Shown piece by piece: positions 1-64,000 of a stretch of 64,000 bases of DNA (positions within the stretch are counted from its first letter, which is position 1; each line of letters starts with the position of its first letter). A program made the position numbers and the translations under genes. The notes beneath the pieces are model-generated. The model worked only from the letters and a program-made list of their open reading frames with translations, was not told the DNA's origin and made no database searches. The DNA comes from Mobula birostris (taxonomy: Eukaryota), in NCBI RefSeq assembly GCF_030028105.1, contig NW_027274494.1, forward strand, positions 1-64,000. Reading direction: 5' to 3'.

Positions 1-320
1 AACAAGTTAGGACGCTGTGTTGCAACATTATAATGCTCAAATTAGGCTGTATCAGGCGGATTGTACAACGTTCCGGTCACCACATTACAGGAAGGATGTC
101 AAGGCTTTGGAGTGTCTCCAAGGAGTTTGAACAGGACGCTGCCTAGATTAGATGACATGTGTAACAACGAGAGGTTGGACACTTGGTTTATTTTCTCTGG
201 AACGGCGGAAGTTGAGACAGAGGATTCTTTTTTTAGAATATGAGAAGCATAGAGAGATTAGACTGTTAGTATCTTTTCACCAAAGTTGAAATGTCTAATA
301 CCAAAGGGAATGTACTCAGA
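1..320 (+). mobile_element. CR1-type LINE 3' ORF2 fragment (degenerate)
   Basis: ggtcaccacattacaggaaggatgtcaaggctttggag resembles the WSPxYRKD..ALE region seen in the other CR1 copies in this window. Confidence 0.65.
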
Positions 321-559
321 ATAACACTGTGAGTCTGTTATGTGGTGAAAAGCTTGGTCTGCCTTCTCTGTGTGACAATAATAAACCAATTTACGAAATC
401 TACCAGGCGGGATGTCCTAAACATACAATGGCTAGATTATTATCCATGTTCTCATCTGAGCTTTTGCCACAGACGGCAGATTTCCCATTGCGGATCAGTA
501 GTTAACACCACTTGTCACTGACGACCAACCAACGGCCTCCGGCCTCTGTGTTCTGTAGA

Positions 560-1080
560 CAAGCCAATTCGGATTCCAAATGGCCAATTCACTGTAGATC
601 CAATGCATCACAAAATTATGAATGACTCTTCCATGACAGAGACGTTGCCAAAGGCCAGTCTAAAGTTAACTCTTTAACACCCTACTGCCCTGCACGATAA
701 TCCCAAGATTCCTCTGTATGTCGCCATTTAAGTTCTGCCGTTAACTGTTTCCTGTCCCTTCACATTTACTTGGTAAAGCGCAAAGCCTCACATTGACCCG
801 GGTTAAACTTCATCTGCCTTTTCTCCACCCACATTAACAACTGATCGATATTCCACTGGATCCATGGACGATTTTCTACACTGGCCACAATGCCACCAAA
901 CTTTGGCTCGTTTGCAAATTTACCAACCCACACAACTCCATTTTCATCGATGTCAGTCCGATCCATCAACAATACCAGAGGTCCCCGCGCTGGTCACTGC
1001 GGAACGCCACTAATCACAGACCACAAGCGAGAATAAGTCCCATCCGTCAGCACTCTGTGCCCTGTGTAAGCAGGCCAACT
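560..1080 (-). mobile_element. CR1-type LINE reverse transcriptase fragment
   Basis: ORF 766-972 reads WVGKFANEPKFGG...QMKFNPGQCEAL, a decayed KFADDTKIGG...WQMxFNxxKC motif. Confidence 0.75.
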
Positions 1081-1594
1081 CAAAGTTAAAATCTCAGTAT
1101 TCAAAATACATTTATTATCAAATCTTCTTTCTTTATTTCTTTATATTTAACCCTGAACCACCCCGCCATTCAGGACAAAGCAATTCTTCAATGTAATCCT
1201 AAACTAATTTCCGAACAATTTACAACTTTGAAAAATAACAAACTCCGAATGCTAACGGACAATTCCCCATGATCTGTTGGATAAGGCTCTCCTGAGGGAC
1301 TGACTCAAACGCCCAACTCAGGTCCATGTGGACAACATCCAGGACTCTAACTTCATCGATCACACTGAAGACAGTAAAACACCCCTCGAATCAGTGAGAC
1401 AACAGTCAGAGTTTTCCAGAGTCATGGAATTTGAACTCTCAGCGATGCCGACTGGAAAGTTGATGAGATTGAGGGGGGGGGGGGGCGGGGGCGGGGGTGA
1501 TCGTGGTGGACGGAGAGAGCGCCGATGTTGGGTGGGAGCGAAACCCTGTGGGTGTCACGGCTGAATTCACACATACTGAATGGTCTCTCTACAG

Positions 1595-1711
1595 GTGCGC
1601 ATAAACAAGAGCCGAAAGAGAACATCGGAAATAGATCCTGCCTGAAGATCTGCCTGCTCTGCTTAGTTACGTCCGTCCTCGTCGCGATAGTGGCCGGGCT
1701 CTTGATCTATG
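1595..1711 (+). CDS. Gene A juxtamembrane/TM exon (117 bp, phase 1-1)
   Basis: ctctctacag|GT...TATG|gtgagt; GAHKQEPKENIGNRSCLKICLLCLVTSVLVAIVAGLLIY, basic residues followed by a hydrophobic signal-anchor. Confidence 0.9.
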
Positions 1712-4700
1712 GTGAGTCCAACGGGAACCGGATGGTGTCCGACCATTAGGAAGCGGAAAGGATTGAAGTGCCCGCGTAAAACCTCACAGTGACGCCGACA
1801 CGGTTCTCAATGTCATAACGACATGACCCTCTTCGTAACACTAAGAGGACCGTTACCGTGACGCGGTCACGCCGTAACCGGCCCGCCCCTCAGCGTGACA
1901 ACATCGCTACCCGTACAGCGACACGGGCAGGAACCCGCACCTCCTCGTGACACGCTCATTCGGAAACTGCCGTGACCGTGATACTGACACACCCGTCTCC
2001 GTGACCTGGAAATGCCCGGTTCCGAATAAGGGACCCGCTCTCAAAGTCATATTGGCACATTTCTCACAGTAACACCCACACAGTTTCGCCATGAGTATAC
2101 GACCATAAGACATTCAGACACAGGAGCAGGCTTAGGCCGCTTGGCTCTTCCAGCCTGCTCCGCCATTTGATCATGGAAGATCAATTTCCCTCTGAACCCC
2201 AATCTGCTGCCTCCTCCCCGTATCCCTTCATACACTGACTAATCAAGAATCTATTAACCTCTGCACTAAATAAACCCAATATCGCCCTCTACAGTCCCTT
2301 TGCAATTCTCCCTACGTTTAGAAAATAATCTACGCTTTTACTTCTTGCTTAAAAGTGCCTGAACAGACATTGTATTCCCACATGACACTTCTTGGTCAAT
2401 TCTCCTCACCTATGTAGGTTTTCTATGTCCTCTCCTCTTCCTCTGCAACACCAGCCGCTCTACTTATCTTTGCACTTTCCGCAAACATGGCCAAAACCCT
2501 ATTATTTCCTTCATCTACATTGCTGACATTTTATGTAAAAGGTAGCGGTCTCATCTCAGACCTTCTGGAACACCACCAGTCGTCGGCAGCCAACCAGAGG
2601 TTTCTCCCGTCATTTCATTCCCACTCTTTGTGTCCTGCAAATCAGTCACTGCTCTATCAATTTTTTTTCCTGTAACAACATAGGGTTTTATCCTGTTATT
2701 CAGCCTCATGTGTGGTACATTGTCAATGGACTTCTGAAAATCCAAGTACACAAAATGCATCGATTCCCCTTTGTTTAACCTGAGCCATGTTCCTACAAAG
2801 AATTTCAAGGACTGATCATGCAAGATTTTGATAAATCTCAATCTGTGTAGAAGATGATGAGAGGCATTGAACGTTTGGATAATCGGAGGCTTTTTCCCGG
2901 GGCTGAAATGACTAACACGAGAGGGCACAGCTTTGTGGTGCCGGAAAATAGGTACAGAGGAGATGTCAGGGGCTTTTTTTTTTCACCCAGACAGTGGTGG
3001 GTGTGTATAATAGGCTTCCGGCGAGGTTGGTGGAAGCAGATACGATAGGGTCTTTTAAAAGACTACTGGACAGGTACATTGAGCTTAGAAAAGTAGAGGG
3101 CTATGTGTTACCCGAGATAATTTCTAAAGTAATTTCATTTTCGGCACAACATTGTGGGCCGAGGGCCATATTGTGCTGCAGACTTTCTCTGTTTCTAAGA
3201 TTTTCCTTGATCGAAACTATGCTGACTTCGGCCTAGTTTATCATGGGCCTCCAAGTACGTCGAAAGCACACACTTAATAATCGACTGCAATATCTTGCCA
3301 ACTACAGGGATCGGAGTGACAGGCCAGTGATTTCCTTCCTTCTGCCTATCTCCCTTGTTGAAGGGTGGAGTGTCATCTGCAATTTCCGAGTCTCCGGAAC
3401 CATGGCAGAATCCAATGATCATTGAAGAAGCAATTGTAATGCTCCACAATCTCTTCAGTCACCTCCTTCAGAATCCTGGGTTGTAGACCATCTATTCAAA
3501 ATGTCTTGTCTACCTCATACTTCTCAGTTTCACAAGCACCCTCTCTGTACCAGTGCCACCTTCAGTCACTTCAGCTCCCCGGCAATCTCAAATCTCACGC
3601 ATAATGTTAGTGTTTTTCACATAAATCCTGTTGCGTAATCCTTCTTCAATGCCTTCACCATTTCCCCTTCCCCGTTACTATGTCCCCAGTATCCTTTTCC
3701 AGTGATCCGATATCTACTCTCGGCTCTGCTTTACACTCTATATACCTGAAGAAACGTTTGATATCCTTAGCTTTTTACCTTTGCAGTTTTGTAACTCGAG
3801 CCACAATTATTCTACAACTTACGATCCTATGCCACATCTTTCCAATCATTTTATTCCAGTTTTTACCAACAGAGTCACGCCGCTCCCTGTACACACTTGC
3901 CTGTCTTTTCAATACAATGTCTGTCCTTGGGCGTTAAGCTCCCAGCTGTAATCTTCCTTCTGCCACGACTGAACGATATCCACGACGTCATATATGCAGT
4001 TTTATCTCACCGCTGAGTTTATTTAACCCCTCCAGAACAGCTCCAGAAAATCTGTTACTAAGGATTTTGTTTCACCTCGGGTTCAGTTACAGACAGTCCC
4101 ATTTGTACAGTTCGTAGCTCCTCCAGAAGAGATCTCAATGATCCGGAATTAGAAATCCTTGCCCCCGACAGCAATTAGTCAGGCACCGACATAACACTCA
4201 CCCTGACACCTTCACGCATCTCACCATGACACCGACACGCCCATCACCATAACTCAGAAATGTACCTGATAGTGACACCGACACGCCCATCACCATAACT
4301 CAGAAATGTACCTCATAGTGACACCGACACGCCCATCACCATAACTCAGAAATGTACCTCATAGTGACACCGACACGCCCATCACCATAACTCAGAAATG
4401 TACCTCATAGTGACACCGACTCACCTCTCACCGTGACAACCGACACGCTCTTCACAGGAACACATAAACAGCCTTTACCGTAACACTGATACGCGCCTCT
4501 CCACAACACGGAAACGGTTCTCGCCTTGACGCCGTCACAAATCCCACCGCGACAGTGACAGGCTTTTGACCGGAACATGGACACACTCATCAACGTGACA
4601 TCGACACATCCCTCAATATAACACCGACACGCCACTCACCTTGACACCAACACACCATTCACCTTCTCTCTCTCTCAGTGTTACAGATCCGTCAGTCTCT

Positions 4701-7375
4701 GATCGCCTCCGATCAAAAGTACCAGAGACTTTGGGAACAACATCAGGAGATGAACAGGACCCAGTGCCAATGTCCACTGCAAATTCACCAGCCGAACTCA
4801 ACCCTTGAACCAATGACATCAGAGGATTCCCGCGAGGACATCCCCCAGGATAAATGTCTCAATAATGTTTCCGTCCCCAGCAACAACGTCTCCATCCTCG
4901 AACACAAATTGTTTAACCTCCAAAGCAGCTACTCCATCCTAGTAAACAAATCGATCGTCCTGGAAAGCAACCTCTCCGTCCTGAGCACCGATCTCTCTGT
5001 TCAGCATCAAAAGCAAACCGATCTCCGCCGAATTTTCAATTACCTCGAAATGCAGTGTAGAGCTCTGAACGAAACCAAGGCTCAAATCTGCCATCTGCTG
5101 ACGAGGAGGAAAGGTGAGATAACAGCCGCCATTCACCAGTTCCTAATCACGGGATAGAAAGAGGAATCTATACCTTGTGGCTGGTCTCGGGAATGTTCAT
5201 TATGAGGATGCGATTGGACCGACACCCGTAGGGTTACACCGAGTGTGTGTTATGGGACGGTGGGGTGGAGCGCCACCTAGTGTCCTACATGGAGAATGTG
5301 TGATGGGGAGGTGTGGAGGGAGAGACACCAAGTATCTGTACCCGGGAGTGCGTGATGCGGTGCTCCGGAGACAGATTAGCTCAGGGTCTGACGCCGGCAG
5401 TGCGTCATTCCGCGGTTGAAACCGTGTGTTTCTGATAGACCGTGCGGGGGAGCTTCTCACTGTCTGACCCTGGGTATGTGTGATATGACAGTGTGGATGG
5501 AGATTCGGCCTGTTACTGATGCCGAGTGTCTGTGATGGGACGGCGCGGAGTGAGCTTCACTCCGTGTCTGACACCGGGTGTGTGTGTTGGAAGGGTCAGG
5601 GGGAGTTTCATTCTGTGTTTGAACGCCGGAATGGGTCATGGGACCGGTGTGGAGGGAGTTTCATTCTGTATTTGACACTGCGTGAGTGTGATGGGACGGT
5701 GTGAAGGGATTTTTTCCCCCAGCGGAAGTAATGAAGGAGGATTCACTGTTCCGTGTTCATGATTTCCAGATCAAGCGTGTTCCCGGAATTGGATCAGAAA
5801 TGAAGACCTTTGTTACTTCATATCCACATTTGAAATATCTTACGACGGAGCGAAACAGAATTGTTCAAACTCTGACTCAAAGCTTCTTGAAATAAATTCA
5901 AATGAGGAAGAGGTATGTGTCAGAAGACATATCCACATCAGAGTGGAGCTTCTTCCACACCGTCCCATCACATATTCCGGGGTCAGACACAGAGTGAAGC
6001 TCCCTCCACATTATCCCATCACATACTCCCGGGGTCAGACACAGAGCGTCTCTTCCTCCACACTGTCCTTTCGCACACTCCCGGGGGCAAACGCAGAGTG
6101 AAGCTCCCTCCACACCGTCCCATCGTATATTCCCGGGGCCGACACAGAGTAAATCTCCCTCCACACCGTCCCATAGCACACTCCTGGGGCAGACACTCAT
6201 TGAAGATCCCTCCATACCGTCCCATCGCACACTCCTGGGGCAGACACTGAGTGAAGATCCCTCCACTCCGTCTCATCACACTCGCCGGCGGTCAGAAAGT
6301 GAGTGACGCTCCTTAAATTGTGCTCATTTTGAATCATTAATGACAGCCATTTAATTTCACAGAATTTTATTAACAAAGCTGTCGGCGACCAAAATAATTC
6401 ATACTGGATTGGAAAATGCAAAGCCGGGTGAGATTAGGGTTCATGTAGGTTTTTGAAGAGAGAATGGGTCGTGAGTTTTATTTGGGGACTGATACGGGCT
6501 GCGAGAAGGGAGTGAACGTTGGGATTATATTGGGTAATGTCATGGGGCTGTGGGGTGAGAAAGGGGAGTGCGAGTATTTCGGGGAAAAAGACGCGGCCTT
6601 CAGATAGAAAGTGGATCAGGGGAAGTATTTTGGGGAATCAGACCGGCCTGTGGGGAGAGTGGAGCTGTGGGATTAGTTTGCAGATTGACACGGTTCCGTG
6701 GGAAGACGTTCAGAGTGTGGGAGTATCCTAGGGACTAACACGGGACCGTGGGGAGAGGCGGGCTTTGAGAGTAATGGGGAAGTAACAGGACTGTAGGGGG
6801 AAAATGGATCGTGGGGTTATTTTGAGGACTCCCGGAGCTCTGTGGGGAGAGAGTTGAGCAAGGGATCAATCTGGGGCTGACACAGGGCTGCAGAGAATGA
6901 GTCAGTGAGTGTTTTGGGAACTCGTACAGGTATGTGGGGAGAGAGGAGGTTAGTGAGAGTGTTTTGAGAATTGGTAGAGTTATGTGGGGAAAGATTGAGT
7001 CAGTGGGAGTATTGTGTGGACTGACACCGCTCGGTGAGGAAAGATTGAGTCAGTGGGAGTAGTTTCGGAACTGACACCGGTCGGTGAGGACAGATTGAGT
7101 CAGTGGGAGTAGTTTGGAGACTGACACAGGACTGTCTGCTGGAATTGTGTTGCTCCTTTTGAAATTGTTTACCCCTCCTTGACAGGAAGGTGGCCTCTAA
7201 TGTCGTGTACAAGGTGAACTCTGGAAAGTTCGAATGCAGTGAGTGTAAATCCAGTTGGCTTCACAATTGCAAAAATGATCAGCACCGTTTCATCTGTGAG
7301 AAGACGGCACCCGTGTGCCTGGATATTCCTGAAAAGATCCGGAGACTTTGTCAAAAGCCTGTCGGCCCTACTTGA
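1595..7375 (+). CDS. Gene A: type II transmembrane C-type lectin-like receptor with atypical CTLD (5 exons in window; cytoplasmic exon(s) presumably upstream of window)
   Basis: Exons 1595-1711, 4679-5113, 5770-5912, 6363-6427 and 7186-7375 have AG/GT boundaries and compatible phases, and splice into one open frame of about 316 aa ending TGA at 7375. Confidence 0.9.
1780..2095. repeat. Degenerate ~23-bp repeat (gtgacaccgacacgcccctcacc-like) of the TM-neck intron, 5' part
   Basis: Recurrent gtgac/ccgaca units; the same repeat fills the TM-neck intron of genes B, C and D. Confidence 0.7.
2105..4180 (-). mobile_element. Degenerate CR1 LINE (3' tail to ORF1/ORF2 fragments), host of a nested CR1
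   Basis: Minus-strand VYLDFQK..D.VPH (2551-2928) and NHWPVTPIPVVGKIL (3195-3449); reverse-complement 3' tail near 2105. Confidence 0.75.
2830..3196 (+). mobile_element. 5'-truncated CR1 3' end nested in opposite orientation, 8-bp TSD AAGATTTT
   Basis: TRGHS...FF..R...N.LP..VEA..I.SFK.LD C-terminal motif and tttctctgtttct tail; AAGATTTT at 2822-2829 and 3197-3204. Confidence 0.75.
4227..4420. repeat. Near-perfect 46-bp tandem repeat x4 within the ~23-bp intron repeat (4185-4660)
   Basis: tgacaccgacacgcccatcaccataactcagaaatgtacctcatag starts at 4227, 4273, 4319, 4365, with a partial copy at 4411. Confidence 0.95.
4679..5113 (+). CDS. Gene A coiled-coil neck exon (435 bp, phase 1-1)
   Basis: tctctcag|TG...AAAG|gtgag; VLQIRQS...heptads NNVSILE/SNLSVLS...NETKAQICHLLTRRK; many NxS/T sequons. 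Confidence 0.9.
5240..5705 (+). repeat. 52-bp minisatellite array (G-strand), neck-CTLD1 intron of gene A
   Basis: Degenerate copies of gggagtgtgtgatgggacggtgtggagggagattcactctgtgtctgacccc. Confidence 0.85.
5770..5912 (+). CDS. Gene A CTLD exon 1 (143 bp, phase 1-0)
   Basis: ttccag|AT...GAG|gtatgt; DQACSRNWIRNEDLCYFISTFEISYDGAKQNCSNSDSKLLEINSNEEE (C-x3-W-x6-CY, C1, LLxI..EE). Confidence 0.93.
5930..6300 (-). repeat. 52-bp minisatellite array (opposite orientation), CTLD1-CTLD2 intron of gene A
   Basis: cacactcccggggtcagacacagagtgaagctccctccacaccgtcccatca units. Confidence 0.9.
6363..6427 (+). CDS. Gene A CTLD exon 2 (65 bp, phase 0-2)
   Basis: ttcacag|AAT...GG|gtgag; NFINKAVGDQNNSYWIGKCKAG. 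Confidence 0.92.
6430..7135. repeat. G-rich ~50-bp degenerate repeat of the CTLD2-CTLD3 intron
   Basis: agattgagtcagtgggagta recurs at 50-bp spacing (6992, 7042, 7092); related repeat at 29720-30660, 42700-42950 and 59190-59560. Confidence 0.7.
7186..7375 (+). CDS. Gene A CTLD exon 3 plus Cys-containing C-terminal tail
   Basis: gacag|G AAG...TGA; KVASNVVYKVNSGKFECSECKSSWLHNCKNDQHRFICEKTAPVCLDIPEKIRRLCQKPVGPT*. Confidence 0.92.
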
Positions 7376-7709
7376 ATCAAATGACTACACTTTCTTTCTC
7401 CCCCCGACTGTCACAAACCCCATCCTCTGCCCTTCGCTCCTACCCTATTCTGCTCCCTCTCTGCATCACAATCTTACTCGCCATCTCGCCTTCTCTTTAC
7501 CCTCGTCCCTCTAAACTCCTTCTCTCCCTCATATCTCCTCCCCTCCCATTTCCCCATTTCATCCGAATTTCTTTCCACTCACGTTCTTGTCTCACTCTCC
7601 CCGTCCTCTTACCTCCCAATCCTTCGATTCTCTACTCCGTCTCTCTCCCACTCCCTCTCTCCTTTTTTACAAAATCCAATCGCTCTCCCTCTTCTCTCTT
7701 CAGCTACTC

Positions 7710-8040
7710 TCACCTCAATCATGTGTCCTAATGTTCTCTCTACCCCAGCCCTGAGGAGAAAGAGAACACGCATTCGCCCTATCCGTACCTTTTTCAGAAT
7801 AAAGCTTCAACGTTTCCGACCTCTCTGCATAATTCTGTCCCTCGACCCCAGGCAAAATCCCCGTAAATGTCCCCCTGCATTCTTTCCAGATCAGTGGCAT
7901 CTTTCCCACAACAGGGCGTCCAAAACTCAACATCGTACTCCAAGTGCGTCCTCACAGATATCTTGTCGAACTAGAACGTGTCCTTCCGACTCCTGTACTC
8001 ATGCCCTGACTGATGAAGGCCAGCGTGCCCACTCTCCCAG
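7710..8040 (-). mobile_element. Old CR1 fragment in the 3' flank of gene A (paralogous copies at ~31345-31750 and ~41780-42095)
   Basis: Minus-strand ...GTFTGILPGVEGQNYAER...; same position and orientation relative to the stop codon in genes A, B and C. Confidence 0.7.
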
Positions 8041-8425
8041 CATAGAGAGAATGTATCGCATGTTTCCCAGGTGATTTATTATCAGTGACCTATACCGCCT
8101 GAGATTTAATCTTTTGCTGGATAGTAAGGCGCAAAAATGTGAAATTAATGTTAAGTACAAAACGACAATAAATACCGCAAAAAAATGTGGAGTTGGTGCT
8201 CATGTGTTCAAAATAAAGTGGACGAGGGAAAGAAGCAGTTCCTGAATGGCTGAGATCTCAGGTCCCTGTGCCTCTTCCCCGATGGTAGCAAAGAGCAGGG
8301 AGATTGTCCCGGGTGGTGAGGAGCTTCAGTAATGGACGCCGCCTTTTCAAAGCATCGCATCGTGAGGATGTCCTCGATGCCGCAGAGCGTTGTGCCCCTG
8401 ATGGAGCTGGTTCAGTCTACATCCC

Positions 8426-9102
8426 GACACAAAATAATCTGCAGATGCTGGGATCAAAGCAACACTCACAACACGCTGAAGGAACTCAGCAGGTCGGGCA
8501 GCATCCGTGGAAAAGATCGGTCGACGTTTCGGGTTGGAGCCGTTCGTCAGGACTGTGGAGGGAAGTGGCAGAGGCCCTATAAAGAACCTGGGGCGAGGGT
8601 GGTAGGAAGAAGTCTGGCAGGTTCAAGGTGAAAAGCCAATAAGGGGAAAGATCAAGCGTGGGGGAGGGGAGGCAGGGAGCTGATATCAGGAAAGGTGAAG
8701 AAAGAGTAGGGGAAAACACAGTGGGTAGTAGAAGGAGGCGGGACCATGAGGGAGGTGATAGGGAGGTGGGGGAGGGGCAGAGTGACATGGGGATAGAGGA
8801 AGGGAGGGGGAGGGAATTACCGGAAGTTGGAGAATTCTATGTTCATACCAAGGGGCTGGAGACTACCTGGACGGTATATCAGGTGTTGCTCCTCCAACCT
8901 GAGTTTAGCCTCATCATGACAGGATGAATGGGAGTGGGAAGCAGAGTTCAAGTGGGTGTCTACTGTGAGATCCAGCAGAGTTGAGGTGTTCTCAACCTTC
9001 TCCTTCCCACCTTCCCCCCACCTTCTTTATAGGGCCCCTTCCCTCTACAGTCCGACCAGATGTTGCCCGACCTGCTGAGTTCCTCCAGCGTGTTGGGAGT
9101 GT
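8426..9102 (-). mobile_element. Penelope-like element terminal fragment with inverted pLTR portion
   Basis: acacaaaataatctgcagatgctgg...gaactcagcaggtcgggcagcatc end; HDEAKLRLEEQHL region on minus; inverted copy at 8985-9102. Confidence 0.8.
8519..8555 (-). ncRNA. Minimal type I hammerhead ribozyme motif (PLE pLTR)
   Basis: Minus strand cagtc-CTGACGA-acggctccaaccc-GAAA-cGTC-gacc. Confidence 0.7.
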
Positions 9103-9599
9103 CAGTATACGTCTCTCCGCAGCCTCTTGCGACCTTGTGCGTTGCAGCCTCCACACCAGCCGGCGATGCGACATGTCAAACGGTCATCTGTAGAACGTTG
9201 CGAGTCTTCAGTGAAAGACGTGGCAAACCCTTCTGCAAGGAGAGAGCTTCGGGTGGTGGTGAAAACAAGTGCACAGTGTGGTCTGGAAAACACTCCGACA
9301 CAGACTCGAAATACTAATGATATCCAAAACCGAAATCACAAGCAGTCGTACCAGCAACGCGTCTCCCACGGTTAACAAGTAGCCTTTAACGACAGACTTT
9401 CCATGAAGATATGCTGACGGACAATAATTGGCAGCCTGAGTCTTAAAGGGTCAGCTCACCACATTTGGAGAATGGGCGTCCCGACATTGTTCAGTCGGGA
9501 ACATGACACCTTCTTCGTGTTTGCATGAATGTGTTTGGCCCAGAATAGATCCACTGAGATGGTGACATCCAGCAACACAGCAACTTCAAAAAAAAGAAA

Positions 9600-11070
9600 G
9601 TCGATAAGATATGGGAGCAGTGTTATGCCATTTGGCCCATCCAGTCTGCTCGCCATTCCATCATGTCTCATCCATTTCCCTCACAGCCCCAATTTCCTGC
9701 ATTTGAACCGTATTCCTTCATGCCCTGACAAATCAAGAAACTGGCAAACTCTCACTTCAATATACCCAATGTCAGACTTCACAGCCGCCCGTATAACACA
9801 TTCCACAGATTTACCAAGCTATGGCGAAATAAATTCCTCCCTAATCCGTTCGTAAAGGTCAGAACTCCATTCCGTTGTGTCTCCACTGATCTTAGACTTT
9901 CACACCACGGGGAACTTTCTCTCCACATATTCATTGTTGAGGCCTTTAAACATGAGATTGGTTTCAGCGTCACCTCATTATTCTGAGTTCCAGCCATTAA
10001 ACGCTTCTGATTTGATAAGCATTTCAATTCCGGAGTTATTCCCGTGAACCTCCTTTCAACCCTTTCCAATGCAAGCGCATCTGGCCGAATTTGGAAACGG
10101 ACTCAGAACTGCTCACAATACACGGTGAGGCCTCACCAATGCTTTATAGAGCCTCAGTGTCACATCCTTCTGTAATCCTCAGCCTCGGCTCGCACGGGAT
10201 CTTCAAGGGGAAAACAACTTCCGGCGCCGCCTGACAGAGAAATCTCCTTCGTGTGGATGCTGCGTGATCTGTTGCCCGGTTACAAATCCGCACCGCAAAA
10301 TATCAAACACTACACAATATGCGATTAAACGATTGATCTTTATAATTCTTAGTTTGAACTACATGGTTAGTAAAAAAAAACAATAAAAAAGAAGAGGGCC
10401 CACTCTCATGAAGCAGTCCATTGCCCATCGTTGGGGCTCACTTTCTTTAATTTGGTCCCGTCAGCTTCCAAGTGTAGCCGGACCTTGGACCGTCGCTCCT
10501 CAGTCCACTCCGCCCCGTGGTCTTCTGACCCTCTCCATTCGTGTCCTCTCTCTCCATCGCTCTCCGACGAACGAACGCGAACAATCCGGCTCCCAGACAC
10601 ACAGGAAAGAACAACATTTCCCCCATTGAATATCCCCTGCATGCCAAAGTCCTGTTATCTCCAGTCATCACCCAAACGTTGCTCTGCAGAGAAACCATTA
10701 CCCTAACAGTGCAACTTTTTCGACCAGCCATTACATCAGCTTTAGTAGTGAAACCTTGCTGCGCGTTACACTTGTTTTTATATTTAAACCTCTTGACATG
10801 ACCCCAGTGCGAACATGATATTTTGCTTCCTGTCCACCAAATCGACTGTAAAGTAACCTTTCGGGAATCCTGCACGAGGTCTCCCAATTCCCGTTGCACT
10901 GCAGATTTTTGGATTTTCTCTCCATTTAGAAAATTGCTTACGGCTTCATTTCTTGTACCAAAGTGCATGACCATACACATCCCGACACTTCATCCATCTG
11001 CCTCTTCCTTGCCCATTCGTCCAATCTCTCTAAAACTGACTTTAGCCTCTCTGCTTCCTCAGCGCTATCT
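9600..11070 (-). mobile_element. Degenerate CR1 3' half, interrupted by a solo LTR
   Basis: Minus-strand VMHFG..N....LNG....S..QRELG (10447-10980) and ERVERRFT (9779-10069). Confidence 0.75.
10171..10770 (-). mobile_element. Solo LTR (~600 bp)
   Basis: TGTAA...TTACA termini; 4-bp TSD cttc/cttg; interrupts CR1; homologous to 43061-43637. Confidence 0.75.
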
Positions 11071-11084
11071 GCAGATCGGTGATG

Positions 11085-11165
11085 TCACTGCCGATCTGCA
11101 CTGACTGAGGTTTCCCGGTGAGGATGTCCCGCATCCAGTTACTGAGGGAGGTACACGGGCCCAGT
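11085..11165 (-). mobile_element. Short Rex/Babar RT fragment
   Basis: Minus strand reads TSLSNWMRDILTGKPQSVQIG, a decayed [20 protein letters not shown] motif. Confidence 0.6.
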
Positions 11166-11168
11166 ATT

Positions 11169-11235
11169 CGTAGAACGGAGAATGTGACCGATCTCGACTG
11201 TGATGATAAAAATGGTGACGGGGATGTCCGGCCAT
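11169..11235 (-). pseudogene. Possible frameshifted signal-peptide exon of an unrelated gene (MAGHPR-PIFIITVEIGHIL.FYG)
   Basis: ATG at 11235 in aaATGg context and a hydrophobic leader after a 1-nt frameshift; polypyrimidine acceptors upstream; donor replaced by the Rex fragment. Resemblance to chondrichthyan B7/butyrophilin-like leaders is from memory only. Confidence 0.3.
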
Positions 11236-11339
11236 TTCACGACCTGTCCAGCGGGTGGCGCCTTTCCTGGGAAGAGAACAGCCGGCCGGTTAGTTATCAG
11301 ACAACCATCAGCTGCGAGTTCAGTGCGAGTGGAGAGACT

Positions 11340-14300
11340 GGGAAGAAAGAAAAGATGAGCGTTCGGGTGGTGGAGCAAGGGAGAGGGAAGAGAGAAACAG
11401 AGAGCTGATGTAGAGGGACAATGAGATAGAGAGGCATAGGGAGAGAGGTGATAGAGATCGGGTGGGAGCTGAAGAGAGGAGCAGGTTAGGGTCATTCATG
11501 AAGGATAGTGAGGGGGAGGCACTGAGCAATACCGAGAGAAAAAAAAAAACAGTGTAAACCGAGGGAAAAGGACTTGGATTGAGAAGGAAGGCAGAGAGAT
11601 AGAAAGAGAGAGGGACAGAGTTGGAGAAGGAGAGAGGGGAAAGGAAGGGCAGAGAAAGGGGAGTAGGATGGGGAGTGGGAGAGTGAGGGGCAGTTCAAGA
11701 GGGTGAGAAAGGTAGGATAAAGAAGATAAAGAGAGTAGAGAGTAGGGGAGAGAAGGGAAGGTGGGGAGAGAAAAGATTGAGGGTGGTCGAAGTGAGAGAA
11801 AGGAGTTGGTACAGAATGATGGCGACAGAAGAAGAATGGATGGAGTGAGGTAAGAGAAATTTGGAGATGGTTGAAGAGAGAGAAAGAGGGAGAGGGAGAG
11901 GTACAGGTGTCACAGTGGGGGTGGGTTGACGGAGAGAGAAGATATGGAAATAGAGGAAGTGAAATTGACAGAGATGGCGTGGCTGGTGGGCAGCGAACCT
12001 GAGTAAGACACAGGGAGGAAGGAGCAGGAGAATGGAGGGAGAGTAAGAGGGAGGCTGAAGGGATCGGGGAGGGAGAGGGAGGCTGAGTGGGAAGAGAGCC
12101 TGATGAGTTAAAGCGAGAGGAAAAGGCGACAAGGAGGGTGCAGAAAGAGCTAGAAGAAACGGGGTGGTGTAGTGAAAAGGAGAGGGACGTGGAGGGGAAT
12201 CCACGCTGGCTCTCACCTCGCCGTGCGCCGTCCCTTCCTGGGATATTCCTGACCGGATTTTTCAAACCTTCACAGAGAGGCAGAGACTGCAAGAGTGTAG
12301 GATAGGGTGACCTGGCAGAATTACCCCAATTCAAAGCCCCCTTAACACCCTTCCAATCTCCTCTGTCCTCTTCCTCACCTCTCTACCCCGTCTACCTCTC
12401 CCTCTTTTTCAGATCCCCATTCTCCTTCTGATCGAGGCACCATCAGGGCTGGGGAAAAGATGACCTCGCCTGTGTTATCAAGCCTCAAATCCACCCTCTA
12501 CCCCACAGCTAATCTTGAACCAAAGCTCCACAACGCCCCCGGGATAACTCCACAATCATCTCTCATCCAACCTCCGTGATCTTATCTCCTTCTGTCCTGA
12601 TGCCCTTTGTCTCCCTCTCGAAACGTTCACTCCCTCCGACCCATCTCCACCCTCCGCTTCCCTCCCATTGACCTACCGCCCTCTCATACAACTTGCGTGT
12701 CCCTCCCTCCCACTTTCCATTCCCATAACCTGACCCTCTACCACCCTCACTCCTCCCTCCCATGCAAAACCCTCCTCTCTTTCCCTTCCTCTCCTCGCCT
12801 CTCCACAAAGCCCATCAGAGAATAATATGAAACCCATCCTTCCACCAATTTACAAAGGATGGAAGGGGCGCGGGGGAGTTGTGGGGAGGGTGGAGAGTGG
12901 ACACAGAGTTTTCTGTCGTAGAAGGAGGGAGGGATGCAGCGGGCGGGATGTATCGGTAGGGAGAGAAGGGAGGGTGAGGGAAGAAGTCGATGGCGGGCTA
13001 AAGAGTGAGGGATAGATGAGGGTAGGGAGCGGGCAAGAGGAATGAAAAGAGAAGGCGAAGGGTTGCGATATGGACAGTGGGAAGTAGAGGAAGGGAGATG
13101 TGGCAAAGAGGTGAAAAAAAGTAGGGAAGGAGAAAGGTGGGAGGGTGAGGGAGCGAGAGAGGATGATGGAGAAAGAGAAGAGGGATGGAGGATGATGGAG
13201 AAATAGAAGAGGGATGGAGGATGGTGGTGAGTGGAGAGGCCCATAATGAGAAGGAGCAGAGGAGGTACGTTCCCAATATTGGGAGGGTGGAGAGGCGGAA
13301 AGTGGAGCGAAGCGGAGAAGCAGGGGGAGTAGGATATGGGAGGAACGGACGGGAGTGATGGAGGAGAAAACAAGGCGACAGAGAGAGGCAGAGAGATGAG
13401 GAAAGGGATTGTCAAGTAGAGGGATGGGAGGTGGGGGGCGCTGAAGTTGGGAGGTGAAAAGGAGACGGAGCACAAAGGTGGGAGGAAACTCCTCCTCGGA
13501 ATCCCGGCTCCTGAGACAGAGGAATGAGTGGTCTGGAGGGAGGTAAGAAGAATGAGAAGGGAGGATGAGGGAGTTGAATGAAGAAAGAGGAGGGAAGAGA
13601 TGAATGAAGGGGATACTGGTATGGGGAGGGGAATATAGGTCTGGGAGAGGGAGTTGGGGTGAGCGCATTGGACGGGTTGGGAGGTGGTGGGGACGGAAAG
13701 AAGGGAAGCAGGGCAGAAGGAGCAGTTGCAGGCTGGGAGCTGCGGGGAGAGAAGGACGGTGAGTGGGAGACGAAAGCAGGAGCGAGCGGGCAAGCGGGAA
13801 ACAGGAATGAAGTGCTGCAAGAGAAAGAGGAAGGTTGAGTGGAGGAGTGAGGAAGGGTGGGGGGGATATGGAGCAAAGGAGGGGCGGGTAATGGGGAGGA
13901 AAAAAGGAATCTGAGACATGGCTGGTTGAATCGGTGAAAATAGTATCAAGTTCCCAAACTCAACCACCACACGCCCGCCTCCACTAGAAAGGCGGAAGAG
14001 TCGGGGAATGGTTGGGCAGGGCGATATCTCTGAATCGGGGTGACAAGTGAGTTGGTGGTGCAGGGGAGAAAGAGAGAGGGGCAGGCAGATGTGGGAGAGG
14101 GGTAAGGTAATGGGGAAGAGGTGAGATTGGGGGAAGGTGGGACAGAAGAGGAGAGATGAATGGTGGAGGCAAAGTGGTGAGAGAGAAGGGACAGAGAGAG
14201 AGAAAGACATGGGATAAGGAGGGAAGATAGACTGCGTCACTGGAAGTGGAAGACGAGGAATAGCTGTGGAGGGAATGTTTGGTGGGGAGCTGTTGACTCT

Positions 14301-15000
14301 ACTCGGAGTGAGAGGGGTCACTCACCTCCGTGGGGTTTGGGTGTTTGCCCTGGGGCCGTGGTTTCTCGGAGACACGTGGTCTGAATTCCCGGCGATGGGC
14401 AGGAGCAGTGGGCCGTCGAAGGCGGAAAAGGGAATCCAACCAGGGGATGCAAATCTCTGGGAAAATATAGGCTCTCTGTGAGTGACACAAATCCCTCTGA
14501 CATTCCGTATACTCTTACATTCCATTATTGTCACTCCCCTTCCACTACTCTCCCTCAATCGTCCGTATTCCTTCTCGTTCATCCGTCCCTTCCTTCGCTC
14601 TTCTCTCTCATCTGTACCACCCTCTCTCTCCTCCATATCCTCCTCTTCGTTCCTTCTCACTCCATCTCTCTCCCTCTCTCTGCTCCCTACCCTCCTCTCC
14701 ACTCTCTCTTATTCCATCTCTCCCTCTCTCCCGTCCTTATCCACGCACCCACTACCACTCTATTTCTCTATCCATCTCCCTCGTCCCCTCCCGTTTCTCC
14801 ATCTCCATCACCCCCTTCACACCCACCGTCCAATCTCACAACACTCCCTCTTCTCTCATGCCCTCTATCTACTCAGTCCACCGTTACCCACTTAAATCGC
14901 CCTGTCGACCCCCAATCACCCCCTCTATCTCTCTTCCCCTCTTTCACCCCACTCTCACTACTGCTCCCCCCGCCACTCTGATCTTTCTCGACAACCCTCT
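11340..15000. repeat. Alternating polypurine/polypyrimidine low-complexity blocks (R 11340-12190, Y 12330-12810, R 12860-14260, Y 14520-15000)
   Basis: Visible GA/CT skew with sharp switches; source of the long Pro/Leu/Ser ORFs. Confidence 0.9.
14233..14483 (+). promoter_or_regulatory. Putative promoter/5' non-coding exon of gene B, paralogous to 62171-62410
   Basis: Blocks conserved with the gene G copy: tgcgtcactgga, ggggccgtggtttctc, ATGCAAAT octamer (14447-14454), gtgacacaaatccctc; GTGAGT donor at 14478 and a tttgcag acceptor ending 15080. Confidence 0.55.
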
Positions 15001-15172
15001 CGCACGAACTCCACCCACACTTCCCGCAACAACCTGCTCTCGGTTCCTCTTTTCATCGGCGATTCATCTGCTGTTTGCAGGTTTCGGTCTGACTCCCTTA
15101 TCATCACGGGTTTCTTCAGACCAAGGTTGCTTCCCCTTTCTGAGTTCAGAGACACAGAGAATCGCCGACAGG

Positions 15173-15237
15173 AAGGACGACAGCAGAATTACCTGCATAT
15201 GAAGTTCACAAAACGGACTCACTGTCTCCTTCCCGAG
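15173..15237 (+). pseudogene. Gene B cytoplasmic exon remnant (reconstructs as MDDSENYLHMKFTKTDSLSPSR)
   Basis: Aligns to the intact exon 63062-63128; donor G|gtgagt at 15238. Confidence 0.8.
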
Positions 15238-15279
15238 GTGAGTGGGACAGAAGGATGGAGGGAGAGAGTTTCAAACTTT

Positions 15280-15995
15280 GTCTGACCCCAAGGGCTTGTT
15301 AATGAGACAGTGTGGACGCAGCGTCACTTTTCGTCTGACCCTGGGGCTTGTGATTTTTCAGTGCGGAGGGAGCTTGACTTTGGCTCTCACTCCGGCATTC
15401 TGTGAAGAGACGGTCTTCAGGGAGTTGCAATCAATTCTGAACCCGAGGGTGTGTGATGTGACAGTGTGGAAGGAGCCTCAACACATGTCTGACCCCGGGA
15501 GTGTGTAATGGGACGGTGTAGAGGGTGCTTCACTCTCTGTCTAACCCCGGGAGTGTGTGGAGGGAGATTCAATGTGTGTCTGAACCCGGAGTGTGTGATG
15601 GGACGGTGTGGGGAGAGATTCACTCTGTGTCTGACCCCGGGAGTGTGTGATGGGACGGTGTAGAGGGTGCTTCATTCTCTGTCTAACCCCGGGAGTGTGT
15701 GGAGGGAGATTCACTCTGTGTCTGACCCGGGAGTGTGTGATGGGACGGTGTGGGGGGAGCTTCTCTCTGTGTCTGACCCCGGGATTGTGTGATGCGGCGG
15801 TGTGGAGGGACCTTCACTCTGTGTCTAACACGGGAGTGTGTGATGGGACGGTGTGGAGGGAGCTTCATTCTGTGTCTGACTACGGGAGTATCTAATGCGA
15901 CAGTGTGGGTTGAATTCACTCTGTGTCTGACCCCGGAAGTGTGTGATGAGATGATAAGACGGTTTGAAGGGAGCTTCACTCTGTGTCTCACCCGG
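15280..15995 (+). repeat. 52-bp minisatellite array after exon 1 of gene B
   Basis: Repeating gggagtgtgtgatgggacggtgtggaggg...tctgacccc. Confidence 0.9.
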
Positions 15996-16079
15996 GAGTT
16001 TGTGGCCTCCACTCTCCTCCATTCCCTCCCTTTTCCCACAGCACACAATTCCTTCTCTATGATTCTTAACTCAGGTAGT

Positions 16080-16860
16080 GAGTTGCCAGTGGTCCTGACC
16101 CATATAGGTACCAATAACATCGGTGTGTATAGGGAAGTGTTCAGACAAAGTGACGTCAGTGATTCAGTTTTTAAATTAAAGGATAGGACCACTGCAACAG
16201 TGAGATCAGACATAGGAAGACCGTACAGTTTAGCGCGTGGTCAAAAAAAAAGTGTAGGTGGGAGGGTTTCAAAATTTTGGATCACTGTGACCTTTCCAAG
16301 GAAGGTGGGATCTTTACGGAAGAGATGGAGAAGGTTTACACCTAAGCTGGAGAGGAACGAATATCCCAGCGAGAAGTTTTGCCAGAACTGTGCATGAGGG
16401 TTTTGGGGACAGTTGTTAAACTCGAGTTGCAGGGACGTGGGCCTCAGATTGCAGCATGTTTGTTACTGGTGTCCTAATCTGCGTAACCTTCAATGCTGGA
16501 CGATTTAAGTAAAGGCGGATGTGCTCAGGGCATGAATCAACACATTGAATTATAATACTGTTGCCATTATTGAGACTTGGTTGCAGGCGGAGCAAGCCGG
16601 ACAGCACGAGATTTCGGGTTCCCCTATTTTTAGTGGTCAAAAAGCGGAAGGAATCAATGGAGGAGGGGTGACATTACCAGGCTGAGAAAATGTCTCCGGA
16701 GAGCCCTGTCAGCACAGGCAAGAGAACTCGTCTAAGTGAGGCATTATGGGTGAGAATGAGGAATAAGAAATATATGACCATTTCATGGTGCTGCATTATG
16801 GACCAGACAACAGTCCGCTCGATTAAGGGAAACAAATTTGTCGAGAGATCGTAGACTGTT
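16080..16860 (+). mobile_element. Degenerate CR1 ORF1 (SGNH esterase)/APE fragments
   Basis: VVLTHIGTNNIG motif, then decayed I..ETWLQ...GGGV. Confidence 0.6.
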
Positions 16861-16864
16861 GTGA

Positions 16865-19855
16865 ACCATAGAAACCGTAGAAAAATTACAGCGCAGAAAC
16901 AGGCCTTCTGGCCCTTCTTGGGTGTGCCGAACCATTTTCTGCCTAGTCCCACTGACCTGCACACAGACCATATCACCCCATACACCTCCCATCCATGTAT
17001 CTGTCCAATTTAATCTCAATTGTTAAAAAAGAACCCGCATTTACCACCTCGTCTGGCAGCTCATTCCATACTCCCACCACTCTCTGTGTGAAGAAGCCCT
17101 CCCCTTAACACATGTCCTTTTTTTTATCTCCCCTTGCCTCAGTGGAAAAATCCTTTTTGCATTCATTCTATCTATACCCACCGTAATTTTATATAACTCT
17201 ATCAAATAGAAACATAGAAACACAGAAAATAGGTGCAGGAGTAGGCCATTCGGCCCTTCGAGCCTGCACCGCCATTCTGTATGATCATGGCTGATCATCT
17301 AACTCAGAACCCTGTACCAGCCTTCTCTCCATACCCCCTGATCCCTTTAGCCACAATGGCCATATCTAACTCCCTCTTAAATATAGCCAATGAACTGGCC
17401 TCAACTGTTTCCTGTGGTAGAGAATTCCACAGATTTAACAGTCTCTGTGTGAAGTTCTTCCTAATCTCCGTCCTAAAAGGCTTCCACTCTATCCTCAAAC
17501 TGTGACCCCTCGTTCTGAACTTCCCCAACATCGGGAACAATCTCCTTGCATCCAGCCTGTCCAGCCCTTTAGCATTTTGTACTTTTCAATATGATCCCCC
17601 ACGCTCAATCTTCTAAATTCCAACGAGTATAAGCCTAGTTGATCCAATCTTTCATCATATGAAAGCCCTGCCATCGCAGGAATCAATCTGGTGAACATTC
17701 TTTGGACACCCTCGGTGGCAAGAATATCTTTCCTCAGGCTAGGGGACCAAAACTGCACGCAATACTCCAAGTGTGCTCTCACCAAGGCCTTGTATAACTG
17801 CAGTAGTACCTCCCTCTCCTGTACTCGAATCCTCTTGGTATGAATGCCAGCATACCATTCGCCTTTTTTCACCGCCTGCTGTACCTGCATGCCCACTTTC
17901 AATGACTGGTGTATAATGACACCCAGATCTCGTTGCACCTCCCCTTTTCCTAATCGGCCATCATTCAGATAATAATCTGTTTTCATGTTCTTTCCACCAA
18001 AGTGGATAACCTCACATTTATCCACATTAAATTGCATCTGCCATGAATTTGCCCACTCAACTAATCCATCCAAGTCTCCCTGCCTGCTCTTAGCATCCTC
18101 CTCACAGCTAAAACTGCCGCCTAGCTTCGCGTCATCCGCAAACTTGGAGATGCTGCATTTAATTCCCTCATCTAAGTCATTAATATATATTATCAACAAC
18201 TGGGGTCCCAGCACTGAGCCTTGCTGTACCTCACTAGTCACTGCCTGCCATTCTGAAAAGGTCCCGTTTATTCCCAGTCTTTGCTTCCTGTCTGCCAACC
18301 AATTCTCTATCCACATCACTACCTTACCCCCAATACTGTGTGCTTTAAGCTTGCAGAATAATCCCCTGTGTGGGACCTTGTCAAAAGCCTTTTGAAAATC
18401 GAAATATACCACATCCACTGGTTCTCTCCTATCCACTCTACTAGTTACATCCTAAAAATTTCTTTCAGATTTGTCAGACATGATTTTACTTTCACAAATC
18501 CATGCTGACTTTGTCCGATGATTTCACCGCTTTCCAAATGTGCTGTTATCACATCGTTGATAACTGACTCTAACATTTATCCCAGCACCGATGTTAGGCT
18601 AACCGGTCTATAATTCACCGGTTTTTTCTCGCTCCCTTTTTTTAAGAGGCGGGGTTACATAAGCCACCCTCCAATCCTCAGGAACTAGTCCAGAATCTAA
18701 AGAGTTTTGAAAAATTATCACTAATGCATCCACTATTTCTTGAGCTACTTCCTTAAGCACTCTGGGATTCAGACTATCTGGCCCGTGGGATTTATCTGCC
18801 TTTAATCCCTTCAATTTACCTAACGCCACCTCCCTACTAACATTTATTTCCCTCAGTTCCTCCATCTCACTAGACCCTCAGTCCCGTACTATTTCCGAAA
18901 GATTATTTATGTCCTCCTTAGTGAAGACGGGCCCAAAGTAGTTATTTGATTGGTCTGCCATGTCCTTGCTCCCCATAATCAATTCACCTGTTTCTGTCTG
19001 TAGGGGACCTACATTTGTCTTTACCAGTCTTTTTATTTTTTTCCTTTTTACATATCTATAAAAGCTTTTACAGTGAGTTTTTATGTTCCCTGCCAGTTTT
19101 CTCTCACAATCTTGTTTTCCCTTCCTAATTAAGCTCGTTGTCCTCCTCTGCTGGACTCTGAATTTCTCCCAGTCCTCAGGTGAGCCGCTTTTTCTGGCTA
19201 ATTTGTATGCTTCTTCTTTGGAATTGATACTATCCCTAATTTCCCTTGTCAGCCACGGGTGGACTACCTTACCTGATTTATTCTTTTGACAAACTGGGAT
19301 GAACAATTGTTGTTCCTCATTCTTCTACGATCCAGGGAATAAAGTCCTAACCTATTCAACCTTTCTCTGTAACTGAGCTTGTTAAGTTCCGGCAACATCA
19401 TTGTAAACCTTCTCTGTACTCTTTCAAACTTATTAATACCCTTCCTGTAATTTGGTGATCATAATTGAACACAATAGTCGAGATCTGGCCTCGCCAATAC
19501 CTTATACAACCTCATGATAACACTCCAGCTCTTATACTCAATACTTTGATTAATAAATACCAATGTACCAAAAGCTCGCTTTACGACCCTACCTACCTGT
19601 GACTCCACTTTAAGGAATTTTGTCTCTGCATTCCCAGATCCCTCTGTTCTACTGCACTCCTCACAGCCTTACCATTAACCCTGTATGTTCTACCTTGGTT
19701 TGTCTTTCCAAAGTGCAATACCTCACACTTCTATGCATTAAACTCCATCTGCCGTTTTTCAGATATTTTTCCAGCTGGCCCAAGTCCCTCTGCCAACTTT
19801 GAAAACCTTCCTCACTGTCCACTACTCCTCCAATCTTTGTATCATCGGCAAATTG
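16865..19855 (-). mobile_element. CR1 3' fragment (16865-17205 and 19320-19855) hosting a younger CR1 ORF2 3' half (17208-19315)
   Basis: ORF 17495-18436 has DFQKAFDKVPH, QGSVLGP and KFADD; (tttctatg)n tail near 17208; the host resumes at 19320. Confidence 0.9.
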
Positions 19856-20721
19856 GACAACATCGGTGTCGTGGAGAGGAGAGACTTGCAGCATGGGCAA
19901 CTGCCGGTCTTCCATTCAACCATGCCCAGGCCTGCGCCCTGGATAGTGAAGACTTTCCAGGCACAGATCCATGGTCTCGAAAGACTAACAGATGCCTTAA
20001 TAATATAGCTGGTAATTTGAAGCCCAAGCGCTATTTAACCACAGTGCCCTAGGGGAAGTCCTAGACCGGCACTAGTGGTAAATCTTGAAGGAGAGGGTGA
20101 CTTCTGTGTACACGGATGGGTTTCACACACTGAGAATGCAGAGGAGAACAAAGGAAACGAGCGACAGGGCAGATAGGAATTGGGAAAGAATTTGACATTT
20201 CTGAATTCACTAATTGATTTCTGGTTGCCCGGTTACGGGAAGAGTGTGGGGGTGCCTGGAATAGAGAGTATAATCTATAAGCAGATGGCCCAGACAGACT
20301 GTGTGTTTACCTGGTTCGGTGGAGTCTGTAGGGTGAACTGATACAGTTCTGTATCATTACGATATACACTGGTACACCGTATATCCGGTGTATTTCTCTG
20401 CAGCAGCGGAGTCTGGGGGTGTGGGGGGTCGGGGAGGAGACGCAGGTTTATATCATTATGAGAGGTACAGGGAGTTCTGACAGCCGGTGTATTTCGTTCG
20501 AGCGGTGACAAGGACTGGAGGGAGATGGACATTGCGTCGGCAGAAAGGATTCATGGCATAGCACAAAATTGTGGCCGAAGGCCCTGTACATTTATGTGAT
20601 TTACGTGCACTGCTCTTCAGGAGGGGAGAGACGGATTTGAACTCAGAGAGTGGGAAGTGCAGGGTTGGATTAGATCAGGGAAGGTGACGAATAACAATGT
20701 CGAGGAACGATTTTTCGACAG

Positions 20722-20835
20722 ACGACATGGGCAGTGAACGATCCACATGGAGAGACCGATCAGACTCAAGCATATGGCTAATCGGCGTTTTAACAGCGAC
20801 TCTCATTATCACGGGTATCTGCTGGAGGATTCATG
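20722..20835 (+). pseudogene. Gene B TM exon (114 bp, phase 1-1), second TM type
   Basis: tcgacag|AC...CATG|gtgagt; DDMGSERSTWRDRSDSSIWLIGVLTATLIITGICWRIH; followed by the ~23-bp TM-neck repeat (20880-21450). Confidence 0.8.
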
Positions 20836-21464
20836 GTGAGTTCAACACCGTTCGTACCGACCAAACCACAGAGAATAAAAATGACCACTCTAACAGCGAC
20901 ACTCCCCTACATTACCCCGAAACACCCGGAACAGTGATAACAACACACCCCTCACTGCGGTACTGACGGGCCCCGTACCATGACCACCACACACCAATCA
21001 CTGTGACCCCGACACGACCGCCATCAACACATCCCTCAACATGATGCGACAAAACCCTCAAACTGATACCGACACACTCCATACTGTAATAAAGACTCAC
21101 AGTAACACCGACACGCCCTTCACCGTGGTGCCGACACGTCCCGCACTGTGACGTGGACACATCCTTCACTGTGACATAGTCACGTTCCTCATTTTGAATC
21201 GGACTCCTCCCTTATCGTGGCACCAACACTCACCCCACTGCATCGCTGACATAATGGTCGCCGTAAAAACAACACATCCCCCACCGTGACACCGACAAAC
21301 CCCTCACAGCTCGCCTATTCACCCCCCATTGTGATAACAGCACACCACTCACTTTGACACGAGCCCAGCACTGTGACGACACGTTCCTCGCTGTGACAGA
21401 GACACGCCCCTCACCATCAGACCGACACAAACTCACCGTGACACTTACACGCTCCGCATCTTAT

Positions 21465-22690
21465 TGAACATATGAAGATGTTACCAGGAAAGATGACGAG
21501 GGTAAAGCGGTGGGTGTTGTCTATATGGACATCAGTAAGGTCTTTGACAAGGTTCCACGCAGAAGGTTAGTTAGGAAGGTTCAATTGTTAGGCATTACTA
21601 TCGAAGTAATAAAATGGATTCAGCAGTGGCTGGATGGGAGACGCCAGAGAGTGGTGGTGGATAACTGTGGGTCAGATTTGAGGACAGTGTCTAGTGGTGT
21701 GCCTCAGGGATCTGTACTGGATCCAAAGTTGTTTCTGTTATATATTCATGATATGCATCATGGGGTGGTAAATTGGATCAGTAAGTATGCAGCTGATACT
21801 AAGATAGGTGGAGATGTGGATAATGAAGTGGGTTTTCAAAGTTTGCAGAGAGATGTGGACCATTTAGCAGAGTGGGCTGAAAGATGGCAGATGGAGTTTA
21901 ATGCAGATAAATGTGAGGTGCTACATTTTGGTAGGACTAATAAATAGGACATACATGGTAAATGGTAGGGCAGTGAAGAATGCAGTAGAACAGAGGGATC
22001 TAGGAATAATGGTGCAATGTTCCCTGACCGAGGATCTCATGTGGATAGGCTGGTGAAGAAAGCTTTTGGTGTCCTGGTCTTTATAAATCAGAACATTGAG
22101 GATAGAAGTTGGGTTGTAATGTTGAAATTGTATAAGGCATTGGTAAGGACAAATTTTCAGTATTGTGTAAAGTTATTTTCACCGAAAAATAGGAAAGATG
22201 TCAATAAAATTGAGAGAGTAGAGAGGAAACTTACTCGGATGTTGCCTGGGTTTCATCTCCTAAGTTACAGAGAAAGGTTGAACAAGTTGGGTCTTTATTC
22301 CTTGGAGCGTAGAAGGTTGAAGGGGGACTTGATAGAGGTGTTTAAAATTGTAAGTGGGATAGATAGAGATGACGTGGATAGGCTTTTTCCATTGAGAGTG
22401 GGGGAGATTCAAACAAGAGCACATGAGTTGAGAGTTAAAGGGCAAAAGTTTAGGGGTAACATGAGCGGGAATTTCTTTACTCAGAGAGTGGTAGCTGCGT
22501 GTAACAAGCATCCTGCAGAAGTGGTTGAAGCATGTTTGATGTTGTCATTTAAAGTTAAATTAGATCGATATATGGGCAGGAAAATAATGGAGGGTTATGG
22601 GCTAAGTGCAAGTCCGTGAGAGTAAGAGTTGGGGACGGACTTGAAGGGCAGAGATGGCCTGTTCCTGTGCTGTAATTGTTATATAGATAT
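21465..22690 (+). mobile_element. CR1 ORF2 3' half with tail
   Basis: ORFs 21510-21947 and 22017-22619 carry RT and C-terminal motifs. Confidence 0.9.
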
Positions 22691-23342
22691 CTGATTAAAA
22701 ACTCATGCGTACAAATTCGCCAGGAGGAGTGTGTTTGGGGAAATATTAAAATAAAAAAACAACAAAGAAGCTATTGAGTGAGCAATAAAGAAAGTGAAGC
22801 TAGATTATGAAAATGAACCAGCATAAAATATAAAAAAAACGAATAGTCGAAGGTTTATAACTTTATAAAGAGGAAAGGTTGGTAAAAGTGAATGTAGGTC
22901 CCGTGGAAGACGAGAAGGGGCATTGATATTTGATAGTGAGTAAATGCCAGATGCTCTGAATGACTATTTTGTGTCGGTCTTGTATGCCAAAGTGCGATGT
23001 TATGGATGCGATGGGAGGTGAGGACTTCGATACAATAGCTATCACTAAGGAGGTAGCGCTGAGGAAACTTGTGGGCCTAGAGATAGACCACTCCCCTCGT
23101 CCTGATCGAATGCACCCCAGGGTACTGAGAAGTATGGCAGAGGTTATGGCAGAATCGTTGGCAAAATTTTACCAAAATTCTCTGGAAGCTGGGCAGATCT
23201 CAACGGTTTGAAAGAAGGCAAATGTCAGGCCAGTGTTGAAAAAAAAAAAAAGATGTAGGCAAAAGGCATGTAACTATAGGCCACACATGGAAAAGTTGCT
23301 GGTGAACGCCGCAGGCCAGGCTCCATCTCTAGGAAGAAATAG

Positions 23343-23378
23343 AGTCGTCGTTTCGGGCCGAGATCCTTCGTCAGGCCG
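23343..23378 (-). ncRNA. Hammerhead ribozyme motif with mutated cleavage triplet (GAC)
   Basis: ggc-CTGACGA-aggatctcggccc-GAAA-cGAC-gact. Confidence 0.55.
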
Positions 23379-24017
23379 AAATAAAAGAAGAGCTAGTAAG
23401 AGATTTGAAAGTGGGAGGGGAAGGGGGAGATGAGATACGATAGGAGAAGACAGGCGAGGGAGGGATGGAGCCAAGAGCTGGACAGTTAATTGACAAAAGG
23501 GGAATGAGAGGCTTATAGGACAGGAGGACTACGTAGAAAGAAAAGGAGGAGTGCGGGAAAAGTCCAGAGTATGGACAAGGAGTGTAGGGAGAGGGACAGA
23601 GGGAGAAAACGGAGAGACAGAAAAATAATGGGTGTATATAAATAAATAACGGATGGAGTACGAGGTGGAGGTGGGGCATTAGCGGAAGTTTGAAAAGTCA
23701 GTATTCCTGCTATCGAGTTGGAGGCTACCCAAACGGAATATAATGTGTTATTCCTACAACCTGAGTGTAGCTTCATATTTACAGTAAAGGAGACCGTGGA
23801 TAGATATATCAGAATGGGAATCGGACCTTGAACTAAAATATGTGGCCGCAGGGAGATCCTGCGTTCTCTGGCGGACAGAGTGTAGGTCTTCAGCGAACCG
23901 ATCTCCCAATCTGCGTCGGGTCTCGCCAATGTATAGAAAACCGCATCGGGAGCACCGGACGCAGTATATCACCCCAGCCGACTCACAGGTGAAGTGTCCC
24001 CTCACCTGGAAGAGCTG

Positions 24018-25487
24018 ATTGGTCTGCCATGTCCTTGCTCCCCGTAATCAATTCACCTGTTTCTGTCTGCAGGGGACCTACATTTGTCTTTACCCGTCTT
24101 TTCCTTTTTACATATCTATAAAAGCTTTTACAGTCCGTTTTTATGTTTCCTGCCAGTTTTCTCTCATAATCTTTTTCCCCTTCCTAATTAAGCCCTTTGT
24201 CCTCCTCTGCTGAACTCTGAATTTCTCCCAGTCCTCAGGTGAGCCACTTTCTCTGGCTAATTTGTATGCTTCTTCTTTGGAATTGATACTATCCCTAATT
24301 TCTCTTGTCAGCCACGGGTGCACTACCTTTCTTGATTTATTCTTTTGCCAAACTGGGATGAACATTTGTTGTAGTTCATCCATGCAACCTTTAAATGCTT
24401 GCCATTGCATATCCACCGTCAATCCTTTAAGTGTCATTTGCCAGTCTATCATAGCTAATTCACGTCTCATACCTTCAAAGTTACCCCTCTTTAAGTTCAG
24501 AATCTTTGTTTCTGAATTAACTATGTCACTCTCCATCTTAATGAAGAATTCCACCATATTATGGTCACTCTTATCCAAAGGGCCTCTCACGACAAGATTG
24601 CTAATTAACCCTTTCTTATTGCTCAAAACCCAGTCCAGAATAGCCTGATCTCTAGTTGGTTCCTCGACATGTTGGTTCAAAAAACCATCCCGCATACATT
24701 CCAAGAAAGTCTCTTCCTCAGCACCTTTACCAATTTGGTTCACCCAATCTGCATGTAGATTGAAGTCACCCATTATAACTGTTGTTCCTTTATTGCACAT
24801 ATTTCTATGTTCCTGTTTAATACCATCTCCGACCTCACTACTGCTGTTAGGTGGCCTGTACGCAACTCCCACCGCGTCTTCTGCCCCTTAGTGTTACGCA
24901 GCTCTACCCATATCGATTCCACATCTTCCCGGCTTATGTCCTTCCTTTCTATTCCGTTAGTCTCTTCTTTAACCAGCAACGCCACCCCACCACCCTTTCC
25001 TTCATGTCTATCCCTCCTGAATATTGAGTATCCCTGAACGTTGAGCTCCCATTCTTGGTCACCCTGGAGCCATGTCTCTGTGATCCCAACTATATCATAA
25101 TCATTAATAACAATCTGCACTTTCAATTCATCCACCTTATTACGAATGCTCCTTGCATTGACACACAAAGCCTTCAGGCGCTCTTTTACAACTCTCTTAG
25201 CCCTTATACAATTATGTTGAAAAGTGGCCCTTTATAATGCTTGCCCTGGATTTGTCGGCCTGCCACTTTTACTCTTTTCCTTAGTACTTTTTGCTTCTAC
25301 CCTCATTTTACACCCCCCCCCCCCGTCTCTCTGCACTGGTTCCCATCCCCCTGTTGTGAACTAACCTCCTCAGACCTAGCCTCTTTAATTTGTTTCCCAC
25401 CCCGTAACCATTCTAGTTTAAAGTCACCTCAGTAGCCCTCGCTAATCTCCCTGCCAGGATATTGGTCGCCCTAGGATTCAAGTGTAA
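24018..25487 (-). mobile_element. Internal CR1 fragment (ORF1 end plus APE domain) inside the PLE
   Basis: VNARSI.NK, GITETWL, YRPPN, MGDFN, SDHN; highly similar to ~33420-34885; no 3' tail. Confidence 0.9.
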
Positions 25488-25994
25488 CATGCTTCGCTTA
25501 CAAGGATCAGTGCCAGGAGGGAGATCGGTGGGGAGGGATGGGGTGGAGGAATGGACAAGGGAGTCTCGTAGGGAGCGATCCCTGCGGAAAACAGAGAGAC
25601 GGGAGGAGGGAAAGTTGTGCTTAGTGGTGGGATACCGTTGGAGGTGCCGGAAGTTAAGGACATCTCCTTCTTCCTGGAATGTAAAGCCTCATCCTGAGAG
25701 CAGATGCGGCGAAGTCCGAGGAATGTGTGCATTATATACACGCAGTCTTTCTCTCTCTCTCCTTTTTCTCCCTCTGTCTCTCTCACTATACCCCTTACCT
25801 ATCCTCCGGGTTTTCACACCCATCCCACTTTCCTTTCTCCCTAAGTCTCCTGTTCCAAGATCTTCTCATATTCCTTTAGCCAATCAACTCTCCAGCTCTT
25901 GGCTCCATCCCTCCCCCTCCTGTCTTCTCCTAACGTTTCGGCTATGCCCCTCCCCCTCCCATTTTCAAATCTCTTACTAGCTCTTCTTTCAGGT

Positions 25995-26030
25995 TGTGCT
26001 GACGAAGGGTTTCGGCCCGAAACGTCGACT
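25995..26030 (+). ncRNA. Hammerhead ribozyme motif (core intact, helix I weakened)
   Basis: tgtg-CTGACGA-agggtttcggccc-GAAA-cGTC-gact. Confidence 0.65.
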
Positions 26031-26892
26031 GTACCTCTTCCTAGAGATGCTGCCTGGCCTGCTGCTTTCACCAGCAACTTATATATGTGTTGCTTGAAAT
26101 TCCAGCATCTGCAGATATCCTCGTGTTTGCGTAACTCTTGGCCAGTTAGTTTTACATCTGGTCTTGGGAAAATGCTTGAGTTATCATTAAATAAGAAATA
26201 GGGAGGCATGTGGAAGGAAATGGATCCATCAAGCAGGCGCACCATCGATTCAGCAAAGGCAGATCCTTTTCGACTACCTCTGTGAGGATATAACTATTTA
26301 TATGAATAAAAAATTGCAAATGAAATATTGACTTTCGTTGCTGGAGGGATTGAATTCAGGAGCAGGGATTTAAGCTGCAACTTCACAGGGTACTGTGCAC
26401 CTGTGCAACTGCACATCGTGAGTACGATGTGCAGTTCTGGTCTCCTCACGTGAGGAACGGTATACCGGCCTTGGAGGCGCTGCAGAAGAGGTTCATCAGG
26501 TTAATTCCATAAAATAGGGTGGATAGACAAGGAGGAAAGATTGAATCGTCTGGCACTGTTTTCGCAAGGATTAAGAGGACATCTTATGATACATATAAAT
26601 TTTTTAAAGGGATAGATACGTCAGACACCGATTACCCCTCACCGTTCCGCATCGTGACAGCGACATGCACCACACTGTGACCCGAGAAGCCCCTCAGCGC
26701 AGCACCGACAGGACCCTTAATGTGACCCCGAAACATTGTTCTCCATGATACCGACAAGTCCCTCAGCGTGACTCCAACAGGACACTCAACGTGATACTGA
26801 CATACCGCTCACCGTGTTTCCGTTAAGCCCCACAGTGTGACAACTACACGTCCCTTAGCGTGACACCGACACAGCCTAACCATCATTCTCAG

Positions 26893-27270
26893 TATCACAG
26901 ATTCGTCACTCTTTGATCACCTTCGACCGAGAGCACCAGAAACATTGTGAACAATACCAGGAGATGAACAGTACCCAGCGCCAGTGTGGACTGCAGGTAA
27001 ATGAATTGAACTCAACCCTTGAATACAATATAACTGAGAATTCCCGTCTGGTTGTCTCCCGAAGCACCTGTCTCAGGAATATTTCTGTCCTCAGTTGAAA
27101 CCTCTCCATCCTCGAAAGCGAATTTTTCGTAAACGAAAATACAAACTCCGCCCTGAACTCCAAACTGACACTAACTGATCTCCATCAACAGATCTCAGAC
27201 CTCGAAATGAAGTACCATACTCTCAGCGAAGTCAAGGCTCAAATCTGTCAACTGCTGTTCAGCAGAAAAA
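26893..27270 (+). pseudogene. Gene B neck exon (378 bp) with in-frame stop
   Basis: ctcag|TA TCA CAG ATT CGT...KAQICQLLFSRK|gtgagt; TGA at 27096-27098. Confidence 0.9.
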
Positions 27271-27449
27271 GTGAGTTAACACACCAACCCGCACACGTTC
27301 TCCCGCTACTCATCGCTGAGCAGAGTGAGAGGAAGCTATATTCTGAGTCTGATCCCGGAAGTGTGTGGTGGGATGGGGCGGCGAGCCCGACCCCTAGTGT
27401 CTGAGCTCGGTAGTGCGTGATAGGATGGTACGCCGGGTGCTTCACTCTG

Positions 27450-28543
27450 TAAACACAAAATACTCTGCAGATGATGGGAGCAAAGCAACACACGCAGCAC
27501 GCTGCAGGAACTCAGTAGGTCGGGCACCATCCGTGAAAAGGAGCAGTCAATGTTTCGGGCCGAGACTCTTCGTCAGGACTGAAGAGGGAGGGGACAGGGG
27601 CCCTATGAGAAGATGTGGGGAGAGGGTGGAAAGGAGAAGGCGGGTAGAAGCCAGGTGAAAAACCAGTACTGGGAAAGATCAAGGGGTGGGGGAGGGGAAG
27701 AAGGGACGGGATAGGCAGGAAAGGTGTAGAAAGAGTAGGTAAAAGCACAAAGGGTAGTAGAAAGAGGCAGAATCATGAGGGAGGTGACAGACAGCTGGAG
27801 GAGGGGGCAGAAGGAAAATGGGATGGGGGAAGGGAGGGGATGGGAATTACCGGAAGTTAGAGAATTCAGGCCAAGGGTCTGGAGACTACCCAGACGGTAT
27901 ACGAGGTGTTGCTCCTCCAACCTGAGTTTAGTCTGATCATGACAGTAGAGGAGGCCATGTCTGGACATATCGGAATGGGAGTCGGAAGCAGAATTGAAGT
28001 GAGTGGCAACCGCGAAATCCTGTCTTTTGTGGCAGACGGAGTGGAGGTGCTCGACGAAGCGGTCCCCCAATCTGTGTCGGCTTTCACCGATGTAGAGGAG
28101 GCCGCATCGGGAGCACCGAATGCAAAAAATAGCCCGAAAAAACTCACAAGTGAGGTGTTGCCTCACCTGGCAGGACTGTTTGGGGCCCGGAGAAATGGTG
28201 AAAGAGGAGATGTAGGGACAGGTGTAACACCTACGGTTACCAGGGAAGGTGCCGGGTGGGAGATACGTGGGGAGGGACGTGTACACTAGGGAGTCGCGGA
28301 GGGAACGATCCCTGCGGAAAGGGGAGATGGCTATAGAGGGAAAGATGTGCTTCGTGGTGGAATCCTGTTGAAGGTGGCTGAAGTTACGAAGGATAATGTG
28401 CTGCATCCGGAGGCTGGTGGGGTGGTAGGTGAGGTCAAAGGGATCTCTGTCCCTGTTGTGGTGGCGGGAGGATGGGGTGAGGGCTGAAGTGCGGGAAATG
28501 GAGGAGATGCGTGTGAGGGCATCATTGATGACGGTAGAAGGGT
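27450..28543 (-). mobile_element. Penelope-like element 3' part (GIY-YIG plus pLTR) inside the 52-bp array of gene B
   Basis: ORF 27603-28640: CIRCSRCGLLYIGESRHRLGDRFVEH...PLGLN. Confidence 0.88.
27544..27581 (-). ncRNA. Hammerhead ribozyme motif (CpG-decayed helix III)
   Basis: cagtc-CTGACGA-agagtctcggccc-GAAA-cATT-gactg. Confidence 0.6.
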
Positions 28544-28663
28544 CTGATCCCGTGTGGTGTTGGATGGGACGGAATGGAGGGAGATTCACTCTATCTCTCA
28601 CCACGATGTGCGTGATGAGACGGTAGGGAATGATATTCACTGCTACTTATTCCTAATTTCCAG

Positions 28664-28806
28664 AGCATACGTGTTCCGAGGAGTGGATCCAAAATAAAGA
28701 CCAATGTTATTACGTATCCATGTTTGATACATCTTTCAACACAGCGGTGCAGGAATGTTCAAACCGCAATGCAAGGCTGCTTGAAATCAAATCAAGGGAT
28801 GAAGCG
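28664..28806 (+). pseudogene. Gene B CTLD exon 1 (143 bp)
   Basis: HTCSEEWIQNKDQCYYVSMFDTSFNTAVQECSNRNARLLEIKSRDEA|gtatgt. Confidence 0.9.
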
Positions 28807-28839
28807 GTATGTGCCACGGCACAAGAAGATCTCACAGGA

Positions 28840-29570
28840 ATCATCACCCACTCCCGGGGTCAGACACAGAATAACACCCACAATATACTCCCAGCACACA
28901 GTCCCGGGTGAGACACAGAGTGACACCCATACTACACTCCCAAGACACATACTCGGGGTCAGACACAGAGTGCAGCTCCGTCCACAACGTACCATCACAC
29001 ACCTCCGGGGTCAGACACAGAGTGAATCTCCCTCCACACCGTCCCATCACAGACTCCGGGGTCAGACACAGAGTGAATCTTCTTCCACAACGTCCCATCA
29101 CACACTCCCGGGGTCAGACACAGAGTGAATCTCCCTCCACAACGTACCATCACACACTCCCGGGGTCAGACAGAGAGTGACACCCACAATATACTCCCAG
29201 CACACAGTGCCGGGTGAGACACAGAGTGACACCCATACTACACTCCCAAGACACATACTCGGAGTCAGACACAGAGTGCAGCTCCATCCACAACGTACCA
29301 TCACACACCTCCGGGTTCAGACACAGAGTGAATCTCCCTGCATTCCGTCCCATCACACACTCCGGGGTCACACACAGAGTGAATCTCCCTCCACACCGTC
29401 CCATCACACACTCCGGGGTCAGGCACAGAGTGAATCTCCCTCCACACCGTCCCATCACACAATCCCGGGGTGAGACACAGAGTGAATCCCCCTCCGCACC
29501 GTCCCATCACACACACCCGGGGTCAGACACAGAGTGAACCTCCCTCCGCACCGTCCCATCACAGATTCCT
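28840..29570 (-). repeat. 52-bp minisatellite array with a 306-bp higher-order duplication
   Basis: Variant unit cacccacaatatactcccag at 28875 and 29181. Confidence 0.9.
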
Positions 29571-29645
29571 GGTGTAGTCAACCGAAAGAAGCTCTCTAAA
29601 TAGTTTTCGTTTCTTAGAATTAATCAGATAAATTTAATTTCCCAG

Positions 29646-29710
29646 AGTTTTCTATCCCAGGAACTTGTGTACCGATACCGTGCATACTGGATTGGAAAAT
29701 GCGAAGACGG
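29646..29710 (+). pseudogene. Gene B CTLD exon 2 (65 bp)
   Basis: SFLSQELVYRYRAYWIGKCEDG|gtgag. Confidence 0.9.
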
Positions 29711-30743
29711 GTGAGATTTGGACTGGTCTGTGGGGTGAGAGTTGGGCATTGAAATAGTCCTGACGGAGGGAAAAGGGATTCGTTTACGATGAGAGTGTAT
29801 GAGGTTGTCGGGAGAGTTTGGTACAATGGGAACATTTTGAGGCCGACATGTGTCTGTCGGGGAAGGACGGAGCAGTGTGAATATTTCGGAAACCTCCAGG
29901 GGGCAGTGGGGAGAGCTCAGAACACAGGGATTACGTCATTTGGGTACTGACGATTGTCGGTGAGGAGGGCGCGGTGGAGTGGGATCATTTTGGAGATAGT
30001 CGCCGGGCTGTGAGGAGGGGGAGCAACAGCAGGATTAGTTTGGTGAATGTCAGAGATCTGAAGGCCGAGAGTAGGACAACTGGATCAGTTTGGAGACCGA
30101 TACAGGCGGTGGACACACAGTGGGTTAATGGGATTAGTTTGCGAACTGACGCACGGGTGTGGGAGGGAGGGTGCCAGTGGTGTAAGTCTGGAGATGGACC
30201 CAAGGCTATGAGGAGAGTGCGGTGCAGTGGGATATGTTAGCAGACTGGCGCGAAGCTCTGGGTAGAGGGAAGAGCAACGGGATTAATCTGGGACCGACTA
30301 GGGCTGAGGGAAGTTTGTGGACAAGTGGGATTCATCTCGGGACAGAGATAAGTCTGTGCGGAGACGGTGGGACAGTGGGGTTTGTTCGGGGAGTTAAACA
30401 GATCTGAGGGGAGAGGGTGGGCCTGTTTGATTCGTATGGGGAGTGACAGGGGACTGTGGTGAAAAAGTGGTTCGGTGAGTTAGTTTGGAGAGACACAGGG
30501 CTGTGGGGCGACATTGGATCAGTACGATTAATTTAGGGACAGCCACAGTATTCTGGGGAGACATTGGGACCGTGGTATCTGTCTGGGTACTGGCGTGACA
30601 GTGGATGAGTGGGATGAGTTTGCGGACTGACTCAGGCTGTTAGGAGAGAGCGATTTCATGGGTTAGCTTGTGGACGATCTCGGATCGGGTTCTCTGCTGG
30701 AGCTGTTTTGTCTCTGTTTAAATTGTTTATCCCTGTTGGACAG

Positions 30744-30933
30744 GAATGTGGGCCCGAGTCTCCTGCACAGCGTGTTCTCTAGATCTTCCGTCTGTTTAGA
30801 TTGCAACTCGCATCTAGGGAACGACCGTTGCAATCGTGATTGGCGTTTCATCTACGAAAAGTCGGCACCTTTGTTTCCGGATGTTCCTGAAAAGATTAAG
30901 GATCTCTGTCGACAGCCACTGGAGGCGAAGTGA
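30744..30933 (+). pseudogene. Gene B CTLD exon 3
   Basis: NVGPSLLHSVFSRSSVCLDCNSHLGNDRCNRDWRFIYEKSAPLFPDVPEKIKDLCRQPLEAK*. Confidence 0.9.
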
Positions 30934-31749
30934 ATCAAGTCATTTACCCCAATTTCTCCTCCTTGTTTGCCCTTCACTCTCACTCCCCGATCCTTTCAAA
31001 TTCCCTCCTCACATTCTCTGCCCCTTCCCTCCTAGTCTCACACCTCCTCTTGTCGCCATCATATTCTCCCTGCGAAACATCGTCAAACCTCTCTCGCCAT
31101 CTATCCCCACATTTCTCACTATTCCCCCAGTTCCGTTCTTCCCCGCTCCCTCCACCTTTCTCTCTACCCCCTCACCTCCCCTCATTTCCTCGAGCTTTCT
31201 CCGCCCGCTCTTTCCCTGCTCCCTCTGCACACCTCTTTCACTTCTTTCACGCCCCCCCACGGCACTCTTTCTCTCCCCCCTCCCTGTTCTCTCTAAACAA
31301 TCTGTCTCCCTTATCCCTCTCTCTTTCGCCTTTCCACCCACTCTGAGCTCAATCCTGTGCCGTCCGGTGCTCGATAACCCAACCCTGGGTAAGACGCTAT
31401 GCCTATTCCCTTTTTCTGTGCCCCTCTGGTGTTTATGGAACTGTGTAAGTTTACAACTACGCTCCAGGGAATAATGTCCCAACCTACCCTTCCTCTCTCC
31501 ATAACTCAGTCCTCCGAGTTTAGTAATATCCCCGTAGAACTCCCTGTACATTCTATCCAGTTCAATGGCATTTTCCCCTAAAACTGTGTGCGGCCACACC
31601 GACTGCAATGTGAGCTCCTCACTCCTGTACGCCGGTGCCCTCAGTGGTGAAGACCAGCGGGCCAAGTGCCCTGCCCACTGGTATCGGATGTTTCCTACCG
31701 GAATGGCAATTTCATGTACTATCTGTATGAAGGGGTCCTGATTTACCCC

Positions 31750-32420
31750 TATGTACTGTGCTTTTAAAAAAGACAGACAGAGAGAGAGAGGTGTCCAGCA
31801 CAAAAACCTTGTTAAAAAGACAGAATTATTTAACACCGACATTTGTTTTCAAGAGAGAGAGAGAGTCGAGGACTGCTCACAGCATGGTTACATCTGTACA
31901 AGGGCACTGCTTTCAGCTTCTGCATTCTTACAGATAGAGAAGGAAGGAACTGTTTGGGTAACAGTTGGGATTCAACACGGGGTAATAAATAAAAGGTCAG
32001 GCAGTAGACCTCAGACATGTTTTTGGGAACTGAGTGAGGTTTATTGTTTTGGAGGATCGATCAGGCGAATAGATCAATGACTCTCGCAGTGTGAAAAGGG
32101 AGAGACTGGTGGGGAGGTGTTTATGTATCCAAACATCGCCTGGGTTGGTAATTCCACCACAGAAGAACGGTACCCTTTGTTTTGTTCACAGCTGGTGATC
32201 TAAAGATAACTGGAAGATCGACGGCGTCAGCTCACCTGCAGACTCAAATCTCTCCCCGTCTCTCTGTCCATCAATAAATATTCATTGATAACCTGTCTGA
32301 TTTCTCTGCATTTATATTACTCTATTGCGTAGTTACTAATAAATACCATCAGTTAATAGCAACACTGGGCTCCAAAGTGCTTTCAATTTCTGCTGCTTCT
32401 TTTACCCGTCACGCATCATA
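31750..32420 (+). mobile_element. Possible LTR-like remnant
   Basis: Unique sequence with clustered AATAAA near the 3' end; termini not clearly defined. Confidence 0.3.
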
Positions 32421-35400
32421 TAGTGGGCAGCGGAGATTGCGGGCGGCGGAGTGAGCCGGGAGCAGAGTGAAGACTTAAGGGCTTCGGCTCAACGGGCTTA
32501 GGCGGAAACGGGCGAGACGAGGAAGGTTTGGGATTCATTTTCTGTTGTTATTAGAGGAGAGGGGCAGTATGAGTGTGAGGGCAGTTTGCTGTTCTCGGTG
32601 TCGGATGCGGGAGGCCCTGGAGTCTCCAAGCCTCCCGGACGTCTACATCTGCGCCAAGTGCATCGAGATGCAGCTCCTAAGGGACCGCGTTACAGAACTG
32701 GAGCTGCAACTCGATGACCTTCGTCTGGTCAGGGAGAGTGAGGAGTTGATAGAGAGGAGTTATAGGTAAGAGGTCACACCGGGGCCACGGGAGGCAGACA
32801 AGTGGTTCACGGTTAGGAGGGGGAAGGGGAAGAGTCAGGTAATAGAGAGTACTCCGGTGGCTGTGCCCCTTAACAATAGGTACTCCTGTTTGAGTACTGC
32901 TGGGGGGAACAGCTTACCCGGGGGAAGCGACAGTGGCCGTGCCTCCGGCACAGAGTCTGGCCCTGTAGCTCAGAAGGGTAAGGCAAGGAAGAGGAGGGCA
33001 GTTGTGATAGGGGACTCGATAGTAAGGGGGTCAGATTAGGCGATTCTGTGGACGCAGTCCAGAGACCCGGATCGTAGTTTGCCTCCCTGGTGCCAGGGTC
33101 CGGGGTATTTCTGATCGTGTTCAAGATATCCTGAAGTGGGAGGGTGAGGAGCCAGAGGTCGTGGTACATATAGGTACCAATGACATAGGTAGGAAAAGGG
33201 ATGAGGTCCTGAAAGGAGAATATAGGGAGCTGGAAAGGGAGTTGAGAAAAAGGACCTCAAGGGATTACTGCCTGTGCCACGCGACAGTGAGAGTAGGAAT
33301 GCGATGAGGTGGAGGATAAATGCGTGGCTGAGGGATTGGAGCAGGGGGCAGAGATTCAAGTTTTTGGATCATTGGGACCTCTTTTGGCGCAGGCGTGACC
33401 TTTACAAAAAGGACGGGTTACCCTTGAATCCTAAAGGGACCAATATCCTGGCAGGGAGATTAGCGAGGGCTACTGAGGTGACTTTAAACTAGACTGGTTG
33501 AGGGGTGGGAAACAAATTGAAGAGGCTAGGCGAGAGGAGGTTAGTTCACAACAGGGGTATGGGAACCAGTGCAGAGAGACATAGGGGTGTAAAGTGAGGG
33601 TAGAAGCAAAAAGTACTAAGGAGAAAAGTAAAAGTGGCAGGCCGACAAATCCAGGGCAAGCATTAAAAAGGGCCACTTTTCAACATAATTGCATAAGGGC
33701 TAAGAGAGTTGTAAAAGAGCGGTGAAGGCTTTGTGTGTCAATGCAAGGAGCATTCGTAATAAGGTGGATGAATTGAAAGTGTAGATTGTTATTAATGATT
33801 ATAATATAGTTGGGATCACAGAGACATGGCTCCAGAGTGACCAAGGATGGGAGATCAACGTTCAGGGATATTCAATATTCAAGAAGGATAGACATGAAGG
33901 AAGGAGAGGTGGGGTGGCGTTGCTGGTTAAAGAAGAGATTAACGCAATAGAAAGGAAGGACATAAGACGGGAAGATGTGGAATCGATATGGGTACAGCTG
34001 CGTAACACTAAGGGGCAGAAGACGCTGGTGGGAGTTGTGTACAGGCCACCTAACAGTAGTAGTGAGGACAGAGATGGTATTAAACAGGAAATTAGAAATG
34101 TGTACAATAAAGGAACAGCAGTTATAATGGGTGACTTCAATCTACATGTAGATTGGGTGAACCAAATTGGTAAAGGTGCTGAGGAAGAGGATTTCTTGGA
34201 ATGTATGCGGGATGTTTTTTTGAACCAACATGTCGAGGAACCAACTAGACAGCAGGCTATTCTGGACTGGGTTTTGAGAAATGAGGAAGGGTTAATTAGC
34301 AATCTGGTCGTCAGAGGCCCCTTGGGTACGAGTGACCATAATATGGTGGAATTCTTCAATAAGATGGAGAGTGACATTGTTAATTCAGAAACAAAGATTC
34401 TGAACTTAAAGAGGGGTAACTTTGAAGGTATGAGACGTGAATTAGGTAAGATTGACTGGCAAATGACACTTAAAGGATTGCCGGTGGATATGCAATGGCA
34501 AGCATTTAAAGGTTGCATGGATGAACTACAACAATTGTTCATCCCAGTTTGGCAAAAAGAATAAATCAAGGAAGGTAGTGCACCCGTGGCTGACAAGAGA
34601 AATTAGGGATAGTATCAATTCCAAAGAAGAAGCATACAAATTAGCCAGAGAAAGTGGCTCACCTGAGGACTGGGAGAATTTCAGAGTTCAGCAGAGGAGG
34701 ACAAAGGGCTTAATTAGGAATGGGAAAAAAGATTATGAGAGAAAACTGGCAGGGAACATAAAAACGGATCGTAAAAGCTTTTATAGATATGTAAAAAGGA
34801 AAAGACTGGTAAAGACAAATGTAGGTCCCCTGCAGACAGAAACAGGTGAATTGATTATGGGGAGCAAGGACATGGCAGACCAATTGAATAATTACTTTCG
34901 TTCTGTCTTCACTAAGGAGGACATAAATAATCTTCCGGAAATAGTAGGGGACACAGGGTCCAGTGAGGTGGAGGAACTGAGCGGAATACATGATAGTAGG
35001 GAAGTGGTGTTAGGTAAATTGAAGGGATTGAAGGCAGATAAATCCCCAGGGCCAGATGGTCTGCATCCTAGAGTGCTTAAGGAAGTAGCCCAAGAAATAG
35101 TGGATGCATTAGTGATAATTTTTCAAAACTCGTTAGATTCTGGACTAATTCCTGAGGATTGGAGGGTGGCTAATGTAACTCCACTTTTTAAAAAAGGAAG
35201 GAGAAAGAAACCGGGTATTATAGACCGGTTAGCCTAACGTCGGTGGTGGGGAAATTGCTGGAGTCAGTTATCAAAGATGTGATAACAGCACGTTTGGAAA
35301 GCGATGAAATCATCGGACAAAGTCAGCATGGATTTGTGAAAGAAAAATCATGTCTGACGAATCTCATAGAATTTTTTGATGATGTAACTAGTAGAGTGGA

Positions 35401-36624
35401 TAGGGGAGAACCAGTGGATGTGGTATATTTGGATTTTCAAAAGGCTTTTGACAAGGTCCCACACAGGAGATTAGTGTACAAACTTAAAGCACACGGTATT
35501 GGGGGTAAGGTATTGATGTGGGTGGAGAATTGGTTAGCAGACAGGAAGCAAAGAGTGGGAATAAACGGGACCTTTTCAGAATGGCAGGCGGTGACTAGTG
35601 GGGTACCGCAAGGCTCAGTGCTGGGACCCCAGTTGTCTACAACATATATTAATGACTTGGATGCGGGAATTAAATGCAGCATCTCCAATTTGCGGATGAC
35701 ACGAAGCTGGGTGGCAGTGTTAGCTGTGAGGAGGATGCTAAGAGGATGCAGAGAGACTTGGATATGTTGGGTGATTGGGCAAATTCATGGCAGATGCAAT
35801 TTAATGTGGATAAATGTGAAGTTATCCACTTTGGTGGCAAAAATAGGAAAACAGATTATTATCTGAAATGTGACCGATTAGGAAAAGGGGAGGTGCAACG
35901 AGACCTGGGTGTCATTATACACCAGTCATTGAAAGTGGGCATGCAGGTACAGCAGGCGGTGAAAAAGGCGAATGGTATGCTGGCATTTATAACGAGAGGA
36001 TTCGAGTACAGGAGCAGGGAGTTACTACTGCAGTTGTACAAGGCCTTGGTGAGACCACACCTGGAATATTGTGTGCAGTTTTGGTCCCCTAATCTGAGGA
36101 AAGACATCCTTGCCATAGGGGGAGTACAAAGAAGGTTCACCAAATTGATTCCTGGCATGGCGGGACTTTAATATGAAGAAAGACTGGATGAACTGGGCTT
36201 GTACTCGTTGGAATTTAGAAGATTGAGGGGGGATCTGTTTGAAACGTATAAAATCCTAAAGGGATTTGACAGGCTAGATGCAGGAAGATTGTTCCCGATG
36301 TTGTGGAAGTCCAGAACAAGGGGTCACAGTTTGAGGATAAAGGGAAAGCCTTTTAGGACCGAGATGAGGAAAAACTTCTTCGCACAGAGAGTGGTGAATC
36401 TGTGGAATTCTCTGCCACAGGAAACAGTTGAGGCCAGTTCATTGGCTATATTTAAGAGGAAGTTAGATATGGCCCTTGTGTCTGCGGGGATCAGGGGGTA
36501 TGGAGGGAATGCTGGGGCGGGGTTCTGAGTTGGATGATCAGCCATGATCATAATAAATGGCGGTGCAGGCTCGAAGGGCCGAATGGCCTATTCCTGCACC
36601 TATTTTCTATGTTTCTATGTTTCT
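32421..36624 (+). mobile_element. Near full-length CR1 LINE (5' UTR, ORF1 Zn-finger/coiled-coil/SGNH esterase, ORF2 APE+RT, (tttctatg)n tail), inactivated
   Basis: ORF1 from ATG 32569 (CCSRC...CAKC, VIGDSIVRG, DGLPLN); ORF2 has VNARSI, MGDFN, DFQKAFDKVPH, QGSVLGP, FADDTK; several stops and frameshifts. Confidence 0.93.
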
Positions 36625-37890
36625 CTGAAATACCGACACATCGGATTTCAGCTTCTCATGAACTCAATCATGTTATGATCACTGCCTCCTACCGGTTCCT
36701 TCACCTCAATCTCTCTGGACAATACCCAGCCAGTACAGCCGTTCCCCGAGTGGGCTCAACTAGAAGCTGTTCTGAAAATCCATCTCGCAGTCATTCTACA
36801 AATTCTCTCTCTTGAGATCCAGTGCCGACCTAATTTTCCCATCCACTCGCATGTTAAATTCCCCACAATTATCATAACACTGCCCTTCTGACAAGCCTTT
36901 TCTATTTCCTGTTGCATTTTGTAATCCACATCCCTGCAGCTGTTTGGAAGCCTGTATATAACTGCCATCAGTGTCCTGTTACCCCTGCGATTTCGTAGCT
37001 CAACCCATATGATTCTGCACCCTCCGATCCTAGGTGACCTCTTTCTAGTGATTTAATATCATTTCTTACCAATAAACCCACGCCACCCCCTCTGCCTACC
37101 TGCCTATCCTTCCGATACACCGTGTATCCTTGGACGTCAGCTACCAGAGACATGCATCTTTTAGCCACGTCTCAGTGATGACCACAATATTATACCTGCC
37201 AATCTGTAACTGTACCAAAAGATCATCCACCTCATTCCTTATGCTGAGTGCATTTAAGTATAACACCTAAGACCAGTACTCGGTACCTTTGCTTTGATTG
37301 CACCGCAACTTTATTGCACCGCAATTTATCCCAATGGCTGCAAATTTGCCCAAACGCCTGTCTGTCTTTCCTGACATCTTCACTGCTCACTATCTTAGAT
37401 ATAATTCTGTTTCCCCCTCCTCTGCTCTATCATTCCGGTTCCCATCCCCCTGTCAAATTAGTTTAAACCTTCCCTAACAGCTCTATTAAAGTTTCCCACC
37501 AGGATATTGATCGCCTTCGGGTTCAGGTGTAACCCGTCCATTTTGAACAGGTCATACTTCCCCCAGTAGAGATCCCAATGATCCACGAATCTGAAGCCCT
37601 GCCCCGTGCACCAGTCTCTCAGCCACGCATTCATCTGACTGATCCAACTATTCTTGCCCTCGCTAGCACGTGGCACATGTAGCAATCCCGAGTTTACTAC
37701 CCTGGTAGTCCTGCTTCTCAGCTTCCTTCCTAACTCCCGAAAATCTCTCTTCAGGACCTCCTCCATTTTCCTATCGATGTCACTGGTACCAACGTGTACC
37801 AAGAGAGCTGGCTGCTCGCCCTCTCCCTTCAGAATTTTCTGGACCCGATCCGAGACATCCCGTACTCTGGCACCTGGGAGGCAACACAGC
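36625..37890 (-). mobile_element. CR1 ORF1 esterase/APE fragments
   Basis: ORF 37458-37892 CLPGARVRDV...HVGT.D...DGLHLN; RKDRQVGRGGGV. Confidence 0.85.
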
Positions 37891-38199
37891 ATTCCCCATA
37901 GTGTTGTTAGCTGCCACCTTCCCTTTAAGGGTCAGACTGCCAATTATTGCCTGTCAACATTGCTGCATGGAATGTCTGTGCATGAAGGTCTCGAGCCCAG
38001 CACTCAATGCTCAACCGTAGGAGACCCAGTTCGAGTACTACTGTTTGTGATTTTGTCTCTGGATTTCTTCACTGTCCTCTTGTTTATTACAAGTCTGAGT
38101 CGGAGTGTATTCTAGACCTTACTCGGCAATTGCCTTCACCATCATTCATATCTCTCTCGTTACAAAAGGGATTACTGCGTTAGGAGTGTGAGGAGATGA

Positions 38200-38520
38200 G
38201 GGCTCTCATTGAAGCTTCGTATTTTTCTCGGGATGTACGGTGGACAGCATTTTGACTTGATGCATGACCGTCTGGTGTGGAGGCTGCAACGCAGAGGGTC
38301 GCCACGGACTACAGAATGTTCTAGACTGAATCAACTCCATCACGGGTACAACCCTCCCATCCATCGATGACATGTTCAAGACGGAATGCCTCCGGAAGAC
38401 AGCATACATTTGAAAGGACCCTCACCAGCTGGGAAATGTCCTGTGCTCATCGGTACCATCAGGATACCGGAGCCGGAAAACTCAACAATTTACAAGCAGT
38501 GGCTTCCTCTCCGAAATGAG
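38200..38520 (+). mobile_element. Rex/Babar-type LINE 3' fragment
   Basis: Decayed VDSILT.CMTVWCG...ITGTTLPSIDD...IxKDPHH reading. Confidence 0.65.
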
Positions 38521-38559
38521 TTTGCGAACCGTAAACACAAAATAAAACAATAAGCACAA

Positions 38560-41500
38560 AACTCATAATGAAAATGCCATCCCCTTCCGCAATTCCTCCG
38601 TCTCCACCGCATCTGCTCTCAGGATGAGGATTTTCATTCCAGGACGAGGGAGATGTCTTCCTTTTTTAAAGAAAGGAGATTCCCTTCCTCCACTGTCAAC
38701 TCTGCTCTCAAACGCATCTCTCCCATTTTATGCACATCTGCTCTCACTCCATCTTCCCGCCACCCCACTAGGAATAGGGTTCCCCCTTGTCCTCACCTAC
38801 CACCCCACCAGCCTCCGGGTCCAACATATTATTATCCGTAACTTCGCCACCTCCAACGGGATCCCATCACTAAGCACATCTTTCCCTCCCCACCTCTCTC
38901 CGCTTTCCGCAGGGATCGCTCCCTACGCGACTCCCTTGTCCATTCGTCCCCCACATCCCTCCCCACTGATCTCCCTCCTGGCACTTATCCGTGTAAGCGG
39001 AACAAATACTACACATGCCCTTACACTTCCTCCCTTACCACCATTCAGGGCCCCAGGCAGTCCTTCCAGGTGAGGCAACACTTCACCTGTGAGTCGGCTG
39101 GGGTGACATGCTGCGTCCGGTTTTCCCGATGTGGCCTTTTATATATTGGCGAGACCCGACGCAGACTGGGAGACCGCTTTGCTGATCACCTACGCTCTGT
39201 CCGCCAGAGAAAGCAGGATCTCCCAGTGACCACACATTTTAATTCAACATCCCATTCCCATTCTGATATGTCTGTCCATGGCCTCCTCTACTGTAAAGAT
39301 GAAGGTACACTCAGGTTGGAGGAACAACACTTTATATTCAGTCTTGGTTGCCTCCAACCTTATTCTCAAACTTCCGCTAATGACCCTCCCCGCCCCGTCG
39401 TACCCCATCCGTTACTTATTTATATACACACATTCTTTCTCTCACTCTCTCCTTTTCCTTCCTCTGTCCTTCTGAATATACCCCTTGTTCATCCTCTGGG
39501 TTTACGCCCCTTCCTCCTTTTACGTCTCACTGGTCCTCCTGTACAATGATCCTCTCATATCCATTTTGCCAATTAACTGTCCAGTTCTAGGCTCCATCCC
39601 TCCCCATCCTGTCTTCCCCTACCATTTTGGATCTACCCCAACACTTCCACTTAAAAATCTCTTGCTAGCTCTTCCTTCAGTTAGTCCTGACGAAGGGTCT
39701 CGGCCGAAACGTCGACTGCATCTCTTCCTGGAGATGCTACCTGGCCTGCTGCGTTCACCAGCAACTTTGATGTGTGTTGCTTGAATTCCCACACCCCGTA
39801 CCGCTTGGTTTTACATCCTCCCCAAGATCCATAAGCCTGGCTGTCTCGGTAGACCCATAGTTTCTACCTGCTCCTATCCCACCGAACTTGTATCTGCCTA
39901 CCTGGATTCCATTTTATCACCCATAGTTCAGTCCCTCCCCACCTACATCCAGGATACATCCCACGCCCTCCACCACTTCAATAACTTCCAGTTCCCGGTT
40001 CCAACCGCTTCATTTTCCCAATGGATGTCCAATCCCTGTACCCCTGCATTCCCCATCAAGAAGGCGTCAAAGCCCTCCGCTACATTCTAGATAATATACC
40101 TCACCAGTTCCCCAACACCACTACCCTCCTCCGGTTGGCAGAACTGGTTCTTACACTTAATAACTTCTCTTTTGGCCCTTCCCACTTTCTTCAGACTAAC
40201 GGTGTAGCTATGGGAACTCGCATGGGCCCCAGCTATGCCTGCCCCTTCGTTGGTTATATTGAACATCCTGTGCTCCAAACCTATTCTGGTACTGCTCCCC
40301 AACTTTTCCTTCCGGACATTGACGACTACATTGGTGCTGCTTCCTGCGCCCATGCTGAGCTCGTCAATTTCATCGACTTTACTTCTAACTTCCACCCAGC
40401 CTGCAAATTCACTTGGTTTATCGCGGAAACTTCTCTCCCCTTTCTCGATCTCTCGGCCTCCATCTCTGGAGACAGACTGTCCACTGATATCTTCTACAAG
40501 CCCACTGACTCTCATAACTACCTCAATCGTACCTCTTCCCACCCCGCCACGTGAAAAATGCAATTCCCTGTTCCCTGTTCCTCCGTCTCGCCGCATCTGC
40601 TCCGAGGATGAGATTTTCACTTCTAGGACATCTCAAATGTCCTCTTTGTTTAAGGATCGTGGTTTCCCTTCTGCTGTCATCAATGATGCCCTCACTCACA
40701 TCTCCTCCATTTCCCGCACTTCAGCCCTCATCCCATTCTCCCGCCACCACGGAAGGGACAGAGTTGCCCTTCTACTCAGCTACGACCTCAGCAGCCTCCT
40801 GATCCAGCACATTATCCTCCACAACTTCCGCCACCTTCAACAGGACCCCACCACTAAGCACATGTTACCCTCTCCACCCTCTCAGCTTTCCACAGGGATC
40901 GGTCCCTCCGCGACTCCCTGGTCCACATGTCCCTCCCCACGGATCTCCCACCCGGCACTTATCTCTGTAAGCGCAAGTGCTACACCCGTCCCTACACCTC
41001 CTCTCTTGCCACCATTCAGAGCCCCAAACAGTCCTCCCAAGTGAGGCAACACTTCACTTGTGAGTCTGTTGGGGTCATCTATTGCATCCGGTACTCCAGT
41101 GTGGCATCCTCTACATCGGTGAAACCCGGCGCAGATTGGGGGACCGCTTCGTCGAGCACCTCCGGACCGTCCGCCAAAACAGATAGGATCTCCCAGTAGC
41201 CTCCCACTTCAATTCTCCTTCACACTCCCATTCAGATATGTCCATACATGGCCTCCTCTACTGCCATGATGAGGCTAAACTCAGGTTGGAGGTGCAACAC
41301 CTCATATACAGTTTAGGTAGTTTCCAGCCCCTTGGTATGAACATACAATTCTCCAACTTCTGGTAATTCCCTCCCCCTCCCTTCCCCTAGGCCTATGTCA
41401 CTCTGCCCCCTCCCTCAGCTGCCTATCACCTCCCCCATGGTTCCGCCTCCTTCTACTACCCATTGTGTTTTCCCCTATTCTTTCTTCACCTTTTCGGCCT

Positions 41501-41700
41501 ATCACCTCCCTGCCTCCCTTCCCTCAACTCTTTATCTTTCCCCTTACTGGTTTTTCATCTGGAACCTACCAGCCTTCTCCTTCCCACCATCCCCCACCTT
41601 CTCTATAGGGCATCTGCCCCTTCACTTTCGGGCCCGAAACGTCGACCGATCTTTTCCACGGATGCTGCCCGACCTGCTGCATTTCTCCAGGGTGTTGTCA
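38560..41700 (+). mobile_element. Tandem Penelope-like elements: GIY-YIG+pLTR (38560-39790), then RT+GIY-YIG+pLTR (39790-41700)
   Basis: RT motifs MDVQSLYPCIPH, QTNGVAMGTRMGPSYA and IDDYIG; GIY-YIG LYIGET..RLGDRF; frameshifted. Confidence 0.9.
39683..39717 (+). ncRNA. Minimal type I hammerhead ribozyme, best-preserved copy
   Basis: agtc-CTGACGA-agggtctcggcc-GAAA-cGTC-gact; helix I agtc/gact, GUC cleavage triplet. Confidence 0.8.
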
Positions 41701-42415
41701 GTATCAGTTTGCGAACGTTCCCATGGTGCTCACCTATTTTTCAGTATTTATTAATTTTCCTTATTTACGTTAATTTTACATCTTTGCACCGCACTGAGGT
41801 CACGTTGTAGTTGTACAAAACGTCGGCGAGGAGTACGGTGTTCAGTTCTGGTCGCGCTGCTGTAGGAAAGATGCCACTGAGCTGGAAAGAGTACAGAGGG
41901 AGATTCACGAAGATGTTACCGGGACTCGAGGGTCTGAGTTATGGAGAGAAGGCAAGAAGGATGGAACTTTGTTACTTGGAGCGTTGGTATGAAGCCAGGA
42001 GAGGCACAGTTTGGGTGAACGTGAATATTCTTTCCCCCCCCCCCACCCCGCCCCACCGCCGTTGTGAACTGAGGGCCAGTGCGCACAGAATTGAGGCCAG
42101 AGTGGGTGGAGGGAAAAGAGAGAGGAGAGGCAGAGAATGGGGTCCGAGGGGGAGAGAAAGGAGGGGAAGCGGAATGAGTTGGGGATAAGAAGGGCGGAGA
42201 GAGAAGAGGGGAGGAAAGGGGGAATAAATGGGGGGAACGGGGCCGGGAAGTGAGACGAGTGCTCCAGATGGGGAGAGGGAGAGTATTTGGGGAGAATGTG
42301 GATGCGAGAAGAGGAGGAGAATGGGGTAGAAGGGAGGGGCAGAGAGGGTGGGAGGGGATTGAAGGGATGGGAGAGTGAGAGTGGGGTAGATTGAATGGGG
42401 AGAAGTTGGGTGTAG

Positions 42416-42614
42416 TCACTTGATTGAAGTCGGCCCGTCAGGCTGTTGACAGAGATCCTGGATCTCTTCAGGAATATCCGGGTATAAATATGCAGTCTTC
42501 TCGCAGATGAATCCATATTTACTTTTGCAATTGTAAATCCATCCGTACGAGTCGCACTTACTGCAGGTGGGCGATCCATGGGACATCTTGTAGAGAAGAT
42601 AAGAGGCCACATTC
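42416..42614 (-). CDS. Gene C CTLD exon 3
   Basis: NVASYLLYKMSHGSPTCSKCDSYGWIYNCKSKYGFICEKTAYLYPDIPEEIQDLCQQPDGPTSIK*. Confidence 0.9.
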
Positions 42615-45600
42615 CTATCAAAGAGGGTTAGACAATTTCAACAGAGACACAGCAGACCCAGCAGACAACCGGAGAACGTGGCCAAGCTCATCCCTCTAAC
42701 CTGCGCTCTCCCCACAGCCCCTTGTCAGACTCTGAACTAATCCCATGATACCGCGCTCTCCGTACAGAGCCAGCTCCAACGCCGTACGAATCCCACTACA
42801 GTGCTGTCCCATACAATCCTGAGTCAGTTCCTAAATTAATCCCACCGCACCAGCCTCTCCCGACAAGCCAGTATCAGTCAACAAACTAATCTCAATTTCA
42901 AACGCTCTCCCCACATCCTCGTGTCACTCGCAAACCACCGACCTGCAAGAGTCCAAACCTCACCCGTCTCTGCATTTTCCAATCCAGTAAGATCTGTCTG
43001 CATAGCCGATAGAGCTGGAAACAAAATCCTGTGAAATTAAATCCCTTCGATTAATGTGCATGTAACGCGCTGGGAAATGTTCCACTACTAATGTAATGGT
43101 TTCTCTGCAGCAGTAGTGTGTTTGGGTTATGACCAGAGATAACGGGGGCCTTGGGAATGTGCGGCGTCCCATGATGGGAGGAGGTTTCTTTCTTGTGTGT
43201 CCGACAGCGAAGGTTCCTCGGGCTTTATTTCAAGAAAAGATACAGATAGGAAATGCCACAACGGGGAAGTCGTAGACTGCAGGCCTGAGCGGACTTGGAA
43301 TGGTGTCGGGAGTCGACGACACCCCGGGGGAAATCGATAGAGAACGAACGGACGGGAAGGCAGTAAGATACAACAAGCGTTTTAGACAGATTAGTTAAAA
43401 TGGGCCTTTTTTCTCCTTGTTTTCTACACTAACCCTACAGTCAAATGAAGAAATATAAAGCTCACAGGTTAAATTGCATATGGTGTACTTCTCGTTACTT
43501 TGTGCGAGCAATTTGTAACCGGGGAACTCATCACGCAGCATCCATACAAATGATATTTCACAGCATGGACGGGCCGTGGACAGTCTCGCCTCGACCCCGC
43601 CCAGACAAACGCATGATGGTCGAACCTGAGGGTTACATTTGGCCTCTCTTCATGCCTGAACAGGAGAGCATGTGAAGCGTTGGTACAAAGAGGGAATTGC
43701 CCAGTCTCGGACCCCTTGAGTGTGCGATGGGACCATTGTGGAGGGAGCTTCACTCTGTGTCTGACCCCGGGAGTGTGTGAAGGGACGGTGTCGAGGAAGT
43801 TCCATTCTATGTCTAACCCCGGGAATGAATGATGGGACGGTGTGCAGGGAATTTCACTCTACGTCTGATCTCCGGAGTATGTGATGGGACAGTGTGGAAG
43901 GAGCTTCACTCTCTGTCTGACCCCAGGAGTGTGTGATGGGAAATTGTGGTCGGAGCCTCACTCTGTGTCTGCCCCCGGGAGTGTGTGAAGCGACGGTGTC
44001 GAGGGCGTTGCACTCTACGTCTGACCTCGGGAGTGTGTTGTGGGACGGTTTGGAGAGAGCTTCACTTTGTGACTGACCCTGGGACTGTGTGATGGGACGG
44101 TGTGAAGGGAAATTCGCTGAGTGTCTCATCCCGGGAGTGTGTGATGGGACGGTGTGGAGGGAAATTCACTCTGTGTCTGACTCCTGGAATGTGTGATTTG
44201 ACGGTGTCGAGGGAGCATCACTCTGTGTCTGATCCCAGGAGTCTGTAATGGGACAGTGTCGTGGGAGCTTAACTCTGTGTTGGACTTCGGCTGTGTGTAA
44301 TGCGACGATGTGGAGGGAGCTTCACATTGTGTCTGACCTCGGGAGTGTGTGATGGGACGGTGTGGAGGGAGCTTCGCTCTGTGTCTGACCTCGAGAGTGT
44401 GTGATGGGACGGTGTGGAGGGAGCTTCACTCTGTGTCGGACCCCGGGAGTGTGTGATGGGACGATGTGGAGAGAGCTTCACTCTCTGGCTGACCGCGAGT
44501 GTGTGTGATGGGACAGTGTGGAAGGACATTCACCGAGTCTTCCACGGGAGTGTGTGATGGTACGCTGTGGACTGATTTACTGCATGTTAGAACCCGGGAG
44601 TATGTGATTGTTATTGGTATCTCTTCTCACGATGTGACACATACCTTTTCCTCCTTTGAATTTATTTCGAGGAGTCTTGCATCAAGGTCTGAGCAATATT
44701 CCCTCGCTTCATCATAAGATTTCCCCCACGTGGATATGAAATAACACCGGTCTTTATTTCTCTGCCAGTACTGGGGACACGTTTGCCCTGCAAATCAGGA
44801 AATAGTGAATAATTTGCCAGAACGCTCATTTCACCAGCAGGGCTCGGAGAAAGGCAACCTCTCTCTACTCCGTCACATCACAGATCCCGGAATCAGACAC
44901 ACAGTGAAGTACCCTCCGCAACGTCTTTTCACACAGTCCCGGTGTCAGTAACAGAGTGAAGCTGCCTCCACACCGTCGCATCACACACTCCCGTGGTCAA
45001 TTACAGCGGCATGCTTACTCCATACTGTGCCATTGTACAATCCCATGGTTAAAAAAAAAGTGTAGATTCCTAGAAACCGTAACATCAAAGGATTTCCGGG
45101 TCAGGCAGGGAGAGAATCTCCCTCCAAATGTCGCAGTAAGCACAGCAGGTGACGCTGCTGTCATACGGTCCCATCACACACTCCCGGTATCAGACACAGA
45201 GTGAAGCTCCCTCTACACTGTTTCATCACACACTCCGGGCATCGGACATGGTGTGAATTTCCCTCCACACCGTCCGATCCCGCACTCCCAGGGTCAGACA
45301 TAGAGTGAATCTCCCTCCACGCCGTTCCATCACAAACTTCCTGGGTCAGACATAGTGTCATGTTACTCCACGCCGTCCCATTGCACAATCCCAAGGTAAA
45401 ACACAGTGTAGATCCTTTGAAACAGCAACATCACTGATTTCCGGGTCAGACACAGAGGGAATCACCCCGCACACCGTCCCATCACACAGCTCTCCGCCTC
45501 CTCCCTCCCCGTCTCTCACCGCCGCGGATGAGGAGCAAGGGGAAGCGGGGGACGTTATCTCACCTCTTCTGCTGGTGAAGTATTGGCAAATCTGAGCTTT

Positions 45601-47197
45601 GTTTTCGGAGATGGTTCTGTACTTCGTTTTGAGCTGCTGGAATTGATGACGGAGATCGATTTGCGTTCGATTCAGCTCTGAGAGATCGGAGTTGAGGACG
45701 GTAATGTTGTTTTCGAGTTTGGAGAGGTTGTTGTTGAGGACGGAAATATTCTTCAGACAGTTTCTCTGGGAGAGATCCAGGCGGGAATTCTCAGATGTCC
45801 TGGATTTAAGGGTTGAGTTCAACTCACGGACTTGCTGCTGACATTGGCGTTGGGTCCTGTTCATCTCCTGATGTTGTTCCCAAAGTCTCCGGTAGTTTCG
45901 GTCGGAGGTGATCGGAGACTGACGAGTCCGTGATACTGAGGGTGATAGTAAGGAGTGTGTCAGTGACACGGTGTGAGGTGTGTCTGTGTCAGAGTGAGGG
46001 GTGTGTCGGTCACAGTGATGGGTCTCACTCTGACACGGTGTGAGAAATGTCGGCGTGACGCAGAGGGGTGCATCAGTGTCACGGAGAGAGTTGTGTCATT
46101 GTCACAGTGAGTGAAGTGTCCGTGTCACGGTGAAGGGACGGCAAATGTTACGGTCTGGAGTGTGTAAGAGTCACAGTGAGGAGAGTGTCGGTGCCACGGT
46201 GACGGGACTGTCGGTGTTACAGTCAGGGGCGTGATGATGTCACAGTGTGGAGCGTGCATGAGTCACAGTGAGGGGCGTGACGCTGTCACTCTGAGAGCAG
46301 TGTCAGTGACAGTGTGGGGTGTGTAAGTGTCACGGTAAGGGAAGTGCCGGTGTAATAGTTTGAGCTTGACAGTGTCACGGTGCGGGGTATGTGTCGTGTC
46401 ACGGTGAGGGATATGTGTCGGTTTCACGGTGAGTAATGTATCGGTGTCACTGTGCTCGCAGTCTCAGTGTCAAGTTGTGGGGAGTATCGGTGTCACAGTG
46501 AGGGAACAGTCAATGTCACGGTGCGGAGAGCTTCGGGATCACGGTGTTGGAAGTGCCAATGTCGCAGTGAGTGGTGTGGTGGTGTCACAGAGAGGGGATT
46601 GCCGGTGTCACAGTGATGTGAGTGTCGCTATCACGCAGATTGCTCTGTCACTGTTACAGTGAACGGTGTGTCGGTGTGACAATGAGCGGTTTATCAGTGT
46701 TACGGAAAGGGTTGTGTCGGTGTCACCGTGAGTGAAGTGTCGGTGTTACGGTGGAGGGCGTGTCAGTGTTTCTATGTGCAGTGTATAAGTGTCACGGTGA
46801 AGAGAGAGGCGGTGTCACAGTGAGGGAAGTGTCCGTGTCACAGTGAGGGGGAGTGTCAGTATCACGGTGTGGGCCGTGAGAATTTCACGGTGTGGGGACG
46901 GCCGGTGTCACGGTGAAGGGTGTTACTGTATCCTTGTGAGGGGAGACTCAGTCTTATGATGTGGGGTGTGTCGGTGTCACTGTGGGGGGCGTGTCGGTGT
47001 CACGGTGAGGTTATGCGCTAACACTTCATCCCACTCTGTTTGTTTATGGTCTGACTCCTGCCGGAGCTCGTTCGACTCACCATGGATCGAGAGGCCGGCC
47101 ACTATCGCGACGAGGATGGATGTAACGAGGCAGAGTAGGCAGATCTTATGGTACGCTCTATTTCCGATGTTTTCTTTCGACTCTTGTTTATGCGGAC
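42416..47197 (-). CDS. Gene C: type II C-type lectin-like receptor, open from TM exon to stop; no cognate cytoplasmic exon found upstream
   Basis: Exons 47197-47081, 45935-45564, 44787-44645, 43028-42964 and 42614-42416 have canonical AG/GT and splice in frame (about 298 aa). Confidence 0.85.
42964..43028 (-). CDS. Gene C CTLD exon 2 (65 bp)
   Basis: ttcacag|DFVSSSIGYADRSYWIGKCRDG|gtgag. Confidence 0.9.
43061..43637 (+). mobile_element. Solo LTR (same family as 10171-10770)
   Basis: TGTAAC...GTTACA termini; shared tgtaacgcgc, cactactaa and aatggtttctctgcag blocks; no clear TSD. Confidence 0.7.
43715..44600 (+). repeat. 52-bp array, gene C CTLD1-CTLD2 intron
   Basis: G-strand units on +, which are C-strand on the gene sense strand. 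Confidence 0.9.
44645..44787 (-). CDS. Gene C CTLD exon 1 (143 bp)
   Basis: tttgcag|GQTCPQYWQRNKDRCYFISTWGKSYDEAREYCSDLDARLLEINSKEEK|gtatgt. Confidence 0.92.
44870..45490 (-). repeat. 52-bp array, gene C neck-CTLD1 intron
   Basis: C-strand units on +, opposite to 43715-44600. Confidence 0.85.
45564..45935 (-). CDS. Gene C neck exon (372 bp)
   Basis: VSRTRQSPITSDRNYRRLWEQHQEMNRTQRQCQQQVRELNSTL...NKAQICQYFTSRR|gtgag. Confidence 0.9.
45950..47010. repeat. ~23-bp degenerate repeat, gene C TM-neck intron
   Basis: gtgtcggtgtcacggtgaggg units. Confidence 0.85.
47081..47197 (-). CDS. Gene C TM exon (117 bp)
   Basis: GPHKQESKENIGNRAYHKICLLCLVTSILVAIVAGLSIH|gtgagt; close paralogue of the gene A TM exon. 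Confidence 0.9.
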
Positions 47198-48391
47198 CTG
47201 TAGAGAGAACTTTCAGTTTGTGCGTGAATTCAGCCGTGACTCCCACTGGGACTCGCTTCCACCCACGATCCACGCTGTCTCCTTCCATCACGATCACCCT
47301 CTCCCTCTCTCAATCTCAGCTATTGTCAGCCGTCGTCGCTGAGAGTCCAAATTCCTTGGCTTGTGTTTGGCTGACAGGAGTCTGACGGATTCCAGAGATC
47401 AGTCGGATCTCCCCGGAGCCTCCTCCGCTCTATAGGAAGCAACCCATGTGTCCGACCTCTCGTTGTAACACATGCCATCGAATCCAGGCAGCATCCTGTT
47501 ACACCTCTCTGGTGGGTACCCAGCGCCTTGACATACTTCCGATAATCTGGTGACCAGAGCTGCATACGAAACGCCTGATTCATACTAACTGGTGATGTTT
47601 ATAAAGTTGCAACATAACTCCCTGACATTTGTATTCAATGCCTCGACTAATAAAGACAAGAATTCCTTAAGCCTTCTTGAAGAGCAGATGGTATCTAACA
47701 AGCCTGATAGAGTTTTTTGAGAAGGTGACCGGGCATATAGATGAGGGTATCGATGTGGATGTGATCTCTATGGATTTTAGTAAGACATTTGACAAGGTTC
47801 CACACGGCAGGCTTATTGAGAAGGTCAGAAGGCATGAGATCCAGGGAGGTTTGGCCAGGTGGATTCAGAAAGGGCTTGCATGCAGAAGGCATAAGGTCGT
47901 GGTGGAGGGCATACATTCGGATTGGAGGGTTGTGACTCGAGGTGTCGCACAAGGATCCGTTCTGGGATCTCTACGTTTCGTGATTTTTATTAACGACCTG
48001 GATGTGGGGGTGGAAGGCTGGGTTGGCAAGCTTGCAGACGAAACACAGATAAATTGATTACGTGGAGCAAGGAAATGGCAGACCAATTGAATACCTACTT
48101 TGGTTCTGTCTTCACTAAGGAGGACATAAATAATCTTCCCTGAATAGTAGGAGACGGAGGGACTAGTGAGATGGAAGAACTGAGGGAAATACATGTTAGT
48201 AGGGAAGTGGTGTTAGGTAAATTGAAGAGATTAAAGGCAGATAAATCCCCAGGGCCAGATGGTCTGCATCCCAGAGTGCTTAAGGAAGTAGCCCAAGAAA
48301 TAGTGAATGCATTAGTGATAATTTTTCAAAATTCTTTAGATTCTGGACTAGTTCCTGAGGATTGGAGGGAGGGTAATGCAACCTCGCTTTA

Positions 48392-48394
<3 letters not shown>

Positions 48395-48448
<54 letters not shown>
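48395..48448. repeat. (GA)n microsatellite expanded inside CR1 ORF2
   Basis: About 26 GA units in place of the short aaaggaaggagaaag-type sequence of the 35190 copy. Confidence 0.95.
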
Positions 48449-48449
<1 letters not shown>

Positions 48450-49325
48450 CGGGGGAATTATAGACCGGTTCGCCTGACTTCGGTGGTAGGGAAAATGCTA
48501 GAGTCAAAGATGTAATAACAGCTCATTTGGAAAGCGGTGAAATGATCGGACAAAGTCAGCATGGATTTGTGAAAGGAAAATCATGTCTGACGAATCTCAT
48601 AGAATTTTTGAGGATGTAACTAGTAGAGTGGATAGGGGAGAACCAGTGGATGTGGTATATTTGGATTTTCAAAAGGCTTTTGACAAGGTCCCACACAGGA
48701 GAGTAGTGTGCAACCTTAAAGCACACGGCATTGGGGGTATGGTATTGCTATGGATAGAGAATTGGTTGGCAGATAGGAAGCAAAATGTGTGAATAAACGG
48801 TATCTTTTCAGAATGGCAGGCAGAGACTAGTGGGGTGCCTGAAGGCTCAGTGCCGGGACCCCAGTTGTTTACAATATATATTGATGATTTAGATGAGGGA
48901 ATTCAATGCAGCATCTCCATGTTTGCGGATGACACGAAGCTGGGCGGCAGTATTAGCTGTGAGGAGGATGCTAAGAGGATGCAGGGTGACTTGGATAGGT
49001 TGGGTGAGTGGGCAAATTCATGGCAGATGCAACTTAATGTAGATAAATGTGAGGTTATCCACTTTGGTGCCAAAAACAGGAAAACAAATTATTATCTGAA
49101 TGGCGGCCGATTAGGAAAAGGGAAGGTGCAACGAGACCTGGGTGTCATTATACAGCAGTCATTGAAAGTGGGCATGCAGGTACAGCAGGCGGTGAAAAAG
49201 GCGAATGGTATGCTGGCATTCATAGCAAAAGGATTCGAATACAGGAGCAGGGAGGTACTACTGCAGCTGTACAAGTCCTTGGGAGACCACACCTGGAGTA
49301 TTGTGTGCAGTTTTGGTACCCTAAT

Positions 49326-49606
49326 GATATCTCAGGATATTTAGCCGTGACTTTGATCCAGAATGCCGGCAGAGATGTTATATCAAACATACTTTTCAGC
49401 CCGCCGTCATTTGTAAGCTTGAGGAGTTGATCTCCTTCCCGCGCTGACATGCATGTCGCGCGGGTAATGACGTCGTGTGCTTTCAAGCTCCTCAGTGACC
49501 GAGACAGTAAATGAGGACAGGCTCGGATGAGTCCTGTCGCTAAATTATATCGTTTTCTCCTGGCCCTGTAGCGCATGCTTTGCGGCCCGGTGATTGGGGA
49601 CCACTG
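49326..49606 (-). mobile_element. hAT (Buster/Charlie-like) non-autonomous fragment, one terminus only
   Basis: Minus-strand terminus cagtggtccccaa; transposase C-terminal fragment LTNDGGLKSMFDITSLPAFWIKVTAKYPEI; near-TSD ccctaat/ccttaat in the CR1 host. Confidence 0.7.
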
Positions 49607-50499
49607 CCTTAATCTGAGGAAAGACATTCTTGCCGGAGTGGGTGTACAAAGAAGGTTCACCAGATTGATTCCTGGTATGGCAGAACTTTCATATGATGAA
49701 CGACTGGATCGACTAGGCTTATACTCGCCGGAATTTAGAAGATTGAGGGGGAGATCTTATCGAAACGTATAAAATTCTAAAGGGATTTCACAGGCTAGAT
49801 GCAGGAAGATTGTTCCCGCTGTTGGGGAAGTCCAGAACGAGGGGTCACAGTTTGAGGATAAAGGGGAAGCCTTTTAGGACCAAGATTAGGAAAAACTTCT
49901 TCACACAGAGAGTGGTGAATCTGTGAATTCTCTGCCACAGGAAACAGTTGAGGCCAGTTCATTGGCTCTATTAAGAGGGAGTTAGATATGGCCCTTGTGG
50001 CTAAAGTGATCAGGGGGTATGGAGAGAAGGCTGGTACAGGTTTCTGAGTTAGATGATCAGCCATGATCATACTGAATGGCGGTACAGGCTCGAAGGGCCG
50101 AAGGGCCTACTCCTGCACCTATTTTCTATGTTTCCATGTTTCACTCCTGTCATCCTTTTTTTATTCACATAATTGAAGAATGCATTGGGGTTTTCCTTTA
50201 CCCTACTCGCCAAGGCCTTCTTATGCACGCTTCTTGCTCTTCTCAGCCCCTTCTTAAGCTCCTTTCTTGTTTCCATATATTCCTCAATTGACCCATCTGA
50301 TCGTTGCTTCCTCAACCACATGTATGCTGCCTTCGTCCACCTAACTAGATTTTCCACCTCACTTGTCACCCATGGTTCCTCCACCCTACCATTCTTTATC
50401 TTCCTCACCGGGACAAATTTATCCCTAACATCCTGCAAGAGATCTCTAAACATCGACCACATGTCCATGGTACTTTTCCGTCTACTCTACCCCATTCCA

Positions 50500-52541
50500 C
50501 TCTCCCGTGATAAGACAGAAAACGAAACACTTTCAGCCCTATCTCACCGTGGTCAGACACAGTCTGCTGCTCTTCTTTCCCGTCAGATCACACAACACAG
50601 AGGTCAGATACGCAAGAAGCTCCCTCCACACCATCCTATCACACACTCCCGGGTGAAAAACAGAGAGACGTCTGCTCCATACCCTCCCACCATAAAATCG
50701 AGCGGTAAGGCATAGAGCACACTCCAGGGATCAGGCACAGTGTAGCTGCTTCAGCACCGTCTGATTACTGACACCTTGTGAAAGACATGGAGAGAAGCTC
50801 TCTTCCACTCTCCCGTGACACACGAGCAGGATCAGAAACAGACCCATCACAGACACCCGGAGTCAGTTATACAGTGTTGGTCTCCGCACGCCATTCAGTC
50901 ACAGACTTCCTGATGGGTCAGACACACATTGCCTTCCATCCGCAATGACCCGTCACACGCTCTCGGGGAGAGACGAAGAATGACGCTGTTGTCTCACGGG
51001 CCCATCATACTCCCCCGGTGTCAGACACAGAGTTATGCTCCTTCCGCACTGTCCCGGGTTCAGCCTCAGACTGAAGCTTTCTCTGCACCACACTATCAGA
51101 CACGCCTGGGTCAGACATGGAGTGAAGCTCCCTGCACACTGTCACATCACACAGTCCTGCGGGCACACACAGAGTCAACCTCCGCCCACACTACCCCGTT
51201 ACACCCGCCCGTGATCAGATAGGAAATGAAATGCTCTCGGCACCACCCGACCGCATACTCCCGTGGTCCGACACAGTATGATGCTCCTTCTACCCCGTCA
51301 CATCACACAACACAGGGGTCAGAAAACTAGAGATGCTCCCTCTGCATCGTTCTATCTCACACTTCTGTTATCAGACACAGAGCGGAACACCATCCAGGCA
51401 CGCGTCAATGTTCCCGCTGTCAGTCACACACATGACCTCCCTCCCAAACGCACTCACCCACCACCCCACCTCCGCTATTCCTTCCCATCACACGCACACC
51501 GTGTCACAGAGTCCAATGATACACACACGGGGTGAGACACAGATTCAAGCTCCCTGCATACGGTCAGATCACAGACTAAAACGGTCAGGCGCAAATGGAA
51601 TCTCTCTCTCCACGGTCTCAGCACACACTCTAGGCGTCAGACGTGGAGTGAAGCTCACGTCCACATTGTCAAATCATACACTCCGGGAATCAGACGCCGA
51701 GTTTAGTTCCCTCTACAAAGCCTCGTCACGTACTCCCTGCGTCAGAAACAGAGTGAATCTCTCTCTCATGGGCTTATCACACATTCCAGCGGTCAGACGT
51801 GGAGTGATGTTTCCTGCACACTGTCCAATTACACTCTTCCCGTGTCAGATTCTGGGTGTTACTCCTTCCCCACCGTTTCATTACACAGTCTCTGGGTCAG
51901 ACACAGAGTGAAGCTACCTCCCCTCGGCCGCTCATACACTCCTTGAGTAAGATATCAGAATATAGATCCTTCCCCAAAGTCCAATCTCACACAGCCTTGT
52001 TCAGACACACTCTGAATCTCTCTCTCTCTCTGCAACCCCATCACACACTCCAGGGGTTAGACACGGAAAGAAATTCCCTTAGCGCACACGACAAATGTCA
52101 GAGGGAGACTGATTCTCCCTCTACATCTTCTCAACACACCACAGAGCAAACTGTCTGGCACAGAGGGAAGCTGCCTCCTCACCGTCCCATCACACACTCC
52201 CGAGAATAACACAGTGCGAATCTCCCTCCTCACGTCCAGTACCACACTCACGTGGTCAGACACAGAATGAATCTCCCTCTGCACGGCCACATCACACACC
52301 ACCGAGTCTAACAAAGTGTGATTCTCCCTCCTTACGTTTCATCACACACTCCCTGGCAACTGTATCTGAACCGTCCCATCACACCCACTTGTGTTCACAC
52401 ACAAAGTGAAGTTCCGCCCTCACTTCCCATGGCACACTCACGGGGTCAGACTACCTTCACAACATCCAATCACACAATCTGATGTAACATAAAGTGACCT
52501 CCCCTCTGCACTTTCCCATCACACACTCCCAGAGTCAGACA

Positions 52542-52572
<31 letters not shown>

Positions 52573-52990
52573 CCCGATCCCATCAGACACAGAGTGAACG
52601 CCCCTCTGCACCGTCCCCTCACACACTCCCGGATTCAAAGTGAAACTCTCTCTCCACGGTGCCATAATACCATTCAGGGGTCAGACATGGAGTGAAGCTC
52701 TCTGGGCCCTGTCCGATCACACAGTCCGCCTGTCAGACACAGAGTGCAGCTGGATCCACCGTCACATCAGAATTTCCCGGAGTCAGAAGTTGTAATGTTA
52801 CGTCACACAATCCCGTGGTCAGACACAGAGGGAATCCACCTCCACACCGTCCCGTCACACTCTCCTGGGTTCAGTGACAGAGTGAAACTTCCTCCACGCA
52901 GCACCATGACACACTCCCCCGTCAAACACAGAGGAAATCTCCTTCCACACCACCTCTTCACTACTCCCGATGTCAAACACAAAGTGACGC
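50500..52990 (-). repeat. Long, highly degenerate 52-bp minisatellite array
   Basis: Scattered gtcagacacagagtgaa / ccatcacacactcc cores. Confidence 0.8.
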
Positions 52991-53051
52991 CTCCCCTGTC
53001 TGTGGCTGCCCTGTGATGAGGAGCGGGTTAAAGATGAGAATGATGCCTCAC

Positions 53052-53204
53052 CTCTTCTGCTGGTCAACAATTCACAGATTTGAGCCTTGGTTTCGTTCAC
53101 AGCTTTGTACTTCGTTTCCATCTCGTTGATCTCGGACTGAAGAATTGAGTTCAACTCATGGCAGTTTCGGTCGAGGGTGGTCTGAGACTGACGAATCTGT
53201 GATA
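53052..53204 (-). pseudogene. Gene D: orphan short neck exon (153 bp, in frame, splice sites intact)
   Basis: ctctctcag|VSQIRQSQTTLDRNCHELNSILQSEINEMETKYKAVNETKAQICELLTSRR|gtgagg; ~23-bp intron repeat upstream (53230-54170); no TM or CTLD exons of its own seen. Confidence 0.8.
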
Positions 53205-54480
53205 CTGAGAGAGATGGTGAAGGATGTTTAGCCTTTACAGTGACACGTGAGTCAGCATCACGTTACCGAGCGGGTCACAGAGAGTCTTGTGTCAGTGTCA
53301 CGTTGAAGGTCGTCACAGTGAGTGGCGTCGGCCTGTCGTGTCACGCTGACGGGTATATTAATGTGTCGGTGAAGGTTACGTTGTTGTTCCAATGGGGGTC
53401 TCCGGCAATATCATGCGGGGCATATTCGAGTTGCTGTGAAGGACGTGGCGTGCCACCGTGATAGATGATTCTGTGCCCCGGCGAGAGTTGCTCCAGGCCG
53501 CAATGAAGTGTATCTCGATGTCAGGGCGAGGGAAATGTCAGAGGGGCTTGGTGGTGTCATGGTGAGTATCTGTGCGATGGTGTGGGGTGTGCTGGTCTCA
53601 CAGAGGGGGGTGTGTCTTTGGCACGGTAAGAGGCGTGTCATTTCCACGGTGGGTGTGACGGTGCCAGGCTAAAGTGATTTGGTAGCACGTTAACAGGTTT
53701 GCTTGTGTCAGGATGAGGTGTGGGTAATTGCCTCAGTGAGCGGTGCATCGCTATTTTCGGCGATACTGCCTCGGTAAGGTTTGTTACATTGGCATCTGAG
53801 TCTTTGTCACGAGGCGGTGCTGAGCGGATCACCTTAAGGAATGTGATGTTGTCACGATGAAGAGCGTGTCGGTGTCATTGTGAGATATGTTTCGGTGTCG
53901 CCTTGAGCAGTTTATCATTGACACGGTCAAAGGCTTGTCGCTGTTACAGTGAGGGGTTGGTTGCGGTCAGTGTGACGGCCATGTGTGTATCACGGCGATG
54001 CTCACGTCCTTGTCGTGGTTAGGAGTCTATCTGTGTCTCGTTGAAGGTCGTGACCGTGCTACGGTGACAGCATTGTTCATGTTATGGTGAATGGCCTGTC
54101 AGTGTCAGGATGAGTCTTGATTGTGTTACGGTGAAGGTCGTGTCCTTATTACGGTTAGAGGCTTGTCTGTTTTATGGTGGTAGGTTTTAAGAAATGAATT
54201 GTACTTTGTCATTAGCCATGTGTATTCATCTGTCAATATATCATTGAAATTAGCAGAATAAAGCTTAATCGATCTACTGCCTGAACAAATTAGAACCAAG
54301 AATCGCGAATAATAATACAAAATGCCACGAAGGTGTGATTCCAAGGCTGGGGTCTCTAGATGAACCTGGGTTCAGCTAGAGGAAACATCAGTCCGTGGGG
54401 GATAGCTCTTCCTCCCTGTGAGTTGGGGGTCCCCATTACAGTACCCATAAAAGTAAGTGGACATGTAACCCCAGCTCCCT

Positions 54481-54554
54481 CTGCTCCGAAGCTAAGCAGG
54501 CTCAGGCCTGGTCAGTACTTGGATGGGTGACCGCCTGAGACCTCAGCCTTTTTT
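54481..54554 (+). pseudogene. 5S rRNA-derived fragment (pseudogene or SINE3 head)
   Basis: gaagctaagcaggctcaggcctggtcagtacttggatgggtgaccgcctg closely matches vertebrate 5S GAAGCTAAGCAGGGTCGGGCCTGGTTAGTACTTGGATGGGAGACCGCCTG; T-run follows. Confidence 0.85.
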
Positions 54555-54560
54555 ACCTCC

Positions 54561-54875
54561 TTCATGATGGTTCAGGGGTAGCAACCGTTAGGAAACCTGG
54601 ATGTCTGAGTCCTGAGGCTCCTAGACACCCATCCTGATGGTTGAGTGGTAATAATTTTCCAGAACCTGGTAGTGTAGGGCTCTGAGGCTCCTGTACCTTC
54701 TTCCTGATTTTTGTTGGGTAATAACTGTCCCTGAACCCGGTGATGTGAGTCCTGAGGCTCCTGTACCACCCTTCAGATCGTTGAGGGATAGTATATCTTC
54801 TTGAAACTGGTTGTGAGACTCCTGAGGCTCCTGGACCTTCTTCCTGATGGTTGAGGGGCAACAACTGTTCCATAA
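54561..54875 (-). repeat. 70-bp tandem repeat (~4.5 copies) derived from a Rex/Babar 3' segment
   Basis: Units start at 54561, 54631, 54701, 54771 and 54841; core ctgaggctcct; minus strand encodes RYRSLRTH.T.F.xSY.P. Confidence 0.8.
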
Positions 54876-55076
54876 CATTGAGTGTAAATCATGAGGCCAA
54901 TTATCTATAGTGAGCAAGTCTGCGAAAAATGGATAGTTGCAGGGTAAATTTGCCTTCCCTGAATATACTCGTAACTATTTATACGGATACGACATGAAGG
55001 GTCCCTGTGGGGACACAGTTTCACTGTCAGCAAAACCCAATATCGTCACTCACTGTTCTCTGTTCCCCATTTACAG

Positions 55077-55218
55077 AACAGACGTGTTGCCAGGGATGGG
55101 TCAACAGGAGAGGTGCTTGTTATTTCTTATCACGGTGGCAAAATCTCACGCTGCAGCGAAGAAAAAATGTTCGAAGGGTGGCTCAAAGCTGCTGGAAATT
55201 AGCTCAATCGAGGAAGAG
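55077..55218 (+). pseudogene. Gene E: isolated CTLD exon 1 with a 1-bp deletion (142 bp)
   Basis: EQTCCQGWVNRRGACYFLS / VAKSHAAAKKKCSKGGSKLLEISSIEEE|gtatgt. Confidence 0.88.
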
Positions 55219-55249
55219 GTATGTGACAGAGCACGTGAGAATGGCCACA

Positions 55250-56845
55250 AACTACCCGGGGCCTGACAGAGTGAAGCTCCCTCCAAAACGTCCCTTCACA
55301 CGCTCCCGGGGCCAGACACTAATGCAGCTCCTTCCACACCGTCCTATCACACGCTTCAGGGATCACTCAGAGTGAAGCTCCCGCCACACCGTCCCATTGC
55401 ATACACCCGGGGTCGGAGACAGAGTAAAGCTCCCTCTACACCGTTCCATCATACCCTCCCAGGGTCAAACAGAGAGGGAAGCTCCCTCCACACTGTCCCA
55501 TCGCACAATCACGGGATCAGACACAGAGTTAAGCCCCCTCTACACCGACCCATTACACACTTCTGGGATCAGACACAGAGTGAAGCTCCCACTATTCCGT
55601 CCCAGCAGAGACTGCCGAGGTCAGACACAGAGTACATCTCCCCACACACTCACCCATCACACACTGCCAGGGACAGACACAGAGTGAAACTTTTTTTTTT
55701 TCCGCACAGTCCGATCGCACAATCACAGGATCAGAAACAGAGTGAAGCTACCCCACACCAACGCATCACACACTCCAGGGGTCAGACAAATTGTGAAGCT
55801 CCCTTCACACCGTCCCACCACAACATCCCGGGAAAAAAAAAGACACAGAGTGGAAATCCCTCCACACTGTCCTATCGCACACCCCCGTGGTCAGACACAG
55901 AGTGAAGCTCCCTGAACACCGCCCCATCACACATTCCCGTGGTAGTACAGACTGAAGCTCCCTCCACACCGTCACATCACATACTCCCAGTGTCATAAAG
56001 AGTGAAATTCCGCCCACACCGTCGCATCACACACTCGCGGGGTCAGACACAGAGTGAATCTCCCTCCACACCATCCCATCACACACTCCCGGTGTTATAA
56101 AGAGTGAATCTCCGCCCACACCGTCCCATCACACATCCTGGGATCAGACACAGAACGAAGCCACTGCACGTCATCCCATCAAACACTGCCGGATCAGACA
56201 GTGAGTCAGTTCCCTCTACACCGTCCCGTAACACACTCCCGGGGACGGACAAGTAGTCAAGCTCCCTCCCCACCGTCCCATCACACCATCCCGGGAAAAA
56301 GACACAGAGTAGAAATCCCTCCACACTGTCCCATCGCAATATTACTGGATCAGATACAGAGTGAATCCTCCTCCACACCGTCCCATCACACACTCCCGGG
56401 GTGAAACGCAGAGTGGAGCTCCCTCTACACCGTCTCATCACACACTCCCGGGGTCAGACACAACGTGACGCTCTCTCCACACCGTCCCATCACACCCTCC
56501 CAGTGTCATACAGAGTGAAGCTTCCTCCACACCGTCCCATCACACTCTCCCGGTGTCATACAGAGTGAAGCTTCCTCCACACCGTCCCATCACACCCTCC
56601 CGGTGTCATACAGAGTGAAGCTTCCTCCACACCGTCTCATCACACATACCTGGATCAGACTCAGATTGAAGCTGCTACACATCGCCCCATCACATACTGC
56701 CGGTGTCGGAAGTGAGTGAAGCTCCCTCCCCACCGTCCCATTACACACTCACCGGGTCATACGGAGTGAAGCTCCCTCCACGCCGTCTCATGACACATCG
56801 CCGGACTCAGCCGCAGAGTGAAGCTCCCTGCACACCATCACATCA
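55250..56845 (-). repeat. 52-bp array downstream of the gene E exon
   Basis: C-strand units. Confidence 0.9.
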
Positions 56846-57241
56846 CCTTCTCAATTCGAGTCTCGGGCACCGCTATTTTTTGATTGACGGTGTCAAGCTG
56901 TGACTTGATATCATTGAGTTGCTCGTTTATATCTCTTTGTAATCCCCGTATCTCTTCCAGAGGTTTTATCATGTTCGCCGCTTCACCTGAACGAGGCCCA
57001 TCGTCAGCCTGGCGAGCACGCGTTCGAGTAGTAGAGACACGTCTTGTACCTCCCTCGTCCATAGGCTCCGCACTGATTCCTTTTTTATCTCCATTCTTTT
57101 TCTCCGTTCTTGCCCCCCTTATCAATTCAGATATTTTCGGAAGATCTTATATTTGATAAATGAACGCGGCAATATATGCGTTTTTTTTCCGGAGTAGCTG
57201 TTCATTCGAGCTGCCATTTTGGACGATGACGTCACTGGAAG
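56845..57241 (-). mobile_element. L1-type LINE 5' end (5' UTR plus ORF1 coiled-coil start), 3'-truncated
   Basis: 5' cttccagtgacgtcatcgtccaaaatggcagc (CRE and YY1-like AAAATGGC); ORF ...EIRGLQRDINEQLNDIKSQLDTVNQKIAVPETRIEKV. Confidence 0.65.
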
Positions 57242-57563
57242 ATCCTCACTGTTGTCTTTAATTGATCGAACCCATCTTGAGTCTGAATATGTGTTTCTCT
57301 CTGTCTGTAACTGTCCTGTAAAAAAGTAAACACGCTGCAGAGAATACATAACACGAGCTGGTCACCAGAGCTACGAGGCAATTCTGCAGACAGTAGAAAT
57401 TAACACAGAGCCAAACAGTCAGTCTCGGTTCCCTCTTTCTCCTTAAAGTGACAGTCCACAGACAATATGAACCCTAGGGGTAGATAGCACACCACAATCT
57501 GAAACGCCCGCCCCCACCCCTCAACACGGTGCCACTGACTCTCCCCCTGACCGTCACTCTCAG

Positions 57564-59186
57564 TGTTACAGACTCGTCAGTCTATGATCATCTGTGAATG
57601 AAACTTTGCGAACAACGTCAGGAGGTGAACAGGACCCAGCGCCTATATCGTGAACAGATTCATGAGGTGAACTCAACCCTGGAATCCAGAACTTCCGAGA
57701 ACTCCCTCCTGAATCTCCCCCAGTAACAGTTCCTGAGCATGGTGGTGTGAGTCCCGAGGCTCCTGACCTCCTTCCTGATGGTTGAGGGGTAACAGCTGTT
57801 CCTGAACTTAGTCTGTAAATCATGAGGCCAGTTATCTATAGTGAGCGATTCTGCGAAAACTGGATGGCTGCAGGGTAATCTCCCTTTCGTGAGTGTACTC
57901 GCGACTATTTATATCAGAAACAACATGAAGACTCCCTCTGGGTTCAAAGTTTCTCGGTCAGCAAACCCCAATATCGTCACTCACTGTTCTCTGTTCCCCA
58001 TTTACAGAACAGGTGTGTTTCCAGGGGTGGGTCAACAGGAAACACATATTTCCTGTTTCCTGGAAATAATAAGCTTGTTATTTCATATCGACGGTGGCAA
58101 AATCTCACGCTGGAGCGAAGCAAAAATATTCGAAGTGTGGTTGAAAGCTGCTGGAAATGAACTCAATCGAGGAAAAGGTATGTGCCATACCACGTGAGGA
58201 TGTCCGCAAACTGCCCGGGGCCTGACAGAGCGATCCTCCCTCCACACCGTCCCATCACACACTCCCGGAGTGAGACAGAAAGTGACACTCGCTCCACACC
58301 GTCCCATCATAAACTTCATGGTTCATATAGAGTCACGTTCCCTCCATATCGTCCCATCGCACACCCACGAGGCGTGACAGAGAAAATCCCTCCACACACT
58401 CCCGGGATAAGACAAATAGTAAAGCTCCCTCCATATCGTCCCATCACACACCCACGAGGTGTGACAGAGAAACTTCCTCCACACTTTCCCATCACACACT
58501 TGCGCTGTCAGATAAATAGTAACGCTCCCTCCACAGCGTCCCATCACACACTCCCGGGATAAGACAAATAGTAAAGCTCCCTCCACAGCGTCCCATCACA
58601 CTCTCCCGGGATCAGACAAATAGTAAAGCTCCCTCCTCAGCGTCCCATCACACACTCGCAGGGTCAGGCACGGAGCGAATCTCCCTCCACACCGTCCCAT
58701 TAGACACTCAACGGGTCATGCAGAGTGAAGCTCCCACACTCCATCCCATGACACAACCCTGGGCTCAGACGCAGAGTGAATCGCCCTCTACACCGTCGCA
58801 CTACAAACTCCCGGGGTCATACACAGAGTGATGCTCGCTACAGACGGCCTCATCGTACACTCCCGGGAGAGACATAGATTGAAACTCCCTCCACACCGTC
58901 CCATCATACACTCCCGGGTTCAGACACAGAGTGAATCTCCCTCCACAGCGTCCCATCACACACTCCCGGGGTCAGACACAGAGTGAATCTCCCTCCACAC
59001 CGCCCCATCACACACCACCGGGTAGTAACTGTGCGAAATTCCCTCCGCCCTATTGCGTTATACACTTCCAGGGTCCAACGATAACGTTCCATGCAGAGTG
59101 GTAACGAAAGAAAATGTATTTACCAGGATTTTGTTTCCAAAACTTAGATGGAGCGGACGTTACTGGATTGGAAAATGCCTATGCAT
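57564..59186 (+). pseudogene. Gene F remnant: truncated neck (57564-~57735), CTLD exon 1 with insertion and stops (58008-58177), frameshifted CTLD exon 2 (59127-59186)
   Basis: VLQTRQSMIICE*...; EQVCFQGWVNR[insert]ACYFISTVAKSHAG...; DFVSKT...YWIGKC; exon 3 absent and CR1 in its place. Confidence 0.85.
58220..59070 (-). repeat. 52-bp array, gene F CTLD1-CTLD2 intron
   Basis: C-strand units. Confidence 0.88.
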
Positions 59187-59559
59187 GTGAGGTTCTCAGT
59201 GACTGACGGCTGTGTGGAGAGGGGGGCAGTGGGTTCAGTTTGGATTCTTACAGGGTGCTGTGGTGAGGGCATGGGCAGTGCGAGTAGTTTGGGGACTGAC
59301 TTGGGGCTCGACCGGGAGAGTGGGCAAGGTGATAGTATGGGGACTGACACAGGGCTCTGGGGAGAGAGCGGGACGATGCCTTTTCTTTTGGGACTGAGAT
59401 GGGGCTGCGGGGAGATAGTGCAGCAGTGCGATTATTCTTCTGACTGATACAGGGTGTGAGGTGGAGAGTGGGACAGTGGGACTAGTATGGTGACTGACAC
59501 TTCGATGCGGGAAAAGAATGGGAGACTGCGCTTAGTGTGGTGTCCGTCAGAGGCATGAG

Positions 59560-61010
59560 AGAGGAGCCTGCCCAGGCGGATTGCAGGAGGATACTGGCGG
59601 GGATGACGGCAGAGCAGAGATGGCTGAATTTCGGGAATATTTCATAAGGCGCAGGATAGATATGTCCCACAGAAGCAGTTGTTCTCAGATGGCTGGTGTA
59701 GGCAACCGTGGCTGACAAAGGAAATTAAGGACTGCATAAAAGCCAAGGAAAAGGCATAGAAGGTAGCATAAGTAATTGGGAAGGTGGATGTTTGTTGCAC
59801 TTTTAAAATCCAACAAAAGGCAACTAAAAAACGATAAGAAGGAAAAAGATGGAATATGAGGGCAAACAAGCCAATAACATAAAGCAGGATACTAACACTT
59901 AAAACAAAATGTATGAAGAGTAATGGGGAGTTCCGAGTTAATATTGAACCTCTGGAAAATGAGAGTGGTGAGGTAGTAATGGGCGACAAAGAAATGACAG
60001 ATGAACTTAATGGGTACTTTCCATCAGTCTTCACTGTGGAAGACACTAGCAGTGTGCCAGTGGTCCGTGAGTGTCAGGGAGTAGGAATAAGTGTCATTGC
60101 GACTACAATGGAAAAAGTGCCTGGCAAACTCAAAGGTCTTCAGGTGGATAAGTCACCTGGGCCAGGTGGACTACATCCCAGAGTCCTCAGTGAGGTTGCT
60201 GAAGAGATAACGGATTCATTGGTCACGATCTTTCAAAAATCACTTGATTCTGGCATGGTCCGGAGGACTGGAAGATTGCAAATGTCACTGCACACTTTAA
60301 GAAATGAGTAAGGCCAAAGAAAGGAAATTATTAGCCAGTTAGCCTGAAGTCAGTGTTTGAGGGAGTGTCGGAGTCTATTAATAAATTTGAGGTTGTGAGG
60401 CACTTGGTGACTAATGATAAAATAATTCGAAGTCAGCTTGGTTCCTGTCAAGGGAAATCTTGCCTGACACATCTTCTTTGAGGAAGTAACCAGCAGATTG
60501 GACAAAGCAGAGGCAGCTGATATCATTGACTGGCAATCCAGAAGGCATTTGATAAAGTGCCATACCTGAGGCTGCTTAACAAGCTAAAACCCGATGGTGT
60601 TAGAGGAATGAGACCGGCATGTCTAAAGGAATGACTGGCAGGCAGGAGGCAGCCAATGGGAATGTAAGGGGCGTTCTCTAGTTGACTGCCAGTGACTAGT
60701 GGTGTTCGTCACGGAGTCAGTATTGGGACTGCAACTTATCACATTGCTTGTCAATGATTTTGTGGTACAGATGGCTGTGTGGAAAGTAGGAGTCGGGGTC
60801 AAGTCCATTAACAAAATCATAGAAAAAAGTTCCCATCTAAGAGTGTCTTAAAAGACCCCATTGATTCCGCATCGCCAACCATCGATGGAAGTGTATTCTC
60901 GCTCTGTGGCAACCCACCACACTCTGTGTGAAAAACATACCTCCGACAACCCCTTCTACCATCTTCCAAGCACCTTAAAACTATGACCCTACACCCCGAG
61001 AAAATAATAC
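59560..61010. mobile_element. Degenerate CR1 ORF2 (59560-60765, +) and CR1 3' end (60820-61010, -)
   Basis: LNGYFPSVFTVED, KSPGPGGLHPRVL; minus-strand FHTECGG...SFKTLLD. Confidence 0.75.
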
Positions 61011-61039
61011 TTTTCATTGACAAAGAACATGAAACAACA

Positions 61040-61625
61040 GGACGGTGTGGAGGAAGCTTCACTCTGTGTCTGACCCCGGGAGTGTGTGATGGAACGGTGT
61101 GGAGGGAGCTTCACTCTGTGTCTGACCCCGGGAGTGTGTAATGGGACGGTGTGGAGGGAGCATAACTCTGTGCCTGACCCCGGGAGCTTGTGGTGGGACG
61201 ATGTGGAGGGAGCTTCACTCTGTGTCTGACCCCGGGAGTGTGTGATGGGACGGTGTGGAGGGAGCTTCACTCTGTGTCTGACCCCGGGAGTGTGTAATGG
61301 GACGGTGTGGAGGGAGCATAACTCTGCGCCTGACCCCGGGAGTTTGTGGTGGGACGATGTGGAGGGAGCTTCACTCTGTGTCTGACCTCGGGAGTCTGCG
61401 ATGGGACGGTGTGGAGGGAGATTCACTCTGTGTCTGACCCCGGGAGTGTGTGATGGGACGGTGTGGAGGGAGATTCACTCTGTGTCTGACCCCGAGAATG
61501 CGTGATGGGACGGTGTGGAAGGAGCTTCACTCTGTGTCTGACCCCTGGAGTTTTTGGTGTGACGGTGTGGAGGGAGATTCACTCTGTGCCTGTCCCCGGG
61601 AGCGTGTGATCCGCTGGTGTGGAGG
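61040..61625 (+). repeat. 52-bp array with a 156-bp (3-unit) higher-order repeat
   Basis: Variant cataactctg at 61161 and 61317. Confidence 0.92.
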
Positions 61626-62170
61626 GTTTGGTTGCAGGGAAGAGAGAAGACACGACCGAAGGAGCGGTGATGGCGGTTAATAGGAGATTTGGAGAGGGGA
61701 GGGTGCAGTACAGGGATGCCCCGGGCAAAACGGTGTCTAATCTCGCCCCCACCCCCATCGCCGGAAACGCGTTAGGGACGGGACCGAAAATGCAGTGAGG
61801 ATCCTTGTTGGGGTGAAATGGCTGGGCGGGTCGGGATATCTCTGGGTCACTGCGACGGGTGTGATGGGGGTGGGGGTGTTAGAGAGGAGAATCGGTGCGG
61901 GGCAGGTGGGTGAGAGAGTAGGGAAAGGTAATGGGGAAGGTGGGAGAGAATGAAGTGGAGAGAAGGGAGAGACGGGATGAGGCGGAGAGAAGAGAGGACG
62001 GTAGGAGAAAATGGGAGAGAGAGATGGGGAGATGGAGAGAGTGATGGGGAAAGAGGAAGAGCTGAGAGAGAAAGAGTGTGTGTGTTTGTGGGTGACAGAA
62101 ACGAGAGATAGAGAGGGGGGGGGAGAATGTCACGGAATAAGGAAGGAAAGAGAGAGTGCGAAAGAAAGAG

Positions 62171-63061
62171 TGCGTCACTGGACGAGGAAGTCGAGGACCG
62201 AGTTTCGAGGGGAGCTGCTCACCTCACTCCGAGGGAGGGGACTCATTCACCTCGGTGGATGCTGGGGCTTTGTCCCGGGGCCGTGGTTTCTCCCAGGCAG
62301 AGCGTCTGAAGCCCCGGCGATAGTCCGGAGCTGTGTGAGCGTCCGACGCGCAAATCAGTGCCCAATCACGGGGTGCAAATCTCCAGGACAAGAGAGGCTT
62401 TTATGAGTGACACAAATCCCTCCGACATTCCCTCCTTCCTCATTCCTGCCCTCCTTCTCGACTTCCCTCCTTCCTTTCCTTTCCCCCCTCCCCTTCCGAT
62501 GCCTCTCTGCTTCCATCGTCAGCATTCCTTCTCCCTCATCCCTCCCCTTCCTGCACTCCTTTCCTTTGTACATCGCTCACTTTCTCCTCCCTATCCTCGT
62601 CTCCGCTCCCTCTGATTCCATCTCTGTCAAGCTCTCTTCACCCCGTTCGCTCGCCCTCTCTTTTCTCCCTCTTCCTCCCAATATCTCCAAATCTCCCCCT
62701 CTCTATTCTCCCCTTTCTCCTTCCCTCCTTTCCTCATCTCTATCGCTCTCAGTTCCCTCTCTCCAAAGACTCCCTGTCACCCGCTTCACTCTCTCCACTA
62801 AACACCAAACTTCCCCTCTCTCTCTTCGTCCCCCCACTTTCTCCCCACTTTTACTACTCTTCCCCACCACTCTAAACACTTCCCCAAAGCCCTCATCCTC
62901 TCTCCTCCCCGCACTTCCTCCACTTGTTCTCGGTTCCTCTCCTTATCAACTGCTCATCTGTTGTTTGTTGGTGTCTGTTTGACTCCGTTGTCAACACGGG
63001 CTTCCTCTGACAACGGTCGCTTCCCCTCTTGAGCTCAGAGACGCAGGGAATCCTCGACAGG
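62171..63061 (+). promoter_or_regulatory. Putative promoter/5' UTR of gene G
   Basis: Paralogous to 14233-15172; tgcgtcactgga, ggggccgtggtttctc, gtgcaaat, cttcccct (PU.1-like on the minus strand). Confidence 0.55.
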
Positions 63062-63128
63062 ATGGGCGACAGCGAGACTTACATGAATGTGAAGTTCACA
63101 AAAACGGATGCACGGTCTCCTTCCCCAG
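63062..63128 (+). CDS. Gene G first coding (cytoplasmic) exon, MGDSETYMNVKFTKTDARSPSP; gene continues beyond the window
   Basis: aggATGg Kozak context; phase-1 donor G|gtgaga; homologous to the gene B exon remnant. Confidence 0.8.
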
Positions 63129-63144
63129 GTGAGAGGGACAGAGA

Positions 63145-64000
63145 GACGGTGTGGAGGGAGATTCACCCTGTGTCTGACCCTGGGGGTGTGTGATGGGTCT
63201 GTGTAGAGGAAGCTTCACTTTGTGTCTGACCCCGGGAGTGTCTGATGGGACAGTGTGGAGGGAGATTCACTCTCAGCCTGAACTTGGGAGTGCGTGATGG
63301 GACGGTGTGGAGGGAGATTCACCCTCTGTCTGTCCCCGGGAGGGTGTGATGGGATGGTGTGGAGGGAGCTTCACTCTCTGTCTAACCCCGGCTCTGTGTG
63401 ATGGGAATGAGTTCAGGGAGCTTCACTCTGAACCGGACCTTGGGAGTGCGTGATGGTACGCCGTGGAGGGATATTCACTCTGTGTCTGACCATGGGAGTG
63501 TGTAATGGGACGGTGTGGAGGGAGATTCACCCTGTGTCTGACCCTGGGAGTGTGTGATGGGTCTGTGTAGAGGAAGCTTCACTTTGTGTCTGACCCCGAG
63601 AGTGTCTGATGGGACAGTGTGGAGGGAGATTCACTCTCAGCTTGAACTTGGGAGTGTGTGATGAGACGGTGTGGAGGGAGCTTCACTCTGTGTCTGACCA
63701 TGGGAGTGTGTGATGGGATGGTGTGGAGGGAGATTCACCCTGTGTCTGACCCCGGGAGTGTGTGATGGGACGGTGTGGAGGGAGATTCACTCTGTGTCTG
63801 ACCCCGGGAGTGTATGATGGGACGGTGTGGAGGGAGATTCCCTCTGTGTCTGACCCCGGGAGTGTGTGATGGGACGGTGTGGAGGGAGATTCACTCTGTG
63901 TCTGACCCCGGGAGTGTGTGATGGGACGGTGTGGAGGGAGATTCACTCTGTGTCTGACCCCGGGAGTGTGTGATGGGACGGTGTGGAGGGAGATTCACCC
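63145..64000 (+). repeat. 52-bp minisatellite array (young, homogeneous at the 3' end; 364-bp higher-order repeat)
   Basis: tgacccc at 63851, 63903 and 63955; variant gggtctgtgtagagg at 63195 and 63559. Confidence 0.95.

Follow-up and report, generated by a model that had tools for sequence, protein, structure and literature searches.

Whether this locus is a cartilaginous-fish analogue of the NK complex, with receptor variability focused on a single loop, is the question raised by the earlier note, which read the 64,000-nucleotide stretch analysed here (hereafter the window) as a birth-and-death cluster of seven receptor units. An inventory by six-frame motif search, self-BLAST and tblastn with 194 family proteins bore out the seven units and their mixed orientation, A(+), B(+), C(-), D(-), E(+), F(+) and G(+), and assigned all of them to a single family, that of type II C-type-lectin-like (CTLD) receptors. 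Besides family exons, the search with the family proteins found only mobile-element remnants in the window, and Rfam returned no match. A weak TM-like match at 57321-57437(-), presumably resembling the 5' end of a LINE, was not recovered by the 194 family proteins and was rejected. Splice signals were regular, with AG acceptors at 15/15 exons of units A, B and C and GT donors at 12/12 internal ones.

Units A and C, previously described as the two open genes, have an uninterrupted reading frame between the TM exon and the stop codon, but neither has its first exon within the window. Unit A (plus strand) comprises a TM exon with the neutral TM of subfamily A (1595..1711), a long, coiled-coil-like stalk exon with a neck Cys (4679..5113, 91% to model P0014) and three CTLD exons, namely c1 (5770..5912), c2 (6363..6427, carrying the alpha2-beta2 linker and YWIGKC) and c3 (7186..7375, 97% to M. 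birostris P0014), the last of which encodes the hairpin, a CxxC..C insert, FICEK, the tail helix and the stop. Its first exon is expected before base 1, and the tail of its counterpart P0014 is short and lacks Tyr. Unit C (minus strand) comprises a TM exon (47081..47197), a long stalk exon (45564..45935), c1 (44645..44787), c2 (42964..43028) and c3 (42416..42614); the 17 kb upstream of it in the window yielded no cytoplasmic first exon on the minus strand. The TM exons of A and C are conserved, as had been noted, at 79% amino-acid identity.

Unit B (plus strand) had been called a complete pseudogene, a description that proved too strong. Within this single unit, a TM exon of a different type (W-type, ending CWRIH; 20722..20835; 100% to P0007), only 21% identical to that of A or C and with an internal Met at 20727 that would give a short, Tyr-less tail, is combined with a stalk exon (26893..27270) and the B CTLD exons c1 (28664..28806), c2 (29646..29710) and c3 (30744..30933). 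The only in-frame stop, a TGA at 27096 in the stalk exon, lies inside a candidate in-frame intron of 195 nt (26997..27191, plus strand, with a GT donor, CTAAC and a CAG acceptor) that could bypass it; exactly this segment is absent from M. birostris models P0006/P0007, and P0089 has a similar junction. Because the TGA sits in this candidate spliceable segment, we consider B probably disabled rather than a clear pseudogene, chiefly through a Cys>Tyr change in c3 at a position where Cys is kept in 151/152 family CTLDs. The conservation claimed for YWIGKC, FICEK and DIPE likewise has an exception in B, which reads FIYEK and DVPE instead of FICEK and DIPE.

Among the supposed three fragments, E and F are broken duplicates, with E represented by a frameshifted c1 exon (55077..55219, plus strand, 89% to F) and F (57564..59190, plus strand) by a broken half-stalk (57564-57745), c1 (58008-58177) and c2 from 59128, but D is an open, intact short-stalk exon (53052..53204, minus strand) in phase with the TM exon of C. 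Such a D-type stalk is joined to a C-type TM exon in six M. birostris models, and P0073 is identical across D. The one new 5' end reported, G, is a coding first exon with a YMNV motif (63062..63128, plus strand), near-identical to the N-terminus of P0017, an ITIM-bearing model, but it is accompanied by a second, broken first exon upstream of B (15081..15237, plus strand; start codon lost, frame shifted), which lies in a region homologous to the 5' region of G. Homologous introns of these units are filled by 52-bp and 23-bp satellites, as exemplified by the 52-bp array at 43710..44571; further 52-bp arrays occupy homologous introns at 5939-6277, 15436-16004, 28842-29563, 55266-56846, 58393-59022 and 63145-63998, and one additional satellite array lies at 61040-61626. 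With intact, broken and partial units intermixed (four or five of the seven being broken or partial), hundreds of paralogues in related rays, pseudogenes and fragments beside the tandem copies, and clades specific to single lineages, the birth-and-death reading stands.

Taxonomically, the family appears to be a matter of rays. An alignment search with the three last exons returned 58 proteins, every one of which belongs to Mobula birostris, M. hypostoma, Hypanus sabinus or Hemitrygon akajei, and a CTLD profile search gave 31 long proteins and, at ordinary length, 277 clusters, of which 120/120 listed came from the same four species. Exhaustive searching of 1.84 billion representatives produced 48 matches (39 at E<=1e-10), of which those inspected carry the family signature; six weak multi-stretch matches were left out, and 18 CTLDs from this search fall inside the ray tree, a few of them on long branches. 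No non-ray protein is named among the listed matches to the ray loop exon. Units A, B and C have counterparts in M. birostris at 93-97% identity, which suggests that the window derives from a Mobula-like ray, and the NCBI automatic models in Mobula, Hypanus and Hemitrygon are the family itself, under best-hit labels such as 'OLR1-like', 'CLEC9A-like', 'KLRB1-like' and 'uncharacterized'. The family is undescribed in the literature searched, which lay mostly outside subscription journals and included the available portions of PMC10751288 and PMC6795676, and the word 'lectin' is absent from the main text of the manta genome and Squalomix preprints.

Structurally, an AF2 model of P0001, whose CTLD is ~93% identical to that of C (pLDDT 79.8, loop blocks 76-84), predicts a CTLD fold in which 11 residues separate beta2 (147-151) from a hairpin (163-168/171-176), after which come a coil with Cys on its flanks, beta5 and a helix at the C-terminus. 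A second AF2 model was weaker (pLDDT 72; 4/5 models under 50) and, owing to this lower quality, was used for strand order only, which is the same, with a span between beta2 and the next strand of 11-12 residues in the two predicted models. As a reference, the long loop region of CTLDs is usually ~25-35 residues long. Ligand specificity is governed by this region, which normally forms part of the upper lobe (PMC7618208, available text). The model matched group V CTLDs with near-tied scores, by Foldseek LOX-1 and CLEC9A (E ~3e-8) and by VIA LLT1 (Z 14.0, rmsd 2.7, 100 aligned) and, near-tied, CLEC12A (13.5), and the ray domain is ~6-12 residues shorter over the aligned range. The ESM Atlas gave generic Lectin_C clusters with KLRG1/KLRB1C names (0.90-0.91; first match with <170 shared features). 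WIGL, a long loop region and the canonical six-Cys pattern are absent, with WIGKC in the place of WIGL, and Ca2+/sugar motifs are practically absent from the loop region (EPN 1/152, QPD 0/152, WxD 2/152). These counts come from a pattern extraction that recovered CTLDs from 166/203 sequences (37 dropped), 152 of them remaining below 97% identity; the pattern requires the loop Cys, and Cys conservation was therefore taken from a 53-sequence alignment, in which the four loop Cys, the alpha1 Cys and the FIC Cys are invariant. Four Cys lie between WIG and FIC and one in the tail, and the neck Cys is present in 151/160. The distance between WIGKC and CxxC is 19 in 148/152, while the insert that runs from CxxC to C can have anything from 4 to 12 residues. 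A homodimer prediction scored 0.26 against a mark of 0.32 and is given no weight. From the predicted models we infer that the long loop would have been shortened, rather than replaced wholesale, with a new variable insert before beta5; a rebuilt upper lobe of this kind would be an unusual CTLD architecture.

From a signalling perspective, a TM was detected in 161/194 family proteins, the database proteins being automatic gene models, and 99/161 of these carry a motif matching what we take to be the ITIM consensus. The A/C-type TM accounts for 137/161, 97 with an ITIM-consensus motif and 8 with a basic residue, and the B-type (W-type) TM for 24/161, of which 22 have an Arg near the outer end and 2 an ITIM; this Arg is only three residues short of the end of the exon and could be outside the bilayer. 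In the non-redundant set (TM in 101/149), an ITIM occurs in 2/19 W-type versus 56/78 proteins of the other type, by a Fisher test that ignores relatedness, with median tails of 12 versus 99 residues. The 20 W-type labels are dispersed over the CTLD tree, requiring 16 changes against a mean of 18.5 and a minimum of 14 after shuffling. Same-species W/ITIM pairs share CTLDs at 95%, 95% and 89% identity, and where two models of one species are almost the same over the 60 residues ahead of the CTLD, 5/15 such pairs have CTLDs only 41-50% identical. Many ray models also have extra cytoplasmic repeats. Two TMs occur in 8/161 models, which are clearly chimeric, no normal receptor being possible with them; some tail-ectodomain pairings and 'no ITIM' calls in this repetitive cluster may therefore be artefacts. 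As judged from these models, similar ectodomains apparently occur both in forms with an ITIM and in forms with a charged TM, as in paired receptors; activating rodent NKR-P1 likewise have a TM Arg (PMC4041007, available text). For expression, matches to 42300-43700 at 80% likeness include one contig each from X5 and X10 that skips exactly the 349-nt c2-c3 intron (GT..AG, minus strand), which the DNA runs X1 and X6 retain, and the loose contig ends at the c2 start resemble, by eye, the c1 end. This indicates that spliced family transcripts exist, not necessarily those of gene C, in what is one study of guessed RNA status, no RNA run being on record among those listed by the run search.

How far the variability is confined to the loop bears directly on function, and here the earlier claim did not hold, although the three WIGKC-FICEK loop sequences it quoted are exact. 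A, B and C have the same residue at 3/33 non-Cys positions of the loop, 1/13 of the linker (exon c2), 14/44 of c1 and 7/22 of the tail. The three CTLDs fall in separate clades, each with dasyatid members, so the quoted contrast is largely old subfamily divergence. Positive selection confined to the loop as an MHC-binding face, as in Ly49, is in our judgement quite improbable, even though loop sites evolve faster than other non-Cys sites (rate 1.69 vs 1.09, permutation p<1e-4), same-species sister pairs at >=80% identity (n=19 of 46 cherries) differ more in the loop than elsewhere (0.109 vs 0.067, p=8e-4; the excess in cross-species pairs, n=7, is not significant, p=0.17), and C and P0012 differ at 9/37 loop sites. 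Against it, the linker is equally variable (mean site rates: linker 1.65, loop 1.57, tail 1.14, c1 0.98, motifs 0.26-0.41), the 30 fastest sites include 14 in the loop but 16 elsewhere (c1 6, linker 5, tail 5), the loop holds 33-39% of close-pair differences, and between A and Hemitrygon P0018, across ray families, the loop is 32/36 identical versus 37/47 for c1 and 6/13 for the linker. Variation is enriched in the loop without being exclusive to it. The alpha2-beta2 linker would be a specificity loop in Ly49, but mention of it in that role was not found in the available part of PMC3972465, and it carries no weight here as evidence. Evolutionarily, the selection analysis covered the full coding DNA of three units (A, B and C, one of them possibly a pseudogene), with pairwise loop omega values of 0.93, 1.23 and 1.57 and pN/pS intervals that span 1. 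A codon model gave omega 1.27 for the loop versus 0.71 for the rest (p=0.001), but the loop value does not differ significantly from 1 (p=0.23). Neither of the refuting outcomes named in the earlier note was seen, loop omega being far from low and divergence uneven. Loop and linker grouped post hoc gave 1.43 versus 0.66 elsewhere (p=1e-6; different from 1, p=0.055), and site tests (M2a vs M1a) were not significant (p=0.17 and 0.67). The diversifying selection proposed earlier thus survives as a loop omega above that of the rest, not as a significant or loop-specific omega>1; positive selection on the loop is suggested, not established, and the variable patches at omega ~1 to 1.5 may reflect either diversifying selection or relaxed constraint.

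Relaxed constraint is the core of another reading, in which satellite-driven amplification is mostly neutral and most copies are redundant or dying. The whole-gene omega of 0.79, the c1-c3 exons of A and C (71-74% identical) being no more alike than the flanking non-coding DNA (69-84%), the share of broken or partial units and the 52-bp arrays in homologous introns all fit it, but we find it improbable given that Cys and motifs are kept across 53 models, that omega is 0.66 outside the variable patches, that subfamily-specific loops persist across ray families and that spliced contigs exist. Alternatively, the receptors could be myeloid pattern-recognition or scavenger receptors (Dectin-1/LOX-1/CLEC9A-like) with microbial or damage ligands rather than MHC, to which the best sequence and Foldseek matches (LOX-1, CLEC9A), the basic tendency of the loops and an exon 1 acidic stretch before YxxV in 69/161 models, placed like what we take to be the hemITAM consensus, all point. 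This appears unlikely, since NK and myeloid CTLD scores are near-tied, and a family of hundreds of copies divided into ITIM and Arg forms is more in keeping with Ly49/NKR-P1. As a whole, we lean, with slightly better than even confidence, towards leukocyte-type CTLD receptors of type II topology that form a large tandem family, with a remodelled surface and paired signalling. Under this explanation, the myliobatiform family would evolve via duplication, inversion, exon-module swapping and decay, and each member would bind a protein ligand independently of calcium, using a remodelled surface to which the beta3-beta4 hairpin, the alpha2-beta2 linker and the putative Cys-stapled insert ahead of beta5 contribute. 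ITIM forms would inhibit through SHP-type phosphatases, short-tailed forms with the outer TM Arg (B) would activate via an FcRgamma-type adaptor, and short-tailed neutral forms (A) would be partner chains or ligands. Direct support extends to the exon layout, the CTLD fold in models, three old subfamilies A/B/C, the spliced contigs and the two TM types. More tentatively, and somewhat short of an even chance, stingrays and devil rays may possess a several-hundred-gene paired NK-type lectin system of TM-Arg activating, multi-ITIM inhibitory and signal-less chains, with a near-loopless CTLD bearing a disulfide-stapled variable insert, and with modules recombined, possibly by splicing one 5' cassette to different CTLDs.

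The NK-complex analogy is strengthened, as an analogy, by the exon layout, fold, ITIMs and TM-Arg forms. Type II TM, stalk and a single C-terminal CTLD form the arrangement of group V, and the exon order (cytoplasm, TM, stalk, three CTLD exons) is that of Klrb1 and Dectin-1-cluster genes (PMC4041007, PMC3322459, in the parts available). Among named KLR/CLEC genes, scores are near-tied to many CTLDs, and the tree comprises ray-family CTLDs without vertebrate outgroups. With NKR-P1 (KLRB1) and Ly49 (KLRA) the rays share type II topology, six exons, tandem birth-and-death, ITIM versus TM-Arg forms and swapping of signalling and ectodomain exons (PMC4041007, PMC3210942, available text), and by this analogy the ray family may work like them. 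Unlike them, the rays have WIGKC rather than WIGL, a ~11-residue span from beta2 to the next strand, extra Cys, a C-terminal helix with a conserved Cys and tandem ITIM exons, and the likeness is one of sequence and predicted models. The Dectin-1 cluster (LOX-1, CLEC9A, CLEC12A) and CLEC2 (LLT1, CD69), the best sequence and structure matches, have in common with the rays a CTLD free of Ca motifs and the neck Cys, but ray sequence similarity to them mostly ends at WIG, besides the shorter domain. The cichlid cKLR cluster is likewise a fish lineage-specific tandem array of TM-stalk-CTLD genes without one-to-one NKC orthology (PMC3322459, available text); it is, however, teleost, and the named loop-exon matches listed for the rays include no such non-ray protein. 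What is of more interest than loop variability is thus a very large ray CTLD family with a predicted rebuilt upper lobe and what look like paired-type signalling modules, which offers candidates for pathogen or missing-self recognition in the oldest MHC-bearing lineage and a test of whether systems like the NK complex are ancestral or have arisen anew more than once. In the available text of the whale shark genome paper, NK-cluster lectin orthologues (CD69, KLRC) are reported as lacking in cartilaginous fishes (PMC8455134). As a separate observation, the river stingray draft, in its available text, has lectin terms enriched among contracted families (PMC10787021), which points the opposite way to the large ray CTLD family.

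Among the automatic gene models of database family proteins, the groups P0001/P0046/P0047, P0136/P0173/P0183 and P0157/P0163 are near-identical over the 60 residues preceding the CTLD, with the CTLDs themselves just 41–50% identical, a combination for which annotation chimeras, exon shuffling and alternative cassette splicing are candidate causes. Reading through from the short stalk exon of unit D (53052–53204, minus strand) to the TM exon of unit C (47081–47197, minus strand) has a counterpart in six two-TM M. birostris models; alternatively, the D stalk exon could be spliced directly onto the CTLD exons of C. No TM exon belonging to D was found within the window. Within the stalk exon of unit B lies a candidate in-frame intron (26997–27191), the removal of which would eliminate the premature stop. 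Its junction recurs in models P0006 and P0007, with a similar one in P0089, and the candidate intron is a possible source of stalk-length variation.

Between the units are several copies of a long interspersed element, 86–94% identical and in both orientations (17208–25488, 33417–36626 and 48033–50145), which are possible substrates for unequal crossing over or inversion. The insert at 56850–57500 (minus strand), between the frameshifted exon of unit E and the broken unit F, resembles a LINE-1-type element at its 5′ end, and model P0112 has the order insert, F, G (G being a coding first exon) as in the window. A short segment at 54485–54540, similar to part of 5S rRNA, scored below the Rfam gathering threshold; it adjoins a 70-bp repeat near the apparent D/E inversion boundary.

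In units A, B and C, the C-terminal helix of the CTLD tail carries a near-invariant Cys, as does the stalk end (the neck Cys), and the two could act as a stalk-to-tail or interchain staple. Models P0018, P0037 and P0097 have an early Arg in a TM otherwise of the A/C type, making them another candidate activating type, beside that with the B-type TM.

Follow-up and report, generated by a model that had tools for sequence, protein, structure and literature searches.

Gene A of the window (the whole 64-kb stretch of DNA that was analysed) belongs to a ray-restricted cluster of about 200 copies encoding type II membrane proteins, likely paired leukocyte receptors, in which a compact domain of C-type lectin-like fold (CTLD), probably derived from a sugar-binding ancestor, would bind fast-changing ligands without calcium; we put the probability of this reading at roughly 60%. 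Once spliced, gene A encodes a type II C-type-lectin-like receptor from five exons, with AG/GT ends throughout and a single open frame to a TGA in phases 1/0/2. Its exons are as follows, with cysteine and residue numbers, here and throughout, in the numbering of P0001:

1595–1711, plus strand: juxtamembrane and transmembrane (TM) exon, from splice sites and frame; type II, TM core without a charged residue
4679–5113, plus strand: neck exon, a predicted helical stalk ending in the AQIC neck cysteine C192
5770–5912, plus strand: CTLD exon 1 (143 bp), with β0, β1, α1 and C203, C214 and C231
6363–6427, plus strand: CTLD exon 2 (65 bp), with α2, the β2 WIG motif and the new C266
7186–7375, plus strand: CTLD exon 3, first part, with the predicted β3–β4 hairpin, CxxC (C286, C289) and the hypervariable loop to C297
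within 7186–7375, plus strand: CTLD exon 3, rest, with β5 FICEK (C306), the tail helix with C324, and the stop

The TM exon has a twin copy, 90% to residues 14–54 of P0001. Splicing in silico confirmed the features originally reported for this gene, namely the 65-bp exon 2, the WIGKC motif, the exon phases and the 39 residues between WIG and FICEK, and the spliced receptor has no WxWxDG, EPN or WND. The other family copies in the window are:

15072–15242, plus strand: first (cytoplasmic) exon, decayed and with a broken frame, upstream of gene B; 81% to its intact counterpart at 63.0 kb
20722–20835, plus strand: alternative-type TM exon of gene B (MGSER...SIWLIGV type)
26893–30933, plus strand: gene B neck (26893–27270) and CTLD exons (28664–28806, 29646–29710, 30744–30933)
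42416–47197, minus strand: gene C, with TM (47197–47081), neck (45935–45564) and CTLD exons (44787–44645, 43028–42964, 42614–42416)
53053–53214, minus strand: isolated short neck exon, a fragment of gene D, 83% to P0032
55078–59200, plus strand: disrupted E/F fragments, with a frameshifted exon 1 near 55.1 kb and a neck with a stop near 57.6 kb
within 55078–59200, plus strand: further E/F fragments, with a disrupted exon 1 near 58.0–58.2 kb and an exon 2 with YWIGKC at 59164
63026–63128, plus strand: next gene of the family, seen by its first exon (MGDSETYMN...) and running past the window end

WIGKC occurs in genes A, B and C and at 59164 (F), just as the original prediction said; A and C are open, B is likely a pseudogene and the E/F region consists of disrupted exons. 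The frame of gene C is open from the TM exon through the stop, and none of its 5′ exons was found within the 64-kb window. Gene B has an in-frame TGA near 27096 in its neck exon and FIYEK in place of FICEK (C4 lost), and is therefore weak evidence for cysteine invariance. In the next family gene (L053), CTLD exon 1 is interrupted by a stop.

Genome-wide, the exact exon-2 DNA pattern gave 215 matches against one for the reversed control; they concentrate in a 10-Mb cluster that TPI1 bounds on one side and A2M/M6PR on the other, and the order on C17 is TPI1 (94.7 Mb), the cluster (101.2–111.1 Mb), A2M (111.63 Mb) and M6PR (111.79 Mb). Three of the four NK-complex markers searched were found there, none of the 11 ATG8/GABARAPL1 matches being on C17, and MHC class I maps to C6 instead. 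The position beside A2M and M6PR would support the proposed association with the NK complex. In the 85 stretches examined, 16 had no detectable exon 2 and 21 exon-2 matches did not have the two other exons alongside; among the 49 copies with three exons in the stretch, 37 are intact, 11 are broken and one has broken splice sites. The family stands at about 200 copies with birth-and-death turnover.

All named database relatives are from myliobatiform rays, which, with the copy number, supports a lineage-restricted, expanded receptor family as originally proposed. The exon layout is common to three genera, and exon 2 measures 62–77 bp in 70/70 detected copies (shortest intron 2, 302 bp). W[IVLT]GxC is present in 70 of the 72 database relatives and WIGL, WxWxDG, WND and QPD in none of them, bearing out the claimed loss of the long-loop motifs and of the Ca/sugar site; the three EPN/EPD matches among the 72 all fall within the C-terminal tail. 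Automated names such as OLR1-like, CD94-like and KLRB1-like indeed overlook this remodelling. The suggested check against Pfam Lectin_C gave matches above the cut-off of 22.6 bits for P0001 and P0109 (28.1 and 35.8 bits) and just under it for P0060 and P0078 (21.7 and 21.3 bits). By its fold and C1–C4 the ray family falls within the CTLD superfamily, and without WIGL and the WxWxDG long loop its domain is not a canonical CTLD; of the group II features, it lacks EPN/QPD and WND and has the type II topology, the helical neck and the three-exon CTLD.

The four loop-region cysteines, described earlier as invariant, are not all so across the family, nor are all four new: two of them correspond in the alignment to canonical C2 and C3, and in the tally of 104 of 107 distinct sequences C286 is present in 104, C266 in 103, and C289 and C297 in 96 each, with C231 and C306 in 104/104. 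C289 and C297 are lost jointly in 8/104 sequences of one clade, which keeps C266 and C286; this joint loss is a single event, weakening it as evidence on pairing. Single losses were seen in L084 and L027 (C297 only), P0111 (C266 only) and L010–L013 (C289 only), and L014 carries all four. The tail cysteine occurs without the neck cysteine in 11/104 proteins, all of them neck-less or 5′-truncated models. Four of the 72 proteins (P0019, P0070–72) were left out of alignment A2.

The fold was checked by AlphaFold models and a fold search, which recovered a CTLD with a remodelled second half (Z 13.8, rmsd 2.5, 100 residues aligned to 4qkg), about 95–98 residues being aligned against canonical domains of 118–132 residues. 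Two AF2 models, the second with a mean pLDDT of 81.6 (blocks of 69–86 over the region), agree on a β3–β4 hairpin with strands at 274–288, cut the long loop to about 8 residues between β2 and β3, and have no strand of at least 3 residues between C289 and C297. The predicted structure is a compact CTLD with a relocated β3–β4 hairpin and a hypervariable Cys loop: about 8 residues after β2, the former EPN-loop sequence would form the hairpin (274–288), and the former β3–β4 region would become a free hypervariable loop (290–300). The idea that a mini-domain replaces the long loop thus survives in part, in that the modelled loop shrinks to this length; in the models, however, the former loop becomes the hairpin, and the Cys loop comes after β4. 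Putative disulfides C266–C286 and C289–C297 would replace canonical C2–C3, and a C192–C324 bond between neck and tail would fix the head on its stalk, a pairing suggested before that gains support from the co-conservation of both cysteines in sharks. Homodimer prediction for P0109 scored 0.25, below the mark of 0.32, and carries no weight for or against.

A different pairing would hold if the ancestral register had been kept, with C286–C297 as canonical C2–C3 around a shortened hairpin and the 267–285 loop stapled by a new C266–C289 bond. These are the pairs predicted by the colinear alignment taken alone, in which the ray and shark exons 3 are colinear (G13/G14, C17/C18, W24/W26, C28/C31; 34 versus 36 residues), and hhalign gives the same alignment. 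We nevertheless consider it rather unlikely, given the strands in both models at 274–288 and their absence between C289 and C297, the polar residues following C286, the conserved hydrophobic 275–277, the C289–C297 spacing that varies from 4 to 12, and the joint loss of C289 and C297.

With the hairpin relocated, the binding face would be composed of the α2–β2 loop, the hairpin tip and the Cys loop. In 36 distinct intact copies from the 85 stretches, M2a against M1a gave an LRT of 42.0 (p 7.5e-10), with 6/10 positively selected sites (P>0.9) within the Cys loop 290–300; the LRT was 31.7 for M8 versus M8a, 24.5 in an indel-free subset of 17 copies and 10.9 once the loop was removed, and the signal was absent in an indel-free subset of 6 sequences (p 0.5). 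There is diversifying selection in the family, and gene conversion among paralogs may contribute to the signal. At the cytoplasmic end, a strict ITIM is present in 21/70 TM-bearing proteins (shuffled tails: 3.2); 14 of the 70 have no tyrosine (some of these models may be 5′-incomplete), gene A among them, and 5 have a TM arginine, 4 of which also have relaxed ITIM-like motifs. Such ITIM-bearing, Tyr-less and TM-Arg members with related ectodomains suggest, as far as sequence can tell, paired receptors: the ITIM members would recruit SHP phosphatases, and the Tyr-less and TM-Arg members would act via adaptors or as partners in heterodimers. As ligands, cell-surface proteins of self or pathogen would be the likeliest. 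A fuller scenario, to which we give slightly less than even odds, is that myliobatiform rays have their own NK-complex-like system, in which Ca-dependent sugar lectins (still intact in sharks) at the A2M–M6PR locus lost half of exon 2, shifted the register of their second β-sheet, swapped disulfide partners and multiplied into some 200 paired receptors that recognise proteins of self or pathogens.

The receptors could instead still bind carbohydrate or microbial polymers without calcium, as phagocyte pattern-recognition receptors comparable to Dectin-1 and Link modules, rather than protein ligands on target cells. The ancestor would have been a sugar-binding lectin, PMC9630629 describes compact Link-type CTLDs, and the variable loops of the ray family are often aromatic or basic in their residues; even so, this is rather unlikely, as some 200 copies in turnover, many ITIMs and diversifying selection would suit variable ligands over conserved glycans.

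Regarding the ancestry of the family, the 150 best-ranked out of 1.84 billion representatives have, as their top single-CTLD matches outside it, shark EPN/QPD lectins, which match it over cytoplasm, TM and neck; the closest canonical relatives among these 150 are shark CD209/CLEC17A-like lectins with EPN/QPD and WND intact. A profile match to the shark family (probability 99.9, E 5e-35) covers 294 columns, beginning at the N-terminal YMN motif and ending with the tail cysteine. The 25 canonical shark relatives have WxWxDG in 24, WND in 23, EPN in 16 and QPD in 6, with the neck cysteine in all 25 and the tail cysteine in 23. Because homology to these EPN/QPD and WND lectins extends from end to end and takes in the neck and tail cysteines, the earlier assignment to group V is unsupported, and the tail, taken before as a family novelty, is ancestral. 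Exon 2 of gene A is 14 codons shorter than in the shark relatives, with exon 3 of unchanged length. A tree of the unremodelled front half, from which a motif filter removed 17 of 48 listed proteins and which contained no group V sequence, joins ray and shark at 73/75 and does not reject ray with the C37 lectins of its own genome (p-AU 0.46). From strong whole-length homology and a weak front-half tree, we infer descent from a Ca-dependent EPN/QPD lectin. The ancestor would have been an ITIM-bearing lectin of the kind sharks keep, whose exon 2 dropped 14 codons including WxWxDG and whose exon 3 held its length but diverged. The canonical CD209-like cluster in the ray's own genome is found on C37, next to a full-length TRAPP gene, and has no tail cysteine. 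Searching that genome with shark exon 3 plus tail turned up 16 weak matches to canonical exons, all of them lacking the tail, and the 11 places where the canonical exon-2 pattern occurs all lie outside the cluster; no intact shark-type copy came to light, though divergent copies may escape either search.

That the family is instead a divergent group V (KLR/CLEC2/Dectin-1-cluster) lineage, truly orthologous to mammalian NK complex receptors, seems to us distinctly unlikely. The location beside A2M and M6PR and the absence of Ca motifs would fit, as would an Atlas feature match to KLRB1C (0.91) and best PDB sequence and fold matches that include CLEC9A, LOX-1, CD69, LLT1, CLEC12A and NKp80. The PDB sequence matches, however, span the front half only (46–114 of P0007), group II fold matches tie within 1 Z, and the shark EPN/QPD lectins rank first outside the family with cytoplasm, TM and neck included. 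Furthermore, group V CTLDs retain the long loop as their ligand-binding surface, and this loop is absent in the ray family. The Atlas feature search otherwise yielded generic Lectin_C clusters.

The shark lectins (automatic RefSeq names CD209-like/CLEC17A-like; from Cetorhinus, Carcharodon, Scyliorhinus, Mustelus and Heterodontus, e.g., P0211, P0185, P0187) share with the ray family the N-terminal YMN, the SYxEL/YAQV tyrosine motifs, the TM end, the CTLD front half, a neck cysteine 11–12 before C0, the phase-2 exon 2/3 boundary, a tail helix with terminal cysteine and a multi-copy state. They differ in keeping WIGL, WxWxDG, EPN/QPD, WND and at least 55 residues from WIG to FIC, where the ray family has 36–43 and two added cysteines. 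Group V (KLRA/Ly49, KLRB/NKR-P1, KLRC/CD94, CLEC2, Dectin-1 cluster) forms a large lineage-specific cluster with M6PR and A2M at its borders, according to PMC11484026 and PMC5002281. It shares with the ray family type II topology, a single CTLD without Ca/sugar motifs and the occurrence of ITIM versus TM-Arg members; unlike group V, the ray family has no long loop, a long helical neck, a tail cysteine and sugar-binding lectins as nearest relatives. The Dectin-2 cluster/CLEC4 (DCIR, DCAR, Dectin-2, MCL, Mincle, BDCA-2) is placed by PMC11624271 and PMC11484026 in group II and the NK complex region, and includes both ITIM and adaptor-coupled members. It could plausibly be what corresponds in tetrapods to the shark-type ancestor; it keeps Ca-dependent sugar sites and has few genes, against about 200 in rays.

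Among compact forms, Link modules (CD44/TSG-6/LYVE-1) and bacterial CTLDs have no long loop and are deletion-derived from the canonical domain, as stated in PMC9630629. Link modules occur in type I or secreted proteins, whereas the ray family is type II, and the ray domain, unlike them, has a long-form β0 hairpin and a new Cys loop; its loop loss would be independent of theirs. Link modules retain C2–C3, and poxvirus A33 is another compact CTLD. No Link chain was among the top 50 fold matches listed, no Xlink Pfam match was found in 6 proteins, and the matches listed against viral models were ordinary viral CTLDs only, the absence of Link or A33 being no evidence of difference. CD23 (FCER2), a type II protein with a coiled-coil stalk and a C-terminal cysteine tied back towards it, resembles the ray family in these three respects, the last being a prediction for the rays; it differs in keeping the long loop, and its tail cysteine is nearer C4.

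Our literature search found no description of the ray family (Janes et al. 2023, maybe on shark NK genes, lay outside its scope), and "lectin", "CLEC" and "KLR" have 0 occurrences in the main text of the manta and devil ray genome preprint. If our reading is right, cartilaginous fish gain a receptor complex missed by earlier genome studies. On the fuller scenario, the cluster would also be the candidate missing-self receptor set of a cartilaginous fish, and the domain would have become compact by a third, independent route, repeating by convergence the passage from group II to group V. As the cluster adjoins A2M/M6PR in the ray, target-cell recognition in cartilaginous fish becomes directly testable, and since the predicted new CTLD variant has living intact relatives, a comparison of individual genes can trace how a sugar lectin turned stepwise into a loop-less receptor.

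A zinc site formed by the four cysteines in place of disulfides, which the CxxC spacing and a weak zf-TRAF_2 match (20.3 bits against a cut-off of 27) would suggest, is highly improbable in view of the extracellular position after a type II TM and of an amplified clade with open frames and without two of the four. Least credible of all is that the short exon 2 is an artefact of mis-splicing or decay, with a missed exon restoring the loop or the copies being pseudogenes: many copies in window and cluster are broken, but three genera share the layout, omega is 0.12 on β2 and 0.45 on β5, intron 2 of genes A and C has no WxWxDG or W..GEP with read-through meeting a stop at once, and contigs from probable-RNA runs join the exons directly. 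Intron 2 of gene B has one WxWxxG, behind a stop. An extra, loop-restoring exon between exons 2 and 3, the possibility raised against the original prediction, was not found in these introns and joints. The runs have no tissue label, "probable RNA" is the tool's guess, none of those listed being on record as RNA, and depth was not used for expression ranking; the 5113/5770 joint (GT-AG) is present in 4/4 of them and the 6427/7186 joint in 3/4. In run X3, equal-depth joints skip 5913–6399 and 6422–7190, with 35 and 9 divergent letters between, and the joint lengths are those expected from a paralog spliced from exon 1 to 2 to 3 without an added exon.

The short exon 2 of the ray family, 65 bp in gene A and carrying WIGKC, is a genuine feature, as is the loss of the long-loop motifs noted in the original prediction. 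In contigs from four public runs, presumed to be RNA, the neck/exon 1 joint with GT-AG is found in all four and the direct exon 2/exon 3 joint in three. Run X3 has two joints of equal depth, and the inserted lengths match the exon 1-2-3 splice of a divergent paralog, with nothing added. A hidden exon restoring the long loop was found neither at the contig joints nor in intron 2 of genes A and C, where the loop motif is absent and read-through runs into a stop. In 85 genomic stretches, all 70 detected exon-2 copies are 62–77 bp long (52 of them 65 bp), and the 49 copies whose three exons all fell within their stretch comprise 37 intact, 11 broken and one with broken splice sites. Database gene models from three genera show the same splicing, those labelled Mobula possibly coming from the same genome and hence not being independent.

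Residue numbers follow P0001, the nearest protein in the databases (97% over exon 3). Gene A has 39 residues between WIG and FICEK; gene C, on the minus strand, has a frame open from the TM exon through the stop; gene B is probably dead, as its neck carries an in-frame stop and FICEK has become FIYEK; and D, E, and F are fragments. The first 7.7 kb of the window (1–7672, gene A) are 99.98–100% identical to a copy on C17, the ray sequence that carries the cluster (L051, L001; G000:C17 104.55 Mb), and an identical exon 3 occurs at four places. Such identity points to either very recent segmental duplication or a haplotype contig. Other features of the window are:

20722–20835: a TM exon of a second type (SIWLIxV...GICWRIH), with no apparent relation to the first, found in some members (also P0002, P0025, P0047, P0052)
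5531–6277, 15436–16004, 28842–29563, 43710–44571, 55266–56846, 58393–59022, 61040–63998: introns of family genes filled by a 51–52-bp minisatellite
18.4–18.5, 22.0–22.4, 32.6–32.9, 35.3–35.4, 48.5–49.0 kb: intergenic stretches which, from their translations, we take to be decayed LINE-like retrotransposon fragments

The minisatellite, highly abundant in the public runs, could drive unequal crossing-over within the cluster.

An exon 3 search gave 150 scored matches among 301 candidates, nearly all at C17 101.2–111.1 Mb, and the exact exon-2 pattern 215 matches versus one in the control (94 of the first 100 listed lying in that same interval), counts that may include redundancy from near-identical duplicates or haplotype contigs. 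The 71 relatives from a word-based search have Mobula, Hemitrygon, and Hypanus as their only named genera, and 27 of the 27 family-type clusters looked up from a profile search of 1.84 billion representatives contain one of these three. The protein databases thus suggest that the family is missing from skates, sawfish, and sharks. Its most divergent member, P0112 (Hypanus), has WVENC instead of WIGKC and a shorter hairpin, and may mark an early branch.

AlphaFold2 models of P0001 (68 sequences) and P0109 (99 sequences; mean pLDDT 81.6) both place β2 at 261–265, followed by a short link, a hairpin at about 274–288, a stretch without regular strand (289–301), β5, and a tail helix. The fold matches a CTLD (Z 13.8, rmsd 2.5, 100 aligned), with group II and V domains tying and about 95–98 residues aligning to domains of 118–132. 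Residue conservation agrees with the modeled hairpin: 275–277 are hydrophobic, G282 is kept, polar residues follow C286, and the C289–C297 spacing is 4 to 12. The predicted replacement of the long loop is half right: in both models a short link follows β2 within a CTLD fold, but the hairpin is built from the former EPN loop sequence. A register shift is likely, in which the hairpin has moved into that former loop and the residues of the ancestral hairpin have turned into a free loop.

For the disulfides, we favor C266–C286 plus C289–C297, because C289 and C297 are lost together in an amplified clade (8/104 distinct sequences) that keeps C266 and C286. Our confidence in this pairing is moderate, since the paired loss is one event and single Cys losses occur as well. 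The recently amplified clade (P0068, P0251–P0260; L071, L072, L078, L081, L082, L085) offers structural studies a natural knockout of the putative loop disulfide. A bond between neck and tail Cys is likely, the two co-occurring in 86/104 ray and 23/25 canonical proteins; in the database isoforms P0007, P0014, P0044, and P0061 the neck exon is missing, and with it the putative partner of the tail Cys.

Descent from group V, as first proposed, is not supported: the best single-CTLD matches outside the family come from sharks and bear the automatic names CD209-like or CLEC17A/CLEC10A-like. The profile alignment to them (294 columns, probability 99.9, E 5e-35) spans the N-terminal YMN motif, tyrosine motifs, TM end, and neck Cys, up to the tail Cys. 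Among 25 canonical relatives (P0285 without species label), WxWxDG is present in 24, WND in 23, EPN in 16, QPD in 6, neck Cys in 25, and tail Cys in 23, so that the Cys-bearing tail is no novelty of the rays. In a front-half tree the ray family is one clade (100/98), and its grouping with the sharks is weakly supported (73/75). Truncated shark isoforms diverge directly past WVDG(S/T)xV, from which we infer that shark exon 2 ends there, 14 codons beyond the ray end. Exon 3 runs 36 residues to FIC in sharks versus 34 in rays, with G, C, W, and C at near-identical places. Because exon 3 is colinear and the tail Cys common in sharks, C286 and C297 derive from canonical C2 and C3 and the tail is ancestral; of the four cysteines proposed as new, only C266 and C289 are so.

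The ray genome's own canonical CD209-like genes lack the tail Cys and have a TRAPP gene as their neighbor on C37: nine canonical exon-2 matches at 14.4–15.8 Mb, several with an EPN/WND exon 3, adjoin this single-exon gene in what is likely the CD209/CLEC4G-type locus of the ray. The shark EPN-type family (P0211, P0261–P0275; Cetorhinus, Carcharodon) is multi-copy too, with many models on small scaffolds and both tyrosine-motif and short-tail isoforms. At C17 93.68–93.69 Mb (also L041), 7.5 Mb from the cluster, a canonical QPD-type exon 3 (plus strand) and a canonical exon 2 (minus strand) probably belong to two genes, being on opposite strands.

A strict ITIM occurs in 21 of the 70 relatives with a TM and a relaxed one in 44, against 3.2 and 7.3 expected from shuffled tails; 14 have no cytoplasmic Tyr and five a TM Arg. 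Gene A is assigned to the short, Tyr-less type because the upstream first exons of its C17 twin start past the ancestral tyrosine. Codon models written for this analysis, with an M0 likelihood equal to that of IQ-TREE, gave for 36 distinct intact copies an LRT of 42.0 (M2a vs. M1a; 18% of sites at ω 2.2) and of 31.7 (M8 vs. M8a), gene conversion among copies being a possible confounder. The LRT is 24.5 in 17 indel-free copies and 10.9 without the loop; selection is not significant in a 6-copy subset. Six of the ten top sites fall within 290–300, the others at 244, 255, 274, and 279. Birth-and-death turnover, opposed signaling types, and selected surface loops typify paired receptors of leukocytes that face variable ligands, and the ray family may well be of this kind.

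The family would work like the NK-complex paired receptors; unlike group V receptors it has no long loop, and unlike group II lectins no Ca site. It belongs to the CTLD superfamily, where it adds a new compact form to that of the Link modules (PMC9630629). NK-cluster orthologs are reported as not found in cartilaginous fish in PMC8455134 and PMC5002281, and the available part of PMC10751288 has no mention of such a family. The family is probably new to the literature, a grade set by a search that found no description of it and whose coverage took in few subscription journals.

The order on C17 is TPI1 (94.74 Mb), the cluster (101.2–111.1 Mb), an A2M/A2ML1-type gene (111.63 Mb), and M6PR (111.79 Mb); TPI1 lies on human 12p13. 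No GABARAPL1-type genes were found on C17. In mammals, M6PR serves to frame the NK complex (PMC11484026), A2M is an NK-complex signature gene (PMC5002281), and the NK-complex region also houses the Dectin-2 cluster of group II (PMC11624271). MHC class I of the ray is on C6.
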